IMG/VR virus record: IMGVR_UViG_3300028029_000006 | Span: 216,236 to 280,235 of that record | DNA from: a virus | Strand: one strand, 5' to 3' | DNA: 64,000 nucleotides | Shown here: piece by piece, positions 1 to 64,000 of the stretch | How the letters are laid out: the number at the start of each line of letters is the position of its first letter | Position numbering within the stretch: the first letter of the stretch is position 1 | Program-made: the position numbers and the translations under genes | The notes under the pieces: generated by a model | Told to the model about the DNA's origin: nothing | Databases searched by the model: none | What the model saw: the letters and a program-made list of their open reading frames with translations, nothing else

Positions 1-8832: not shown

Positions 8833-9120
8833 ATGAAGAGTATAATGACAGAAGACTGGCTTGGTGTTGAAATTTGGCGGTTACCAAATGGTTTAATTCA
8901 TCGAGAAGATGCCGTTGCCGGCAACGATATCATCTTATGGTGATAAGACTTGGCAAGAAAACGGAAAACTTCATCGGTTGCATGGGGCAGCTCTTATATA
9001 TATACAGAGAGAAGTTATGATAACAAAGTTTTTATTGCTGCCATTAAGCAATGGTATCTTGAAGGTGTGGAGTATACAGAAGAAGAGCACAGAGAAAAAG
9101 TTAAGCAGCTATTGAATTAG
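8833..9120 (+). pseudogene. Frameshifted beta-hairpin repeat gene
   Basis: WRLPNGLIHRED, LPA...NGKLHRLHGAA and KQWYLEGVEYTEEE lie in successively shifted frames. Confidence 0.75.
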
Positions 9121-9136
9121 AAAATACAAGTAAGCT

Positions 9137-9210
9137 ACCTCCATAGCTCAGTTGGATAGAGCAAATCTCTTCTAAAGATAAGGTCATCCGTTCGAATCGG
9201 ATTGGAGGTG
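9137..9210 (+). tRNA. tRNA-Arg(UCU)
   Basis: ACCTCCA/TGGAGGT acceptor; loop CTTCTAA; T-arm ATCCG-TTCGAAT-CGGAT. Confidence 0.92.
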
Positions 9211-9212
9211 CT

Positions 9213-9357
9213 GAGAAAAATGTTACCAGTTAGCCCCAGCTGGTTTTCGCGATAAGTTCGCAACTTATCAGAGAATACAATAGATACCTGCTTTTGAAGA
9301 CGTTCTTTAGCAAACTGTCAGAGTTATATGGGTCTGTCTACGAAAATATTTTTCTCT
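9213..9357 (+). ncRNA. Putative multi-branched structured RNA
   Basis: Closing helix GAGAAAAATGTT/AATATTTTTCTC; internal helices ACCAG/CTGGT, GATAAGTT/AACTTATC and TAGATA/TGTCTA; no ORF. Confidence 0.45.
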
Positions 9358-9386
9358 TTTATTTTAAGGTAGTTAGTAACTATCTT

Positions 9387-9415
9387 GGATCTATAGCACA
9401 ACGGTAGTGCAGAGG
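9387..9415 (+). pseudogene. 5' half of a tRNA gene
   Basis: GGATCTA-TA-GCAC-AACGGTA-GTGC-A-GAGG; no matching T-arm or TAGATCC strand follows. Confidence 0.6.
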
Positions 9416-9444
9416 TTCCTGAGCATTCGGAAATAAAAAGGCTT
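9416..9444 (+). ncRNA. Small H-type pseudoknot motif, copy 2
   Basis: TTCC/GGAA stem; loop GAGC pairs with GCTT after an A-run; same layout as 5909. Confidence 0.4.
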
Positions 9445-9506
9445 ATCTTTAATCCCTAAAAGTTTAACTAGGTTAAAAGCATGATATATATATATATATT
9501 TATGCT

Positions 9507-9941
9507 ATGAAAAAATGTTGTACTTGCCAAACAGAAAGGAATAAAAAGGATTTTAATAAGAATAAGGCAAAATCAGATGGCCTTAATAGTATTTGTCGAG
9601 CATGTTCGCAAGCGAGAAGTAGGCTCTATTATAGAGAGAATCGCAAGAAACACCTAGCAGTTGTCACAAGAAAAAATAAAAAACGAAGAAAAGAAGTGCA
9701 CCAATTTATCGTTGAGTATTTACAGTTGCACCCATGTGTTGATTGTGGCGAAGGTAATCCGGTGGTTCTTGAATTCGATCATATTAAAGGAGATAAAAAG
9801 GATGCTGTATCGTCTCTCATACAAAGACGATGCAGCATTAATACAATTAAATCTGAAATAGATAAATGCGAAATAAGGTGTGCCAATTGTCATCGAAAGA
9901 AAACAGCTGTTGATTTCAATTGGTATAAACTGGGTTCATAG
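9507..9941 (+). CDS. HNH endonuclease (free-standing, tRNA-associated)
   Basis: N-terminal CxxC..CxxC; CVDCG...LEFDH...CEIRCANCHRKKT. The stop codon lies inside tRNA-Lys. Confidence 0.88.
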   Translation: MKKCCTCQTERNKKDFNKNKAKSDGLNSICRACSQARSRLYYRENRKKHLAVVTRKNKKRRKEVHQFIVEYLQLHPCVDCGEGNPVVLEFDHIKGDKKDAVSSLIQRRCSINTIKSEIDKCEIRCANCHRKKTAVDFNWYKLGS

Positions 9942-10005
9942 CCAAGTATGGTAAGGCAGCGGACTTTTAATCCGAAGAGCGGGGGTTCAAATCCCTCTGA
10001 ACCCA
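9932..10005 (+). tRNA. tRNA-Lys(UUU)
   Basis: GGGTTCA/TGAACCC acceptor; GCGGA-CTTTTAA-TCCGA; T-arm GGGGG-TTCAAAT-CCCTC. Confidence 0.92.
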
Positions 10006-10021
10006 CTGAATTAATATTGTT

Positions 10022-10373
10022 ATGAAAAAAGTAATGACACTAGATAAGTACGGTAATGAAATTTGGGTAATACCCACAAAAGATAAGTTTTGGAGATTAC
10101 CTAATGGAGATTTACACAGAGAAAACGATTTACAGGCTGTTGAATGTGAAAATGGAGACAAGTGAATGGTGGGTTAATGATTTACGTCATAGAGAGAATA
10201 ATAAACCGGCTGTTGAATGGGGAGATGGAAGAAAATCTTGGTATGTTAATGGTTTAAGCCATAGAACTAATGGCCCAGCATTTGAAAATGCAAGTGGTCA
10301 TAAATCGTGGCATCTTGAAGGTGTAGAATATTCTGAAGAAGAGTATAATAAGAAAGTAAAAGATTATGTTTGA
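10022..10373 (+). pseudogene. Beta-hairpin repeat gene with a frameshift near 10162
   Basis: MKKVMTLDKYG...LHRENDLQAVECENGDK continues as EWWVNDLRHRENNKPA in a shifted frame. Confidence 0.75.
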
Positions 10374-10473
10374 ATTTATTGGTAAGGTAATTGTTGGGTT
10401 AGTTCTTTTTGGAGTTTTGCTTTTTCACACTTCATTGGGAGGTTGGTCTGTATTGGGTTTTGCAGTACCATTT

Positions 10474-10536
10474 TTGATGGGCAAGTAGAGTTTGATTAAG
10501 ATTGATGGGCAAGTAGAGTTTGATTAAGATTGATGG
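10474..10536. repeat. Perfect 28-bp tandem duplication
   Basis: TTGATGGGCAAGTAGAGTTTGATTAAGA twice, then TTGATGG. Confidence 0.9.
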
Positions 10537-10539
10537 TTA

Positions 10540-10851
10540 TTGAAAGAAGTGATTACTATGAAAGCATTTAATGAGTGGTGGGATATTAATATTCAGAATT
10601 ATTTATGCCTTGAATCGGAGGCTATGGCGACTTGGGAAGGTGGAGAAACCAGTGGCCGTAATTTTATTCTTGAATCATTTAAGATTCCAAAAAAAGTGCT
10701 CGTTGAAAAAATACCATTCGATAATTCTAAGTTTCTAGTCCTCATTGTTAATCCTAAAAAGGAAGGTATTAATATTAGTATTAACGCATTTACCATATGG
10801 TGTGACAATGAAGCAAAAGCTAACGATATTGCTGAAGCCTTTAATTCGTAG
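10540..10851 (+). CDS. Hypothetical protein
   Basis: 103-aa ORF; start uncertain. Confidence 0.65.
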   Translation: MKEVITMKAFNEWWDINIQNYLCLESEAMATWEGGETSGRNFILESFKIPKKVLVEKIPFDNSKFLVLIVNPKKEGINISINAFTIWCDNEAKANDIAEAFNS

Positions 10852-11315
10852 ATAATTAGTTTTGATAGTTATAAATAAAACAAAAAGGAAATATTATGGA
10901 TGATATTCACAAAGATGAATGTTGCGATTGTGTAAGTTACTGTATCTGTTCTGTTAATGCAGAGCGAAGAAAACGAAGATTGCAAGAAGGTAGAGATTTT
11001 AACTTGAAATATATGTGTGAACATAATAGTCCACCCCGAATGCATAGAGCTGATTTTCCCGCAATTCTTCAGAAGACTATAAAACATGGATAATTAGGAA
11101 ATATTATGGATAATTAGGAGATTATGGTTGCGGTTGTTTTCATTACGACTCGTGTTATTGTGCAGACAAATACGAACGAAGAGAACAATATATAATAAGT
11201 TATATTTTAAAAATGAAAGGGCATTATTTAAAAATAAGGCATAAATATCCTGAAATGTATGTCTTTAATATGCTTTATGAAGATGAATAATATATGGATA
11301 AGATATGGATAAGAT

Positions 11316-11705
11316 ATGAATAGAATTAAGTCAATTAAAGAAGTGTTTGGTGATGAAGGCCCTTATGATGGTTTCATTATTGAAACGGAAGATGAAACTA
11401 TTAAGTTACTGATTAGCAATGGGTATAATTGCTGTGAAGAGTGGGGTTACTTCTTATCAGAAGATGATGTTAATAGTTTTATTGGCAGTGTGATTCTATC
11501 AATATCGCTAACAGATAGCGGTTTAGTTACTAAGAAATTAGAATCTTTAGAAGAGAAATTGAATGAGCCTTTAAGTGTAATGTTTGTTACCATTGAGACG
11601 AATAGCGGCACTTTGCAATTTACAGCTTACAATAGCCACAATGGTTATTACGCACATGAGGGTTGTGTTATTAGTAGAGAATTAAATCATAAAGAAAATC
11701 TATGA
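11316..11705 (+). CDS. Hypothetical phage protein
   Basis: NCCE.WGY and AYNSHNGYYAH motifs; acidic. Confidence 0.8.
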   Translation: MNRIKSIKEVFGDEGPYDGFIIETEDETIKLLISNGYNCCEEWGYFLSEDDVNSFIGSVILSISLTDSGLVTKKLESLEEKLNEPLSVMFVTIETNSGTLQFTAYNSHNGYYAHEGCVISRELNHKENL

Positions 11706-11956
11706 AAATCACAAACAAAAAGTATCCTAATTATGATGGTCATCAATGTGTTATTGTAGATGATAAAAACAAACTTGACATTACTGATTGTGATGAAATT
11801 CCTATCATGCTTAAGGATAAGTTTAAGATATCAGTTATGGGTACTGATCAGCTTGGAATGAGTCGCCCTTTTTATAAGTCAGTTATTATCTTAAATAAAG
11901 AAGACGCTTTGGTATTGGCCGGGTTGTTGGTTGATTTTTGTATTAAAGGTAAATGA
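11702..11956 (+). CDS. Hypothetical protein
   Basis: ATGA-coupled ORF. Confidence 0.7.
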   Translation: MKITNKKYPNYDGHQCVIVDDKNKLDITDCDEIPIMLKDKFKISVMGTDQLGMSRPFYKSVIILNKEDALVLAGLLVDFCIKGK

Positions 11957-11957
11957 A

Positions 11958-12278
11958 ATGAGTATAAGGTCTGATTTTGGTTTTGCTTTCAAGAGTCATC
12001 TTTTAGAGGTGATGCAAAGCAAAGAGATTTATAATTTTTTGTTTGATTTTGCTGATGAAACGCATTGTCATGTAGAAGGAACGTTGTTTGTATTTCGCAG
12101 CTCAAAAAATTGGGCGGATTCTTATCCTGAGTATGATTTACTTCAGTTGAAAGATGATGATTACTTGATTATACAGGCGTGTGACGAATATCCTTCATCC
12201 CTAAAAGGAGATAGGGGTGATTGGCATGATAATCCTTGGGGATTGGGGCGTTATGTTTCAGTTAGTTTAGGTGTGTAA
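11958..12278 (+). CDS. Hypothetical protein
   Basis: Likely start MSIRSD within ORF-track 11931..12278. Confidence 0.7.
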   Translation: MSIRSDFGFAFKSHLLEVMQSKEIYNFLFDFADETHCHVEGTLFVFRSSKNWADSYPEYDLLQLKDDDYLIIQACDEYPSSLKGDRGDWHDNPWGLGRYVSVSLGV

Positions 12279-12290
12279 TAAAAGGTAAGT

Positions 12291-12611
12291 ATGAAATTAT
12301 CAGAACTAAGAGAAGTTAGGAACAAGTTAATTGCAAAAGGGTTGCTACTACATAAAGTATCTTCTGATATTCGTTTTCGATTGAAAACAAGGGAAGATGA
12401 TTTTGTTAAGTTGGTTAATTCTCCTAAATTCAAGACATCTAATAAAAAAGCTGCTTTAAGGATTTTGAAAATGTTTGATGAACTCGGGGGTGAGTTTATT
12501 ATTGCTGGCAATTTAGTATATCGATTATTAGATGAAGGTGGTTTTAATGATTTGTTAGATGATTGTGAAGTTATTCCTACTGATGAAGAAAAAAGAGAAA
12601 TCCTAGGATAG
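12291..12611 (+). CDS. Hypothetical protein
   Basis: 106-aa ORF with AAGG RBS. Confidence 0.7.
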   Translation: MKLSELREVRNKLIAKGLLLHKVSSDIRFRLKTREDDFVKLVNSPKFKTSNKKAALRILKMFDELGGEFIIAGNLVYRLLDEGGFNDLLDDCEVIPTDEEKREILG

Positions 12612-12616
12612 ATAAA

Positions 12617-12877
12617 ATGAGTTGGTATAAATGTAAAGCATCTAATTCGAAAGTTATTTTATCATTCATATGGGATCATGATAAGAATGATGTAGAGTTT
12701 TTTGAGGATTCATTGGTTTTCATTGAGGATACTTATGGGGATTTATTGGATGCTCGCATCTTTACTTGTGAAGATGATGTTAAAGTTTTGCAAGTTGAGA
12801 CTATCAAACATTCTTCTGAAGAAGAAGTTCATGAGTTTAAGATGATTGAAGTTATTGATTTAGCAAATAGGATTTAA
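12617..12877 (+). CDS. Hypothetical protein, paralog of 2776..3126
   Basis: Shared N-terminal pattern. Confidence 0.75.
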   Translation: MSWYKCKASNSKVILSFIWDHDKNDVEFFEDSLVFIEDTYGDLLDARIFTCEDDVKVLQVETIKHSSEEEVHEFKMIEVIDLANRI

Positions 12878-13005
12878 GATGAGTTTAGAGGCTTTAGAGG
12901 GGTTTGGTTTTGAAATTAAGAATGGTTATTACAGGTATTTGTTTTATGATGATAAGCAGAGACACTGATTGATAAATAGATTCTTACCTTAATAGGTAAG
13001 AGTTT

Positions 13006-13078
13006 GGCCATGTATTCCAACGGCAGAGAAAGTCGGCTTAAAACCGATCCAGTGTGGGTTCGACTCCCACCATGGCTA
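13006..13078 (+). tRNA. tRNA-Leu(UAA), short variable loop
   Basis: GGCCATG/CATGGCT acceptor; GTCGG-CTTAAAA-CCGAT; 5-nt variable loop; T-arm GTGGG-TTCGACT-CCCAC. Confidence 0.88.
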
Positions 13079-13118
13079 CAAAAACAATTTAAAAGAAATA
13101 TAAATAAACAGATCTAAA

Positions 13119-13562
13119 ATGAAAAAAGATGGAGAATCAATGACACCTTTAGAAAAATTAATAGAAAGCAATAAAGAAGATTTTTCAACATCAAATTCTG
13201 GTTGGAGAGCTTTATTGTCTACATGGGATTGGCATACAGTAATAATAAACCTTTATCAAGGTTGGGATCATCCTATCGATGACACCAAAGATGTATCTTT
13301 TGTTATGTTTGAGCATACAGATTCAAATAAATCAAAAGAGATGGCTGGTAGTTTTGATGATATTGCAACTGGTTTGTTTTATTATCGAGATTGGACTCGT
13401 TCTGGTTTGCCATTTACATCAGAAGATGGCGTTTTTTGGTCTGGTTTTTGGTTTCAAAAATTATCTGAAGCTAAAATATTTCATGATATTAATGGTGGAA
13501 TTGTTAATTGGGAAAATGATTTTGAAGAGAAGCGTTTGGCAATGGTTGAAATGGGGTTTTAG
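13119..13562 (+). CDS. Hypothetical protein
   Basis: 147 aa; its TAG stop is inside the following tRNA. Confidence 0.75.
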   Translation: MKKDGESMTPLEKLIESNKEDFSTSNSGWRALLSTWDWHTVIINLYQGWDHPIDDTKDVSFVMFEHTDSNKSKEMAGSFDDIATGLFYYRDWTRSGLPFTSEDGVFWSGFWFQKLSEAKIFHDINGGIVNWENDFEEKRLAMVEMGF

Positions 13563-13629
13563 CTCAATTGGTTAGAGCACCTAGCTCATAACTAGGATGT
13601 TTCGGGTTCGAACCCCGAAGACCCTACCA
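13553..13629 (+). tRNA. tRNA with CAU anticodon (probably Ile2; Met not excluded)
   Basis: GGGGTTT/AGACCCT acceptor; CCTAG-CTCATAA-CTAGG; T-arm TCGGG-TTCGAAC-CCCGA; encoded CCA. Confidence 0.9.
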
Positions 13630-13640
13630 AGAAGGAAAAT

Positions 13641-13991
13641 ATGAACTTAACTAAAGATGAAGTTTTTGCCAAAGCGGCAGATGGAATATTAAAACAGGGA
13701 GTAATCTCCGCAGGAGAAGATGGTTGCTGCTTTAAATACAGAAGCAATGGATTAAAATGCACAATAGGTTTCTTAATTGATGATGAACAATATAACTCTG
13801 ATTTAGAGGGACAAGATACAAATTCTACTCAAGTAAAAAGAGCGTTAATGAAGTCTGGAGTTGTAGAATGGGATTTGGTTGATGATCTTCAATGGTTACA
13901 TGATAATGTGGTCCCAGAAAATTGGTTAAGTCTTTTAGTTAAACTTGCTGAGCATCATAAGATTAAATGGAAACCAAAGAATGATATTTGA
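13641..13991 (+). CDS. Hypothetical protein, paralog of 38023..38475
   Basis: V..A...LKQG...CxxG...LQxxHD...W pattern. Confidence 0.8.
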   Translation: MNLTKDEVFAKAADGILKQGVISAGEDGCCFKYRSNGLKCTIGFLIDDEQYNSDLEGQDTNSTQVKRALMKSGVVEWDLVDDLQWLHDNVVPENWLSLLVKLAEHHKIKWKPKNDI

Positions 13992-14337
13992 TTTAAAAGT
14001 TGGCGATAAAGTTCGTGTAGTAATAATAAATTCAAATTATGTAGATGTAACATTTGAGTTTAATACATCTGTTATTGATATAGATTTAACAGATTCAACC
14101 GTTCAGGTTAAAGTTAGTGAAGAGGCGAAAATTAAAGGTTTTCTGTTTGATTCTTGGTGGGTATACGTAAACTCCTCAGCTAATTTAATTAAAGGTATGG
14201 GTAAAGTCTTAAGTAGAATTGAAGATGATGTAATTGAAGTTAAAGATAAAAAGAATTTCAGTCCATTAATGAATGATCCATATGGCAAAGGTCCAGAAGG
14301 TGAGACAATGGGGCCATCTGGATTGACGTTTCTTTAA
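13981..14337 (+). CDS. Hypothetical protein
   Basis: Likely start MIFDLKVGDKVRV (KOW/SH3-like start). Confidence 0.7.
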   Translation: MIFDLKVGDKVRVVIINSNYVDVTFEFNTSVIDIDLTDSTVQVKVSEEAKIKGFLFDSWWVYVNSSANLIKGMGKVLSRIEDDVIEVKDKKNFSPLMNDPYGKGPEGETMGPSGLTFL

Positions 14338-14816
14338 GGCAGAAATGAAAATAATTAAAAAGTTAATTATGATTTTATTTTATATTAGCATAATTTTAGG
14401 ATGTGTTGTAGGAATTATTACTTAGCTTGTCTTAGCTAATGTAAGTTTTTAAAAGGAAAAGTTTAGATATGAAATCAGATGATGCTATTGATTTAATTGT
14501 AATAATTTTTTATATTTGTTTCTTGTTTTTGCTTTGTTATGTTGGGGTAACCCATTTTGGTTTAGCTATAGGTCGTGCGGTTGGAATTAGTGCTTGGTTA
14601 ATTCTTATTAAACTCAAGATCTTATGAAGATTGATTTCGAAAATCCAGATGATATTATTTATGAACTGAATAAGCTCATTGATAGATTAAATCATCCTGA
14701 GTTATGTGTTGGCACAACAAGTTTATCTACATCGAACTTGATTAAGTGGAGTAGAATTAAGAAACGGTTTGATGATTTGGTGCTGTTGTTGGAGAATGAT
14801 TTAAAGGATAAGTGAT

Positions 14817-15500
14817 ATGGGTTATGATACGTTGGCTTTAAATGAAAAAGGTGAGAGCGTTAATGGTATTTACGTTTCCCCTTATGGTATTGAGGTAGAA
14901 TTTTATAAAAATTGGATCTACATTCGAGACGAGAAAGGTCATGATGAAGATGTTTCTTTTTCCAACAATGTTGTAATGGAGTTTCACGAAGGTCTTATTA
15001 CATACAAAGATACTAATATTGTTTCTGTTAGAGGTCCACAGAATAGTATTTGTGCAGTAATCTGGTCTGGGTATGGTAAAGATGTTACTGGAATGATTGG
15101 TGTTAGTTGTTATGGATATGATAAAGATAAATGGGTTGGGGTTAACGAAGATACTATCAACCATCTAAAAAATGAATTTCTTCTAAAAACTGTTAGAAAA
15201 CGGTTTGCTGTATGTTCATCAGCAAAAACTTTCATTAAAGAGATGAATGAGCATGATAGGAAATATCTTTTTCTTGAAGCTAAAGCAATCAATGGTAATA
15301 CTTTTAATTATGGTCAGTTTAAATATGATTTACCTGAAGAGTTTCGTTACATTGATTTTAATGATGGCTTAAGGTTTAACCAAGGCGACAAGTTTTTCTC
15401 TGACAAGTATGGTATCGATTTGAATTGTACATTGGTTGGTGAATCTAATAAACCTGTGATTGAAGGGTTAATTGAAGGGTTAATTAAAGGAATGAAATGA
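14817..15500 (+). CDS. Hypothetical protein
   Basis: 227-aa ORF. Confidence 0.85.
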   Translation: MGYDTLALNEKGESVNGIYVSPYGIEVEFYKNWIYIRDEKGHDEDVSFSNNVVMEFHEGLITYKDTNIVSVRGPQNSICAVIWSGYGKDVTGMIGVSCYGYDKDKWVGVNEDTINHLKNEFLLKTVRKRFAVCSSAKTFIKEMNEHDRKYLFLEAKAINGNTFNYGQFKYDLPEEFRYIDFNDGLRFNQGDKFFSDKYGIDLNCTLVGESNKPVIEGLIEGLIKGMK

Positions 15501-15955
15501 TTGAATATAAAGTAGAAGTATATGAAGGTGGCGAAGTTAATTGGTATCTAAATGATCTGTCTCATAGAGGAGGAGATTTACCAGCCATTGTCCGACCAGA
15601 TGGTCATAAAGAGTGGTGGCTGAATGGTAAACTTCATAGAGATAATGATAAACCTGCTATCATTCACTCAAATGGTAATAAAGAGTGGTATGTAAATGAT
15701 TTGCGTCATAGAAATAACAATTTACCAGCTAATGAACGGACAGACGGATCTAGATTTTGGTATGTGAATGACAAGCTTCATAGAACAGCTGGTCCAGCTT
15801 GTGAGTTTTCAGATGGTCGTAAATCTTGGTTCCTTAAAGGTGTAAAATATTCAGAAGAAGCGTACAACAAGAAAATGAATCTTAATCAAAATTCTTATGA
15901 TGGTAAGATGGTTGAAGTTGATGGTAAAAAATACAAACTAGAAGAGATAGCTTAA
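15497..15955 (+). CDS. Beta-hairpin repeat protein with GKMVEVDGKKYKL tail
   Basis: Four repeats plus the shared tail. Confidence 0.88.
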   Translation: MIEYKVEVYEGGEVNWYLNDLSHRGGDLPAIVRPDGHKEWWLNGKLHRDNDKPAIIHSNGNKEWYVNDLRHRNNNLPANERTDGSRFWYVNDKLHRTAGPACEFSDGRKSWFLKGVKYSEEAYNKKMNLNQNSYDGKMVEVDGKKYKLEEIA

Positions 15956-16200
15956 TTAATGAAAGCTAAAATTGAATCAAACTATGTAGCTCTTCAAGGA
16001 GTTGAGGAGTTACCAAATGATATTGGTGTTATCAAAGTATCTTGTGATGATGCTAATGATTACTTAACAAAACCTTCTGCTCTATCTTTTGGAGATAGGC
16101 TGTATGGCAAGACTGGTTGGAATAGTGATTTGTTTATCTGTTATTATAGAACTGATGCTTGTTTGGCAGAGAAGATTAAGTAATTAAGAAAACATAAATT

Positions 16201-16560
16201 ATGAATGATATAATTTGTTTCAGACAAAATAAGTTGGACATGCATTTTGCAGATGATAATCTTTGGATTTGTGATGGAAATTTAACTACATCTTTCTCTA
16301 TGAAAGAAGAAGAGCATCATAAATTTATTGCCCTCTTAAAAAGAGCGCTTAATGAACTTAAAGATGAGGATGATTATATAGATGTGCAAGGGGAAAAATC
16401 CCTTGCCGCAATTATAAATCAAACTGACAGTTATATGATAGAATTGTTTTTTGACAGAAACTTTATTAGTTTTCGTATTAAACATAAAAGAATGGAAGAA
16501 TTTGATGGTTTTATCAAAAAAGGTTTCAATCAAAAATTTAGCCCAGTTTATTTTTTTTAA
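16201..16560 (+). CDS. Hypothetical protein
   Basis: 119-aa ORF. Confidence 0.7.
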   Translation: MNDIICFRQNKLDMHFADDNLWICDGNLTTSFSMKEEEHHKFIALLKRALNELKDEDDYIDVQGEKSLAAIINQTDSYMIELFFDRNFISFRIKHKRMEEFDGFIKKGFNQKFSPVYFF

Positions 16561-17368
16561 AGAAAAACAGAATTATGAAAAGAAAAAATGTAAAGAAACA
16601 GAACAATATCACTTGGCAATCCGACATTGCCTCTTTGGATAAAGGTCACAAGATTAATTGTGAGAATCCTTTCAATAAGAAAATTAAAAAGTAAATGAAT
16701 AACTTCGATAAGTTAAACGAAGGGCAAAAGGCATACATTAAAACTATGCTAAGTTCTGAGAGTAATGATGCAGCAAAAGAGATTCTAAATGCATTTAGAT
16801 AAGAAAAATGCAGATTGGCATGTTAATTATAGACTAACACTTGGGGCTGTTACTAACACGGTTAAGTATCCTAATTTGGAAAAAGCTGTTAGTAGTATGG
16901 TGTTAATCAGACTTGCAGATGAAATCATTTATGATGTAGAAATTATTAAAACAGTAAACGGAAATCCAACCGTTGTTTATTCTGATGACGATTTAGATGA
17001 AGATTTGGAATTGTTTTACTCTTCAATTGAAGATAAAATTAAAGAAGATGAGCAATATGAGTAAGAATGATAAATGTAATAATTGTGGCTGTGATGATGC
17101 GTATGAATCATACCAAGGGGACATGTTTTGCGAAACATGTTTTGAATCTCAACAATCTTATAGGAAAAGTTCCCGAGGAATGATTGAATTGGAACATGAT
17201 ATGTCAGATTCTTATTATGATTATCCTGGTGATGATTGTGAGTATGACAATCCACAATTCCACATGTAGGAATTATGATTGAAGATTATCATTATGCAAC
17301 GATGTTTCTATCAATGGGATTGAGTTGTTTTATTATTGAACTAGTTAAGTTTCTTTAGAAAGATTAAA

Positions 17369-17710
17369 ATGACATTTGTAAAGGGTGAAGGACAGTTAAG
17401 GCATCAGTTTTTTGGACGATACTCTGCAAGAATCGCAATCGGATTCTCCGATATGAAATCAGCACTTAGTGCTATTGATTTTCTTGTTGGTAAGTGGGAA
17501 GCTATTGAGAATAATGGAAGAGTTGGGATTGTGTTTGAAGGTTCTGATCCTGAACTTAAGAAAGTATTAGATCAACTGGAAGAGTTTGGGGCCCCAAAGG
17601 AAAAAGTTTCTAGCCTCAAATATAGTGTTGATTATGGTGAAATTTTTGAGGTAACTATTCCTGTTACTGCTAAAGAACAAGAGAAATTATGGGGCAGAAT
17701 TCTGAAATAA
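17369..17710 (+). CDS. Hypothetical protein
   Basis: AGAAAG RBS; 113 aa. Confidence 0.75.
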   Translation: MTFVKGEGQLRHQFFGRYSARIAIGFSDMKSALSAIDFLVGKWEAIENNGRVGIVFEGSDPELKKVLDQLEEFGAPKEKVSSLKYSVDYGEIFEVTIPVTAKEQEKLWGRILK

Positions 17711-17953
17711 AAGCTGATGATATTCGTTATATGAAATCTTTTTATAAAAAATCTTGGAAAGAAGCGGAAAAAGTTTATATTTTTTGTGTGATTGGAAGCT
17801 GTATAATTTACAGTCTTTCAATCTATTTAGGTGCTAACTATATATACATTATGGTTGGCCAAGCAACCACCATTATAACATTAACTTATCTTTTTAGAAA
17901 AGAAACGAATCGTATAGTGAAATCTGAAATTAAATTCTTGGCGGAAGTAAAAA

Positions 17954-18577
17954 ATGGCACATTTAGATTCTAAAGAAGTTGATATCACTAAGCAAGATAT
18001 TGTAGATGCATTGAGACAACCAGCTAACTTTGCTTATTCTGGTCACAATGAAGACATGTTTCATACTTGGTCATTGGGACCAATTATTTTGAATCATGAT
18101 TCATGCCTTGTTGATGAATCTAATTATGATATGCTTGAGAAACATCTTGAATCTGATGAAAGTTTATCAGAAGAGTGGGCAATTACTAGGTGTTCATTTT
18201 GGGGTGATGGTTGGGTTGATCATATTAGTTTTCGAGCTATCGAAGATTTTAAAAATGATGATGACCCAAAGGTTCCAACGAGAATTTTCCGAGTGTTAAC
18301 AGAATGGTTTGATACATTAAAAGAATCTTTTATTCTCAATGAGATTGATTATAGTAACAAGATTTTTGAAGCTACAATTGAAAATATTGGTAACGTTGGT
18401 CTTTGTATGACCAAAGATGAGATTCCAGATGATTGGATTAGCAAATGTTATTCTTGGTTTGAATCTAATTGTCCTAATGAGATTGAGGACACAGATGGTT
18501 TCGGTGGTTATCCAAGCGATGATAAAATGAAAGAGTGTTTGGGTGAGTTGGGTTTTCTAGAAGAGGAAGGTTATTAA
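17954..18577 (+). CDS. Hypothetical acidic protein
   Basis: 207-aa ORF. Confidence 0.85.
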   Translation: MAHLDSKEVDITKQDIVDALRQPANFAYSGHNEDMFHTWSLGPIILNHDSCLVDESNYDMLEKHLESDESLSEEWAITRCSFWGDGWVDHISFRAIEDFKNDDDPKVPTRIFRVLTEWFDTLKESFILNEIDYSNKIFEATIENIGNVGLCMTKDEIPDDWISKCYSWFESNCPNEIEDTDGFGGYPSDDKMKECLGELGFLEEEGY

Positions 18578-18859
18578 ATGTATACTTATATTATTGGTTT
18601 TATTGTTAATTTAATTCTTATGGCAGTAATTATTAGATGGTTACCTATTGGTAAGTTAGCAAGGCTTGTAATTAAAACAGCTGAAAATGATGCAGCTAAA
18701 GCTCATTTTACTATTATGATAATTGGAGGGCCAATTACTGTATTTGCTATATTTTTTTACACATTTTTCAATCTAATTGCTTTTCCAAAGGAGAAAACAA
18801 TCCCTGAAGTAGAAGAGAAGAAGAGCGAATATAGAGACTGTGCTAAAAAAGAAAGTTAG
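18578..18859 (+). CDS. Putative membrane protein
   Basis: Two hydrophobic segments; the stop codon is within hammerhead stem II. Confidence 0.75.
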   Translation: MYTYIIGFIVNLILMAVIIRWLPIGKLARLVIKTAENDAAKAHFTIMIIGGPITVFAIFFYTFFNLIAFPKEKTIPEVEEKKSEYRDCAKKES

Positions 18860-18919
18860 GACGAAACATGCTTTGATTAGCATGTATAATGGTATGAAGC
18901 CTTTACTGATGAGTCCCAA
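18856..18919 (+). ncRNA. Type II hammerhead ribozyme
   Basis: TTAGGAC-GAAA-CATGCT/AGCATG-TA, stem I TAATGGT/GCCTTTA, CTGATGA-GTCCCAA. Complete core; predicted cut after 18886. Confidence 0.88.
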
Positions 18920-19102
18920 ATCACGCACGTATGCACAACAACTTAGTTAAGATAATCTGATTAAGTTGGGTTGCGGTTTATGTAATTATCTTGGGAGATA
19001 TTTATGTGAGCGAGGTAGAGGTGAAAAAACTGTTAACAACAATGATGATAGATTGTTAATTGGCCACAAGATCATCTGGCATTCATGCATGAGTGTCATT
19101 AT

Positions 19103-19214
19103 GCCTGACTGGTTTGTGGAGTTGTATTGATTTCCGGGTTTTGTTATATTCATAGATGCACTTGCTTTGATTTTCAATACGATTTTATCGAAGGTTCAAA
19201 TCCTTTGACAGGCT
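19103..19214 (+). ncRNA. tRNA-like RNA with no D-stem and an extended central arm (same family as 5941)
   Basis: GCCTGAC/GACAGGC acceptor (1 mismatch), linker ending GTGG, AGTTGTATTGA/TCAATACGATT helix, T-arm GAAGG-TTCAAAT-CCTTT. Confidence 0.55.
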
Positions 19215-19243
19215 CTAGTTAAATAACAAATAAGAAAGATAAC

Positions 19244-19477
19244 ATGACAGAACATATTAAGTGGCCAAAGATTACATCATTTCATAATGTACGAAAGGCA
19301 GTTAACAAATACCCTGAACTTTGTGGTACTAGTTTAAAGATTTCTTACATAGCTAAAATTAAGCTACACGGAACGAATTCGGCAATTCAGATTTCATCTA
19401 AAGATAATTCTGTTGTAGCTCAAAGTCGCTCTAGTAAGTGTCGGCTTTGGTATGTGGATAAAATCAATACTAGATAG
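19244..19477 (+). pseudogene. N-terminal fragment of an Rnl2-type RNA ligase
   Basis: Motif I KIKLHGTNSAI and following AQSR; only 77 aa; later ligase motifs absent. Confidence 0.75.
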
Positions 19478-19693
19478 ATAAAATCAATGCTACATAGACT
19501 GTGTTGGTTGGTGAGCCCACACGGCTTCGCTCAATAGCGTATGGCGGTAGCTAGCAGGCCCTACAAAGCCTCCCGTCACCTATGGCAGGGCCCACCATGG
19601 CGGCACGGTATGCCGGCCGTGTTCGCGCTGTGGTTAAAATGAAGTTAAGATGGTTTTTGGCGCTGCTGATCACAAATTATATAAAGGTTTTGA

Positions 19694-20233
19694 ATGAGTA
19701 ATTTAAAAAAAGAAATAATTGATATCTCTATTAAATATGATTATGAATTAGATTTAGAGTTCACTGAAGATAATGTTTTAACAGCTAAATCCAAAAAAGA
19801 GTTCGGGGATAAACTTACAAAAGTAAGTACCACTCAAAGATTCTCAGAAAAATTTATTAGAGAATTTAAAAATGAAGTATATTGGTTTTGGGTATCTTGT
19901 AACAGTGATTTATCAGAAACATTTATTAGAGAATTTAAAGGTGAAGTAGATTGGCAATGTATATCTCAATATCAAACATTATCTGAAACATTTATTAGAG
20001 AATTTAAAGATAAAGTAGATTGGTATTGTATATCTGATGGCCAAACATTATCAGAAGAGTTTATTGAAGAGTTTCAAAATGATTTAGATTGGAACGGCAT
20101 TATTATGAATCAAGCTTTAAGCATTTCTTTTATTAAAAAATTATCTAATAAAATTAATTTAATCAATTTAGCTATGAATAACGAAAAGTTTACAGAGCAT
20201 TTAGTGAAGTTATTTTTAACATCTAAGGATTAA
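19694..20233 (+). CDS. Trp-repeat protein (22-aa repeat)
   Basis: LSETFIREFKDKVDW-type repeats. Confidence 0.88.
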   Translation: MSNLKKEIIDISIKYDYELDLEFTEDNVLTAKSKKEFGDKLTKVSTTQRFSEKFIREFKNEVYWFWVSCNSDLSETFIREFKGEVDWQCISQYQTLSETFIREFKDKVDWYCISDGQTLSEEFIEEFQNDLDWNGIIMNQALSISFIKKLSNKINLINLAMNNEKFTEHLVKLFLTSKD

Positions 20234-20438
20234 TATGTATAAAGTATTTGTAAGAAATTGGTGGAAGAAAAATTCTAAATGTCCTAGTGGAAGAGAGCCT
20301 GATTCTAATGCAAGAAAAATGATTTTAGGTTATATGTCTTCTGAAAAAGAAGCCCGAGATTTTTGCAAAGAATATAACGAAACTCATGAACCAGGTTATC
20401 TAAGTAGGAAAGCGGAGTACATGCAACTCTAATGAATT

Positions 20439-20789
20439 ATGAATTACCGTACCAATTATTTAGCTAAAGTAGATGACACAGACAGGTGCCCATTTTGTGA
20501 TATTGATGTGACTTATATTCCTTGGCCTAAGTGTTGGTTTAAAGGAAGATTTTTTCCATCAATGGTTACTGTATCTTCAAGAAGTTTTAGTAATGAACTT
20601 TTTACTGTAACATGTAAGAACTGCAAATATGAGTGGCAACCTAATGAAAAAGAAGAAGAAGTTAATTTAGAAAATAGATACAATACTACTGATAAAGTAG
20701 ATGATTTATACAATAGAAAAAAACCACCAGCATTACCTGTACCACCTATGCCAATGATGGTGCAAGGTCAATGGTCAAAAAATAAATGA
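20439..20789 (+). CDS. Zn-ribbon hypothetical protein
   Basis: CPFC...CKNC; Pro-rich tail. Confidence 0.7.
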   Translation: MNYRTNYLAKVDDTDRCPFCDIDVTYIPWPKCWFKGRFFPSMVTVSSRSFSNELFTVTCKNCKYEWQPNEKEEEVNLENRYNTTDKVDDLYNRKKPPALPVPPMPMMVQGQWSKNK

Positions 20790-21121
20790 ATAAAAACAAG
20801 TTAGAAGCAATCAAAAAACTATATGAATTAATTAATTGGGTTAATGATAATGATGGGAATGTAGACGCTCAAGATTTCGCAGATAATTGTCATGAAATAT
20901 ACCATTTTGCTTGGTCAGATATGGAAAAACCATCTTACCTAGAGCCGGGTTTGCAAACATTAGATTTAGCTTGCTGCATTATTGATAGAAAAGAAGATTT
21001 TATTAGTTTGGTTAGTCAGCATAGAAACTTGCCAGGCGGTGAATATTATCAAGATGTTCAAGAAGAATGGTATGATGACGAAGAAGAAAAAGCTGAAAGA
21101 GCAGGAATGCTCTACGATTGA
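20786..21121 (+). CDS. Hypothetical acidic protein
   Basis: ATGA-coupled ORF. Confidence 0.75.
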   Translation: MNKNKLEAIKKLYELINWVNDNDGNVDAQDFADNCHEIYHFAWSDMEKPSYLEPGLQTLDLACCIIDRKEDFISLVSQHRNLPGGEYYQDVQEEWYDDEEEKAERAGMLYD

Positions 21122-21173
21122 AATTAAATAAACATTAACAAATTAACAAGATAGATTTTAGAAAGATAAATAA

Positions 21174-21641
21174 ATGATTAAAAAAATAGAGACAATTGCT
21201 TTTTTGAAAGCACAAGCGGCATCATTGGAAGCCGTTGGCGAAAACAAGCTGGCTAAACAAATGTTTAGTAGAATTAAGGTTCTGGAGGCTCAACTACAGC
21301 GAGCAAAAGTTAAGAGTAAAAATAAGGTAGTTGTTTTGGAGCCTGAGGCTGAAGTTCAAATGGTTTTTTCAGAGGGTCGAGTTTATTTTAAGACTCCTTA
21401 CCCTGGTAGCAGGCGATTGTTTGCTTTTAAAGAAAGCCTTAAGGCTGCATCGTTAGATAATGTTGGTCAGACAAATGCTAAGTGGATTAAGAAACTTAGT
21501 ATGTGGTCTTTTCCTGCAACCCCTAGTGCTATTATTGCTGTCAAGCAAGTGATTGCTAATTTCTTTTCCAATGCAACATTGGTTAATGAGAATGGTGAGA
21601 GCGTTGGCTCTTTACCTAAGAGTAATTATGTTGCAGGGTAA
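21174..21641 (+). CDS. Hypothetical protein
   Basis: AGAAAG RBS; 155 aa. Confidence 0.8.
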   Translation: MIKKIETIAFLKAQAASLEAVGENKLAKQMFSRIKVLEAQLQRAKVKSKNKVVVLEPEAEVQMVFSEGRVYFKTPYPGSRRLFAFKESLKAASLDNVGQTNAKWIKKLSMWSFPATPSAIIAVKQVIANFFSNATLVNENGESVGSLPKSNYVAG

Positions 21642-21925
21642 TTTGTAACAACTAAGAAATGAATTATGAAGAAAATGCGTGGTATTAAGAAATTAAAAAA
21701 GGCACTTTCCATTTTTGAAAAATATAATTTTGATTATGATTTAGATTCGTCTATTTTTTACACAACAGAAAATGTTACAATTTCAAAACGAGATTTTAAA
21801 AAATTAAAAAAAATGTACTTTTATCCTAGCAAAAGTTTCCCATGTTTTATGGAAGGGAGTTACTATGCAAAAAGAGGATTTGGTTTTAAACCACCATGGT
21901 TAAAATGTAATACTTAACAGCTAAT

Positions 21926-22267
21926 TTGGAAAATAAATCAAAAGCTTGGAAATTTATTGGGGAAGGTAATGATAGAAAAGTTTATCAATTACCTTCCGGT
22001 AATGTTATTAAGATTCCTATCCCTCATACTAATGGTGAGTTTGTTAATTGTCGAGAAGATTATCTTTGGAAAAATAGAATAAACTATGATGAACAATTTG
22101 CTCGTTGTAGATTAATTCCAGGAACATTTTTATTAGTAATGGAATTTGTTAAAACGTTTAGTTGTTCATCGGATTATAAAAATTTACCTAATTGGTGCAG
22201 TTACATTGATTGCAGTCAAGTTGGTTTAAATAAAAAAGGTAAACTTGTAGCTTATGATTACGGTTAG
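21926..22267 (+). CDS. Minimal protein-kinase-like protein
   Basis: IGEGNDRKVY, VIKIP, LLVMEF, IDCSQVG and terminal AYDYG resemble kinase-fold motifs. Confidence 0.6.
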   Translation: MENKSKAWKFIGEGNDRKVYQLPSGNVIKIPIPHTNGEFVNCREDYLWKNRINYDEQFARCRLIPGTFLLVMEFVKTFSCSSDYKNLPNWCSYIDCSQVGLNKKGKLVAYDYG

Positions 22268-22491
22268 GAATGAATTATGATTGAAGAATTAAACATGGAA
22301 GATAAATAAAATGCTTTATTGTGTTAATGAAAATTGGGATAACGATGGAAGCATTGGTTACTCCTCTGTAAAAGAGTTTACTGATATGTGTGAAGGTTGT
22401 TTTGATCTAGTTCCAGTCTTAGTTGAAGATTGGGAAGGTGATTGGTTTGAGAAACAAGGTGATAATTTGATTCTTACATTGGAGAAGCGTG

Positions 22492-22878
22492 ATGTATAAG
22501 ATTAACAAAGAACATATTGAGAATTTGCTTAACCGAAATGATGAAATTGGAGTTGCTTCGGTTCGCAAAGCGATGTTGGTTTTGCATAATAAAAAAGATG
22601 TTGATGGATTTCATCGAGGTGACTGGTGCAATGGAGCTTTTTATGCTAACTTAGTTGAGCTTGGTTATAAACTGGGTGCTCAGCATTTTAAGAATGCCAA
22701 GAAGATGGCTTTGAAGTATTCAGATCAATTGGTTGTGGCAGCTCAGAAAAAAGCTGAAGATAGATACTTTGAAAGTTACAGGCAGGTTAATTTGAATGCC
22801 AAGCATTCAAGTAAGATTGTGAGTAATTTAAATGAAATGGAAAGCATTCCTAAAACAAAGCGTTCGAAAGTTGCGTAA
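22492..22878 (+). CDS. Hypothetical protein
   Basis: GGAG RBS; about 128 aa. Confidence 0.75.
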   Translation: MYKINKEHIENLLNRNDEIGVASVRKAMLVLHNKKDVDGFHRGDWCNGAFYANLVELGYKLGAQHFKNAKKMALKYSDQLVVAAQKKAEDRYFESYRQVNLNAKHSSKIVSNLNEMESIPKTKRSKVA

Positions 22879-22879
22879 T

Positions 22880-23176
22880 ATGATTAGTCTTGATAAGTTT
22901 GTTGAGTCTGTTTTTAGTACTGAAGATGATTCAGTTAAGATTCCTATGAAGATGTGGTCTGTTGAAGATGATCGTTTGAAAGGAGTTGTTCCTAATCATG
23001 TCGCTCAAGGTGATATGGTTTATTTTAGAGGCGAGAAAATCATTAGAACATCTAAGATTACTAATCTATTTTGTGACCATGATGGTAATTATGCTAAGAC
23101 GGAGTCTGGTACTGTTTACAAGTTGGTTGGATTGAGTCGAGAAGATTTGATTGAAGAGTCTAATAATGAGCTATAG
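22880..23176 (+). CDS. Hypothetical protein, paralog of 58460..58744
   Basis: Shared (I/V)RTSxIT...TxSGTxYxL. Confidence 0.75.
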   Translation: MISLDKFVESVFSTEDDSVKIPMKMWSVEDDRLKGVVPNHVAQGDMVYFRGEKIIRTSKITNLFCDHDGNYAKTESGTVYKLVGLSREDLIEESNNEL

Positions 23177-23557
23177 AAATTTAAAGGAAGTTGAGATTGA
23201 AACGGATGAAGATGATTTTAACGCCAACTCTGCGCTTCAATTAAATAAAGAACACAACAAAAAAGAGAAGCATAAGAAAAAGCTTATTAAACTTTTTGAA
23301 TCGAAAAAAATCTATGGTGATTTTATTAAAAAAGTTAAACATAATAGTAAGCAAAGTATATTAGAAATTGGATTTAATTTTTATGATTATAATATTTCTT
23401 ATAGTAATACTGATGATATTGATTTTTTAAGAGATTATTTAAGAAAAAGCTTGAAGAAAAAGGTTTTATAGTTACTAAACTTATTTATAAGCATATAAAT
23501 TATAGTATAATATCAGATGATTTCAATGTATCATGGGATGTTTCTGTTAGTGCTATT

Positions 23558-23998
23558 TTGCCGGAAAATGATTCTGAACTAAACGCAAATCAAGCTGCTT
23601 GGTTAGCTAAATTAAATGATGAGAGTATCATAGTAGATTCCCCTCAAGAAATCTACAAAGATAGATTTATTACATTAATAAAAGCTGCAGCAGCAAGAGG
23701 TAAAAAAGAAATATCAATGACAGTTGATTTGGATTCATTTGAATATAGATTTAAAAAAGATATTGTTAAGAATCTAGCTGAAATTCTTAGGTTAAAAAAC
23801 TTTAATGTAAAATACACAATCAAAGATGATTATGATTATGATAACATGATTTTTCACGTTAGCTGGGGTAAATTTAAACCTAAAACAATTGTAAAACCTC
23901 AAACAAGAAAAGAAAAAATGGTAAATGTAGCGCAAATTGGATTCATCGCTTTCTGTCTTTCGTTTGCGTTCATTGGGATTCCATTGTGGCTCTTCTAA
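23558..23998 (+). CDS. Hypothetical protein with C-terminal TM helix
   Basis: Hydrophobic C-terminus; start uncertain. Confidence 0.65.
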   Translation: MPENDSELNANQAAWLAKLNDESIIVDSPQEIYKDRFITLIKAAAARGKKEISMTVDLDSFEYRFKKDIVKNLAEILRLKNFNVKYTIKDDYDYDNMIFHVSWGKFKPKTIVKPQTRKEKMVNVAQIGFIAFCLSFAFIGIPLWLF

Positions 23999-24004
23999 AA
24001 TATT

Positions 24005-24262
24005 ATGATAAATATTAGATTAATTAATAAGATTAAATTCTTTGCCAAGCCTATTTGTTTGGCAGCCTTGCTTCCTTTAATTTGTTATATTGAAAAAACT
24101 GTTTTCGGATCTATCAATAACAGTTTCGTTGTGTACAGTTTCATAGTAAGCTTGTATCTTATGAAAGCTCCTATGAAGCACTTATCTGAGTTGGTGTTTG
24201 CGACTGTCGCTGGTTTAACCTCAGTTTTGTTATGCGTTATTTTTATGGTGACGTTTATGTAG
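24005..24262 (+). CDS. Small membrane protein
   Basis: Three hydrophobic segments. Confidence 0.7.
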   Translation: MINIRLINKIKFFAKPICLAALLPLICYIEKTVFGSINNSFVVYSFIVSLYLMKAPMKHLSELVFATVAGLTSVLLCVIFMVTFM

Positions 24263-24277
24263 GTTGAAAAAATAATT

Positions 24278-25642
24278 ATGAAGAGTGTAATGGAAATAAA
24301 CTGTTTTGGCAATAAATATTGGAAATTACCAAACGGAGATTTACATAGAGACAATGATTTACCAGCTGTTGAATGGGCAGATGGAGCTAAAGAATGGTGG
24401 TTAAATGGAGATCTTCATAGAGGTAATGACTTACCAGCTATTGAATATAAAAATGGAGAAAAGTATTGGTATGTAAATGGGAAACTACATAGAACTGATG
24501 GCTCAGCATTTGAAAATGCAAGTGGTCATAAATTATGGTATCTTGAAAATGTCAGGTATTCTGAAGAAGAGTTTAATGAAAAAGTTAAAATGATTTCTAC
24601 ATATTCAACAAGTGGAAGTGGAGTGGAACATTGGAGATTACCAAATGGTTCTCTTCATAGAGAGAATAATTTACCAGCAAAAGAATACACAGATGGAACT
24701 CAAAAATGGTTTTTTAATGGTAAACTTCATAGAACAAATGGTCCAGCTATTGAGTGGGCAAATGGAGATAAATATTGGTATCTTGAAGGTATTCGTTACT
24801 CTAAAGAAGAGTACAACGAGAAGGTTAAAACGATTTCTACATGTAAAATATATGAAAATGGAGATAAACGTTGGAGATTACCAAATGGTAAACTTCATAG
24901 AGAAAATGATTTGCCAGCTGCTGAATGGTTAAATGGAAGTAAATTTTGGTATGTAAATGGTTTAAATCATAGAACAAATGGTCCAGCAGTTGAATATGCA
25001 GGTGGAGATAAATACTGGTGGCTTGAAGGTGTAAGGTATTCTGAAGAAGAGTATAATAATATTAATAAAACCAAAAACGAAAACGAAAATGATATGAAAG
25101 AAAATGAAATGGACGAACAACCAGAAAAGAAATATGAAGAAGGTGGCAGCACATCAAAACTTGACAAAGTCAAAAGTGCCGGAAGCAAAATCGGAAGCTC
25201 AATCAAGCATGGTTTTGCAGTTGGTGCAGCAACCGAAGGGGCAAATTTGGCATTCAATTTTTTCTTTGAGAAGCTTGGCCTTCCAAAAGAATTCTTAAAT
25301 GATCCAATTAAGAAAGAAATTCTTATGGGGTTGTCAGTGGCCGCTCTTTATGTAGGGTCTTCTGTTTATGAAGAACAGGTTCCTGGCATGAAAAGATTGC
25401 AAAACGGTTGTGAGTTGGTTATCGAAGGTAAAAGCAAAGATAACTTCACAGCGCTAACTTCACATGTTCTTCCAATGTTGATGCAAGCAAGTGAATTAAT
25501 GAAACCGAATTCTCTTATTAATTCATTAACTAAGCAAGAGAAGCTAAGAGTTGAAAATGTTAACGCAATTTCATCTGGTGAATTAATTAATGAAGAGGAA
25601 GGAGATTATGAACAAGCAAACAGTATTACCAGATCATCATGA
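24278..25642 (+). CDS. Beta-hairpin repeat protein fused to the conserved KHG-AxGAATEGAN C-terminal module
   Basis: Three tandem repeat blocks, then the module shared with 26539 and 48221. Confidence 0.9.
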   Translation: MKSVMEINCFGNKYWKLPNGDLHRDNDLPAVEWADGAKEWWLNGDLHRGNDLPAIEYKNGEKYWYVNGKLHRTDGSAFENASGHKLWYLENVRYSEEEFNEKVKMISTYSTSGSGVEHWRLPNGSLHRENNLPAKEYTDGTQKWFFNGKLHRTNGPAIEWANGDKYWYLEGIRYSKEEYNEKVKTISTCKIYENGDKRWRLPNGKLHRENDLPAAEWLNGSKFWYVNGLNHRTNGPAVEYAGGDKYWWLEGVRYSEEEYNNINKTKNENENDMKENEMDEQPEKKYEEGGSTSKLDKVKSAGSKIGSSIKHGFAVGAATEGANLAFNFFFEKLGLPKEFLNDPIKKEILMGLSVAALYVGSSVYEEQVPGMKRLQNGCELVIEGKSKDNFTALTSHVLPMLMQASELMKPNSLINSLTKQEKLRVENVNAISSGELINEEEGDYEQANSITRSS

Positions 25643-26060
25643 CCTGGAAGCATTTGTTTCCGCATTATATTGTGGAAAATTATATCCTAATTTAGTTCTT
25701 ATTGATACAATTGAGTTATTTATTAATAATGGATTGATAATTAAAGATGAGGATGATCCTAAAAATTATTTAATAACTGACAAAGCGAGGGAAATGTCAG
25801 CAAAGTTGTTGACAAAATTTTCTAAGATGTTAGAGTCAGATGTAGATGAAACTTTAATACTGTGGGATAAATTTGATGCTCAGGAATATTTGACTTATTC
25901 TGAAATTAAGGTTTTAATTAAAAACTCTGAAGATAGTCTTGCCTGTTTAGAGGAGTACGATTCTTATTCCAAAGAGCGTGGAGAAAATTTAAATAAACAT
26001 GGTATTATGATTAGCCAGCGTAGTTTAAAATCTATGCAGTTTCTTAGAAACAAGGATTAA
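25608..26060 (+). CDS. Hypothetical protein
   Basis: AGGAG RBS before ATG 25608. Confidence 0.7.
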   Translation: MNKQTVLPDHHDLEAFVSALYCGKLYPNLVLIDTIELFINNGLIIKDEDDPKNYLITDKAREMSAKLLTKFSKMLESDVDETLILWDKFDAQEYLTYSEIKVLIKNSEDSLACLEEYDSYSKERGENLNKHGIMISQRSLKSMQFLRNKD

Positions 26061-26062
26061 AA

Positions 26063-26311
26063 ATGAAATTAACATTAAAAGATTATAGTGACGAATCCTT
26101 TGAGTATTCTTGTTTCGCTATTGAAAAAGCGGTTCATGATGGTAAAGAATGGGAGGCATGAAGTTTAATGATTAACGCTGAAGAAATCGCTCTTCTTGAG
26201 GAAGAGCTTGAGGTAAAAGGTGGTTGGTATCCTGAATTGGATGTTAGTTTGGATCAGCTTAAGGTTCTAACTGAATTTCAAGTTGATCTATCTGACTTGA
26301 AAAGGCTTTAA
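26063..26311 (+). pseudogene. Hypothetical gene with in-frame TGA at 26159
   Basis: Coding-like acidic frame on both sides of a single TGA. Confidence 0.5.
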
Positions 26312-26538
26312 TTTAAGAAAGATAATCTTTGTTGTCCCAAAGGATGCGGTTGGTATTTCTCACTGTATTGTGATAGCTATATTTTGTTTATTAATAAACA
26401 AAATACTTACTCTAATTTTAAGCCATACAGTTTTCTTTTTTGGTTAGCTCAAGAGGCCGCGACTCTTGAAGTTAAATTTCGTGATATTATTATCTACAAA
26501 TTTTCAGAAGATTTTAAAATTAATATAAGTCACTTTCA

Positions 26539-28512
26539 ATGAGTAAAAAACCTGTAATTCCTGATAGAATCAAACTTCAATACGCAAAAGATATTATTCA
26601 ATTAGAAGATGAACGGGTTGCAGATATTATGTTAAATTTAACAATGAAAGAATCTCTTAAAGAAGAAATAGATGGAATCATTTGTGATAATTTAAATTTT
26701 AATCCTCTTGATTATGATGAAGATGAAGTTTTGATCATAACTAATAATCTTATCCAAGAGATAAAAAGCAAATTATCTTGGGTTTATGTTTCTACTCATA
26801 AAACATTATCTGAAGATTTTATTAGAGAATTTCAAGATGAAGTGAGTTGGGGTTGTATTTCTAGCTCTCAAGATTTATCTGAAGATTTTATTAAAGAATT
26901 TCAAGATAAAGTAGATTGGAAATTTATATTTTGGTGTCAAAAGTTATCAGAAGATTTCATAAGAGAGTTTAAAGATAAAGTATATTGGAATGGTTTATCT
27001 TTGAATCAAAAGTTATCAGAAGATTTTATTAGAGAATTTCAAGATAAAGTAGATTGGATATTTATATCTTATTATCAGAAATTATCAGAAGATTTTATTA
27101 GAGAGTTTAAAGATAAAGTAGATTGGGAATGTATATCTTCTCATCAAACATTATCAGAAGATTTTATTAGAGAATTTCAAGATAAAGTAGACTGGTATGA
27201 AATATCTCAATATCAAAATTTATCAGAAGATTTTATTAGAGAATTTCAAGATAAAGTAGACTGGTTAGAGATTTCATCAGAGCAAAAATTATCTAACAAA
27301 TTTCTTTTTGAATTTGTTAACGAAATTGATTGGAATCAAATTTCTGAAAAACAAAAAAATGATTTTTCCAATCATCTTAATGAAGATGATTGGCAGGGTT
27401 TACTTTGTTATAAAGTCTTGTCTGAAGATTTCAAAGAAGAGTTCAAACACAAACTTAAACCAAATGAAAAAGAATCAATGAAAAAGTCCTTAAAGGAAGA
27501 GATTAAAGATATTGCTTTGTTATATGATGACATTGCAATTGAGTTTGATGTAAATGGAGATGTTATTATATCAGAAGAGTTTTTGGCTAATTTTAGAGAT
27601 GAGGTAAATTGGAATTATATATCTTGGCATAAAAAACTATCAGAAGATTTTATTAGAGAATTTAAAGATAAAGTAATTTGGATTGATATATCTTATAATC
27701 AAAAATTATCTGAAGATTTTATTAGAGAATTTCAAGATAAAGTGAGTTGGGGTTGTATTTCTAGCTCTCAAGATTTATCTGAAGATTTTATTAGAGAATT
27801 TCAAGATAAAGTAAATTGGGGTTGTATTTCTAGCTATCAAGATTTATCTGAAGATTTTATTAGAGAATTTCAAGATAAAGTAAATTGGACTAATATATCT
27901 TTGAATCAAAAGTTATCAGAAGATTTAAAAGAAAAGTTCAAACACAAGCTAACACAAAAGAAAGAAAAAACAATGAACGAAGAAAAATCACAAATGGATT
28001 TGGTAAAACAATCTGGAAAAAAAATCACTAATTCAATCAAACATGGCGTTGCAATTGGAGCAGCAACCGAAGGAGCTAACTACGCATTCAATCTAATAGC
28101 AAAGCAACTTGGGCTATCAGAAGAAGTATTGAACAATCCAGTTCAACGAGAACTTCTTATGGGATTGGCTGTTGCCGCACTTCATGTAGGCTCAACTGTA
28201 TTTGAAGATCAAATTCCTGGTATGGATAAGGTACAATCTGGATGTGAATTAGTTATCCAAGGTAAAAGCAAAGATAACTTCTCCGCAATTGCTCAACAAT
28301 TTATTCCTATTCTTATGAATGCTGCTCAAATGATGGATCCACAAGTAGCTATGGAAAATATGATGAAGGACGCAAACAAAGTTCGAATTGCTCAAGATAA
28401 AGATAAATTGAGAGTTGAATCTAAATTGGTTAATTCTTCTGATGAGGATATTGAAGTTGAGATTGAAAATGAAACAAAGAAAAAGCAAGAGCTAAAAATG
28501 GTAGCTAAATAA
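26539..28512 (+). CDS. Trp-repeat protein fused to the conserved C-terminal module
   Basis: Two blocks of 66-bp repeats, then SIKHGVAIGAATEGAN...GCELVIQGKSKDNF. Confidence 0.92.
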   Translation: MSKKPVIPDRIKLQYAKDIIQLEDERVADIMLNLTMKESLKEEIDGIICDNLNFNPLDYDEDEVLIITNNLIQEIKSKLSWVYVSTHKTLSEDFIREFQDEVSWGCISSSQDLSEDFIKEFQDKVDWKFIFWCQKLSEDFIREFKDKVYWNGLSLNQKLSEDFIREFQDKVDWIFISYYQKLSEDFIREFKDKVDWECISSHQTLSEDFIREFQDKVDWYEISQYQNLSEDFIREFQDKVDWLEISSEQKLSNKFLFEFVNEIDWNQISEKQKNDFSNHLNEDDWQGLLCYKVLSEDFKEEFKHKLKPNEKESMKKSLKEEIKDIALLYDDIAIEFDVNGDVIISEEFLANFRDEVNWNYISWHKKLSEDFIREFKDKVIWIDISYNQKLSEDFIREFQDKVSWGCISSSQDLSEDFIREFQDKVNWGCISSYQDLSEDFIREFQDKVNWTNISLNQKLSEDLKEKFKHKLTQKKEKTMNEEKSQMDLVKQSGKKITNSIKHGVAIGAATEGANYAFNLIAKQLGLSEEVLNNPVQRELLMGLAVAALHVGSTVFEDQIPGMDKVQSGCELVIQGKSKDNFSAIAQQFIPILMNAAQMMDPQVAMENMMKDANKVRIAQDKDKLRVESKLVNSSDEDIEVEIENETKKKQELKMVAK

Positions 28513-28540
28513 ACAAAAGGTAAGATAATATCTTACCAAT

Positions 28541-28613
28541 ACCTCGGTAGCATAAAGGATAATGTAGCTGACTTCTAATCAGTTAAATGAGGGTTCGAGT
28601 CCTTCCCGAGGTG
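28541..28613 (+). tRNA. tRNA-Arg(UCU), second copy
   Basis: ACCTCGG/CCGAGGT acceptor; GCTGA-CTTCTAA-TCAGT; T-arm GAGGG-TTCGAGT-CCTTC. Confidence 0.9.
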
Positions 28614-29387
28614 CTAGTTAATATGATTAAATTAAAAAAGGAATGTTTAAGTTTTTAGAAAGACTTAAAGATAAATCTAAACCAATCACTTATAAAAATG
28701 ATGAAGAATATTATTTATCAGATTACTTAATCAGTTGTAATTTAATTAAAGATCATTCTGGTTATTGTTTCTTAACACCAGAAGGTGAAGAATTTTTGAA
28801 AAAAGGATGTCATAAAGATATTATGGATATTGAAGCAAACTTAAAAGAGCAACTAGAAATTGCAGACCGTCTTAATAATGATGTGCATTTTAATGATGAC
28901 GGGAAACGTTTAGCAGAATTAGTTGAAGCAATGAATGAATGAATGGTTTTTAATTGGAGGATTCCGTCCTCAAGGATGGAAAAATGATCGATAAGTTTAT
29001 GAATGGTTCATTTACAATTATTATGATTGTAACGATTGAAGCTTTTATCTCCGTATGTTAGGAACGTTATGAATATTGGAACTGGTTTATGTTTGTTCTT
29101 TATTTTTCTTTTAAGTATATTCTGTATTGTATTGAAATATAAAATTGATATTCTTAGAATAGACATTAATTACGCAAATAAAAAAGCAAACAATGCTATG
29201 GATTCTTTATCTAAAAAAAGAGAAATAGATTTAGAATATATTAAATCTATTGATGATTTAAATCAACACAGATTTAATAAAGCCATACAATTTATTGAAG
29301 AAGAAGTTTTAGGTAGGCGAGACAAGAATAAAAATATTAACACTGATATTGAAACTGATATTAAAAAATTAAACTAAAAAAATAAAA

Positions 29388-29591
29388 ATGATTACATTAA
29401 CAGAAGAAAAAGCAAGTGACTTAATGTCAGGGCTAGGTAACCCTGGAGTATGTTTAAGTTGTGATATGATTGATGAGTATGCAGGGTGTGAACCTGATGC
29501 TTGCAATTATGAATGTCCAGAGTGTGGAGAGAATGAATTGTTTGGTCTTTCAGAAGCGATTATTATGGATAAGGTTGAGATTACTGGATGA
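29388..29591 (+). CDS. Small Zn-finger protein
   Basis: CLSC...EPDA..YECPECG. Confidence 0.75.
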   Translation: MITLTEEKASDLMSGLGNPGVCLSCDMIDEYAGCEPDACNYECPECGENELFGLSEAIIMDKVEITG

Positions 29592-30241
29592 CATATCAAC
29601 TACAAAGACTTCATAAATTAATCACAGCTTTAAATATTAGTGACTTGGATGTTAGTGAGGAAGTAATTCATATTACATCCATGGCTTATGTTCATAATAA
29701 AACTTTTATTATATTTAATAGAATTTTTAATAATAGATGGTTCCATTTTGATGTTACGTATATTATAGATAAAAAAATGTGGTCATGCTCTTATATGCAT
29801 GATCTTGATGTTACCCTAAAGTATGCTAAAGGTAAAAATCCCGAAGAGATGTTTCGTAATCTTACTACGATACTTAGTAAACATCAATATGTTGAAAATA
29901 AAACTTGGGATTCCTATCTTGACAAACAGCCAAATAGTATTACTAAAGAATGTAGCGAATGTGTTGAGCGAATGCTTCATTCAGTTCCTACTGCCCCATG
30001 GCCAGGAGCCCAATCAAGAGTTATTGATGGCAAAACAATGCTTCAAGTCTCTTGGAGTTATAAAGAGTTAAGTTTAGATATTACTTTCATGGAAGATGAA
30101 ACTATTGAATATGAATTTTGGAAAAAGATTGATGGCAAATTAGTTCTTGATGATAGTGAAGGTGAAGAAGATGGTGGAAACTTTAATAAATACATCGATG
30201 ATCTTGTTGGGCACTTGGCTTTTATTTACCCAAGAAGTTAA
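29588..30241 (+). CDS. Hypothetical protein
   Basis: 217-aa ORF. Confidence 0.8.
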   Translation: MTYQLQRLHKLITALNISDLDVSEEVIHITSMAYVHNKTFIIFNRIFNNRWFHFDVTYIIDKKMWSCSYMHDLDVTLKYAKGKNPEEMFRNLTTILSKHQYVENKTWDSYLDKQPNSITKECSECVERMLHSVPTAPWPGAQSRVIDGKTMLQVSWSYKELSLDITFMEDETIEYEFWKKIDGKLVLDDSEGEEDGGNFNKYIDDLVGHLAFIYPRS

Positions 30242-30252
30242 GGGTTATAAAG

Positions 30253-30873
30253 ATGAATGAAGAAATAACTGATGCAGTAGTTCTTGTTAAGTGTGACCTT
30301 GTGCCTTCTAAAAAATGTTTAGAACAAAACAAAGACATTATTGATAAAATCAAATCAAGAGTATTCGCTCGTGACTCTGGTTATAGTGATGAGTGGAGAG
30401 AAGCTGTTGGACATGTAGATCGCTTAGAGAGATTGGGAAAACAAAAAATCAATCTTGAAAATGCTTTAAAACAAAATAAAGTTGATTTAAAGAAATTAAA
30501 AAATAAAAAGGCTCAAACAAAAGAAGAAGTTCTTAAGTTATGTAGAGATAAACCTCGCGAAGTCTATAAATGTTATGAAGAGGACGATAAAAAATACTGC
30601 ATGGTAAATGGGAAATATCATAGCAAAAACGATCTGCCGGCAATTGAATATGCCAATGGAGAAAAGTATTGGTTCTGGTATGGTGAGCTGCATAGGGAAA
30701 ATGGTCCCGCCTGGATCAGTTCAAATGGAAATAAAAAATGGTATGCAAATGGGAAACTTCATAGATTAGATGGACCAGCATTTGAATTAGCCAATGGAAA
30801 AAAATATTGGTTTATCGAAGGCAAAAAGTATACTGAAGAAGAGTTTAAACAACAAATAACAAAAGGAGTTTAG
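30253..30873 (+). CDS. Coiled-coil N-terminus fused to beta-hairpin repeats
   Basis: C-terminal NDLPAIEYANGEKYW... repeats. Confidence 0.85.
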   Translation: MNEEITDAVVLVKCDLVPSKKCLEQNKDIIDKIKSRVFARDSGYSDEWREAVGHVDRLERLGKQKINLENALKQNKVDLKKLKNKKAQTKEEVLKLCRDKPREVYKCYEEDDKKYCMVNGKYHSKNDLPAIEYANGEKYWFWYGELHRENGPAWISSNGNKKWYANGKLHRLDGPAFELANGKKYWFIEGKKYTEEEFKQQITKGV

Positions 30874-31052
30874 TATGAAAAGTATTTTAGGTAGATTAGT
30901 TGGTTTGGTTTTAAGTTCGGTTAAGGCAAGAATGCAATTGGTTAAGAGCATTGGGAAGAGATTCTTTTGGATTGGGTTAACTGTTGGGCTGGCTGCTGGA
31001 TTGCCTATTGGATTCTTACTGTCATGGCTTGTAGGTTTGGTAATGTAGAGTA

Positions 31053-31376
31053 ATGAATAATGATATGGAATCAACACTTACCATAGATAAATACGGTGAT
31101 AAAAGCTGGGTATTACTAAATGGAAATCTTCATAGAGATAATGGCCCAGCTTTTGAGTCTGTAGATGGTGATAAGTGTTGGTATGTTAATGGTTTACGTC
31201 ATAGAATAGATGGCCCAGCTTATGAAGATTGTGATGGGACTAAACTTTGGTACTTTGAAGGTGTTCAGTATTCTGAAAAAGAGTTTAATGAAAAAATGAA
31301 TCCTGAACAAGAATCTTGTAATGGTAAGATGGTTGAAGTTAATGGTAAGAAATATAAATTAGTTGAATTAGAATAA
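31053..31376 (+). CDS. Beta-hairpin repeat protein with shared tail
   Basis: 3' end near-identical to that of 39033. Confidence 0.88.
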   Translation: MNNDMESTLTIDKYGDKSWVLLNGNLHRDNGPAFESVDGDKCWYVNGLRHRIDGPAYEDCDGTKLWYFEGVQYSEKEFNEKMNPEQESCNGKMVEVNGKKYKLVELE

Positions 31377-31381
31377 TTATT

Positions 31382-31849
31382 ATGATTGAGTATAAAGTAG
31401 AAGTTGATGATAACAATGCTATTTGGCGTTTAGATGGTAAATTGCATAGAGAAGGAGATTTGCCAGCAATTGAATATGAAAATGGAGATAATATTTGGTA
31501 TGTAAATGGGAAACTTCATAGAGAAAATGATAAGCCTGCTATTGAGTCTACAAATGGTTATAAACAATGGTATGTAAATGGGAAACATCATAGAACAAAT
31601 GGTGCAGCTATTGAATGGTCAGATGGATCCAAAGAATGGTATCTTGAAGGTGTGAACTATTCTGAAGAAGAATTTAATGAAGAAATTATTAGACTAGGCA
31701 TTGCTATTACAGTTAAAATATCAACTGAAATCAAAAGCAAAACCAATAACGAACACAAAAGTTTTTATCAATTAAGACTTAAAGAAAGCTTAGAAAAATC
31801 TAAGCAAGAAGAAAACAATCGTCCTTCAGGTCCTTACGAATTTCTTTGA
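31382..31849 (+). CDS. Beta-hairpin repeat protein with unique tail
   Basis: Body near-identical to that of 39033. Confidence 0.88.
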   Translation: MIEYKVEVDDNNAIWRLDGKLHREGDLPAIEYENGDNIWYVNGKLHRENDKPAIESTNGYKQWYVNGKHHRTNGAAIEWSDGSKEWYLEGVNYSEEEFNEEIIRLGIAITVKISTEIKSKTNNEHKSFYQLRLKESLEKSKQEENNRPSGPYEFL

Positions 31850-31861
31850 AGGAAAATTAAA

Positions 31862-32308
31862 ATGAAAAACAATATTATACAATTAAATTGGGATTTAATT
31901 TCTAATAAAATTGATGTATCATGTGAAGTAGATGATATTGAGGAGTCATATTATGATGATAACATCTTTATTGCAGATGATGAAGAGTGGATGGTATTAA
32001 CTAATTCAGAAGCGAACGAAAAAGCTAGTGAAGTAATTAAAGACTTGGTTTGGTCATTCAATTCTTCATTCTTAAGTCAAGAGACTTGTATTGATGAGGA
32101 AGTGTTTAAAGCTATTCAAAGCAATAATAATTGCGAAGATAATAATCTCGCAATGCTAAGCATTATTAAAGCTACTTGTGGTTTAGATGAATTTATTGAG
32201 TCAGCAATATCTTCTGATGGGCGAGGTCATAGTCTTTCTAATTATGATGGTCAAGAGATTGAGGTTGAAATTAATAGTAAATATTATTATTTCTACCGAG
32301 TAAATTAA
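31862..32308 (+). CDS. Hypothetical acidic protein
   Basis: DGRGHSLSNYDG motif; 148 aa. Confidence 0.8.
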   Translation: MKNNIIQLNWDLISNKIDVSCEVDDIEESYYDDNIFIADDEEWMVLTNSEANEKASEVIKDLVWSFNSSFLSQETCIDEEVFKAIQSNNNCEDNNLAMLSIIKATCGLDEFIESAISSDGRGHSLSNYDGQEIEVEINSKYYYFYRVN

Positions 32309-32309
32309 T

Positions 32310-32666
32310 ATGATCCCACTATGTAAAAAATGTTCAAGACCAACCAAGCTGTTATTCATTTCATCAGTTTGTGATTGGTGTGATGGTGTTACTTATGATA
32401 AATGTATATACAAAGGTTATGTTGTATGGAGACCATTAAGAGCAACACGAATCAATTATGTTTTCAAAACAATTGAAGACGCTACTAAATGGAGGCTAGC
32501 AAATCAATTAGTGTCATTTGATATTGTTGAGGTTTCATCTGAAAATGAATTCATTTGGCGTGAGACATCTGGTAATTTAAAAGGAGTTAATTTAGCTGAT
32601 CGTCAGTACGAAATTTTCCCTGACCATAATTTTCATTATAGTGAAACTGCAGCATGGTTATCATAA
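32310..32666 (+). CDS. Zn-ribbon hypothetical protein
   Basis: CKKC...LFISSVCDWCD. Confidence 0.75.
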   Translation: MIPLCKKCSRPTKLLFISSVCDWCDGVTYDKCIYKGYVVWRPLRATRINYVFKTIEDATKWRLANQLVSFDIVEVSSENEFIWRETSGNLKGVNLADRQYEIFPDHNFHYSETAAWLS

Positions 32667-32678
32667 AGGTTATATATT

Positions 32679-33062
32679 ATGTTTCTTATTAGTGTTATTA
32701 TTGTTGCCGTTTTGGTTAATGTAACCGTTTCCTTAATCTATCTCTTAAAAAAAGACAGGCGTTCTTTTATTATAGGCAGCCAAGCTTATGGTAGTAATTA
32801 CAGAACGGCAGCAAGTGATACTGACATTATTCTTTTCGTAAGTGAAGAGACTGGCGCCCATTTAAGAGAGCTTCATGGTGGAAAGAAAAGAATTAAATCT
32901 GGTAATATAGATTTAATTATTGTCACAGATAAAAAAGAATTTGATGGTTGGCACGATACAACAAATAAACTAATTAACAAATCAAAAATTAAAGAAGTAA
33001 GCAGAGAGGAAGCTAAAACTGCTTATCAAAAAAACAGAGGCGTAAGGAATGGTTATTTATAA
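32679..33062 (+). CDS. Minimal nucleotidyltransferase (Pol-beta superfamily) with N-terminal TM helix
   Basis: IIGSQAYG...SDTDIILF and a later IDLI. Confidence 0.7.
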   Translation: MFLISVIIVAVLVNVTVSLIYLLKKDRRSFIIGSQAYGSNYRTAASDTDIILFVSEETGAHLRELHGGKKRIKSGNIDLIIVTDKKEFDGWHDTTNKLINKSKIKEVSREEAKTAYQKNRGVRNGYL

Positions 33063-33390
33063 TGGGATATAATACAAATTAAGTATGGGTTGTGGTGACG
33101 ATGACGATGATGAAATTAAAATTAAAAATCAACTTGATAAAGATAATAAGTGTTTTTTGGGAAGCTGCGTGTTAGCTTTATTATTAAGATCGGACGAATG
33201 GTACAATGGCAAATGGGATAATAAAGAAAAAGATATGAAAAAATTATCTGAAAAATTCCCAACAGTTTTATTTGAACTAGAATGTCATGGAGAAAAAAAC
33301 GTTTGGTTAGTTTATTATAAAGGTACCGAAGAATTGCACACTTTATATGTAAGCTGACCAGAGTTTGACGAATTTAAATTGGAATAAATA

Positions 33391-34203
33391 ATGAATAAAT
33401 ATATTAACTTAACACTATTCGCTTGTTTGGCTGCTAGTTGCGCTGCAGCTCCAAGTAATTATATTGATGATGACGATGGAAAATCTTTCAATAACACAAT
33501 TTCATCTGGTGGTAACACCTCCAAAGGAGGAAACGATAGCTCAACAACCTCAACCACTTCAAGTGGAGGTGAATCTAATTGCGATTGTCAACTAGATAAT
33601 GCGTTCACATCTTGTCTTAATGAATATTGTGTTATTGATAAATGTGTTACAGGTTTTACAGATTGTAATGGAGAATTATCTGATGGTTGTGAAACATCAG
33701 CCGGCTCGGATGTTATGAATTGCGGCTCTTGTAATAATCAATGCGCTTCTGATGGAGCTGAAGTATCTTGCAATGGTGGGTTCTGCTCTTGCAGTTTAGC
33801 TCAAGATAACACTTGCCTTTGCGACTTTAGTAAAGGAGATTGTGATTCAAGTAGAGGCAATGGTTGCGAATCTGATTTTACTTCCGATGAAACATGTGGA
33901 GATTGTGACACAACCTGTGTTGGTAGTTCATATTGTTTGAATGGATCTAAATGCAAATGTGATTCTCTACCTTCTTCTCTAAATGATATTTGCACATCAT
34001 GTTTGGGAGAAAGATGTTGTGATGAAATGGATTCGTGTATGAATGATTCTGAATGTGTTAGTCACTATAATATTTGGGTTAGTTGTAGATTGAATAATCC
34101 TAACACTCCTGGTAATTGCGCTTTTGGTACTGGTTTTACTAATTCTAATTGGGTAAACCTTAGAAATTGCAAAACAAATTCCAATTGTTTTACATGTTAT
34201 TAA
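33391..34203 (+). CDS. Cys-rich lipoprotein of myxobacterial style
   Basis: LAAS-C lipobox, S/G/T linker, repeated DCxxxxxxGCE...xCGxCxxxC units. Confidence 0.85.
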   Translation: MNKYINLTLFACLAASCAAAPSNYIDDDDGKSFNNTISSGGNTSKGGNDSSTTSTTSSGGESNCDCQLDNAFTSCLNEYCVIDKCVTGFTDCNGELSDGCETSAGSDVMNCGSCNNQCASDGAEVSCNGGFCSCSLAQDNTCLCDFSKGDCDSSRGNGCESDFTSDETCGDCDTTCVGSSYCLNGSKCKCDSLPSSLNDICTSCLGERCCDEMDSCMNDSECVSHYNIWVSCRLNNPNTPGNCAFGTGFTNSNWVNLRNCKTNSNCFTCY

Positions 34204-34427
34204 AATGAATTTTGAACATTTAAAAGAGAATGAACTAACAAGACCTATTCCTACAGATGGCCCAAAGAAACCACCAAAAGAAAATAGGCATCAAAAATTA
34301 TTGGATATGTTTTTCTTTGGTATTGCTACATGTTTGTGATTCTAGTTATCTTAACTGGAATAGTATCACTACTATCTTTAGTTTTTAGATAAAACAACTT
34401 GGCATCTACGCATATAGATGCTATCTT

Positions 34428-34498
34428 GTATCAATAGATTAATGGTAAATCAATTCATTCTAAACGAATTATTGCAAGTTCGATTCTTGCTTGATACA
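34428..34498 (+). tRNA. tRNA with CUA anticodon (amber-suppressor-type)
   Basis: GTATCAA/TTGATAC acceptor; GATT/AATC D-stem; ATTCA-TTCTAAA-CGAAT (one A-C mismatch); T-arm GCAAG-TTCGATT-CTTGC. CTA at 34460-34462. Confidence 0.75.
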
Positions 34499-35584
34499 CA
34501 ACGGAGAATAAAATGGCTAAAAGAAAAAAGAAACGTAAAAAGAGAATCAAAGTAAGGAATTCTTTTTTTAGTGTAATGATGAGACGTTATCCTAGAAAAC
34601 AGATAATGAAAAATAGAAACAAGAAACGTTCTGATAATAAAAAGAATCATTGGATGAAAGATTGGGAATGATTTATAGAACACAATATAAACCCGCAGTT
34701 AATAAAAACAAATCTTTAAAAGTAAAGCTTCATAAGTTATGGTGCCACAAATTAAATATTGGTAAATGGCGTGGTGAAGTTGAAGGTTGGATTGATGAAG
34801 GTATTGTAATGGCTGGTTATCGATGTCATAAATGTGATGAGCTTGAAGGTATTCATGAAGCTCATAGAAGATGGCCAAGACCTGGCAGTTTAGGCTCTTG
34901 GTATTCTAAGTGTGTTAGTACTAATTGGGGAAGGAGTTTAGGAATTGACTAATTATTTAATTTTTATATGGAGTACTTTTTGTGGTATAGGTTTATTTGG
35001 TGCAATCTATATTGCTTATGAAGCTACTACATATTAATACAAATGTAGTATATGAAGGTTGTTTAATTAGCCATGGGATAGGAGATCATAGCGATGGTGC
35101 ATGTGATGCTTTGTGTTATGGAACTGCTAATTACAGTGGAATCATTTGTAAGTGTAAAAAACAGATGAGCGGCAATTGTACAGAAGAAATGTTGAATGAA
35201 AGTAAAAAGTAAATGGAACGTAACTGTACTGAAATTAGATCTGTAGCAGGTGAAAGTAAATATGCAGAATTCGATCCAGAGTTTGGATTCTGGGGTGTGT
35301 TCGGTGAGGACTCGGGGTTCTGTTTTGGTCAGTTTAACACAGAAGAAGAAGCAGAAGCTCATTGCTAGCAATTAAAAAGAAAGAAAATAATTATACGTGG
35401 ATTAAAAAGTGAAGACCTTGTTGGGAAAACTATTAAAAAAATTAATGTTGACTGCGTCAATGTTGTTACGTTAACATTTGAAGACGATTCCAAATTGGAA
35501 GTTTACGCAGAAGTAACTCGTTTACCTAATTGTGTTGGGGAATTTGGAATCATTGTAACACCTGAATAATAAGAAAGATAAAAT

Positions 35585-36205
35585 ATGATTGAATATAATG
35601 TTGACTCGAAACTAATCTCAACTAGAGATGCAGACACTTTAACTTGCTTATTGACTCTCCCAAGAGTTATTACAGTTAATAAGTTTGATGAAGACTCAGC
35701 CAGAGATTTTCGTAATGATTTTGCTGAGGCTCTTAACACGAAACAAGATGTTGTACCAATCGTAATTGATTCTTATGGAGAACAAGTTCATTCTCTTTTC
35801 AGTATGATTGATACAATTAATACATCACCAGTTCCTGTTGCGACAATTGTAACTGGAAAAGCGATGAGTTGTGGGGCTGTGTTAATGACTTGTGGAACTG
35901 ATGGTATGCGTTTTGTTAGTAAACATTCTACTGTAATGATTCATGATGTTTCTGCCGGAACTTGGGGTAAAGTGGAAGATATGAAGCTTTCAGTTAAAGA
36001 GTTTGCTCGTCTTGGTAAGTTGTTGATTGGAATGATCGAGAAGAATATTGGTAAGTCTCCAGGTTATATTAATGATATTTTGGAGAAGAAAAATAGAGGA
36101 GACTGGTATCTAACTCCAAAGCAATGTGTAAAACATAACTTGGCCAACAAAGTTGGGATGCCTAAGTTGACAGTTTCGATTAAGACTGAGATGTCTTTTG
36201 TTTAA
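35585..36205 (+). CDS. clpP: ClpP-family protease subunit
   Basis: IDSYG, GKAMSCG (Ser), VMIHD (His) and DWYL (Asp). Confidence 0.88.
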   Translation: MIEYNVDSKLISTRDADTLTCLLTLPRVITVNKFDEDSARDFRNDFAEALNTKQDVVPIVIDSYGEQVHSLFSMIDTINTSPVPVATIVTGKAMSCGAVLMTCGTDGMRFVSKHSTVMIHDVSAGTWGKVEDMKLSVKEFARLGKLLIGMIEKNIGKSPGYINDILEKKNRGDWYLTPKQCVKHNLANKVGMPKLTVSIKTEMSFV

Positions 36206-36216
36206 TAAAGAGTAAT

Positions 36217-36897
36217 ATGGCACATTTAATTATTGACGAAGAAGAGTTTTTATCTATTGAGAATGAATTAGTAAATTGTTTATCAGTTGGCTCTACTATC
36301 ATAGTACAAAATAATCAAGATTATCTTAGGAAGTTTTTGGTTGATGACTCTATCACCGAACCTGGAAATAATTGCCTGAATCTTATTATAGATTTTGTGG
36401 AAGAAAAGAAACCGTTTTCAAAAAAAGACAAAGAAAAATTTGACAAATCTCTTACTACAGATAATGTTATTGATTTTTTCTTACATCATAATAATAAAGA
36501 CCGCACTCCAATGAGAGAATATATATCTTACAGTGATTTTTTAGATAAAAATTTCTCCAACATTATGAACAATGGTTTTCATACCTTAAAAGATGATACT
36601 ACGGTTGGAGGTTTCTTTTTAAAAATCAAAAAAACTGATGATTTATCTTTAGTTAAAAAAGAGATTGAATTAATCTTATCTAAAATTAAAGGTATGAATT
36701 TAAAAATTAATGAATATGATTTTTCTATTTTAGAGGAATCATGTGGACAATATGGTTGTTATAGTTTAAAAACATTGTTTAATAATCAATTTAGAATTGA
36801 GATTATGTGTCATGGTCAAGCATCAGATATTACCAATTGGGACACACTTGATAATTCTTTAATGTTTATTCAAAACAATTTTTATTACTGCTATTAA
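36217..36897 (+). CDS. Hypothetical protein
   Basis: 226-aa ORF. Confidence 0.8.
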   Translation: MAHLIIDEEEFLSIENELVNCLSVGSTIIVQNNQDYLRKFLVDDSITEPGNNCLNLIIDFVEEKKPFSKKDKEKFDKSLTTDNVIDFFLHHNNKDRTPMREYISYSDFLDKNFSNIMNNGFHTLKDDTTVGGFFLKIKKTDDLSLVKKEIELILSKIKGMNLKINEYDFSILEESCGQYGCYSLKTLFNNQFRIEIMCHGQASDITNWDTLDNSLMFIQNNFYYCY

Positions 36898-37049
36898 TAA
36901 AATGAAAGATAAAATCTCAATTCATATTGAAGAAGCCAAAAAGGCTATGATTGAATATGAAAAATGTATCGCTAAGATTTACTTGTTAGACAAGCAAAAA
37001 GCTTTTAAAACAATCAAAAATGATGTTGATGCTTTAAAGGATATGTGTA

Positions 37050-37565
37050 ATGAGTAAGCCTTTTGATTGCTGTAATGATGAAATGGTTATTACAGATCCA
37101 GAAACTGAAAGAAGAAGAGAACTCATTCGTAATTATGATTTTTTAGAGGATGAAAATATGGACTCATACAGAAACAAACCTTTGAATTTAGATACGGTTG
37201 ATGACAAGTTAGATATTATTCTAGACGAATTAAAAAGGGTAGAACCTAAAAAATCTAGTCCAATTTTTTATGCAATTGGATCTAAAATAACAGATTTTGA
37301 TCTGATAAATTTTGCATTTACTATATTTGTAATAGTATGTATTTCAGCAGCCATGTTTGGAATTGGGTATAGTGTTTATAAATACTCATTGTCTAGTAAT
37401 GAAATAACATCTTGTAAATTTGACGTTAACACTTCCGATCCTAAAAAAACCACTATCTATGCTTATAGTGAGTGGCATCCAATCTCAAATTGGGGTCCTT
37501 TTAATAGTTTGGATGAGGCTATAACTTATGCTAAGTTAAATGGTTGTCCAAATATGGAAGAGTAA
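37050..37565 (+). CDS. Single-pass membrane protein
   Basis: Central hydrophobic helix. Confidence 0.75.
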   Translation: MSKPFDCCNDEMVITDPETERRRELIRNYDFLEDENMDSYRNKPLNLDTVDDKLDIILDELKRVEPKKSSPIFYAIGSKITDFDLINFAFTIFVIVCISAAMFGIGYSVYKYSLSSNEITSCKFDVNTSDPKKTTIYAYSEWHPISNWGPFNSLDEAITYAKLNGCPNMEE

Positions 37566-37571
37566 ACAATT

Positions 37572-38009
37572 ATGCCTCTACTAATAAACACTATTATTTT
37601 TTGCATTGTTTTTATTTTAACCTATCGTCTTTATAGAGCGGAGTCTCAAATCAAACAGATGAAAAACATAGTAAAACTTTTGGGGCCTTTTGTAAAGTTT
37701 AAGGTGACTCCTAAGAATGCAGTCTATCTTTTGATTAACAACAGAGTGGTTGAGGTGGATGGTGAATACATTCAAGTTATAGATATACCATCTGAAATAA
37801 AGAAAAAAGGATTGTTTAGAACACCTTACATGAATAAAAATTGTGATGACGGAAGCCCTTTCATTTCAATTATTAGTACAGGTTTTTATTTTACTGAATC
37901 TATTTCAGATTATTATGATTCACGAATCATTTGGGGAGACTTACTAAGTATGGAAGAGGCATGTAACGAGCCTGATGGTTTTAAGAAAAACAGTTGGTTT
38001 AATAAGTAA
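37572..38009 (+). CDS. N-terminally anchored hypothetical protein
   Basis: Hydrophobic N-terminus. Confidence 0.7.
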   Translation: MPLLINTIIFCIVFILTYRLYRAESQIKQMKNIVKLLGPFVKFKVTPKNAVYLLINNRVVEVDGEYIQVIDIPSEIKKKGLFRTPYMNKNCDDGSPFISIISTGFYFTESISDYYDSRIIWGDLLSMEEACNEPDGFKKNSWFNK

Positions 38010-38022
38010 TTTGGATAACAAA

Positions 38023-38475
38023 ATGAATAGACAACAAGTATATAATAAAGCACGTTATTGCCTACTTAAACAAGGCAAACGTGCTGAGCGAAATGGTTTA
38101 CCTACTCTTTTATCAAAAAGTAGAAGAAGATGTTCATTAGGTTGGCAATTTTCTCTGGAAACGCTTAAGAAGTTTGAAGTAAATTTTCCTGAAATTTTAA
38201 CAAGATTAAAACAACATGAGAATGATTTCTCACAACTATCTAATACTGCATGAAACGCATTATTTGGATATGATGCTCCAGAAAAACATTTACAAACCAA
38301 CAAAGATAACATGGAGTTCATTACTAATTTAAAAAATATTCATGATATCCCAGTTGAACCAGCAATAGGTCAAGATAGTGCTGATGATACAGCTACTCCA
38401 TCAGTTACTATTAGAGTTTGGCGTATTAGATTTAATGAGTTTGCTAACAGGTGGAGTTTAAAACAAAATGAATAA
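38023..38475 (+). pseudogene. Paralog of 13641 with in-frame TGA at 38251
   Basis: The frame continues past TGA with LKNIHD...W...A, matching the 13641 C-terminus. Confidence 0.65.
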
Positions 38476-38745
38476 AAATTCAACAACGTTTCTTAGTGAT
38501 AATAATGTTTGGATATCATTGAATATAGATATGACTTCCGCGATTGAACGAGCTATAATGGAAATGTCCTTCTTGCAACAGTAAAAATAAAACATATTAT
38601 ATTGAATATGATTTCCAATGGATGAGATATGGAGATCCAACAAAAGGGTTTACTTTATATTGTAAAAAATGTGAAAGGGAAACTTCAGTAATCATTACAT
38701 TTGATGTTACATTAAAAATTGATGTAGTGTAAAAGGAAATCAGAA

Positions 38746-39036
38746 ATGAAAATTTGGTTGGATGATGTTAGAGAAGAACCAGAAGGTTGGGTTAGATGTT
38801 ACTGGCCTGAAGAGGTAATTGCTTTATTGAAAACCAATGAGGTAGAGATTATCAGTTTGGATCATGATTTAGGAGATGATGATCATGGTACTGGCTATGA
38901 TGTTCTTCTTTGGATTGAGAAGCAAGTGGTATTAAATAATTTTAATTATCCTGAAATGATAATTCATTCTGCGAATATTTCTGCTAGACATAAAATGAAT
39001 CTGGCAATATTCTTTATTGAAACGAGAAAAATATGA
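38746..39036 (+). CDS. Cyclic-phosphate-processing receiver-domain protein
   Basis: KIWLDDVR...ISLDHDLG...TGYDV...IHSAN. Confidence 0.82.
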   Translation: MKIWLDDVREEPEGWVRCYWPEEVIALLKTNEVEIISLDHDLGDDDHGTGYDVLLWIEKQVVLNNFNYPEMIIHSANISARHKMNLAIFFIETRKI

Positions 39037-39416
39037 TTGAATATACAGTAAAAGTTGATGATAACAATGCTATTTGGCGTTTAGATGGTAAATTGCATAG
39101 AGAAGGAGATTTGCCAGCAATTGAATATGAAAATGGAGATAAATGCTGGTATGTAAATGGGAAACTTCATAGAGAAAATGATAAGCCTGCTATTGAGTCT
39201 ACAAATGGTTATAAACAATGGTATGTAAATGGGAAACATCATAGAACAAATGGTGCAGCTATTGAATGGTCAGATGGATCCAAAGAATGGTATCTTGAAG
39301 GTGTTCAGTATTCTGAAAAAGAGTTTAATGAAAAAATGAATCCTGAACAAGAATCTTGTAATGGTAAGATGGTTGAAGTTAATGGTAAGAAATATAAATT
39401 AATTGAATTAGAATAA
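39033..39416 (+). CDS. Beta-hairpin repeat protein (mosaic)
   Basis: Chimera of 53024-, 31382- and 31053-like segments. Confidence 0.9.
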   Translation: MIEYTVKVDDNNAIWRLDGKLHREGDLPAIEYENGDKCWYVNGKLHRENDKPAIESTNGYKQWYVNGKHHRTNGAAIEWSDGSKEWYLEGVQYSEKEFNEKMNPEQESCNGKMVEVNGKKYKLIELE

Positions 39417-39421
39417 TTATT

Positions 39422-39733
39422 ATGATTGAGTATAAAGTAGAAGTTAACGATGATGTAACAAAATGGTATTTAAATGGTGAACTTCATAGAGAAGACGATC
39501 AGCCAGCTCTTGAATATACTCAAGGACTTAATATTTGGTATGTAAATGGTAAACGCCATAGAGAAAATGGCGCAGCGGTTGAGTTTCCAGATGGAAAAAA
39601 ATATTGGTGGCTTGAAGGTAAAAACTATTTTGAAGAAGAGTTCAACGAAAAAATCAAATACAAACAAGATTCTTGTAATGGTAAGATGGTTGAAGTTGAT
39701 GGTAAGAAATATAAATTAGTTGAATTAGAATAA
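39422..39733 (+). CDS. Beta-hairpin repeat protein
   Basis: Repeats plus the shared tail. Confidence 0.88.
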   Translation: MIEYKVEVNDDVTKWYLNGELHREDDQPALEYTQGLNIWYVNGKRHRENGAAVEFPDGKKYWWLEGKNYFEEEFNEKIKYKQDSCNGKMVEVDGKKYKLVELE

Positions 39734-39738
39734 TTATT

Positions 39739-40104
39739 ATGATTGAGTATAAAGTAGAAGTTTATGATAATGAAACTGTTTGGCGTTTAGATGGTAAATT
39801 GCATAGAGAAGGAGATTTGCCAGCTGTTGAGAGGTCAGAGGGTCATAAAGAGTGGTGGCTGAATGGTAAACTTCATAGAGAGAATAATAAACCTGCTAAA
39901 ATACTTTCAAATGGCTCCAAATTGTGGTTTGTAAATGGGAGGCTTCATAGAACAAATGGGGCAGCTATTGAGTGGGACAGATGGGGTAGAGAATGGTTTA
40001 TTGATGGGTTCACTTTTTGTGAACACACATACCTTACAGGTCTTAAACATTTTAATAAAAATTTAAAAACCAAACAAGAATCTTGCAATAACAATTGTAG
40101 TTGA
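39739..40104 (+). CDS. Beta-hairpin repeat protein
   Basis: Repeats; the tail appears truncated after QESCN. Confidence 0.85.
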   Translation: MIEYKVEVYDNETVWRLDGKLHREGDLPAVERSEGHKEWWLNGKLHRENNKPAKILSNGSKLWFVNGRLHRTNGAAIEWDRWGREWFIDGFTFCEHTYLTGLKHFNKNLKTKQESCNNNCS

Positions 40105-40301
40105 TGGTAATTATTATGATTCACACATCAGATTCTCTACTTAAAGATATTAGAAAGCTAACCAAAGCTATCAATAAAGCAACTACCGATGAGGAGTGTG
40201 CAGAATTAGGAATCAAACTTGCATCTAAATTTGAAGACTTAGATGTTTGGATGAGCGAAGGTGAATATCCACCAATAGAATAGCTAAAGAGGTTTGAATT
40301 A

Positions 40302-40381
40302 GGGGTTGGAAGTTATCTACACTAACCCGTTAGATGACAAGGTAGGCAATGGGTAGCCGGGTTCGAATCCCACCAACCCCA
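40302..40381 (+). ncRNA. Atypical tRNA-like RNA with possible internal pseudoknot
   Basis: GGGGTTG/CAACCCC-A acceptor; GGG-TTCGAAT-CCC T-loop; GTTATCTA/TAGATGAC hairpin whose loop ACCCGT can pair with ATGGGT. Confidence 0.55.
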
Positions 40382-40577
40382 CTAACATTTTAACATATAA
40401 ACATAATGGTAATAAATAAAAATATTGTAATTCTAGATAGCATTTTTCAAAACCTCAAACTTCTCGAAAAGATTGATGAATCCAGAGAGAACATTAAAGA
40501 ACAACACAAACAAAAAGAAATCCTTAAACAATATCAAGAATGTACTAAGCAATTGTTAGATTAAAAGAAAGATAATT

Positions 40578-40808
40578 ATGAATGAAAAAAATATATGGTC
40601 CCGTCCACCCCGATTCGCTCTCAAAGAAATTCGTCAGAGAGAGCATGCAGAGCGAGCAAAGGCTCGTGCCAAGTTGACTATGGCTCAGAAGCTTAAGGCT
40701 CTTGACGACCTCCTGGGGGTCGGGCAAGGGGCCAAGAGAGAACGAGCCAAGCTCGAAGCTCGTCTTGCCAAGAAAGGTCAACCACGAGAAACCAAAAGTG
40801 AGCAATAA
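40578..40808 (+). CDS. Small basic helical protein
   Basis: AAGAAAG RBS; visibly GC-rich codons. Confidence 0.8.
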   Translation: MNEKNIWSRPPRFALKEIRQREHAERAKARAKLTMAQKLKALDDLLGVGQGAKRERAKLEARLAKKGQPRETKSEQ

Positions 40809-42128
40809 ACTTAGTTTAAAAGACTTGTTGGTTTTGGCTGAAGATGTTAAGATGTCTTCAACTGAAATAGAACAACAACGTAAAAGTTTTGCTAGAGGTT
40901 TAATTCCATTCAGAACCAACGAAGATCAAAAATTAAAAGTTATATCTTTTGGTGGATTAATGTTGTTATCAGATCTTGATTTTAATTTTATTAATCAAGT
41001 AATAGAACTTGCTTGTGTAGACCAAGGCGTTTATGATTTAATGAAGCTATGGTCTGAAGAAAAAAAACAAGAAAAAAAAGATAATATCCTTAATGACTTA
41101 AAGAAATCTTTGATTGATTATGAAGTGGGCACGTAAAAAAATAGGTGAATCTGGTTATTATTGGTATCGAGCAAGTATAGAACATTGTTGGTGGCAAGGT
41201 ATTATTAAGATTTATCGGCCGGCAACTGTTGGTTTATTGAAGAGTAACCTAACTGTTTCTGGCTGTCATTGGACAGATGATTTACTTGAGTTAACTTCAG
41301 ATTTAGATGCTGATTGGGCAGGACCAATAACAGAACCAGAGGAATAAATGGAAGATGAGTTCCCAGATTTTAATGAAGTAACCATGTGGCGAATTGATTA
41401 TATGAGAGATGGTAAATTCTATTGGATTAAATTTGTTTCAGAAAACAAAATGAACATATGGCTTGAAGAGAATAAGCCAAGAATTTTTACCAAGACTAAA
41501 ACAAATGGTAGTTTGGTAGGTGGATAAATGAGTTATAGAGAAAACGCAAAGCAAGAAGAATTAACTGTTGATAAAGCTATTATATTTATTATTTATAGAA
41601 ATGACAATGAAATAATTGTATGTTTGTTTAGTGATGAACCCCAAACTGTTAAAGAATATTTCACTGAAGGTGGACGGTCAGTTGATGATTATGATCGTGA
41701 ACTTATTAGTGGTAAAAGTTTCGCTATTCTTAGCGAATTAAGAATTGATTAAACAACAATAATGTTGTTAATTATTAAAACAGTAGTAAATTATTTATTA
41801 AGGAAAAACAAAATGGCACGTAAAAAAGTAACTTTTGAAGAGGTTAAAGCAGATTTTCAGAAGGTTAAAGGGTTTCTGAATGTTTCAGCAGACCTTAAAC
41901 CAGTTAAGGGAAGCAGCACTGATTGTTGTATTGTTACTGGATCTTCGGTTGAGGTAGTAACTCTTAGTTCAATGAAGACAGGTCTTAATGTTGTTAAGTT
42001 CTTGGTTGGAGTTGCAAACACTAGTGATGATGATGATGATCCTGATGTGGGTGAAGCTAGCGTTTGATTTATTTTGATGGTAGTACAGGAGAGCCGCGAA
42101 AGCCTACTTAACAGCGGCAATTAGAATT

Positions 42129-42848
42129 ATGCAACAAGAATTAAATTTAGTTGAGTCAAAAGAATTATCTCTTGAAGAGATGTTATCTGTTCTTAATAAA
42201 GAATATGATAAGAATAAAAAGAATATTTTTAGTGGTAGCAATATAAAAAAAATGCTAAATATATCTGATTTTAAATTTATTTATCATTTAAGCTCATTCT
42301 TAAAAGAAAATGGATGGGTAACTAAAACTAGAGTTGGTTATATTAAAGATAAGTTAAAATCTAATGAATATTTATTGAAAATGAACAGTTATCTTTCTGT
42401 TCTTAATAAAGAGTTTAATAGAGAGAATAATTTCTTCTCTATTAAAGATATTATGTTGACGCTTCAAATAAAACGTCAAACACTTAACACAAATTTCTTA
42501 CCATTCTTAAAAAGAAATGGTTGGATGTCTAAAAATACTTATGGCTATGCCCCTCAAAAGTACTTTGAAGAAAAAGCAATTTCTAAATCAAAGAATAATT
42601 CAATTAAATCACATGAAACTTTTAATCATGCTGAGGTTGAGCTAGCAATGGTAGAGAAACCAACTGAAGAAATGATCAAGAAAGATCTTGCTTTTGCTCA
42701 AGACATGTACTATAATCATATCAGAACTTTGTTTGATGACATCAGAGCTGCATCAGACAACCCAGCTTTAGAAAAGTTTCGAGATGAAATTGAAACTTTT
42801 TCTAAAAACACACAACAACATTTAATAAAGGTAATTGAAAGACTATGA
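42129..42848 (+). CDS. Hypothetical protein with two tandem winged-helix-like repeats
   Basis: Internal duplication LSVLNKE...FS...I...L.I.......FLKxNGW..K...GY. Confidence 0.75.
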   Translation: MQQELNLVESKELSLEEMLSVLNKEYDKNKKNIFSGSNIKKMLNISDFKFIYHLSSFLKENGWVTKTRVGYIKDKLKSNEYLLKMNSYLSVLNKEFNRENNFFSIKDIMLTLQIKRQTLNTNFLPFLKRNGWMSKNTYGYAPQKYFEEKAISKSKNNSIKSHETFNHAEVELAMVEKPTEEMIKKDLAFAQDMYYNHIRTLFDDIRAASDNPALEKFRDEIETFSKNTQQHLIKVIERL

Positions 42849-43162
42849 CAAATTTTACAAATCAACACAAAGCAATTGAAGTTCTTCTCGGACGTTTTAT
42901 GCGTACTCGCAAAATCAACCAAAGAGCAACTCTTAGTCACTTTGTGTCTTATCTAAAGACCAACAAGGACGTTAAAACTCAAATGAAAGGCTTTGGTCAT
43001 CATAGATTGCATCGAGTTGTTTCTCATGCACTTGAAGCTGGAGCTTATTCAGACTTCCGTCTGAGTATGGGTGTTGGTATTGTTCCAACTAATTACGCTA
43101 AGCAACTTAGGTTTAGTACTTTTGAGCCCACTCTTAATCAAAGGAAACGTTTAGGTCTTTGA
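42845..43162 (+). CDS. Small basic protein
   Basis: ATGA-coupled; 105 aa. Confidence 0.75.
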   Translation: MTNFTNQHKAIEVLLGRFMRTRKINQRATLSHFVSYLKTNKDVKTQMKGFGHHRLHRVVSHALEAGAYSDFRLSMGVGIVPTNYAKQLRFSTFEPTLNQRKRLGL

Positions 43163-43172
43163 ATTAAATAAC

Positions 43173-43218
43173 AATTAACTTGACATGGTATTATTTATTT
43201 AGCCATGTCAAGTTAATT
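43173..43218. repeat. 16-bp perfect inverted repeat containing TTGACA
   Basis: AATTAACTTGACATGG-N14-CCATGTCAAGTTAATT. Confidence 0.8.
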
Positions 43219-43239
43219 CTACGCATAAAGAAAATAATA

Positions 43240-43671
43240 ATGATTTTTTATTTTGAAGAAGAAGGTTGCGCAACTGAAATTGAAGCTGATAACGAAAAGA
43301 AAGCTATCACTAAGTACTTCAGTGATGTTTCAATTGAAGATTATATCCCTGATGCAAACAAAACTATCCATGTAGAATTTTTAGTTTCATCTAAACAGCT
43401 TAATTATGGAGATTATTGCCCATCTAATTATCACAGATTAGATCCTATTGCTGACAGTTGTACTGGTGATGGTCACAAGTGGACTAGCCCTTATGAAATT
43501 GTTGGTGGGCTAAAAGAGAACCCTGGAGTTACTGGTAATGGAGGCGGACTAATCATCAGAGAAATTTGCAAATATTGTCAGCTTGAAAAAGTTACTAACA
43601 CTTGGGATACAAATCCAGAAACTGGCCAAAAAGTTGAGACCATTAAGTATTTAAGAGGTGATGATGGGTGA
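43240..43671 (+). CDS. Hypothetical protein
   Basis: Likely start MIFYFE; GGLKENPGV.GNGGG motif. Confidence 0.75.
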   Translation: MIFYFEEEGCATEIEADNEKKAITKYFSDVSIEDYIPDANKTIHVEFLVSSKQLNYGDYCPSNYHRLDPIADSCTGDGHKWTSPYEIVGGLKENPGVTGNGGGLIIREICKYCQLEKVTNTWDTNPETGQKVETIKYLRGDDG

Positions 43672-44035
43672 TTTTTTAGATGATGATCCAGAGATTGCAC
43701 GTAGGATTTTGTTCTATGTTGTATTGATTGGTTTTATTAGTGTAGGTATTTTCTTCGTATCAGGCTGGTTACGTCCTGTTGGTCTTGCAATGAAACGAAA
43801 AACTGACGTACAAAGCCATCAATATGTTGAAGCAAGGAAAACTGAGCTTTCAACATTTGTTGAAACGTATGATGAATTAGATGTTGATATTGCTAAGTAT
43901 GAAGACTTGGGTAAAGATAAGATCGTTTTAGGTTTGAAGGCTCAAAAAAAATCTTTGAAGAAGAAGATTCGAGCAACGTTAATTAAAATTCCAGTAAGTG
44001 ATCGTCCCGCAGGGATGGAAAGGTTTCTTAGATGA
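43658..44035 (+). CDS. Membrane-anchored coiled-coil protein
   Basis: TM helix then coiled coil; coupled to the next gene. Confidence 0.8.
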   Translation: MMMGDFLDDDPEIARRILFYVVLIGFISVGIFFVSGWLRPVGLAMKRKTDVQSHQYVEARKTELSTFVETYDELDVDIAKYEDLGKDKIVLGLKAQKKSLKKKIRATLIKIPVSDRPAGMERFLR

Positions 44036-44595
44036 TTAAGAATAATATTTGTTTGATTGCAATTTTAGGATTGAGCGTTGTTGGTTGTATGGACTCTGCT
44101 GAAGATAAAGACAGAGAAGCCGTTGCGGATCAACAAAAAACATATCAAGTAGCTCAACCAATTCCTAAGTTTGATCATAGTTCAGAGCGAGCAGTAGCAA
44201 TTCAGCTTTATATTGCTAGGAATAACAAGGTAGCTACACATACAGTGTGGCGCTCTGATACTGGAATTGTAGAAGGTGATTGTCCATCTGTTGGTTATCC
44301 TCTTCCCTATGATACCAGTTTAACTAATCCACTTAAAGTTGCTCGTTCAAGTATGGAACATTCCAAAGTGCTTGAGCAAGCAGAACCTAATGGTCTTTAT
44401 TCTTCTAAGAATAGCACTGCTACTTGGGTTCGATGTGTAACTTTGGTTGTTGGTAAAGATGTTGAAGCTCCAATTTATGTTGAGAGTAAAGTGACAGCTT
44501 ATCCATTCCCAGTTGAGGTTGATTACAAGACTAATAGAGTCAAACCTGTTGAAGGAGCAGTGCCAACAGTTACTATTAAAAACACTAGTAAGTAA
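44032..44595 (+). CDS. Putative lipoprotein
   Basis: LSVVG-C lipobox. Confidence 0.8.
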   Translation: MIKNNICLIAILGLSVVGCMDSAEDKDREAVADQQKTYQVAQPIPKFDHSSERAVAIQLYIARNNKVATHTVWRSDTGIVEGDCPSVGYPLPYDTSLTNPLKVARSSMEHSKVLEQAEPNGLYSSKNSTATWVRCVTLVVGKDVEAPIYVESKVTAYPFPVEVDYKTNRVKPVEGAVPTVTIKNTSK

Positions 44596-44904
44596 TATTT
44601 AACAATTTAATTAATGCTTAATGATGAGATAAATGATGTTGCACTTGCTTTTACTTTTTGGGCAGTTATATTTTTACTTTATAAATTTCTTTGAGAAAGA
44701 TTCTGATGAATAAAAGAATAAAATTTAAACGTAATGATAATATATTAACATTCGCAAGTGCTAATTATTTAAATGGCAAAGGTTTAATTATTGAAGAGAA
44801 GCTTCATAAAGGATTCTCAACAGATGTTAAAACTAGATTTGGTCTAACTATCAATGATGCTCGTGAACTTCGAGATTTCCTTAATGTATTCTTAGGAGAA
44901 TAAT

Positions 44905-45321
44905 ATGAGTGATAATAAAAAGCAACATTGCTATAACTGTGAAGATGGTTATTATAAAGAGATGACAGGGCCAGGTAGAAAATACTGTTTATTGAAGGGC
45001 GTTTATTTAGAAACACCTTCACATATAACAACTATTGAATGCGAATGCGGGTCTTCTCTTTCCACTGTTGAAGAGTGTGAAGAGATTTGTGATATCTTAT
45101 ATAAAGAATTAGCTTTAATGATTAAAAATTATGTTAAAGATATTATAATTAAACATAATTCTCCTCAAGAGGAAATTGAAAGAGGGTTAAGAGTTAACCC
45201 ATTACTGTTTCCTAAAATGATTTCTGGAGAAAAACTTCCTACAGGTCAAATTATTGGCATGTTGGATTTGTTTTTAAATGTTCCAGGAGCTTTTGAGCAC
45301 TTAAGGTTTAATAATGAATAA
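44905..45321 (+). CDS. MqsA-like Zn-finger/HTH protein
   Basis: CYNC...ECEC, then an HTH-like region ending ISGEKLPT. Confidence 0.65.
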   Translation: MSDNKKQHCYNCEDGYYKEMTGPGRKYCLLKGVYLETPSHITTIECECGSSLSTVEECEEICDILYKELALMIKNYVKDIIIKHNSPQEEIERGLRVNPLLFPKMISGEKLPTGQIIGMLDLFLNVPGAFEHLRFNNE

Positions 45322-45781
45322 TACATTGGAATTTAAACGTGATGATAATATATTAACAGTGGTTAGTTCCGAAGATTTAGGAAGGTGTTGGGATTGTGGG
45401 GGTTATTATAAGTTAGCAACTGGTTTAGGTAGGAGATATGAAATGCTACGTGGTGTTTCCTTAGAGATCCCTGAAGACTTACCTACTATTGAGTGTGATA
45501 ATTGTGATGGCGGGCTAAGCGATTCTCTTTTCACAGGAGCAGTTCAAGTTGCGTTGGAGAAAAAGTTAACTTTAATAGTTAGAAAATTTGTTAGTGATAT
45601 TATAGAGAGACATAATACTACTCAATATGAATTTGAAAACGCATTAAAAATTAATCGTTCTTACTTTTCTAAGATTATGGCTGGCATGGAACAACCAACA
45701 AGTATTATCATTAGCGTGTTGGATATGATTTTAAATGTTCCTGATGTTTTTGTTCGGTTAAGGCTTAAAAATGAGTACTGA
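45314..45781 (+). CDS. MqsA-like Zn-finger/HTH protein, paralog of 44905
   Basis: CWDC...CDNC; TQYEFENALKINRSYFSKIMAGMEQPT. Confidence 0.7.
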   Translation: MNNTLEFKRDDNILTVVSSEDLGRCWDCGGYYKLATGLGRRYEMLRGVSLEIPEDLPTIECDNCDGGLSDSLFTGAVQVALEKKLTLIVRKFVSDIIERHNTTQYEFENALKINRSYFSKIMAGMEQPTSIIISVLDMILNVPDVFVRLRLKNEY

Positions 45782-46251
45782 TAAATTAGATAAGGCGGTA
45801 GATAAATTAGCACAGTATCTACCAAAACTTAGTGATGATGTTGTAACCAACACTCAAGTCATCTTAGCAGGAGTTGATGAACTCAAAAGATTAAGAGCAG
45901 AAGGCGAGTTGCTTAAGAAAGCCTTAAAAGATATTGGTTATGCTTGGTCAACCATTAATTCAAAAAATCATGAAGTAAGTTTGATTTTGGATCAGTTTGT
46001 TTCTAAACCTAAGTACTGGGTTGATTTTTTAGAAAAAGATGATGAATAATGAAATGAATAAAAAATATTTTCTTAACCACAATAAATTAAATGAAAATAA
46101 CTAAAGAAGAGCTTGAGGATGCTAGGGATTTGTTAGTTAAATATGCTAAAGACTGGGACAGATCTTTAGAAGAATCTATTTTAGTTTTTGCAGAACTAAT
46201 TAATCAATTAACAAATATAGATATTCCTAAAGATAAATTAAATTAAAGCAA

Positions 46252-46641
46252 ATGAATATAGATAAAGAAATTAATTGGAGAGAATTTTATTCTAGGTGTT
46301 GGAATGTTTTAATTAAGCATGCTGGCGTTAACAACAGTATGAAAAATCATTTTATTTATTGCATGTTGATAGAAGAACATCCCACAAATGAATATAGATT
46401 TGGTGGTGTGTTTGGTATGGGTGGTAAATTTTGGCGACATAATAGTAAGATCTATATCAATTACTATCATGAAGACCGCTCATCTAAATTAGATAAGGTT
46501 CAAAGTTTAATTAATAATTATCTTTTAGAAATTCAGGATGAGTTCTTGGGTAGTAATGTGGGATTATTTGGTCCGCCTATTAGGCATAATAAAGAAATAG
46601 AGTTTAATAAAAGGAATGATTTTCCTTTAGAAAGAAGTTAA
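46252..46641 (+). CDS. Hypothetical protein
   Basis: EYRFGGVFGMGGKFW motif. Confidence 0.75.
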   Translation: MNIDKEINWREFYSRCWNVLIKHAGVNNSMKNHFIYCMLIEEHPTNEYRFGGVFGMGGKFWRHNSKIYINYYHEDRSSKLDKVQSLINNYLLEIQDEFLGSNVGLFGPPIRHNKEIEFNKRNDFPLERS

Positions 46642-46778
46642 TGGAAAAATTATTAAGTTGGATACCGTCGTTTGTTTTTTCTACACTTGTGGTAATTTGC
46701 GTAGCTTTACATAATCCAAATTTTGCTATTTCATTTTTTACTGTACCAGTAATTACTGGTTTGTTTGCAAAGGTTTAA

Positions 46779-47135
46779 ATGTCATCAGTATATATAAATC
46801 CACGTCCGTTACTTCAAGTTGAAAAAACTGGCGCCCAAGGTCTTGGCAACTGCTATCGAGCGACTTATGTTAAGATAACGAGTCTAAAAAAGATTAGCGA
46901 ATCTAAAATCAAAGAGATGTACAGTCTTGGATTACTGCATGGTGGTGGTCAAGAATTTTACATTCATTCTCAGTGTGACGGTAAAGAAGAGGCAACTGGA
47001 CATGATGAAGTGTTCAGTATTGATTCCGAAACTGGGGAGCGAGCTATTAATAAATATAGTGGAGAAGTTAATAAAGCTTTATTATACCCTTATTATGAAT
47101 ATAATGTTGAGTACAGAGTTGATTCAGGCGGTTAA
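46779..47135 (+). CDS. Hypothetical protein
   Basis: 118-aa ORF. Confidence 0.75.
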   Translation: MSSVYINPRPLLQVEKTGAQGLGNCYRATYVKITSLKKISESKIKEMYSLGLLHGGGQEFYIHSQCDGKEEATGHDEVFSIDSETGERAINKYSGEVNKALLYPYYEYNVEYRVDSGG

Positions 47136-47146
47136 AGGAAAATGAA

Positions 47147-47575
47147 ATGAAGAGATTAAGTTTGTTATTGCTGTTAATTCCAGCATGTGCTATTGGTGAG
47201 ATTGAAGAGGTTTTTGAAAAAGTAGATGGAGCTATGAAGAATCTAGATGCTTCTTCATGTATCCTTGTCTGCAATGAAGGTGATGGCACTGAAGCTGGTG
47301 GCGCTAAAGAATGTAGAGATGAGTGTGATGTTTACGGTGATCAATGTATGGTTGAGGTTAATCTTTGTGAAGAACAAGGGTTAGCTATCTGTGAACAAGC
47401 ATCATCTGATAAGGCGTTTGATGATTGTGTTGACGTAATCAAGAAGGATTGTGATCAAAGATGTGCTGATTTGGAAGAGATGTGTGAGGAAACATGTTTG
47501 GATGTAGCTCTTCAATGTGTGTCTGCTTGTGTTAAGGAAATGGAGGATGAGTTTAAGGATATTAATTTAAAATGA
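47147..47575 (+). CDS. Cys-rich acidic lipoprotein
   Basis: LIPA-C lipobox; repeated CxxxC helices. Confidence 0.78.
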   Translation: MKRLSLLLLLIPACAIGEIEEVFEKVDGAMKNLDASSCILVCNEGDGTEAGGAKECRDECDVYGDQCMVEVNLCEEQGLAICEQASSDKAFDDCVDVIKKDCDQRCADLEEMCEETCLDVALQCVSACVKEMEDEFKDINLK

Positions 47576-47940
47576 GTGAAAATAATAATGGGTATTTGTT
47601 TTTTGGTATTAGTGATTACGATAATTGCGGTGATTATTTTAATATAATTAAAAAATTAAAACTACCGATAACGAATCCAAAGGATGATTATGATTATGGA
47701 ATATTTTTAATAAATAAATCCTTACCTAAAGGATTAAAATGTGGTTATCATAATAGATATGATAGACCTATGCCAATGATTTATATTCTAAAAACCTATT
47801 TAGATACTTATGAAACATATCCAAAAAGATTTAAGGAGTTACCTAATGTTAACCTGAAGTTAATTAAAATGCTGGAAGTTTACGCACAAAAACTTGGTTG
47901 GAAAAATCCAAGTTGGATGATTGCTAGTTGTATCGATTGA
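47572..47940 (+). CDS. Hypothetical protein
   Basis: ATGA-coupled ORF. Confidence 0.7.
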   Translation: MSENNNGYLFFGISDYDNCGDYFNIIKKLKLPITNPKDDYDYGIFLINKSLPKGLKCGYHNRYDRPMPMIYILKTYLDTYETYPKRFKELPNVNLKLIKMLEVYAQKLGWKNPSWMIASCID

Positions 47941-48200
47941 TTAATTGATATTAAATAATTGTTAGTTTTATTGAAAGAGTGAGTTATAGTTATGAGTGAT
48001 TTTGAACGAGATGATAATACAACTGTTGACCTTTTAAGTGAGGTTGGGGTTAATGTTTATGAAGAGGACATTGCGGATTGGACTGATAAGCAAGTTCAAG
48101 AGGCTGAAAATTGGGCTTCTGCAATGTATGCGTCTACATTTAGTGGAGTAGAAGTTCCTCCCAGACCTGAGTGGATTGAAATAACGGCTGCTTAAATTAA

Positions 48201-48222
48201 ATGCCGGGTGCGAGCCCGGCAT
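48201..48222 (+). terminator. GC-rich hairpin, possible intrinsic terminator
   Basis: ATGCCGGG-TGCGAG-CCCGGCAT followed by T-rich sequence. Confidence 0.5.
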
Positions 48223-50440
48223 GATTTGTTTATTTATTATGATTGATTTAATTAAAAAGATTGCTAAAGACCATGATTGCATAGTTCGTTTTGAAAACGG
48301 CAAATTAACTGATTACTCTAGAAAAGAATTTGTATCTAAGATAAATTGGTTGAATGTAGCTTGTAATAAAGAAATATTAACTGAAGAGTTCATTAAAGAA
48401 TTTCAAAACAAAATAAGTTGGTGGGCAGTATCCTCTTATCAAGTCTTATCAGAAGATTTTATTAGAGAATTTCAAGATAAAGTAGATTGGGATATCATAT
48501 CTTTTTCTCAAGACTTATCAGAATCCTTTATTGTAGAATTTAAATATGAATTAGATTGGGAATGTATATCTCAATTTCAAAAACTATCTGAAGATTTCAT
48601 TATAAATTTTGCCAACAAAATATATTGGAAAAAGTTAGGTGAAAATTATAATATCTCTGAAGAATGTAAAAGAAAATTCAAAAAAGCTATCAGACTTGCT
48701 ATCAATCAGGAGAAGCGCATGAAAAATTCTTTAATAGAAGAAATAGTTACCATTGCTAATGAGATAAATGTGGGTATATTTTTCGATTCTAATAATAAAA
48801 TTGAAAGTGATTCATTGAGTACATTTATCAATCATTTAGATTGGCAAAAAACGTGTGAAGAAAAAGTTTTATCTGAAGATTTTATTAGAGAATTTCAAAA
48901 TGAATTAGATTGGGATGCCGTATCTTCTTCTCAAAAATTATCTGAAAGTTTCTTTGAAGAATTCAAAGATAAAATGAATTGGGAGTATATATCTAGATCC
49001 CAGAAATTATCAGAAGGATTTATAAAAAAATTTAAAGATAAGCTAAATTGGACTATAATTAATAGCAACCAAATATTATCTGAGAATTTCATAAGAGAGT
49101 TTCAGGATGAAGTTAATTGGTCCACTATATCTAGTTATCAAAAACTATCAGAAGAATTCATTAAAGAATTTAAAAATAAAGTAAATTGGGTTAATATATC
49201 TTTTAAACAAAAATTATCTGAGGATTTTATGAGAGAATTTCAAGATGAAATTGATTTTACTATGCTACATAGTATAATTTCAGATGATTTTCATCAAGAA
49301 ATGACTAATAAAATTAGTCAAGTTGATAGCAAACCTGAAGGTAAATCTATGGATGAAGAAATGATATTATCAAATAATATAGAAGCAGTTCGTAAAAAAT
49401 ATGGGCCTGAAGTTTTGCTTTTAATAAAAGAATCAATTGAAGATTTACCAGAGTGTGATACTTCAGCAGAATACAAAGAAGAATATCTGTTAATTTATGA
49501 TACAATTGATACTTTAGCAAAAAAATCTACGATCTCATATAAAGAATCAAAAGAAGTTTTTAGTTTATTAAATAAACTAAATAATGATCCCAATTCAAAT
49601 TGGATGGTAACACTTCAAGATTTTGAAGATTGGGAAAATTCAAAATCTAAACCAACTGTAGAGGATTCTTCACAAGGAGCTGAAGAAGAAGAAGAATTAG
49701 TAGGACCAGTTGTAAAAGAGAGCCGTGTTAAATACGGCGAATTTATTTTTAAAAAACCAATAATCTTAAAGGAACTTAAGCAGCATTCTGATTCCTTACA
49801 GACTGAAAAAGAAGTTGAAGCTGAAGCTGAACCAGTTGCAGAAAAGAATTTCGATACTAGAAACATTAAAGGTTGGGTGGATATGACTAAGCCATTTTGT
49901 AATCCTGAATGGCTTAATACCACAAAACCAATGACAAATAATGAACACAAAATACACTTAGCGAAAAAATCTGGAAACATAATTAAAGACTGCGTCAAAC
50001 ATGGAGTAGCAATTGGAGCTGCTACAGAAGGCGCTAACTATGTTTTCAAGTTACTTTCAAAACAATTGAACCTCTCAGAAGAAGCTCTTAACAACCCAGT
50101 TAAACGAGAACTACTTATGGGACTAACAGTTGCCGCACTTCATATGGGATCAACAATCTTTAAAGATAAAATTCCCAATATGGATAAGGTACAAACCGGT
50201 TGTGAATTAGTTATCCAAGGTAAAAGCAAAGATAACTTCTCCGCAATGGTTCAACATTTAGTCCCTGTTCTTACAAACGCGGTTCAAATGATGGATCCCA
50301 AGTCTGCCTTTGAGAAAATGTTTAAAGAGCAAGAGAAATTAAGAATTGCAAATCTTAAAGATATGCAACTAACTAATGAAGCAGAAGAGATTGAAGTTTA
50401 TGATGAATACAATAATCGTCTTTTAGAAAGAAACGCATAA
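48221..50440 (+). CDS. Trp-repeat protein fused to the conserved C-terminal module
   Basis: Two repeat blocks, an acidic linker, then VKHGVAIGAATEGAN...GCELVIQGKSKDNF. True start probably 48239. Confidence 0.92.
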   Translation: MICLFIMIDLIKKIAKDHDCIVRFENGKLTDYSRKEFVSKINWLNVACNKEILTEEFIKEFQNKISWWAVSSYQVLSEDFIREFQDKVDWDIISFSQDLSESFIVEFKYELDWECISQFQKLSEDFIINFANKIYWKKLGENYNISEECKRKFKKAIRLAINQEKRMKNSLIEEIVTIANEINVGIFFDSNNKIESDSLSTFINHLDWQKTCEEKVLSEDFIREFQNELDWDAVSSSQKLSESFFEEFKDKMNWEYISRSQKLSEGFIKKFKDKLNWTIINSNQILSENFIREFQDEVNWSTISSYQKLSEEFIKEFKNKVNWVNISFKQKLSEDFMREFQDEIDFTMLHSIISDDFHQEMTNKISQVDSKPEGKSMDEEMILSNNIEAVRKKYGPEVLLLIKESIEDLPECDTSAEYKEEYLLIYDTIDTLAKKSTISYKESKEVFSLLNKLNNDPNSNWMVTLQDFEDWENSKSKPTVEDSSQGAEEEEELVGPVVKESRVKYGEFIFKKPIILKELKQHSDSLQTEKEVEAEAEPVAEKNFDTRNIKGWVDMTKPFCNPEWLNTTKPMTNNEHKIHLAKKSGNIIKDCVKHGVAIGAATEGANYVFKLLSKQLNLSEEALNNPVKRELLMGLTVAALHMGSTIFKDKIPNMDKVQTGCELVIQGKSKDNFSAMVQHLVPVLTNAVQMMDPKSAFEKMFKEQEKLRIANLKDMQLTNEAEEIEVYDEYNNRLLERNA

Positions 50441-50484
50441 CAAAATAAATTAATTATTAGCAAGAGAAATTCTTTTGTTAATAT

Positions 50485-50560
50485 GCCCTGGTAGCTCAGT
50501 GGATAGAGCATAACTTTCCTAAAGTTACGGTCGGAAGTTCGAATCTTCCCCAGGGCGCCA
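50485..50560 (+). tRNA. tRNA-Arg(CCU)
   Basis: GCCCTGG/CCAGGGC acceptor; TAACT-TTCCTAA-AGTTA; encoded CCA. Confidence 0.93.
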
Positions 50561-51280
50561 ATGAATTATGAAACAAGCGTAGATTTTTGGGGAACCAAAA
50601 GATGGAAATTAAATAAAAAGCTTCATAGAATTGAAGGCGCGGCTGTTATTTTCGTTAATGGAAATAAATATTGGTATAAAAATGGGAAGCCTCATAGAGA
50701 TAATGGCCCAGCAGTAGTAACTAATTTCACTAAAGAGTGGTGGGTAAACGGAAAACTTCATAGAGATGATGGTTTGCCAGCTATAGATCATTCAGACGGA
50801 AGACAACATTGGTATGAAAATGGTCTACCTCATAGACTTGATGGACCATCAATGATTGGTGTTGATGGATATAAATGTTGGAATGTAAAAGGTATTATAC
50901 ATAAAGTTGATGGGCCAGCTATAATTCACTCTGATGGTAGAGAGTCTTGGTTTGTTAATGGAAGACTACATAGAGTAGGTGGACCAGCAGCAACTTATCC
51001 AGATGGAACTCAAAAATGGTTTGTGAATGATATCCTTCATAGAAAAAACAACCCAGCAATTGAATACCAATCAGGTAGAGAAGATTATTATAAGAACGGA
51101 AAACTTCATAGAAAAAACAAACCAGCTATTATATTTCCTGATGGAAGTGAAGAATGGTTTTTGAATGGAGAGCGTCACTGTTTAACTGGACCAGCAATTG
51201 ATTGGATTAATGGTGATAAGGCATGGTTTATAAATGGCAAAGAGTTAACTGAAAAAGAATTTAAGGAGATTAATATATGA
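50561..51280 (+). CDS. Long beta-hairpin repeat protein
   Basis: About nine repeats; the ATG directly abuts the tRNA CCA. Confidence 0.9.
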   Translation: MNYETSVDFWGTKRWKLNKKLHRIEGAAVIFVNGNKYWYKNGKPHRDNGPAVVTNFTKEWWVNGKLHRDDGLPAIDHSDGRQHWYENGLPHRLDGPSMIGVDGYKCWNVKGIIHKVDGPAIIHSDGRESWFVNGRLHRVGGPAATYPDGTQKWFVNDILHRKNNPAIEYQSGREDYYKNGKLHRKNKPAIIFPDGSEEWFLNGERHCLTGPAIDWINGDKAWFINGKELTEKEFKEINI

Positions 51281-51543
51281 AACATCTAATTTTATTACTG
51301 GCATTAAGTGGCTGTGCAATTACAGGTGCACACAAAGAAGAAGCAGAAAAGCAAGCTCACTTATGGGCAAATAAAATGGAACTAAAAGATCCTAAAATTC
51401 ATTGCGTTAGCGATGATTCTGATGGTGATGGTTATGTTAGTTGCACCATCTTAAGTCAAGATAAAATTCATAGTATTGAATGTACTGGGGCATTTACACT
51501 TAATGATGGTTGTCGCGCTCCTAAACTTAGACTAAGGAATTAG
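51277..51543 (+). CDS. Small lipoprotein
   Basis: LALSG-C lipobox; DSDGDGYVSC motif. Confidence 0.78.
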   Translation: MKHLILLLALSGCAITGAHKEEAEKQAHLWANKMELKDPKIHCVSDDSDGDGYVSCTILSQDKIHSIECTGAFTLNDGCRAPKLRLRN

Positions 51544-51934
51544 TATTAATGATTAATGTTTGTCATGCATTAGATATATTTTCAAATAATGATAAGATGG
51601 ATTTTGGCATTGGTTTAATGGTTAAGGTAATAACTACAAACGATTACTCAAGATACTTTGTTACTTGGCCAAAGTCTACTAATAAAATTATTGGTGGTTG
51701 GTACAGTTCAGATAATATTATAATTTTAGGATAAAAAATGAAAATGGTTTTTAATAAAGAAGAAGTTGAATCAACTTTAAGAGCACACGTTGAAAATTTA
51801 GGGGTAGATATTGATAACATTAGTGAGGTTAGTTTTGGATTAAGCGATTACGAAACTAACCTCATATCAGCGTCAGTTCAAATAAAAACAGATGATAATA
51901 GTGGTCATCCATATAGGTAAAGAAAGAAAAATTC

Positions 51935-53014
51935 ATAAGTCATTCTACAGTATTAGTCTGCGTTTCCTCTAAACAATTATCAGAATCTGGTAATATTAAT
52001 AAGGCTATCTCTGATATGTTAGCTCCATATTAAGAAAATAATATGGGAGATTGCCCTTCTAAGTATATGGAGTTTAATGATGAAGAAGATAGTTATTTAA
52101 AACAATATGAGAATGAGACAACAAAAATGATTAGAACTCCAGAAGGAGAACTTTTTTATACTTGGGATGATAAGTTTCAAATCAAACGAACTTATGGCCT
52201 TAGTTTAGGATCTGATAATCGTGCAATTCCAGATGATTGCGTTGAAGTGGACATATCTCATAAAGAACGTTATGAGTCATTTGAAGAGTTTATGAGTGAT
52301 TGGATTGGTTATGAAGAGCGAGATCCAAAAACAAATAAGTATGGCCACTGGGCTAATCCTAACTCTAAATGGGATTGGAACACAATTGGTGGGCGTTGGA
52401 GTGGGCAGCTTCTACTTGTTAAGGCAGGAACTGATCTTTATTGCAAAACTGGGACAGGGAGATTCGGTCAACCTGAAAAAGCTAAACCAAACACTACCGA
52501 TATTTGTTTAATTTCAGAATTAGATATGCCCAGAATCAAAGAGGAAACCGATAAAGGAGCTTCTGTATTTTGGAATAAGTATGTTTATCTGCGTAAACAT
52601 GGAGAAGATGAAGTTAAAGATGTATGGGGCGAATCACGATCAACTGCTATGTCTTTAGGATTATGTAAAATCATTTTTAATGATCCTAAAAAGGCTAAAA
52701 ACTTAGGTGGTTTTAGATGGGGAGATAAGACAAATTTTGTATTTGGCGATAAGAGGGCTCATAATTATGATGTTTATAATCTAGATATTACTCGTGAAGA
52801 GTTTATGTATAATTGTGCTGAACATTTTAATCCGATTGTTACTTTCGCTGTATTAGACGAAAGCGGCTGGCATGAAGCAGGAGAAATGGGTTGGTTTGGT
52901 TGCGACTTATCAGATCCAAATGATAAGAAAGAATTTACCAAAACCTTTACCAAGAAATTTATCTTGGACAAAGATCATGATACAACTTTGGTAGTTGTTG
53001 ATTGTCATATTTAA
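51935..53014 (+). pseudogene. Hypothetical phage gene with ATA start and in-frame TAA at 52031 (ORF 52043..53014 remains open)
   Basis: AAGAAAG RBS then (ATA)SHSTVLV...LAPY*ENNMGDCP in one frame. Confidence 0.65.
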
Positions 53015-53023
53015 AAGATTATT

Positions 53024-53344
53024 ATGATTGAATATACAGTAAAAGTTTGGGATGAGATAACGAAATGGTATTTAGATGGGAAAATTCATAGAGGTAATAA
53101 TTTACCAGCTATTGAGTATATAAGTTCCGCAAATGGGTATAAAGCTTGGTATGTTAATGGTTTACGCCATAGAGAAAATGGTCCAGCAATTGAATATGCA
53201 GATGGGTCTAAAGGATGGTATCTTAAAGGTTTATACTATACTGAAGAAGAATTTAATGAAAAAATGAATCCTAAACAAGATTCCTGCGATGGTAAGATGG
53301 TTGAAGTTGATGGTAAGAAATATAAATTAGTTGAAATATATTAA
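53024..53344 (+). CDS. Beta-hairpin repeat protein
   Basis: Repeats plus the shared tail. Confidence 0.88.
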   Translation: MIEYTVKVWDEITKWYLDGKIHRGNNLPAIEYISSANGYKAWYVNGLRHRENGPAIEYADGSKGWYLKGLYYTEEEFNEKMNPKQDSCDGKMVEVDGKKYKLVEIY

Positions 53345-53349
53345 ATATT

Positions 53350-53661
53350 ATGATTGAATATACAGTAAAAGTTTTCGATAAAAAAACAGAGTGGTGGTTA
53401 AACGAAAAACTTCATAGAGAAAATGATTTGCCTGCTGTTGAACAAATAAATGGAACTAAAATTTGGTATATAAATGGTTTACATCATAGAGTAAATGGTC
53501 CAGCAGTTGAATCTGCAGATGGAGATAAATACTGGTGGCTTGAAGGTGTAAGGTATTCTGAAGAAGAATATAATCAAAGAATAAATCCCAAACAAGAAAT
53601 TTATAAAAATCAATCAATTATAATTGATGGTAAGAAATATAAACTTATTGAAGCAGAATAG
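53350..53661 (+). CDS. Beta-hairpin repeat protein
   Basis: Shares exact patches with 6502 and 24278. Confidence 0.88.
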   Translation: MIEYTVKVFDKKTEWWLNEKLHRENDLPAVEQINGTKIWYINGLHHRVNGPAVESADGDKYWWLEGVRYSEEEYNQRINPKQEIYKNQSIIIDGKKYKLIEAE

Positions 53662-53708
53662 AGTAATGAAACTATTAACAACCAATAACGCATTAAGAAA
53701 AAAAATAA

Positions 53709-54179
53709 ATGAAGAACTTAAACAAAGTAATTTCCATATTAAAAAAATATAACTTTAAGCATGAGCCAAAAGTTAATGGTTTTAGTCAAGATGAGAATGT
53801 AGATCCGGCAGTATCATCTAAAGATATTGCAAAATTAAAAGAGCTTAACTATTTCTATGCAAACTTCGGAGAAATTAATTGGGAGTGTGATGGTTTGTCA
53901 GGCTTTGTTTGGAGAGATCCTGATGATCATATGAATGATAAAGATTGTTATAGATTGAATTTAGACATCCGTACATATATGAAACAAAATAGTAATCGTT
54001 TTATTGAAACTCTTGATAAAGATAGATTATTTCATATAGAGGTTTCTCAACCTGGAATTGATGCTGCTTGTCATGTTGATGGGCATGATTATTATCATAC
54101 AATGCTTGTACAAGCTGTCAGTGATTATATCTTTATGCATGTAGAGGATATCCCCACAAGCACATTTAAAAAAAGATGA
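53709..54179 (+). CDS. Hypothetical protein
   Basis: N-terminus resembles 21666..21917; 100 bp of it is duplicated at 55194. Confidence 0.8.
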   Translation: MKNLNKVISILKKYNFKHEPKVNGFSQDENVDPAVSSKDIAKLKELNYFYANFGEINWECDGLSGFVWRDPDDHMNDKDCYRLNLDIRTYMKQNSNRFIETLDKDRLFHIEVSQPGIDAACHVDGHDYYHTMLVQAVSDYIFMHVEDIPTSTFKKR

Positions 54180-54892
54180 ATAAACTAATCAAAGAGATAG
54201 TTTCTGAATATAATTGTTTAAAACTTAAGTTTACTAAAAAAGGTAAATTAAAAAAGAAATCACGAAAAGAATTTATAAACAAAGTACATTGGGGTTATAC
54301 TTCTAGAGATTATACATTATCCGAAGATTTTATAAGAGAATTTCAAAATGAAGTTATCTGGTATTATATATCAAAAGACCAAATTTTATCCGAACCTTTC
54401 ATTAAAGAATTTAAAGATAAAGTACATTGGTGGTTAATACCTGCTGATCAAGTCTTAACTCAAGATTTTATTAGAGAGTTTTGGAATAAAACAGATTGGA
54501 AATGGATATCATCAAACCAAATTTTATCAGAAGATTTTATTGAAGAATTTAAAGATGAAGTATGGTGGCAGAGAATATCTCAATATCAGATATTATCTGA
54601 AAATTTCATTAGAAAATTTAAAACTGAAGTGATATGGAATTATATATCTCAATATCAAACCTTATCAGAAGGTTTCATTAGAGAATTTAAACATAAGGTA
54701 GCATGGAGTTTTATATCTCGTTATCAAAAATTATCAGTAGAGTTTATTAGAGAGTTTCAAAAAGAATTATATTTAGATTTAATTCTCATTTATCAAGACT
54801 TGTCTATTGAACATATTGAAGAACTTCAAATTAAGTCAAAGGAATTACATGAAATTAATTATCGCAACAAACGAAGGCGAAATAGTTGGTGA
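54176..54892 (+). CDS. Trp-repeat protein
   Basis: About seven 22-aa repeats. Confidence 0.9.
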   Translation: MNKLIKEIVSEYNCLKLKFTKKGKLKKKSRKEFINKVHWGYTSRDYTLSEDFIREFQNEVIWYYISKDQILSEPFIKEFKDKVHWWLIPADQVLTQDFIREFWNKTDWKWISSNQILSEDFIEEFKDEVWWQRISQYQILSENFIRKFKTEVIWNYISQYQTLSEGFIREFKHKVAWSFISRYQKLSVEFIREFQKELYLDLILIYQDLSIEHIEELQIKSKELHEINYRNKRRRNSW

Positions 54893-55193
54893 AATTCAAG
54901 ACATAGAAATTTATAAAGCCACTATGAATAACACAACCAACCCTTTAGTTTTAAAAATTAAAGAAATTATTATTAGAAAAAGAGAAACGGTATCATTAAT
55001 GCCTAAGGTAACTATCAATGAATGAAGAAAAAGATAAGATTAGAAGTAGAAGAAATCGCAAACGTAAAGATAAGTATCGTTCTGATAAAAAGAAGAACAT
55101 CTCAGATGAGATCTATTACAATCATTTAGATGCAGAAGTAGATGATGAACTTCCTCCTTCAAGACCAGAATGGGATTATGATGAAGAAGGATA

Positions 55194-55293
55194 CGGCAGT
55201 ATCCTCTAAAAATATTGCAAAATTAAAAAAGCTTAACTATTTCTATGCAGACTTCGGAGAAATTAATTGGGAGTGTGATGGCTTGTCAGGCTT
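55194..55293 (+). repeat. 100-bp near-identical copy of 53806..53905
   Basis: Direct comparison shows only a few substitutions; the copy ends where the TnpB element begins. Confidence 0.85.
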
Positions 55294-56566
55294 GTGAGAA
55301 AACTGAAGCTAAAATTCTAAAATTAGTTTAACTTGTTATATGATATTATGTGAAGGTAATTCATAAAGCATATAAACTTCGGCTTAAACCAACCAAAGAA
55401 CAAAAAGTTTTGCTTAATAAACATTTTGGTTGTGCTAGATTTGTTTATAATCATTTTCTTAATGAAAGAATTAATCAATATAAAGAAACTAAAAAATCAG
55501 ATAATTATTTTAAATAAGCTAAATCTTTAACAGTTTTAAAAAAACAAGAAGAGACTAAGTGGTTAAAAGAAATAAATTCTCAAACACTTCAGGCTTCTTT
55601 AAAAAATTAAGACTCTGCTTATAAAAGGTTCTTTAGGAAAAATTCAAAGTTTCCTAAATTTAAATCAAAGTTTAATAAAAATAGTTTCCATGTTCCTCAA
55701 AATGTTAAAATTATTAATAATAAACTTTATATACGTAAGTTTAAAGAAGGAATTAAAATTAATCTTAATAGAAAAATAGAAGGAACTATTAGAAACGCTA
55801 CTATATCTAAATCTCCTACTGGAAAATACTTTGTCTCAATTTTAACAGAACAAGAATATATTCCTTTTAAAAAAACAGGAAAGAAAGTAGGAATAGATTT
55901 AGGTATAAAAAATCTTGTTATAACATCAGATTATTTCAAGTACAACAACAATAGATTTACTAAAAAATATGAGATAAGGTTAGCTAATCAACAAAAACAT
56001 CTTTCAAGAAAAGAAAAAGGTAGTAATTCGTTCGAAAACCAAAAACGAAAAGTTACCTTAGTTCATGAAAAAATTGTTAATGCTAGAAAAGATAATCTTC
56101 ATAAAATAAGTTTAGATATTGTTAAAAACTATGATATTATATATTTAGAAAATCTAAATATAAATGGAATGGTTAAAAATAGGAAATTATCAAAACACAT
56201 TTCAGATGCTGCTTGGGGAACTTTAGTTAGTTTCATTGAGTATAAATCAGAATGGAACGATAAAGAAGTAATCAAAATAGGTCGTTTCTTTCCAAGTTCT
56301 AAGAAATGTAATAAGTGTGGTTTGATAAAAAAAGATTTAAAACTTTCAGAAAGAGAATGGAAATGTTTAGGTTGTAAAACTTTATTAGATAGAGATTACA
56401 ATGCAAGTATTAATATTCTCAAAGAAGGTTTAAGGATACAATCGGCAGGGACTGTCGATTACACTGGTGGAGAGAAAAATAAGACTTCGAAGACAGTTGT
56501 TGTTAAGAAGCGTATCTCAGTGAAGCCAGAAGTTGAAAGCAACATTGTTGCAAGTAGATAGTTCAT
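55294..56566 (+). mobile_element. Non-autonomous TnpB-only IS200/IS605-type element; ends approximate
   Basis: tnpB without tnpA; structured 3' region ending TAGTTCAT, consistent with an omegaRNA/right end. Confidence 0.65.
55350..56561 (+). pseudogene. tnpB: IS200/IS605-family TnpB with two nonsense codons
   Basis: GTG start, KAYKLRLKPTKEQ...FGCARFVYN, VGIDLG, IIYLENL, CxxC..CxxC, DRDYNASINI; TAA at 55515 and 55608. Confidence 0.9.
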
Positions 56567-56883
56567 AAAATAACTTTGGTCATAGTTTGGTCATTGTTAT
56601 TTTTAATTATATTATTAATTAAAAGATTTTATTTGGAGTAATTTTATGGAAAATATTTATGATTATAATTGGGAAGACCATTACACCTGCTCCTCTAAAG
56701 AAGATGCTTTATTTTTAGTTGCAGCTAGGGCACAAGAAATTCTTAATTTAGATGATTATGATAAGAAAGAGCTGGAAGATTTTGCTGGGAATTGGGACAT
56801 TCCTTTATGTTTAGATTTAACTGTGATTATGGCTTCTGCAAAATTTCAAGAAAAGTGGTCATCTTCTGGAATGTTATGTTAAC

Positions 56884-57804
56884 ATGATTGTTTTAATTGG
56901 AAGTAGAGCCGCACAGTTTCATCACCCAGAGCATTGGAAACAATGCAATGATTATGATTTGATTGCAACGCTTGATGATTTTACAAATTGGTTTGATCAA
57001 CATAAGGACAACGTCAAATCTTGTTTCCCTTTCGATAAAGGTAAGAAGTTTTATGTTAAACTTAATGATGACTCCATCATGGAGTGGGAAATTGCTCATA
57101 AAGGATCAACTGGAGAGAACTTTCTAGTTTTATCAGCTGAGAGCTGGCAATTTTCGACCCTATATGGGACTAAGGTGGCAATCCCTAGTATGGATTGGTT
57201 GTTCACACTCAAAGCATCTCATAAGTATCTCAAAAATAGTCCTCACTTTGAAAAAACAATGCGTGATTATCACTTGATGAAGTATACTTTAGGTTGTAAA
57301 GTGACCGACAAGTCTTGGTTTAAAGATAGAGAGACGGTCACGTACACGTACGCACATCCAAAACTCAATCAATCAAAAGGCGATTTCTTTTCCAATGATG
57401 GATTGGAATATGTTTATGATCATGATAGTATCCACAAAGCAATTGCTAAGTTTGGTTTTAATGATCGCCCTGCTTACACATACTACATGATGGATGATGA
57501 AGATGTTATGTGTGATAAGAAGAAATGGGATGCCCTTCCAAATGAGATGAAGTTAAGAGGAGCGCTTGAAGAAGCGCTGGTGTTAGCTTTAGAACGATCT
57601 CAAATACCTTATCGAGATGAGATTGATCCTAAAGATAGTTTCAAGATCGCTTTGATGAAAACATGTAGTTCAATTACTTCTGGTTGGTTTAGAAGGTTTA
57701 GTTATTTGAATTACTATAAGATATTAGATATGTATACTGATGATTATGTTAACTGGTTTGATAAAGGTTTAGAAAATAATATTGTTAAACCTTTTAAAGA
57801 ATAA
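56884..57804 (+). CDS. Phage protein with N-terminal nucleotidyltransferase-like motif
   Basis: LIGSRA...NDYDLI; C-terminal YVYDHDSIH. Confidence 0.7.
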   Translation: MIVLIGSRAAQFHHPEHWKQCNDYDLIATLDDFTNWFDQHKDNVKSCFPFDKGKKFYVKLNDDSIMEWEIAHKGSTGENFLVLSAESWQFSTLYGTKVAIPSMDWLFTLKASHKYLKNSPHFEKTMRDYHLMKYTLGCKVTDKSWFKDRETVTYTYAHPKLNQSKGDFFSNDGLEYVYDHDSIHKAIAKFGFNDRPAYTYYMMDDEDVMCDKKKWDALPNEMKLRGALEEALVLALERSQIPYRDEIDPKDSFKIALMKTCSSITSGWFRRFSYLNYYKILDMYTDDYVNWFDKGLENNIVKPFKE

Positions 57805-58045
57805 AGAAAGAAAAATAAAAATGGAAAAAGTAACCTATGTTTGCGCAGTAACTCACCAAGAAGTTGCTGGAAGTCCTACTGAGCTACCAAGTGGATGGAT
57901 GATTCCTCCTCATGATGTATCTCGTGATGTATCCTTGACACCTCTTGATCCAGGTGTTATCTTATGTTTGTCATCCAAAGAAGTTTGGCAGCAACACCTT
58001 AACAAAAGACTTACCGATAAAAACTAATAAAGAAAGAAAATATAA

Positions 58046-58459
58046 ATGACTAGTAAAAGCAAAACCGTTACCCCACGTAATATTTACCTCCGTGATATTC
58101 ATAACTCTCCTGTAGGTTGCGTGTCTTATGCAGACTTACATGATGGTAATTTTGCGTATGGAGTTTCGTTTCTTAATCCTGTAGTCGACCAGGTCGATAA
58201 AAGAATGGCATTGCATATTGCAGATGGTAGGTTAGGTTTAGCCATTCATAATATAACGAATGCTTCTCGTAAACATTGTCAAGGAAGATTTGGAATTGTA
58301 TCTGTTAAAGGATCTAACTTTAATGAGAAGGTTGCTAATCTTATTTCGCAAATTAGAGAGCAATCATTGCATCGCAATGATGATGTTGCTAGTAGAATGC
58401 GAAGTGATCTTCGAGATTGTGAGCTTCGCTTACTTACCAAAAGATCAACTGCTGCTTAA
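58046..58459 (+). CDS. Hypothetical protein
   Basis: AAGAAAG RBS; 137 aa. Confidence 0.8.
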   Translation: MTSKSKTVTPRNIYLRDIHNSPVGCVSYADLHDGNFAYGVSFLNPVVDQVDKRMALHIADGRLGLAIHNITNASRKHCQGRFGIVSVKGSNFNEKVANLISQIREQSLHRNDDVASRMRSDLRDCELRLLTKRSTAA

Positions 58460-58744
58460 ATGACAACCACAATTAAAAATGTGGCAACTCTTAAAGGATG
58501 GATGGTTTTGGCAGGCCACCCATCCATTAAGACAAGAACTGTTTTGATTGGCAATGTTTATAATCATCCTTTATTTGAGGATGGTGAGTGTGTTAGGACA
58601 TCTAGAATTACAGATATACTAGGAACCTTTGTTATAACAAGGTCGGGTACTTTGTATTTACTAGAAGAACCTACACAAGGATATAAAATTTGGTTAAATC
58701 AATTCGGATATGAATATGATTTTAATAATCCAATCATAGAATAA
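58460..58744 (+). CDS. Hypothetical protein, paralog of 22880
   Basis: GNVYNHPLFEDGECVRTSRI...TRSGTLYLL. Confidence 0.8.
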   Translation: MTTTIKNVATLKGWMVLAGHPSIKTRTVLIGNVYNHPLFEDGECVRTSRITDILGTFVITRSGTLYLLEEPTQGYKIWLNQFGYEYDFNNPIIE

Positions 58745-58785
58745 GATGATATATCAATAATAAGACAGTGTTAAGCTGTCAAAAT

Positions 58786-58867
58786 AGAGTCGTTGCTGGG
58801 GGTCCGGCAGGAATACTTATAGATTTCCGGGAGAAATCCAGAGGTTCAACTCCTCACGACTCTACCA
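58786..58867 (+). tRNA. Atypical tRNA-Ile(UAU) with extra variable arm
   Basis: AGAGTCG/CGACTCT-A-CCA; GCTG/CGGC D-stem; loop CTTATAG; long variable region; GAGG-TTCAACT-CCTC. Confidence 0.7.
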
Positions 58868-58890
58868 ATTTAAAGTTTAAAATTGAATTA

Positions 58891-58967
58891 GGACGGGTTT
58901 CCGCTTGGAGCGGCCGTAGTAAGAAGCATCCCTGCGAGTGAAAGTTCGACACCTTCCCTGTCCACCA
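58891..58967 (+). tRNA. tRNA-like gene with a 12-nt anticodon loop (identity undetermined)
   Basis: GGACGGG/CCTGTCC-A-CCA; CCGC/GCGG D-stem; CGTAG-TAAGAAGCATCC-CTGCG; TTCGACA T-loop. Confidence 0.65.
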
Positions 58968-59377
58968 AAAGAGAAATAAATGCTATTAGTATTTGCAATT
59001 GGATCTATTTTAATTTTATTACTTGGAGTATCATTTGGTTTATATTCCTATATAAGATTTGAGAAAAATGTATCAATCGCTTATTTGATAATGCAATCTG
59101 TTTTTAAATTACAACTTTGTTGGTTGTCTTTGAGTATTTTTATTGCTATTATTTTATCTACATTTTAAGGATAGTTTATGTTATTAACAATGGTATTAGT
59201 TGGTGTAGGAATGTTATTAGCTATAGCTAGTATAGCTTGCTTACTTTGGCTTATTGAAAGTTATTTTGAAGATGCATTATCTAAATTAACATTTAGTTTA
59301 ATGATTTTCATATGCTCTTCAGTAGTTTGGTCAGTTTTTGTTTCTTGTTGTTTTTTCATTGCGAAAGGTATTTTATC

Positions 59378-59605
59378 ATGAGAAATTTTTGGAATAGTTG
59401 TCGAGTAGTTGTTGCGGAAGAAGGTGAGGATGCCAAGATTGTTTGGAAACGATATCGAGATAAGGCTCATAGAAATAAAGCCAAAGCATATCGTAGGAAG
59501 CGTGTAGTGGCCGGTGCTGCCTCCGATAGGGTTCGTGTAAGGCGACCCCGCTTCTACCGAGTCAAAGGCCGTAAGGCACATACTGCGGCCGAGCAATCGG
59601 CATAA
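59378..59605 (+). CDS. Small Arg-rich basic protein
   Basis: GAAAGG RBS before ATG 59378; GC-rich 3' half. Confidence 0.7.
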   Translation: MRNFWNSCRVVVAEEGEDAKIVWKRYRDKAHRNKAKAYRRKRVVAGAASDRVRVRRPRFYRVKGRKAHTAAEQSA

Positions 59606-60057
59606 GAGAAACGCATGGAAGGCGTTGACTTCATTGGCCTGCGATTTCAAGCAAAACCTCAACTAATAATTGAAGAATGTTTGAAAACCAATGATCCCAC
59701 TGAGGAGGTCAGGTTTGCTATTTTCGTTTTGATGGTTGTCGGATTAAAATCTACGGCTGACAAAGTAGCTGACTTGACCTCCTCGTTTGGAATTAATATT
59801 GAATTGGAACAGAATTTTGAATTATATTGATAGAAAAGATATATTCCCAGCTGAATATGGCGAAAAGATTGTAGTGTTTGGATCTGTAACAGAACAGTTC
59901 AGGCCAACCGTTTCTCACATGGAGTGGTTAAGTAATGAAGTTCGTTGGGAAATTGAACTGCTTTGGGAGAGTGGATGCCATTCTAGAGTATATTCTTCTG
60001 ACAAAGGCAACGTTTGGATTAACGAAAGTAAGTTCAAACCAACTGAATTGAATTAAT

Positions 60058-60411
60058 ATGCGTAGAAAAATTTGGAATTACTTAGAGATTGCTGGCCGAA
60101 CAGCATCAAAAAGAAAGCATGACCAACGTGCTTATTGGTTGGGAGCAGCAGCGGAACGATCTGATGGAGTGATTGTTACAAGTTGCAATGGGCCATCTAT
60201 TAAAAGAGCGCGCGAAGTACATGCGGAATATCGTTTGTCTAAGAAGTTAGATTATGGAGCAACGGTATATGTAGCTAGAGTTCGGGCATTGGATGGTAAA
60301 TTTGGAAATGCTAAGCCATGTAAGTCTTGTGAGAATGTTTTAAGAGCACGCAAGGTTAAGAAGGTTTATTACACGATTGGGCCGAATGAGTTTGGTGTAC
60401 TGTATTTGTGA
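60058..60411 (+). CDS. Cytidine/dCMP deaminase-fold protein
   Basis: HAE...KPCKSC zinc motif. Confidence 0.85.
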   Translation: MRRKIWNYLEIAGRTASKRKHDQRAYWLGAAAERSDGVIVTSCNGPSIKRAREVHAEYRLSKKLDYGATVYVARVRALDGKFGNAKPCKSCENVLRARKVKKVYYTIGPNEFGVLYL

Positions 60412-60440
60412 TAAATATTTTAAGAAAAGAAATTTAGAAG

Positions 60441-60821
60441 ATGAAAAAATCAATAGAAATCATTGCGAAATTTTATAATTGTTCAGAAATGAAATTTAAT
60501 TAAGATAACAAGTTAGATATGGACTCTAAAAAAGAATTTATATCTAAAATAGATTGGGAATATATATCAAGAAAACAAAAATTATCTGAAGATTTTATAA
60601 GAGAATTTGAAGATAAAGTATGTTGGGTTAATATTTCTTGGTTTCAGAATTTATCTGAAGCGTTTATTCGAGAGTTTAAAGATGAAGTAGATTGGGATGG
60701 TATATCTGAGCATCAAAAATTATCTGAGAATTTTATTGAAGAATTTAAAGAAGAAGTAACTTGGTTTGGTTTATCTGAACATCAGGATCTGTCTGAAGAA
60801 TTCATATTAAGGATGATATAA
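60441..60821 (+). pseudogene. Trp-repeat gene with in-frame TAA at 60501
   Basis: YNCSEMKFN*DNKL aligns with YNCSEMEFDLNGKL of 62653. Confidence 0.75.
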
Positions 60822-61411
60822 TGCAAGAATTAATTAGAAGAATATATAAACAATATAATTGTTTCATAGAGTTTAATTCAAATGGTAAATTAACTAAAGA
60901 ATCTAGAAAAAATTTTGAGAGTGAAGTAGATTTTAATTGGATTATTAGAAACATGACTCTATCAGAAGAATTCTTAATAGAATTTAAAGATAATTTTCAT
61001 TGGCCTGATGTGTTTTCTAATAAAAAATATTCAGAAAAACTCATTAAGTATATTTATACATCTATATCTTTTAATCATTTACATGAAGATTTTAAAAAAT
61101 TTAAAGAAAAAAGATTTTGGGAAACAGTTTCTTATCATCAAAATTTATCTGAAGATTTCATTAGAGAATTTCAAGATAAATTAAGTTGGGGTGACATATC
61201 TTCTGGCCAAATCTTATCTGAGGGATTTATTATAGAGTTTCAAGATAAAGTAGATTGGGATATAATATCTTTGAATCAAAAATTATCAGAAGATTTTATT
61301 AGAGAATTCAAAGATAAAGTGAATTGGGGTTGCATATCAGATCGTCAAATGTTATCTAAAGATTTCATTAGGGAGTTTCAGGACAAAGTAGATCGGACTT
61401 TATTATTATAA
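60821..61411 (+). CDS. Trp-repeat protein
   Basis: LSEDFIREFQDK repeats. Confidence 0.88.
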   Translation: MQELIRRIYKQYNCFIEFNSNGKLTKESRKNFESEVDFNWIIRNMTLSEEFLIEFKDNFHWPDVFSNKKYSEKLIKYIYTSISFNHLHEDFKKFKEKRFWETVSYHQNLSEDFIREFQDKLSWGDISSGQILSEGFIIEFQDKVDWDIISLNQKLSEDFIREFKDKVNWGCISDRQMLSKDFIREFQDKVDRTLLL

Positions 61412-62063
61412 GAATGATATAAGGAATAAATAGATGAATGAATATAAACTTAAAACTTGTACAATTTGTAGTGAAAACTTTAAATCCTTAACAAATATAT
61501 TGGATAAGTATAATTTTGATGATCCTATATGTTCTGATGAATGTTCAAGAATAGCTCAAGGAAAAACTTGGCCAAAAGAAGAGGATTGTCCAGGTTGTCC
61601 AAACAATATTAATTTGGATCATAAGTTAAGTTGTTCATATCGAGGTGGTTATATGAAAATTCCCATGATTCTAAAAAAAGAATAAATTAATAGTTATATT
61701 AAAAACAATGCGTAAACATCATTCTCAATACGGAATAACGTCACGTGTACTTGGACGTGAGTACATGAAGGTAGTTGATTATTTTAGCAACCTTAAGATG
61801 ATTGCCAAGTCATATCCATTTCGCAAAGTTCCATCTCATTTAAGAGAGATTTCAAAAGAATTAGCAATGGAACTTGCAGAAAAGAATCAGTAAATTGAAA
61901 TGTATATTAATAACATTATTGTTAATTGGTTGTCATGTACCACCAAAACCAGGACCAAATTGTTTATCTAAATGCGAACTAGATAATTCTAACTGCATAG
62001 AAGATGGTAGGAAGAAATGTTTGTGTTGTATTAACCATAGAGACTGTGTTAGGCATTGTACTG

Positions 62064-62669
62064 ATGAGAAAATTAATTGAAGATATTGCTTCCGAACACA
62101 ATTGTTCACCCCTTAAATTCTACTCAGGTAGATTAACTAAAAAATCAAAAACCATTTTTGAAAATGAAGTTGAGTGGTTTTATGTTATAAAACGTCAAAG
62201 AAATTATATATCAGATGAATTTATAAGAACATTTCAAGATAAAGTAAGTTGGTTTATGATCTCTCAATGGAGATCTTTATCAAAAGAGTTTATTATAGAA
62301 TTTAAAGATAAATTAGTGTGGAGTACATATTGTTATTGTAACCTACCATCAGAGGATTTTATTAGAGAATTTGAAGATGAAATATCTTGGAAAACCATAT
62401 CTAGTAGATCAATCTTATCTGAGGAATTCATAAGAGAATTTCAAGATAAAGTAGATTGGATAAATATATCTTGGTTTCAAGATTTATCTGAAGAGTTTAT
62501 TAGAGAGTTTCAGGATAAAGTAAATTGGTATGAAGTATCTAGATATCAAAAGTTATCACATTCTTTTGCAGTAGAATTTAAAGAAAAAATTGATTTTTCC
62601 ATTCTATTTAGAAGAGAGTATTTTTTAGAAATACTTATAGAAAAATATAATAATGAAGAAATTAAATGA
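62064..62669 (+). CDS. Trp-repeat protein
   Basis: Start MRKLIEDIA matches the family N-cap. Confidence 0.88.
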   Translation: MRKLIEDIASEHNCSPLKFYSGRLTKKSKTIFENEVEWFYVIKRQRNYISDEFIRTFQDKVSWFMISQWRSLSKEFIIEFKDKLVWSTYCYCNLPSEDFIREFEDEISWKTISSRSILSEEFIREFQDKVDWINISWFQDLSEEFIREFQDKVNWYEVSRYQKLSHSFAVEFKEKIDFSILFRREYFLEILIEKYNNEEIK

Positions 62670-63324
62670 ATTAATTGAAGATGTTGCTGCCAAATATAAC
62701 TGTTCAGAGATGGAATTTGATTTAAATGGTAAGTTAACTAAAGAATCAAGACAAGAATTTGAAGATAAAGTAAAATGGAATGCGTGTTGGCAGATTGATC
62801 TTTCAGAAGATTTCATTAGAGAGTTTCAAGATAAATTAACTTGGTATAAAATATCTCAATGGATAGATTTATCAGAAGAATTTATAAAAGATTACCAACA
62901 TGAGGTAAACTGGGATGATGTTTCTGAATATCAAGTACTATCTGAAAATTTTATTAGAGAATTCCAAGATAAAGTAAACTGGGATAATATTTCTAATAAT
63001 CAAGACTTATCAATTTCCTTCTTAGAAGAATTTTTTGATAAGATCACATATGTAAATGTACGTCAATATGAAAACTTATCAGAAAACTTCTTTAGAAGAT
63101 TTAAAGATAAGTTTTGTTGGTCTGATATATCTTACAGACTATTATCAGAAGATTTTATTAGAGAGTTTAAAGATGAATTAGATTGGGATGATATATCTTT
63201 TTATCAAAATCTATCTGAGAATTTTATTATTGAATTTAATAATCGTATCAATTTCAAATTGTTATTTAATAACAATAAACATTTTAAAGAATTCCTATTA
63301 AATAAGTATAAATATAATGAATAA
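62653..63324 (+). CDS. Trp-repeat protein
   Basis: About seven repeats. Confidence 0.9.
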   Translation: MKKLNELIEDVAAKYNCSEMEFDLNGKLTKESRQEFEDKVKWNACWQIDLSEDFIREFQDKLTWYKISQWIDLSEEFIKDYQHEVNWDDVSEYQVLSENFIREFQDKVNWDNISNNQDLSISFLEEFFDKITYVNVRQYENLSENFFRRFKDKFCWSDISYRLLSEDFIREFKDELDWDDISFYQNLSENFIIEFNNRINFKLLFNNNKHFKEFLLNKYKYNE

Positions 63325-63557
63325 ATTAATTAAAGAAATAGCTTCTTACCAAACAAGGTAAGTTATATAAAAAATCAAGAAAAGAATTTGAATATTATGT
63401 AGACTGGATAGGTATATCTATATACAAAAACTTATCAGAAGATTTTATTAGAGAATTCAGTAATAAAGTAGATTGGAATTGGATATCTTATAATCAAAAA
63501 TTATCAGAAGAATTTATTAGTACATTCAAACATAGATTAAATGTTAGTAACATTTAG
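63317..63557 (+). pseudogene. Frameshifted short Trp-repeat gene
   Basis: MNKLIKEIASY, then GKLYKKSRKEF...LSEDFIREF in another frame. Confidence 0.7.
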
Positions 63558-63568
63558 GAATAAATATA

Positions 63569-64000
63569 ATGAATAAACAGCTAGAAGATTTTTATCTTAA
63601 CAATGGAACAGATGATAAAGAACGAACGCTTGAATTCATCTTAGCCCAAGATGATGAATGGTGGGAGTTTACTCATGATTTTATTCAATGGGTTTTTCCT
63701 ACTGCTACCAAAAGCGGATTCAATCCAAATGCCCCTTTATTGATTAAGGATTCAGTGATGTCTTATCAGCCAAATAATTTAAATGATAATTATAATTTTG
63801 AAAGATCCTGTCTTAGATTTGTAAGATTCTTAGAATTAGATTCCGATAAACCTTGGTGGGTAGATAATGCTCCACATAACTATCTTCGTATCACAAGATT
63901 TCTTGAATCTATTAAAATAGTATTATTAAGACAAATAGCATATGGAGATTTGTACACCCCAGATATGATTAAAGTAATATCTCCGCAATTAAAACGAATT
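63569..64000 (+). CDS. OGFr (opioid growth factor receptor)-like domain protein, 3' truncated
   Basis: EFTHDFIQWVFP...SGFNPNAPLL...HNYLRITRFLESI. Confidence 0.82.
   Translation, partial: MNKQLEDFYLNNGTDDKERTLEFILAQDDEWWEFTHDFIQWVFPTATKSGFNPNAPLLIKDSVMSYQPNNLNDNYNFERSCLRFVRFLELDSDKPWWVDNAPHNYLRITRFLESIKIVLLRQIAYGDLYTPDMIKVISPQLKRI

What the first reader, a model, noticed from the sequence alone, without database searches (positions are those of the whole stretch)
18856..19477. Hammerhead ribozyme heading a structured RNA, a tRNA mimic and an RNA ligase gene
Seen: complete type II core with GUA cleavage triplet (cut after 18886) overlapping the upstream stop codon. It is followed by about 200 nt of hairpins, the 19103 tRNA-like RNA and an Rnl2-type ligase start. 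Known: hammerheads leave 2',3'-cyclic phosphate and 5'-OH ends. Inference: the ribozyme plus RNase P excise a defined RNA (about 18887-19102), possibly tied to end-healing. A cyclic-phosphate receiver protein lies at 38746. Rnl2 alone cannot join such ends, and this copy is truncated.
Basis: partly seen in the sequence, partly recalled or inferred. Interest (0 to 1): 0.8.

Follow-up and report, generated by a model that had tools for sequence, protein, structure and literature searches.

The report
Hammerhead-headed small phage RNA before tRNA
A self-cutting hammerhead motif in this giant phage is most likely the front end of an uncatalogued ~220-base folded RNA that also sits just before a tRNA gene in a very distant phage, while the neighbouring RNA-ligase gene is a broken bystander.

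Summary
The type II hammerhead (18859-18916, cut after 18886) is real in sequence: complete core, the only strict match in the 409-kb genome, none in 40 shuffles. Activity is untested. The ligase link fails. The Rnl2-like gene has an in-frame internal deletion (first ~63 plus last ~13 codons remain), no intact relative examined has a hammerhead upstream, and the phage has an intact Rnl1 elsewhere. A distant 144-kb, 60%-GC phage lineage (two variants) has the same layout: hammerhead, ~150-nt four-way junction, hairpins, short linker, tRNA, 228 nt from cut to tRNA versus 216 here. That complete genome has no Rnl1, Rnl2 or RtcB. In both lineages a downstream strand re-pairs with hammerhead stem I, with compensatory changes. 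Best reading: the hammerhead makes the 5'-OH end, and RNase P at the tRNA the 3' end, of an uncatalogued small RNA that refolds over its own ribozyme core. Only two lineages were found, the second was picked by eye, and blind searches did not single it out. The scan has reported other hammerhead-led phage RNAs on other DNA; none shares sequence words with this one.

The parts
18578..18859 (+). 93-aa hydrophobic ORF; its TAG stop overlaps hammerhead stem II (the usual arrangement for phage type II hammerheads)
18859..18916 (+). Type II hammerhead ribozyme; predicted cut between 18886 and 18887; U.U mismatch in stem I; no clear pseudoknot
18887..19035 (+). Four-way-junction domain of the 3' cleavage product: P1 18900-06/19015-21 (re-pairs hammerhead stem I), 5' closing stem 18887-93/19029-35, P2 18910-12/18921-23, P3 18924-27/18972-75 with inner hairpin, P4 18976-85/19002-11
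19036..19102 (+). 3' hairpins and 4-5 nt linker to the tRNA-like RNA; strongest hairpin 19077-19098; same position in the homologous cassette, sequence not alignable
19103..19214 (+). tRNA-like RNA: acceptor stem (6 of 7 pairs), intact T arm, U73, no D stem, 13-bp central helix, UCC triplet at 19133-35 plus a 36-nt insert; predicted RNase P site at 19103
19244..19477 (+). Rnl2-family RNA ligase remnant, 77 aa: N-terminal ~63 aa (with motif I lysine) fused in frame near 19432-35 to the last ~13 aa; neighbour, not part of the cassette
5941..6098 (+). Paralogous D-stem-less tRNA-like RNA with longer central insert, also preceded by a hairpin and short linker, but no hammerhead

Best explanation
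The element is a portable phage RNA cassette: hammerhead, structured ncRNA, tRNA. Step 1 (sequence shown, activity inferred): the type II hammerhead folds first during transcription and cuts after 18886, freeing the downstream RNA from the upstream message with a 5'-OH end. Step 2 (inferred from folding and covariation): about 100 nt later a complementary strand re-pairs with stem I and the start of the core, so the 3' product refolds into a four-way junction built partly from the spent ribozyme; this makes the cut one-way. Step 3 (inferred from established RNase P specificity): RNase P cuts at 19103, giving a linear ~216-nt RNA (5'-OH, 3'-OH) and a separate tRNA-like RNA. The most likely role of the released RNA is a stable phage-encoded scaffold or decoy for a host RNA-binding protein during host takeover; no partner was identified, so this last step is a guess (about 0.35). 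The adjacent ligase remnant plays no part.
For: Complete core, unique in genome, above chance. 14 of 18 consensus hammerheads were active in PMC3088659. Same layout in a 144-kb, 60%-GC phage sharing only 7 proteins with this genome: cut-to-tRNA 228 vs 216 nt. The two 3' products, folded separately without constraints, give the same P1-closed junction; RNAalifold picks P1 unprompted. Of 27 pairs, 8 show two-sided changes; 98.8% of cells pair versus 25-62% in slid controls; P1 has 2 compensatory and 1 wobble change. At one column P1 stays paired where stem I is broken. A 7-bp anti-stem-I strand preceded by GA occurs in only 3 of 227 other phage type II hammerheads. In a third copy (L277) the RNA is 91% identical, the downstream gene 78%, and the upstream gene is replaced; three changes in the 3' hairpin all keep pairing.
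Against: Only two independent lineages. The second was noticed by eye among 58 hammerhead loci; plain alignment ranked it 2nd-3rd of 54 and a model built from this window alone missed it. With three related rows the shuffle control is not a probability. Stem I here has a U.U mismatch, no clear pseudoknot was found, and the full-length precursor favours the inactive fold by 4-7 kcal/mol, so cleavage could be slow. No expression or cleavage data. The tRNA partner differs: canonical tRNA-Arg(UCU) there, an aberrant tRNA-like RNA here.
Confidence: 0.6

Rival explanations
1. Regulated switch: the downstream domain is not a product but an allosteric control. When P1 forms (on ligand or protein binding, or with fast transcription) it disables the hammerhead, setting how much tRNA precursor and downstream mRNA is released.
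For: P1 is mutually exclusive with stem I; in both lineages the active fold loses once the anti-strand is transcribed; invariant unpaired junction bases could bind something. PMC3088659 raises regulated phage hammerheads as a possibility.
Against: The anti-strand lies ~100 nt after the complete ribozyme, which is the preferred fold until then, so cleavage has a head start; the 5' closing stem is flush with the cut site, as expected for a product; conservation extends to 3' hairpins beyond P1.
Confidence: 0.2
2. Ordinary polycistron-punctuating hammerhead that only separates a tRNA precursor from the upstream mRNA; the resemblance to the other phage is coincidence and the hairpins are a neutral leader.
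For: Such hammerheads are common in phages (76 loci with the identical core) and usually follow a stop codon; blind homology tests failed; Rfam has nothing here.
Against: Needs several coincidences at once: tRNA at the same distance, same junction order, covarying P1 (background about 1-3%), shared junction motifs, and higher conservation than flanking genes in the L026/L277 pair.
Confidence: 0.13
3. One reading: ribozyme, cargo RNA, tRNA mimic and ligase form an end-healing or circularisation module, for example to circularise the cargo or splice out the 36-nt insert.
For: Adjacency on one strand; the tRNA-like RNA has an insert in its anticodon loop; one intact relative (L002) lies near a tRNA, RtcB and cREC, so this ligase family can sit in RNA-repair neighbourhoods.
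Against: The ligase lacks its catalytic middle; no hammerhead cassette upstream of intact relatives L002, L003, L004, L009, L010; the homologous cassette sits in a complete genome without Rnl1, Rnl2 or RtcB. Rnl2 needs 5'-phosphate and 3'-OH (PMC7824862), and the excised RNA would have 5'-OH and 3'-OH, which neither Rnl2 alone nor RtcB joins (established enzymology).
Confidence: 0.07

Closest known systems
Type II hammerhead ribozymes of bacteria and phages (Rfam RF02276; Perreault et al. 2011, PMC3088659)
   Same: Permutation, full core, short stem II, place right after a stop codon in a phage small-gene cluster.
   Different: No clear loop I/3'-tail pseudoknot; below Rfam threshold; followed by a conserved folded RNA that re-pairs with stem I, whereas most of the loci inspected lead straight to a ribosome-binding site and a gene.
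Theta (HDV-like) ribozymes beside phage tRNAs (Kienbeck et al. 2024, PMC10879173)
   Same: Small self-cleaving ribozyme co-transcribed with a phage tRNA.
   Different: Theta ribozymes are HDV-like and are proposed to trim the tRNA 3' trailer; this is a hammerhead ~220 nt upstream whose cut does not make a tRNA end.
GOLLD and ROOL RNAs (PMC12286853)
   Same: Structured phage ncRNA of unknown function next to tRNA genes.
   Different: Far shorter (~220 nt; many GOLLD exceed 800), no Rfam match, headed by a ribozyme.
tmRNA tRNA-like domain (for the 19103 RNA)
   Same: Acceptor stem plus T arm, D loop without stem, long central helix, short linker to the T arm.
   Different: No G3.U70 or A73, no message domain (43-nt loop only), not called by ARAGORN or Rfam as tmRNA.
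T4 RNA ligase 2 family (PF09414; PDB 2hvq)
   Same: Intact relatives match PF09414 and T4 Rnl2 over nucleotidyltransferase and C-terminal parts; the remnant is 57-66% identical to them.
   Different: This copy has lost about three quarters of the protein by an internal deletion.

Membership tests
Type II hammerhead ribozyme | Core CUGANGA and GAAA with UH cleavage site in type II order | tested here: met
Type II hammerhead ribozyme | Three helices around the core, I and III capped, II open | tested here: met
   4, 7 and 6-of-7 pairs; 4 two-sided changes against the homologue
Type II hammerhead ribozyme | Loop I / 3'-tail pseudoknot (in a majority, not all, per PMC3088659) | tested here: not met
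   longest complement 3 bp; a non-canonical contact is not excluded
Type II hammerhead ribozyme | Score above Rfam RF02276 gathering cut-off | tested here: not met
   no hit here; 25.3 bits against 37 for the homologue
Type II hammerhead ribozyme | Mg-dependent self-cleavage | not testable with these tools
   needs in vitro assay
Canonical tRNA (19103 RNA) | Acceptor stem, T arm, discriminator and CCA position | tested here: met
   6 of 7 acceptor pairs, 5-bp T stem, canonical T loop, C at 74 as in most of this genome's tRNAs
Canonical tRNA (19103 RNA) | D stem and 7-nt anticodon loop | tested here: not met
   no D stem, 43-nt loop; no Rfam RF00005 hit at E 10
tmRNA | Alanine identity (G3.U70, A73) and a tag-coding domain | tested here: not met
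   C3-G70, U73; no tmRNA call
Rnl2 RNA ligase | Sequence homology including motif I lysine | tested here: met
Rnl2 RNA ligase | Complete nucleotidyltransferase and C-terminal domains | tested here: not met
   77 aa against 339-358 aa
GOLLD / ROOL / other Rfam families | Match to the family covariance model | tested here: not met
k-junction / kink-turn | Tandem G.A pairs next to a three-way junction (PMC10573300) | tested here: inconclusive
   P1 ends in invariant GA facing GA, but the junction has four helices; resemblance only
Bacterial Y RNA | Ro60-binding stem and linkage to a Ro60/TROVE gene | tested here: inconclusive
   no Rfam hit; no TROVE match in G000 or G001; the 624-aa candidate scores only as vWA

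The most novel reading that the evidence does not exclude
A new family of small phage RNAs, spread between very distant phages, in which the spent 3' half of a hammerhead is itself a structural part of the mature RNA: the same nucleotides are selected for two exclusive folds, ribozyme first and four-way-junction ncRNA after, with a tRNA or tRNA mimic as the 3' processing tag.
Probability: 0.5. Interest if true: 0.72.

Novelty: new variant of a known kind. Interest (0 to 1): 0.55.

Why it matters
The job of most bacterial and phage hammerheads is unknown (PMC6765202). This case offers a specific, cheap test: a hammerhead that defines the 5' end of a conserved small RNA and is then dismantled by a built-in complementary strand. 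If true it adds an uncatalogued phage ncRNA family and a natural two-fold RNA. The RNA-repair story that raised the first score does not hold.

Tried and rejected
Rfam at gathering and E 10: nothing for the hammerhead, the middle RNA or the tRNA-like RNA. Assembly artefact at the ligase junction: rejected; one 4.1-kb contig of run X1 (possibly the source) and a 257-nt contig of run X3 (another study code, depth 2) cross it without differences. No RNA holder listed; not evidence on expression. Rest of the ligase elsewhere in the genome: not found. Pattern searches for close copies of the hammerhead or tRNA-like RNA in IMG/VR: none. blastn against GenBank phages: nothing significant. Two-sequence model on about 190 loci and four virus records: no new member except L277. 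Plain alignment and a one-sequence model did not single out L026. T-arm-like hits in L060/L085 lie inside a coding gene and are chance. Synteny through the upstream 207-aa gene: relatives at 40-49% identity, no conserved neighbourhood. Sigma-70 promoter and terminator scan: promoters at chance level, no terminator near the cassette. A 54-codon TTG ORF at 18966-19130 and a tmRNA-tag-like reading of it were considered and dropped: no counterpart in the homologue. Host not determined. Seven paper searches found no description of this RNA; the library lacks most subscription papers.

Full report
Setting. The window is bases 216236-280235 of a 409-kb virus record, about 32% GC, with some two dozen tRNA calls. 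The finding lies in a long run of small, co-directional genes.

The hammerhead. All core bases and three stems are at the stated places. The isolated motif folds into the active shape, with stem II and III pair probabilities above 0.9 and a weaker stem I holding one U.U mismatch. It is the only strict match in the genome, and 40 block-shuffled genomes gave none. Rfam misses it, as it nearly misses the homologue below. No clear pseudoknot was found; Perreault et al. report one in a majority of type II hammerheads, not all, and found 14 of 18 tested consensus hammerheads active (PMC3088659). I put the chance of real cleavage at about 0.75. The overlap with a stop codon is the usual arrangement.

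The ligase. The 77-aa ORF is 57-66% identical to 339-358-aa PF09414 proteins, whose profile matches T4 Rnl2. Alignment shows the first ~63 residues joined in frame to the last ~13, so this is an internal deletion, not a truncation. Contigs from two runs cross the junction unchanged. No other piece exists in the genome, but an intact 382-aa Rnl1 lies 82 kb away; there is no RtcB. Upstream DNA of five intact relatives holds no hammerhead cassette; one of them, L002, sits near a tRNA, RtcB and cREC. cREC at 38746 is real but distant, and its role is a prediction (PMC7824862).

What the hammerhead heads. Among 58 distinct phage hammerheads with the same core, one locus (L026 = L041, a complete 144-kb, 60%-GC phage) has a tRNA at a like distance. 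It shares only seven proteins with this genome and encodes no Rnl2, Rnl1 or RtcB. From cut site to tRNA it measures 228 nt against 216 here. Folded separately, both 3' products give a junction closed by P1, in which the 3' strand of stem I plus the first core base pairs with a strand about 100 nt downstream; RNAalifold finds P1 unprompted. A third copy, L277, was reached through a neighbouring protein: RNA 91% identical to L026, downstream gene 78%, upstream gene replaced. On the three rows the refolded structure has 98.8% of cells paired and 8 two-sided changes in 27 pairs, against 25-62% and 0-1 in slid controls; the ribozyme fold has 4 in 17. The same two stem I positions covary with both partners, and at one of them P1 is kept where stem I is broken here. 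A comparable anti-stem preceded by GA occurs in 3 of 227 other phage type II hammerheads.

Limits. The match was spotted by eye. Plain alignment ranks L026 only second or third of 54 and a model from this window alone misses it. The structure was derived from these sequences, and there are two independent lineages only. I rate the homology at about 0.8. Wider searches found no more members.

The tRNA-like RNA. 19103-19214 has an acceptor stem, a canonical T arm and U73, but no D stem; the would-be D and variable strands extend a 13-bp helix capped by a 43-nt loop that begins with a Gly-UCC-like anticodon. A canonical tRNA-Gly(UCC) exists elsewhere in the genome. A paralogue with the same plan lies at 5941-6098 without a hammerhead. 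It resembles the tRNA-like domain of tmRNA in shape but lacks alanine identity and a message domain. Since the homologous cassette uses an ordinary tRNA-Arg, what the two share is an RNase P substrate, which points to a 3'-end-forming role (inference).

Mechanism. Shown: the motif, the layout in two lineages, covariation for both folds, the broken ligase. Inferred: cleavage during transcription, before the anti-strand appears (the active fold is preferred until then and loses afterwards); refolding of the 5'-OH product; RNase P cutting at 19103. Guessed: a scaffold or decoy role. A 5'-OH/3'-OH RNA is not a substrate for Rnl2 alone or for RtcB (established enzymology; PMC7824862), so circles are not expected. 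The main rival is a regulated switch using P1.

Comparison. It works like other phage hammerheads that process transcripts, and like theta ribozymes in being tied to a tRNA (PMC10879173), but it acts on the 5' side and far from the tRNA end. It resembles GOLLD and ROOL only in context (PMC12286853). Earlier notes of this scan describe other hammerhead-led phage RNAs, some near tRNAs; I could not compare their sequences, and look-ups by sequence found no shared words outside this genome. Verdict: a new variant of a known kind; interest 0.55.

Noticed in passing
window 19457-19496: Imperfect 20-bp tandem duplication of the ligase gene's last codons; each copy ends in a TAG stop.
   Followed up: partly
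window 19497-19640: GC-rich island (up to 64% GC) right after the duplication; single copy; not better folded than shuffles; shares short palindromic words with the GC-rich stretches at genome 214.3-215.9 kb where GC skew flips. It follows the gene end and does not replace the gene's middle.
   Followed up: partly
G000:C1:214300-215900: GC-skew switch with GC-rich patches holding two sigma-54-like (-24/-12) motifs by eye and several T-arm-like hairpins; candidate origin or genome-end region.
   Followed up: no
window 5941-6098: Second D-stem-less tRNA-like RNA, preceded by a hairpin or pseudoknot; its insert shows weak similarity to the 19103 insert.
   Followed up: partly
window 34428-34499: tRNA with CUA anticodon (amber suppressor-like), although TAG ends 45 of 435 long ORFs.
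   Followed up: no
G000:C1:365100-366100 (L118): Cluster of enlarged tRNA-like RNAs sharing a short motif, downstream of a 624-aa vWA protein that does not score as TROVE.
   Followed up: partly
G000:C1:317427-318575: Intact 382-aa Rnl1-family RNA ligase, next to an adenylylsulfate-kinase-like gene.
   Followed up: yes
L002:786-6690: Repair-like neighbourhood in another phage: Ku, cREC, RtcB, tRNA-Leu, intact Rnl2-like ligase.
   Followed up: partly
L106 and L112: GC-rich phages with a type II hammerhead, a small ORF and then a compact T-arm-bearing RNA; a different layout from this finding.
   Followed up: no
L277:4139-4156 and the same place in L026: Perfect 16-bp palindrome just upstream of the hammerhead, between promoter-like hexamers; the transcript may start at the ribozyme's 5' edge.
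   Followed up: no
L012: Long array of small genes in strictly alternating orientation with ~70-bp spacers, carrying a relative of the 207-aa gene at 17954.
   Followed up: no

What the first reader, a model, noticed from the sequence alone, without database searches (positions are those of the whole stretch)
24278..50440. One conserved hydrophobic module fused to two unrelated variable repeat families: candidate sensor-effector system
Seen: a module of roughly 120 aa (KHGxAxGAATEGAN...ExLMGLxVAALxxGS...GCELVIxGKSKDNF) ends 24278 (beta repeats), 26539 and 48221 (Trp repeats). It has Gly/Ala-rich hydrophobic helices. An in-frame Met precedes it each time; 27973 has an AAGAAAG RBS. The two Trp-repeat fusions are each followed by a hairpin and tRNA-Arg. 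Inference: interchangeable binders on a common membrane or oligomerising effector, possibly also made alone, for anti-defence, exclusion or virion delivery.
Basis: partly seen in the sequence, partly recalled or inferred. Interest (0 to 1): 0.78.

Follow-up and report, generated by a model that had tools for sequence, protein, structure and literature searches.

The report
Shared dimerising tail domain on huge-phage repeat proteins
An uncultured 409-kb phage attaches one previously undescribed helical end-domain, predicted to pair with itself, to five proteins built from two different repeat types; the domain occurs only in a few huge phages and its role is unknown.

Summary
The genome (409,147 bp, IMG/VR virus record) has five copies of the module, three of them in the window. 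Four follow 23-aa Trp repeats and one follows 24-aa beta-type repeats.

The module is a new family. It gave 31 clusters among 1.84 billion representatives and no hit in Pfam, PHROGs, NCBIfam, PADLOC or PDB sequences. It was also absent from 50,697 deposited phages, IMG/VR and 185,579 species genomes.

It is always C-terminal and is usually followed by a net-acidic tail. N-terminal partners include beta repeats, a recurring small domain and several unknown domains; some genes are stand-alone. Three other phage contigs (one 344 kb) hold two copies each.

With 33 sequences AlphaFold2 gives a confident all-helical model (pLDDT 91) with no significant structural neighbour. Hydropathy is below transmembrane level. 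A two-copy model passes its controls (ipSAE 0.46 against 0.00), with the Gly/Ala-rich hydrophobic helix at a symmetric interface.

Best reading: a soluble self-associating handle that makes repeat binders bivalent and may dock them on a shared partner. The membrane reading and the internal-start reading are not supported. Function is unproven. The scan noted this module before on an overlapping window of the same genome.

The parts
24278..25642 (+). Gene 1 (454 aa): beta-type 24-aa repeats, linker, C-terminal module, acidic tail
   Evidence: ORF list and translation.
24331..25053 (+). Beta-type repeat array of gene 1 (72-bp unit, 240-bp super-unit; motif W/Y-x-NG-x-LHR-x-(D/N)-x-PA)
   Evidence: Tandem Repeats Finder. 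Pfam gives only a sub-threshold DUF6745 match of 16 bits, and no MORN model hits.
25151..25612 (+). Module copy 1 (residues about 292-445); it has Tyr where most family members have the conserved His
   Evidence: hmmsearch envelope and alignments.
26539..28512 (+). Gene 2 (657 aa): two head-plus-Trp-repeat units, then the module and tail
   Evidence: The repeats match PHROG 3532 at E 3.4e-146. The internal unit head resembles the N-termini of stand-alone paralogues.
26793..27264 (+). Trp-repeat block 1 of gene 2 (69-bp unit, 6.8 copies)
27569..27926 (+). Trp-repeat block 2 of gene 2 (69-bp unit, 5.2 copies)
27979..28476 (+). Module copy 2 (residues about 481-646); residues 483-625 were the sequence modelled
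   Evidence: AF2 model at pLDDT 91. Two-copy model.
28541..28614 (+). tRNA-Arg (TCT), 29 nt after the stop of gene 2 and preceded by a short hairpin
   Evidence: ARAGORN and the sequence itself.
48221..50440 (+). Gene 3 (739 aa; the real start is probably Met7 at 48239): two Trp-repeat units, a non-repeat spacer of about 200 aa, then the module and tail
   Evidence: From Met7 the N-terminus matches the paralogue head, and the ATG at 48221 abuts a GC-rich hairpin.
48869..49256 (+). Trp-repeat block of gene 3 (69-bp unit)
49937..50407 (+). Module copy 3 (residues about 573-729)
50485..50560 (+). tRNA-Arg (CCT), 45 nt after the stop of gene 3
   Evidence: It is not a sequence duplicate of the tRNA at 28541.
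24005..24262 (+). 85-aa hydrophobic ORF ending in TAG, in frame with gene 1 and 15 nt upstream (side observation)

Best explanation
The module is a new all-helical C-terminal domain of about 125 residues, usually followed by a disordered, net-acidic tail. So far it has been found only in huge-phage-like metagenomic contigs.

It most likely works as a soluble self-associating handle. Its Gly/Ala-rich hydrophobic helix and the small-residue face of helix 1 pack against the same surfaces of a second copy. Whatever is fused upstream therefore becomes at least bivalent. Because the five paralogues keep the same core, mixed pairs (Trp array with beta array) are possible.

The N-terminal parts come from two gene families that are greatly expanded in this genome, and these parts are the variable target-binding side. 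The strongly conserved GK.KD stretch lies mostly outside the predicted interface. Together with the acidic tail, it is the best candidate site for a common partner.

Shown: five copies; the family and its rarity; constant C-terminal position; repeated domain shuffling; a confident helical model.
Predicted, not shown: dimerisation.
Inferred: bivalent or mixed binders acting in the infected cell, and a shared docking partner.
For: - Five copies, all C-terminal.
- The family has 31 clusters in 1.84e9 representatives. The module is C-terminal in all of them, partners are diverse, and some genes are stand-alone.
- AF2 on 33 sequences gives pLDDT 91 and pTM 0.66 with helices at 3-42, 46-50, 52-72, 80-116 and 119-142.
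- The two-copy model scores ipSAE 0.46 against a best control of 0.00. The three runs agree in at least 94% of contacts and partner pLDDT is at least 79. In the tool's calibration the mark was reached by 20 of 30 proteins solved as pairs of one chain and by 1 of 23 solved as single chains. Those counts hold only roughly here, because my own alignment was used.
- The lowest-error contacts are 61:61, 64:64 and 68:68, all in the hydrophobic helix.
- Hydropathy is 1.1-1.3 in this genome's copies, below transmembrane level.
- The five modules of this genome form one clade (99/97). Other beta-repeat fusions form a separate clade (100/99), and stand-alone forms are scattered through the tree.
- Three other phage contigs each carry two module genes with different N-termini within 1-8 kb. 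One of these contigs is 344 kb long.
- About 35 ORFs carry Trp repeats and about 22 carry beta-type repeats genome-wide. Only five of these ORFs have the module.
- In the ESM Atlas the Trp-repeat protein resembles viral solenoid clusters. Some of these carry F-box, DarT or DUF7666 domains, which fits a target-recognition role for the repeats.
- The tail after the module is net acidic wherever one is present in the alignment (26 of 33 rows; the other rows end early or have almost no tail).
Against: - Dimerisation rests on a single structure-prediction test using my own alignment.
- Predicted interface columns are no more conserved than the other columns (0.43 against 0.44, Mann-Whitney p 0.44). 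Conservation therefore does not single out that surface.
- No partner, ligand or target is known.
- H67 and C87 are each conserved in 28 of 33 sequences. This hints at a metal or catalytic site that a plain dimerisation handle does not explain.
- No expression, localisation or virion data exist.
- The host is unknown.
Confidence: 0.45

Rival explanations
1. Virion-incorporation handle. The module and its acidic tail dock diverse cargo domains onto the scaffold, capsid interior or another virion part. The cargo is then packaged and delivered into the next host, as with T4 internal proteins or the phiKZ inner-body paralogues.
For: - One shared handle on diverse cargo and several paralogues per genome fit this pattern.
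- Helical, acidic segments are typical of scaffold-like proteins (established knowledge; not tested here).
- The family is so far confined to very large phages.
Against: - None of the five genes lies next to the sheath-like gene, the only virion gene located here, at about genome 88.7 kb. They sit at 42, 240, 243, 264 and 316 kb, among small unknown ORFs, tRNAs, DNA methylases and nucleotide-metabolism genes.
- In the homologue contigs the module genes also lie among small unknown ORFs.
- No structural match to any virion protein.
- No protease-site evidence was obtained.
Confidence: 0.15
2. Adaptor or substrate-receptor handle. The module and tail tether repeat-bound host proteins to a protease or to a protein-modification machine. 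It would be the phage counterpart of dimeric SspB with its ClpX-binding tail, or of poxvirus ankyrin-PRANC and giant-virus F-box repeat proteins.
For: - The architecture of binder, then predicted dimer, then flexible tail with a short motif matches SspB-type adaptors (my recollection of that family; not tested).
- An R-[VIF]-[EDA] motif, such as KLRVE, follows the module in 17 of 33 members.
- A ClpP-like protease gene lies between the module genes at 35585-36205.
- Related Trp-type solenoids carry F-box domains in giant viruses, in 32% of one Atlas cluster.
Against: - No F-box, PRANC or BTB model hit.
- No ClpX zinc-finger in the phage.
- The tail motif is absent from 16 of 33 members, including the 1110-aa paralogue of this genome.
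- No ClpP gene appears among the called genes of the flanks of the homologue contigs.
Confidence: 0.12
3. Membrane-active effector. The module is a latent membrane-inserting or pore-forming helical domain, like colicin or Bcl-2 domains. A buried hydrophobic helix would insert after a trigger, and the repeats would act as the sensor.
For: - The domain is helical with one Gly/Ala-rich hydrophobic helix shielded by amphipathic helices.
- Weak structural rows include channels, pyocins, Bak and holins.
Against: - Hydropathy is 1.1-1.3 in the five copies of this genome, below transmembrane level. Only one hydrophobic helix of 17 residues is present, and it has a conserved His in the middle.
- The structural rows are at noise level: Foldseek E at or above 0.1, and best Z of 6.0, where helical models typically reach far more by chance.
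- The same helix is used as the dimer core in the two-copy model.
Confidence: 0.08
4. The module is also made on its own from an internal start inside the fusion genes, giving free module that competes or co-assembles with the fused forms.
For: - Stand-alone module genes exist in relatives (P0010, P0013, P0015 and others). One sits 1 kb from a fused copy on contig L008.
- In gene 2 a Met aligns with the start of stand-alone P0013.
- The RBS-like AAGAAAG lies 8 nt before the ATG at 27973. The genome's start regions are enriched in such purine-rich words.
Against: - At the aligned position the five copies read M, L, I, I and L, and one copy has no linker Met at all.
- The motif also occurs inside the module on Lys-Lys-Glu codons.
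- There is no excess of promoter-like sites. Eighteen were found against 25 expected.
- By my own rough estimate (about 2.5% Met in a 25-residue linker), a Met in 4 of 5 linkers is close to chance.
Confidence: 0.07

Closest known systems
Poxvirus ankyrin-repeat/PRANC (F-box-like) proteins and giant-virus F-box or BTB repeat proteins
   Same: These are multigene families in large viruses with variable N-terminal repeat arrays as binders and one small conserved helical C-terminal domain as the common output. Atlas clusters structurally similar to the Trp-repeat protein include F-box fusions in Nucleocytoviricota.
   Different: No sequence or structural similarity of the module to F-box, PRANC or BTB was found. 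This is a phage rather than a eukaryotic virus, and no ubiquitin-ligase partner is known. The module is larger (about 125 aa) and is predicted to self-pair.
SspB-type dimeric protease adaptors (E. coli SspB with its C-terminal ClpX-binding tail)
   Same: The layout is similar: a substrate-binding part, dimerisation, a flexible linker and a short C-terminal docking motif. Many members carry an Arg-hydrophobic motif (KLRVE-like) in the tail.
   Different: There is no sequence or fold match. Here the binder and the dimeriser are separate domains. The motif is not universal and is followed by an acidic stretch. No ClpX is encoded by the phage. The SspB tail motif is my recollection; a literature search for it found nothing in the held library.
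PHROG 3532 / 22019 / 11920 Trp-repeat proteins and DUF1699/DUF7666-type viral solenoids
   Same: The N-terminal 23-aa repeats of four of the five proteins belong here (E 3.4e-146 and 6.6e-83). The Atlas model of a stand-alone paralogue aligns at TM 0.79-0.80 to such clusters. Two other paralogues of this genome end in a DUF7666-like domain instead of the module.
   Different: None of these families includes the C-terminal module. PHROGs has no model for it.
MORN / MORN-variant repeat proteins
   Same: Gene 1 and homologues P0017 and P0018 carry 23-24-aa Gly- and aromatic-rich repeats of beta-hairpin type. By eye the pattern resembles MORN-variant repeats.
   Different: No MORN model hits in Pfam or NCBIfam. 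Only DUF6745 matches, at 16 bits (below its cut-off) in gene 1 and 38.5 bits in P0018. Membership is therefore not established.

Membership tests
Any curated protein family for the module (Pfam, PHROGs, NCBIfam, PADLOC, PDB sequences) | Significant profile match over the module | tested here: not met
   Pfam on the three proteins and on all 33 module sequences gave nothing. PHROGs gave nothing. NCBIfam gave nothing meaningful. PADLOC gave nothing. The best PDB profile hit had E 0.24.
Integral membrane or membrane-anchor domain | At least one hydrophobic stretch of transmembrane length and hydropathy (19-residue Kyte-Doolittle mean of about 1.6 or more) | tested here: not met
   The maximum is 1.1-1.3 in the five copies of this genome. 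The stretch has 17 hydrophobic residues with a conserved His. A few distant homologues reach 1.6-1.95.
Colicin/Bcl-2-type pore-forming helical domains | A bundle of amphipathic helices around a central hydrophobic helical hairpin; structural similarity to solved members | tested here: inconclusive
   Only one hydrophobic helix is present. Foldseek and VIA rows (Bcl-xL, Bak, pyocin S2/S5) are at noise level, with E at or above 3 and Z 4.7-5.3 at rmsd 4-12 A.
Homodimerisation domain (functional class, not a family) | Self-association through a defined symmetric interface | tested here: met
   This is a prediction only. ipSAE is 0.46 against a best control of 0.00, with at least 94% contact agreement and pLDDT at least 79. 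The mark was reached by 20 of 30 proteins solved as pairs of one chain and by 1 of 23 solved as single chains, and these counts hold only roughly with my own alignment. It has not been measured.
PHROG 3532 Trp-repeat proteins (N-terminal arrays of genes 2 and 3) | Significant profile match | tested here: met
   E 3.4e-146 and 6.6e-83. The 69-bp tandem units are confirmed.
MORN / MORN_2 repeats (N-terminal array of gene 1) | Match to the Pfam MORN models | tested here: not met
   No MORN model appears at E up to 1. Only DUF6745 matches, at 16.2 bits against a cut-off of 27. NCBIfam gave nothing.
F-box / PRANC / BTB adaptor domains | Profile match to the adaptor domain; binding to Skp1 or cullin | tested here: not met
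   No such Pfam hit in any family member. Binding cannot be tested with these tools.
SspB-like protease adaptor | Dimer; flexible tail ending in a ClpX N-domain-binding motif; delivery of substrates to ClpXP | tested here: inconclusive
   A dimer is predicted. The R-[VIF]-[EDA] motif occurs in 17 of 33 tails. A ClpP-like gene is in the window but the phage has no ClpX zinc-finger. Binding was not tested.

The most novel reading that the evidence does not exclude
The module and its tail are a phage-invented substrate-receptor handle. Each paralogue captures a different host protein with its hypervariable repeat array. Through the shared dimeric module and tail motif, it hands that protein to one common machine. 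Candidates are the phage ClpP-like protease encoded between the module genes, or the ubiquitin-like conjugation system noted elsewhere in this genome. This would be a bacteriophage analogue of the poxvirus ANK-PRANC and eukaryotic F-box systems.
Probability: 0.1. Interest if true: 0.85.

Novelty: new variant of a known kind. Interest (0 to 1): 0.5.

Why it matters
Huge phages carry large expansions of repeat proteins whose roles are unknown. A shared, shuffled, self-pairing C-terminal handle would be the first organising principle for part of that dark matter. It would say which repeat proteins act as pairs or mixed pairs, and it points to a common partner that could be fished out with a single bait.

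The domain is also a clean new fold-family candidate. The model is confident, no structural neighbour was found, and the family is small enough to characterise fully. If the adaptor reading held, it would show that phages evolved their own receptor-plus-handle logic for redirecting host proteins. As it stands, the finding is a well-defined new domain family with a predicted but unproven mode of action.

Tried and rejected
- DNA search of the region against deposited phages found no match.
- tblastn of three divergent modules against 50,697 phage records found no match.
- IMG/VR pattern scans with two alignments confirmed no relative. The first attempt with the 33-sequence alignment had no usable conserved stretch.
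- The JGI metagenome scan returned one short contig only.
- The scan of 185,579 species genomes returned none.
- The word-indexed homologue search with the profile returned only 5 proteins and added nothing.
- AF2 on the 5-sequence alignment was poor (pLDDT 59) and was discarded.
- Foldseek against PDB and BFVD, VIA-align against 48,161 chains and the ESM Atlas shape search gave nothing above noise. The Atlas feature search for the module scored 0.77, which is a lead at best.
- The genome search by relatives or by locus handles is not available for these records.
- Two literature searches found nothing relevant.
- An alternative genetic code was considered because of the tRNA with a CUA anticodon. 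The standard code already gives dense coding, and TAG stops are not enriched for in-frame continuation: 5 of 65, against 32 of 348 for TAA.
- A tRNA-Arg linkage by block duplication was rejected, because the tRNAs are not alike.
- Interface-versus-surface conservation showed no difference and is uninformative.
- An intersubunit Cys/His metal site was considered. It could not be tested without model coordinates. His and Cys are not lost together, and gene 1 has Tyr at the His position.
- A Peptidase_S8 gene lies near the module genes in two other contigs but is absent from this genome, so it was dropped as a partner.

Full report
**Setting**

The window is positions 216236-280235 of a single 409,147-bp contig. 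The contig is an IMG/VR virus record that CheckV estimates to be 96% complete. It has about 32% G+C, 21 tRNA genes and dense coding under the standard code. Earlier notes of this scan call it an uncultured huge phage.

**Observation**

tblastn with the module, and then a profile HMM against all six-frame ORFs, find exactly five copies in the genome.
- Three copies are in the window.
- One is at genome 42460-45792. It is a 1110-aa Trp-repeat protein that lies just upstream of a complete N6/N4 DNA methylase gene, follows an ORF with a partial methylase match, and is near a LAGLIDADG endonuclease gene.
- One is at genome 316525-317415. Its Trp-repeat gene is split by a 1-nt frameshift at a GGAAAA run.

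The five modules share 65% mean column identity and 52 invariant columns. The repeats are true tandem arrays with 69-bp units (23 aa) in the Trp genes and a 72/240-bp unit in gene 1.

The tRNA-Arg genes after genes 2 and 3 are real. They are unrelated in sequence, and no tRNA follows the other three module genes. I treat the linkage as unexplained and probably incidental.

**What the module is**

A profile of the five copies, run against 1.84 billion representative proteins, finds only 31 clusters at E up to 1e-3. One of these is a spurious low-complexity repeat protein. In every true hit the module is at the C-terminus.

N-terminal partners fall into several kinds:
- the same kind of beta repeat as gene 1 (P0017, P0018);
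- a small N-terminal domain of about 80 aa that recurs in seven or more clusters;
- several unrelated unknown domains;
- nothing at all, that is, stand-alone genes of 153-192 aa.

No curated library knows the module. This covers Pfam, PHROGs, NCBIfam, PADLOC and PDB sequences. It is also absent from 50,697 deposited phage genomes, from IMG/VR apart from this record, and from 185,579 species genomes by pattern scan.

Where context could be fetched, homologues lie in phage-like contigs of 14, 58 and 344 kb, among co-directional small unknown ORFs. Those three contigs each hold two module genes with different N-termini within 1-8 kb. Multiple copies per genome is therefore a family trait.

**Structure**

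With five sequences AlphaFold2 failed (pLDDT 59). With the 33-sequence alignment it gives a confident all-helical model of pLDDT 91 and pTM 0.66. It has two long helices (3-42 and 80-116), the hydrophobic helix (52-72) and a final helix (119-142). Nothing in PDB, BFVD, a 48,161-chain exhaustive alignment or the ESM Atlas rises above the noise expected for helical models.

That is below transmembrane level, and the helix carries a His conserved in 28 of 33 sequences.

After the core comes a predicted-disordered tail. It is net acidic wherever a tail is present in the alignment (26 of 33 rows), often with alternating acidic and hydrophobic residues. An R-[VIF]-[EDA] motif occurs in 17 of 33.

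**Self-association**

Two copies of the module, modelled with the 33-row alignment, gave ipSAE 0.46, 0.45 and 0.48 in three runs. The best of three controls scored 0.00. Contact agreement was at least 94% and partner pLDDT at least 79. In the tool's calibration this mark was reached by 20 of 30 proteins solved as pairs of one chain and by 1 of 23 solved as single chains. Those counts hold only roughly here, because my own alignment was used.

The interface is symmetric and large, at about 180 contacts. The lowest-error contacts are 61:61, 64:64 and 68:68, all in the hydrophobic helix, plus the Gly/Ala face of helix 1. This explains the Gly/Ala-rich hydrophobic character without invoking a membrane.

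It is a prediction, not a measurement. Predicted interface columns are no more conserved than the rest. The most conserved polar stretch, GK.KD after GCELVI, lies mostly outside the interface. That makes it a candidate site for something else.

**Evolution**

A maximum-likelihood tree of 31 modules places the five copies of this genome in one clade (99/97). The beta-repeat copy is sister to the four Trp copies. The other beta-repeat fusions (P0017, P0018) form a distant clade (100/99). Stand-alone forms are scattered among fused ones; for example P0013 is sister to a fused form at 96/80.

The module has therefore been duplicated within lineages and recombined with partners repeatedly. The module fusions here are not recent stop-codon losses, since the modules are only 49-72% identical to each other.

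Both repeat types are greatly expanded in this genome. By pattern count, about 35 ORFs carry Trp repeats and about 22 carry the beta-type repeats. Stand-alone Trp paralogues begin with a head such as MKELIK.IAK..., followed by GKLT..S...F. The same head recurs inside genes 2 and 3 and inside the 1110-aa protein, which are thus concatenations of two, two and about five whole units. Two Trp paralogues end in a DUF7666-like domain instead of the module.

The Atlas model of a stand-alone paralogue (pLDDT 0.84) aligns at TM 0.79-0.80 to viral solenoid clusters. Some similar clusters (TM 0.54-0.80) carry DUF7666, F-box or DarT. This supports the idea that the repeats are the recognition part and the C-terminal domains are the output part.

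**Internal starts**

The linker Met is present in 4 of 5 copies. At the position that aligns with the start of stand-alone relatives, the five copies read M, L, I, I and L. The AAGAAAG motif does match the purine-rich words seen before starts in this genome. However, it recurs inside the module on Lys-Lys-Glu codons, and promoter-like sites are not in excess. I find no support for separate expression, although stand-alone genes in relatives show that the module can work alone.

**Mechanism**

I commit to a soluble, self-pairing handle that makes the upstream binder arrays bivalent, and possibly mixed. The conserved exposed patch and the acidic tail would serve a shared partner. Confidence is 0.45.

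Three rivals remain: a virion-incorporation handle (0.15), an adaptor to a protease or modification machine (0.12) and a latent membrane-active domain (0.08). The genes are not near the sheath-like gene, the only virion gene I located, at about 88.7 kb. A ClpP-like gene lies between them at 35585-36205, but the phage has no ClpX zinc-finger.

**Verdict**

Interest is moderate, because the function remains open but is now directly testable.

Noticed in passing
window 34428-34499; 24260-24262: A tRNA with a CUA (amber) anticodon is encoded in the window. The TAG that ends the 85-aa hydrophobic ORF 24005-24262 is in frame with the start of gene 1, 15 nt downstream with no other stop. Read-through would therefore put a membrane-like N-terminus on the beta-repeat/module protein. 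Genome-wide, TAG stops are not enriched for in-frame continuation (5 of 65, against 32 of 348 for TAA). Another of the five TAG cases precedes the Trp/DUF7666 gene at genome 181314.
   Followed up: partly
L002:4095-5416 (genome 316094-317415): The fifth module gene is split into two overlapping ORFs by a 1-nt shift at a GGAAAA run inside a repeat. This could be an assembly error, a pseudogene or a real frameshift.
   Followed up: partly
whole genome; in the window e.g. 19694-20233, 54170-54892, 60797-63324 (Trp) and 15488-15955, 30202-30873, 50507-51280 (beta-type): Both repeat families are massively expanded: about 35 ORFs have Trp repeats and about 22 have the beta-type repeats, by pattern count. 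One beta-type gene directly follows gene 3 and its tRNA-Arg.
   Followed up: partly
L011 (genome 181314-182654) and genome 209914-211113 (minus strand): Two Trp-repeat paralogues end in a DUF7666-like domain (E 3.4e-5, profile positions 1-89 of 95) instead of the module. The repeat arrays therefore have at least two alternative C-terminal domains.
   Followed up: partly
window 35585-36205: A ClpP-like protease gene (Pfam CLP_protease, E 8.8e-24) lies between the module genes. No ClpX zinc-finger was found in the genome, and only one weak AAA_2 match at genome 292893-293165.
   Followed up: partly
L001:234-6422 (genome 40233-46421): The 1110-aa module protein is followed by a complete N6/N4 DNA methylase gene. 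It is preceded by an ORF with an HTH and a partial methylase match, and a LAGLIDADG endonuclease gene lies further upstream.
   Followed up: no
L007:12982-14772 and L008:8552-10357: In two other phage contigs a Peptidase_S8 gene of about 600 aa lies 2-6 kb downstream of the module genes. This genome has no S8 match.
   Followed up: partly
window 48203-48239: The first ATG of gene 3 (48221) directly abuts a GC-rich hairpin. The N-terminus matches the paralogue head only from Met7, so 48239 is the more likely start.
   Followed up: partly
module positions 67 and 87 (gene 2 residues 549 and 569): A His in the middle of the hydrophobic helix and a Cys in GCELVI are each conserved in 28 of 33 family members, and both fall in the predicted interface. 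They could form a metal or redox site. Gene 1 has Tyr at the His position.
   Followed up: partly

What the first reader, a model, noticed from the sequence alone, without database searches (positions are those of the whole stretch)
26539..27960. Trp repeats have a fixed scaffold with two hypervariable dipeptides
Seen: LSEDFIREFQDKVDW is nearly invariant even in DNA, while W-xx-IS-xx-Q varies (GC/SS, IF/YY, EC/SH, YE/QY, LE/SE, ID/YN, TN/LN). The same holds across nine genes. Known: TALE, PPR and ankyrin repeats encode specificity this way. Inference: a programmable helical-repeat binder library; the acidic scaffold favours protein targets or nucleic-acid mimicry.
Basis: partly seen in the sequence, partly recalled or inferred. 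Interest (0 to 1): 0.72.

Follow-up and report, generated by a model that had tools for sequence, protein, structure and literature searches.

The report
Viral tryptophan-repeat protein with hypervariable face
A giant-phage gene encodes a stack of 23-residue helical repeats whose framework is fixed while four residues on one side of a short helix differ in nearly every repeat. It belongs to a named but uncharacterised repeat family of large DNA viruses and most likely binds proteins.

Summary
ORF 26539..28512 (657 aa) has 12 clean 23-aa units. Scaffold positions carry 0-0.8 bit of entropy (Gln/Lys position 10: 1.2). Positions 16, 17, 20 and 21 carry 2.3-2.9 bits in the gene and 2.9-3.8 bits over 116 units genome-wide.

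The window lies in a 409-kb virus record with 37 such ORFs (251 units, 6.8% of the genome), nine of them in the window.

AlphaFold2 models the arrays at pLDDT 91-98. Each unit is two short helices, and the four variable residues lie in the second. By helical periodicity they face away from the conserved W/I/S/Q side.

The variable residues are not neutral in make-up: Tyr is 19.8%, 5.7 times the genome's share.

167 of 186 units have a different tetrad, so there is no small TALE- or PPR-like code.

The family is already named. A fold search matches entomopoxvirus "tryptophan repeat gene family" proteins (MSV027: E 8e-16, 46% identity) and phage G gp558-563. No function or solved structure turned up.

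Units are exchanged between genes as cassettes.

The most likely role is a diversified protein-binding solenoid, which is an inference. dN/dS between units is saturated and uninformative. Solvent exposure could not be measured because no coordinates were available.

The parts
26539..28512 (+). Whole ORF, 657 aa: N-terminal helices, repeat array 1, linker, repeat array 2, conserved C-terminal domain
26539..26805 (+). aa 1-89: N-terminal helical region ending in a half unit (SWVYVSTHKT). Modelled with low confidence (pLDDT 42-69)
26806..27357 (+). Array 1: eight 23-aa units (aa 90-273). Helix A covers repeat positions 3-8 and helix B positions 15-21. pLDDT 81-98
27358..27498 (+). aa 274-320: degenerate unit(s) and the C-cap of array 1 (LSEDFKEEFKHKLKP...)
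27499..27636 (+). aa 321-366: linker, N-cap of array 2 (short beta hairpin at aa 334-344) and one degenerate unit
27637..27912 (+). Array 2: four 23-aa units (aa 367-458). The domain aa 330-478 folded alone gives pLDDT 94.2 and pTM 0.84
27632..27769 (+). Two-unit cassette, 91% and 99% identical in DNA to two consecutive units of a paralogue about 120 kb away (stop-to-stop ORF at genome offset 121363). The flanking units fall to 49-72%
27913..27993 (+). aa 459-485: C-cap helix of array 2 and linker
27994..28509 (+). Conserved helical C-terminal domain plus acidic tail. It is shared by 5 ORFs of the genome, one of them a MORN-repeat protein. No family is assigned
24278..25642 (+). Neighbouring MORN-repeat protein carrying the same C-terminal domain (50% identical)
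19694..20233 (+). Trp-repeat paralogue, 179 aa
48221..50440 (+). Trp-repeat paralogue, 739 aa, with the same C-terminal domain
54176..54892 (+). Trp-repeat paralogue, 238 aa
60504..61411 (+). Two adjacent Trp-repeat ORFs in different frames: stop-to-stop from 60504, and ATG ORF 60821..61411
62004..64000 (+). Three further Trp-repeat ORFs: 62004..62669, 62653..63324, and 63569..64000, which runs off the window

Best explanation
The gene is a member of the viral 'tryptophan repeat gene family'. Each 23-residue unit folds into two short helices that stack into an alpha-solenoid. L1, F5, I6, F9, V13, W15, I18, S19 and Q22 build the core. E3, D4, R7, E8, D11 and K12 give a constant, acidic outer side. 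Positions 16, 17, 20 and 21 of helix B, helped by 14 and 4, form a strip along the other side that differs in nearly every unit.

That strip is most likely a binding surface for proteins of the host or the phage. The constant C-terminal domain would supply a common docking or effector function.

Diversity across the 37 paralogues comes from point substitution restricted to a Tyr/Asn/Ser/Cys/His/Trp/Arg-rich alphabet, and from exchange of whole units between genes by recombination in the near-identical scaffold DNA.

Shown: the repeat anatomy, the variability pattern, the biased composition, family membership, and one recent two-unit cassette shared between two distant genes, with more shared tetrads than chance.

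Inferred: surface exposure, binding, and the nature of the target.
For: Fold:
- AF2 models the arrays at pLDDT 91-98 and array 2 alone at pLDDT 94.2, pTM 0.84. Helix A covers positions 3-8 and helix B positions 15-21.
- On a 100-degree helical wheel, W15/I18/S19/Q22 fall at 0/300/40/340 degrees. Positions 16/20/17/21 fall at 100/140/200/240 degrees.

Composition of the variable positions:
- Tyr is 19.8% (5.7x the genome's share, 2.9x the mutational expectation). Cys is 4.1x, His 2.4x and Trp 2.2x. Leu, Val, Ala, Met, Ile and Lys are depleted and Pro is 0 of 464.
- Tyr is 19.2% in 1624 variable residues of 119 metagenomic homologues.

Diversity: 167 distinct tetrads in 186 units.

Fast divergence:
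- In four recent paralogues, flanks are 72-92% identical with flank dS 0.11-0.42. Variable positions are only 5-30% identical, and variable dN / flank dS is 2.1-7.7.
- In 4 of 5 independent close metagenomic pairs, variable positions are 25-75% identical against 88-95% for non-repeat parts.

Cassette exchange:
- 16 between-gene identical tetrad pairs, against a null mean of 1.3 (maximum 7 in 1000 shuffles).
- A two-unit tract is 91% and 99% identical to a distant gene.
- Only 20 of 116 units have their nearest unit in the same ORF.

Fusion partners:
- An Atlas cluster of structural look-alikes carries an F-box in 32% of members (a lead only).
- AMV254 is described as a tryptophan repeat family protein with an F-box (passage of PMC7728225).
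- P0108 carries an N-terminal tyrosine-phosphatase domain.
- The same C-terminal domain is fused to Trp repeats, MORN repeats or small beta domains.
Against: - No partner is known and no binding was tested.
- No coordinates could be read, so exposure and the continuity of the variable strip are deduced, not measured.
- Position 21 is Tyr in 37-40% of units. From its wheel angle it may pack laterally rather than bind.
- Between units, variable codons are saturated: pN 0.65 and 87% of residues differ even between units with identical scaffold DNA. dN/dS of 1.6-2.4 there is not proof of positive selection.
- In the recent paralogues, scaffold pS (0.39-0.53) exceeds flank pS (0.10-0.32). Arrays and flanks therefore have different histories, and the 2.1-7.7 ratio is not a clean dN/dS.
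- One close pair keeps 25 of 26 variable residues.
- No solved structure resembles the fold closely. The best VIA Z is 5.5, and Foldseek PDB finds nothing at E <= 0.001.
Confidence: 0.6

Rival explanations
1. The variable positions are merely unconstrained surface residues of a structural or spacer solenoid. They drift neutrally and the variability has no function.
For: Variable codons are saturated and uncorrelated with scaffold divergence. pN of 0.61-0.65 is near the ceiling. No partner is known.
Against: The composition is far from both the genome's usage and the mutational expectation: Tyr 5.7x, Cys 4.1x, Lys 0.56x, Leu 0.31x. The same Tyr share (19.2%) recurs in 119 homologues from other sources. 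Keeping 37 paralogues, 6.8% of the genome, is hard to explain for a passive spacer.
Confidence: 0.2
2. A one-repeat-one-nucleotide code as in TALE or PPR proteins: the arrays read DNA or RNA sequence through the variable dipeptides.
For: Tandem helical repeats with a few specificity-like positions. A plant mitoribosome chain is among the weak fold matches, Z 5.2.
Against: 186 units carry 167 distinct tetrads, 103 first dipeptides and 83 second dipeptides, far more than a four-letter code needs. The arrays are acidic, -1.3 to -2.5 per unit, pI 4.4. The unit is 23 aa, not 34-35. No Pfam TAL or PPR match.
Confidence: 0.04
3. An acidic decoy: the constant negatively charged side mimics nucleic acid and blocks host DNA- or RNA-binding proteins, with the variable side secondary.
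For: Net charge -20 over the 184 aa of array 1. E3, E8 and D11 are acidic in 70-98% of units.
Against: The charge density is moderate and partly balanced by R7, K12 and K23. This does not explain a constrained yet hypervariable strip, or 37 different paralogues. No match to anti-defence or defence models. No fold match to known mimics.
Confidence: 0.08
4. Targeted hypermutation by a diversity-generating retroelement writes the variable codons.
For: Variation is confined to a few codons inside an otherwise conserved DNA repeat.
Against: No reverse transcriptase (PF00078) in the 409-kb record, rated 96% complete, while the control genomes gave hits. Recent duplicates keep their tetrads, e.g. units 90/390 of the target.
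Confidence: 0.02

Closest known systems
Tryptophan repeat gene family of entomopoxviruses (MSV027, MSV205, AMV029; AMV254 with F-box), also annotated in Bacillus phages G and vB_BpuM-BpSp; phrog_3532
   Same: The same 23-aa Trp-centred repeat and the same predicted fold. MSV027: E 8e-16, TMq 0.81, rmsd 1.4, 46% identity over 128 columns. AMV029: 43%. Phage G gp563: 54%. phrog_3532: E 3e-146. Multi-copy in each genome: 22-30 tblastn places in phages G, LPJP1 and BpSp; BpSp gp053-058 form a cluster.
   Different: This genome holds 37 ORFs, some with capped multi-array architecture and a rare C-terminal domain (27 proteins among 1.84 billion representatives). I found no function, solved structure or description of the variable positions in the literature searched.
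Ankyrin repeats, DARPins and poxvirus ankyrin/F-box proteins
   Same: Stacked two-helix repeats with a fixed framework and a few variable surface positions, expanded as paralogue families in large DNA viruses, and sometimes fused to an F-box. Weak fold resemblance, Z 4.0-5.0.
   Different: 33-aa unit with a beta-hairpin, against 23 aa with two helices of 6-7 residues. No Pfam ankyrin match. The Z values are at the level of any alpha-solenoid.
TALE and PPR repeats
   Same: Helical tandem repeats in which a few positions per unit vary on a constant scaffold.
   Different: 34-35 aa units that bind nucleic acid with a small recurring code. Here the units are 23 aa, the arrays are acidic and 167 of 186 tetrads are unique.
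Leucine-rich repeat variant (LRV, PDB 1lrv) and PBS-lyase HEAT-like repeats
   Same: Short (about 24 aa) alternating-helix solenoid repeats. Some Atlas look-alike clusters carry LRV_2 or HEAT_PBS on 16-31% of members.
   Different: VIA Z is only 3.9 to 1lrv. No Pfam match for this protein even at E up to 10.

Membership tests
Tryptophan repeat gene family (entomopoxvirus / jumbo phage; phrog_3532) | Tandem units of about 23 aa with an invariant Trp | tested here: met
   12 units of 23 aa, with W15 in 12/12 of them. Genome-wide W15 is present in 115/116 units.
Tryptophan repeat gene family (entomopoxvirus / jumbo phage; phrog_3532) | Significant similarity to named members | tested here: met
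   BFVD fold search: MSV027 at E 8e-16 and 46% identity. Entries of Choristoneura, Mythimna and Adoxophyes entomopoxviruses named 'Tryptophan repeat gene family' score E 6e-15 to 2e-13. tblastn hits a BpSp gene annotated with that name. phrog_3532 scores E 3e-146.
TALE repeats | 33-35 aa unit with a two-residue code drawn from a small recurring set; binds DNA | tested here: not met
   The unit is 23 aa. There are 103 and 83 distinct dipeptides in 186 units. The array is acidic. No Pfam match. DNA binding itself was not tested.
PPR repeats | 35-aa helix-turn-helix unit with a two-position RNA code | tested here: not met
   The unit is 23 aa. No Pfam match. The only fold resemblance is a generic Z 5.2 to a plant mitoribosome chain.
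Ankyrin repeats | 33-aa unit of two helices plus a beta-hairpin/loop; Pfam Ank profiles | tested here: not met
   The unit is 23 aa with no hairpin inside units. No Pfam match. Whether the folds are distantly related stays open at Z 4-5.
Leucine-rich repeat variant (LRV) | About 24-aa alternating alpha / 3-10 helix solenoid | tested here: inconclusive
   VIA Z 3.9, rmsd 5.2, 133 residues aligned to 1lrv_A. No Pfam LRV match.
Diversity-generating retroelement target | Reverse transcriptase and template repeat in the same genome | tested here: not met
   PF00078: 0 matches in the 409,147-bp record, while 3 of 14 control genomes gave hits. The record is rated 96% complete, so a small gap remains.

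The most novel reading that the evidence does not exclude
The near-identical scaffold DNA is itself functional. It provides about 45-nt homology arms around each variable segment, so that the roughly 250 units of one phage genome recombine as cassettes. The phage would then carry a self-shuffling combinatorial library of small (23-aa-unit) binders mounted on a few constant C-terminal modules. That would be a germline repertoire for host takeover or counter-defence, comparable in logic to lamprey VLR or antigenic-variation cassettes, and shared in scaffold with entomopoxviruses and giant viruses.
Probability: 0.2. Interest if true: 0.75.

Novelty: new member of a known kind. Interest (0 to 1): 0.45.

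Why it matters
The tryptophan repeat family is annotated by name in entomopoxvirus and jumbo-phage records. Matching proteins occur in iridovirus, baculovirus and giant-virus records. About 2000 short metagenomic proteins match one array at E <= 1e-5. Yet no function or structure turned up in the literature I could search.

The family combines a rigid 23-residue scaffold with a Tyr-rich, almost never repeated four-residue strip, and units move between genes. That gives a concrete, testable hypothesis that these are binders, and it names which residues to swap.

It also points to an unusually compact natural repeat scaffold that could serve protein engineering. Up to 54% identity between phage arrays and insect-poxvirus proteins raises the question of how the module travelled between virus realms.

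Tried and rejected
- dN/dS between repeat units: variable dN/dS is 2.4 in the gene and 1.6 genome-wide. I rejected it as evidence because variable sites are saturated and show no relation to scaffold divergence.
- General codon bias as the whole explanation of DNA-level conservation: rejected, because codon choice is position-specific.
- Stop-codon recoding, prompted by a tRNA with anticodon CTA: long ORFs barely lengthen when TAG is read through. The standard code was kept.
- Pfam, NCBIfam and PADLOC give no family for the repeat or the C-terminal domain. The 'RuvC_1' match of homologue P0058 probably lies on the repeats themselves, since array 2 also touches that model weakly. I do not use it as a fusion partner.
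- PDB by sequence: only a chance match at E 0.31.
- Foldseek against PDB, with the whole model and with array 2: nothing at E <= 0.001.
- VIA wide search: best Z 5.5, generic solenoids only.
- Close relatives of the C-terminal domain in viral contigs: none.
- Atlas search for the C-terminal domain: scores of 0.76 or lower and TM of 0.41 or lower, so no lead.
- Transmembrane helix in the C-terminal domain: the highest 19-residue Kyte-Doolittle mean is 1.34, so none is predicted.
- Homodimer test of the C-terminal domain with complex prediction: the queue was full and the tool was then declared unavailable. Nothing was folded.
- Earlier findings of this scan: nothing returned.
- The entomopoxvirus genome papers PMC103860 and PMC3700194 are not held. 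What the original definition of the family says is recalled, not read.
- The phage G paper's supplements list the family as 'unknown function' in the two annotation rows shown (of three occurrences). No proteomic information on it was seen.
Full report
**What is there.** The finding lies in ORF 26539..28512 (+ strand, 657 aa).
- Translation shows 12 ungapped 23-residue units, consensus LSEDFIREFQDKVDW-xx-IS-xx-Q-K, starting at aa 90, 113, 136, 159, 182, 205, 228, 251, 367, 390, 413 and 436.
- The 15-mer is exact in 3 of 12 units, has one change in 5 and two changes in 3. Unit 251 is degenerate.
- Per-position entropy in the gene is 2.86/2.58/2.28/2.63 bits at positions 16/17/20/21, 1.96 at 14 and 1.55 at 23.
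- L1, S2, F5, E8, F9, W15 and Q22 are at 0. The other scaffold positions are at most 0.82, and the Gln/Lys position 10 is at 1.19.
Tandem Repeats Finder independently reports 69-nt arrays at 26793-27264 and 27569-27926, and in eight other places of the window.

**Genome context.** The window is bases 216236-280235 of a single 409,147-bp contig (31.9% G+C).
- The genome tool labels the contig a virus record rated 96% complete.
- A profile built from the units finds 37 stop-to-stop ORFs with two or more units. Together they hold 251 units and take 27.6 kb, 6.8% of the genome. Nine of them lie in the window.
- Over 116 ungapped units from 31 ORFs, the entropies at 16/17/20/21 are 3.83/3.60/3.65/2.90 bits. 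Positions 14 and 4 are at 2.75 and 2.32. L1 and Q22 are invariant.
- 406 units from 119 metagenomic homologues show the same pattern, at 3.92/3.91/3.90/3.01 bits.
- Both sets were picked with a profile of the scaffold. That favours scaffold conservation but cannot create the variability.

**The DNA-level claim.**
- Among unit pairs with the same residue, codons differ in 18% of cases in the gene and 23% genome-wide. The genome's codon usage predicts 40%.
- This is not general codon bias, because codon choice depends on position. Ile6 is ATT in 87 of 109 units but Ile18 is ATA in 81 of 96. Ser19 is TCT in 96 of 103 but Ser2 is TCA 56 / TCT 52.
- The scaffold is nevertheless not a marker of recent duplication. 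Scaffold pS is 0.39. The 50 unit pairs with zero scaffold nucleotide differences still differ at 87% of variable residues, the same as pairs with eight or more differences.
- Nei-Gojobori estimates between units give dN/dS of 0.07 for the scaffold and 2.4 for the variable positions in the gene, and 0.08 and 1.6 genome-wide.
- With pN of 0.61-0.65 the variable sites are saturated, so I do not count this as proof of positive selection.

**Structure.**
- AlphaFold2 with a 96-sequence alignment gives mean pLDDT 75.9 for the whole protein, but 91-98 over both arrays.
- The domain aa 330-478, folded alone with 103 sequences, gives pLDDT 94.2 and pTM 0.84.
- DSSP on both models shows two short helices per unit. 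Helix A covers repeat positions 3-8 (EDFIRE) and helix B covers positions 15-21 (WxxISxx).
- Each array has an N-cap and a C-cap helix. Array 2's N-cap includes a small beta hairpin.
- The four hypervariable residues therefore all lie in helix B.
- On a 100-degree helical wheel, the conserved W15, I18, S19 and Q22 fall at 0, 300, 40 and 340 degrees. Positions 16, 20, 17 and 21 fall at 100, 140, 200 and 240 degrees, the opposite side.
- I could not read model coordinates. The claim that these sides line up into one exposed strip along the solenoid is an inference from the two-layer geometry of such repeats, not a measurement.
- By the same reasoning, 17 and 20 should point straight outward while 16 and 21 are lateral. 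That fits the lower entropy and the 37-40% Tyr at position 21.

**Are the variable residues neutral?**
- Their composition says no. Over 464 residues, Tyr is 19.8% against 3.5% in other long ORFs and 6.8% expected from base composition.
- Cys is 4.1-fold enriched, His 2.4-fold and Trp 2.2-fold. Leu (0.31x), Ala (0.28x), Val (0.40x), Met, Ile and Lys are depleted, and Pro is absent.
- The 119 homologues from other sources give Tyr 19.2%.
- From my own knowledge, Tyr, Trp, Arg, Asn and Ser are typical of protein-binding hot spots and antibody paratopes.
- 186 units carry 167 distinct tetrads, 103 distinct first dipeptides and 83 distinct second dipeptides. That is far too many for a nucleotide code of the TALE or PPR kind.
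- The arrays are acidic: -20 over the 184 aa of array 1, pI 4.4, and a mean of -1.26 per unit genome-wide. The charge sits at E3, D4, E8, D11 and D14. This argues against nucleic-acid binding.

**How the diversity arises.**
- Four paralogues outside the window share an N-cap and a C-terminal DUF7666-like domain (Pfam E 3.4e-5, below the curated cut-off). These parts are 72-92% identical, with flank dS of 0.11-0.42.
- Their aligned variable positions are only 5-30% identical, and the semi-variable positions 48-58%, the level of random unit pairs.
- Variable dN over flank dS is 2.1-7.7. But scaffold pS within the arrays (0.39-0.53) exceeds flank pS (0.10-0.32), so arrays and flanks have different histories.
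- Unit numbers also differ between these genes.
- Direct signs of exchange exist. Identical tetrads occur in 16 between-gene and 5 within-gene unit pairs out of 17,205. Column shuffles give 1.3 and 0.04 on average, with a maximum of 7 in 1000 shuffles.
- Only 20 of 116 units have their most similar unit in the same ORF.
- Two consecutive units of the target (27632-27769) are 91% and 99% identical in DNA to two consecutive units of a gene about 120 kb away. The neighbouring units fall to 49-72%.
- Among close metagenomic pairs, which probably represent five independent lineages, four show variable positions at 71%, 75%, 40% and 25% identity. Their non-repeat parts are at 94%, 88%, 95% and 91%. 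One pair keeps 25 of 26 variable residues.
- No reverse transcriptase is present, so a diversity-generating retroelement is unlikely.

**Modularity.**
- The last 172 residues (27994-28509) form a domain shared at 50-66% identity by five ORFs of the genome: three other Trp-repeat proteins and the neighbouring MORN-repeat protein 24278..25642.
- A profile of it finds only 27 proteins among 1.84 billion representatives. In the 13 sequences I read, the domain is always at the C-terminus. It follows Trp repeats, MORN repeats or other regions that match no Pfam family (some Lys/Val/Gly-rich), or stands nearly alone.
- It has no Pfam, NCBIfam or PADLOC match and no predicted transmembrane helix.
- Elsewhere the repeat array is joined to DUF7666 and to a tyrosine phosphatase (P0108).
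- According to an Atlas cluster (32% of members) and a passage of PMC7728225 on AMV254, it is also joined to F-box domains.
- Variable repeat arrays on constant or enzymatic modules is the layout of adaptor proteins.

**Comparison with what is known.**
- The family is not new. phrog_3532 matches at E 3e-146.
- tblastn finds 22-30 places each in Bacillus phage G, Listeria phage LPJP1 and Bacillus phage vB_BpuM-BpSp. In BpSp, gp053-058 are annotated 'putative tryptophan repeat gene family protein'.
- A fold search of array 2 against predicted viral structures gives the following:
  - MSV027 of Melanoplus sanguinipes entomopoxvirus: E 8e-16, TMq 0.81, rmsd 1.4, 46% identity.
  - Entries of three other entomopoxviruses named 'Tryptophan repeat gene family'.
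  - AMV029.
  - Phage G gp558-563.
  - More weakly: proteins of Orpheovirus, Pithovirus, Marseillevirus, a baculovirus and a chloriridovirus.
- The phage G paper calls the family 'of unknown function' (passages and supplement rows of PMC12484599).
- Searches of the held library found no functional or structural study and no description of the variable positions. The searches covered the family name alone, the name with 'jumbo phage', 'entomopoxvirus' and 'virus', and six peptide strings of the repeat. The passages of the jumbo-phage review PMC7824862 returned for my terms did not mention the family ('tryptophan' occurs 0 times).
- The original entomopoxvirus genome papers are not held.
- No solved structure is close. 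The best VIA Z is 5.5, to a designed repeat protein. Ankyrin/DARPin, HEAT-like and PPR-like chains score Z 4-5, and the 24-aa LRV repeat (1lrv) scores Z 3.9. Foldseek finds nothing at E <= 0.001.

**Verdict.**
- The interpretation as a library of helical-repeat binders is the best-supported reading (about 0.6). 'Programmable' in the TALE/PPR sense is not supported, and the family was already named.
- New here are the mapping of variability onto one side of helix B, the biased Tyr-rich alphabet, and the evidence for cassette exchange between paralogues.
- Open questions are the actual exposure of the variable residues, any binding partner, the role of the C-terminal domain and the host.

Noticed in passing
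window 34428-34499 (+): ARAGORN calls a tRNA with anticodon CTA, which would read TAG (labelled tRNA-Pyl). TAG ends only 28 of 317 long ORFs in the genome. Reading TAG through barely lengthens the long ORFs, so recoding looks unlikely.
   Followed up: partly
window 28541-28614 and 50485-50560 (+): Two tRNA-Arg genes (TCT, CCT) each lie 29-45 nt downstream of a Trp-repeat gene that carries the shared C-terminal domain. The genome has 21 tRNA genes in all, 8 of them in the window.
   Followed up: no
window 24278-25642, 30253-30873, 31382-31849, 39033-39416, 39739-40104 and elsewhere: A second expanded repeat family (MORN-like, YxxGxxHRxxGPA): 16 ORFs genome-wide by a simple pattern. One ORF outside the window carries both MORN-like and Trp units.
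   Followed up: partly
window 27994-28509; paralogues at 25157-25639 and 49949-50437; L001:2872-3336; L002:403-894: A rare C-terminal helical domain with an acidic tail: 27 proteins among 1.84 billion representatives. In the sequences read it is always C-terminal, behind different N-terminal modules. No family or fold could be assigned.
   Followed up: partly
outside the window: L003, L004, L005 (genome 200379-201221, 209917-211113, 181314-182651): Four Trp-repeat genes end in a DUF7666-like domain that is 85-92% identical between most of them. The same fusion dominates the short metagenomic homologues.
   Followed up: partly
window 9507-9941, 35585-36205, 56169-56561: An HNH endonuclease (phrog_2255, E 8e-32), a head-maturation/ClpP-like protease (phrog_94, E 2e-20) and a transposase fragment (phrog_506, E 2e-36). 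40 of the 47 other ORFs scanned have no PHROG match.
   Followed up: no
array 2 of the target versus entomopoxvirus proteins: 43-54% sequence identity over about 128 aligned columns between a phage repeat array and proteins of insect poxviruses. Weaker matches occur in amoebal giant viruses, a baculovirus and an iridovirus. The module has crossed between virus realms.
   Followed up: partly
window 60504-60818 / 60821-61411; genome offsets 46410/46740, 324231/324441, 168869/169399: Several Trp-repeat ORFs lie directly head to tail in different frames. They may be separate small genes or the remains of frameshifted longer ones.
   Followed up: no
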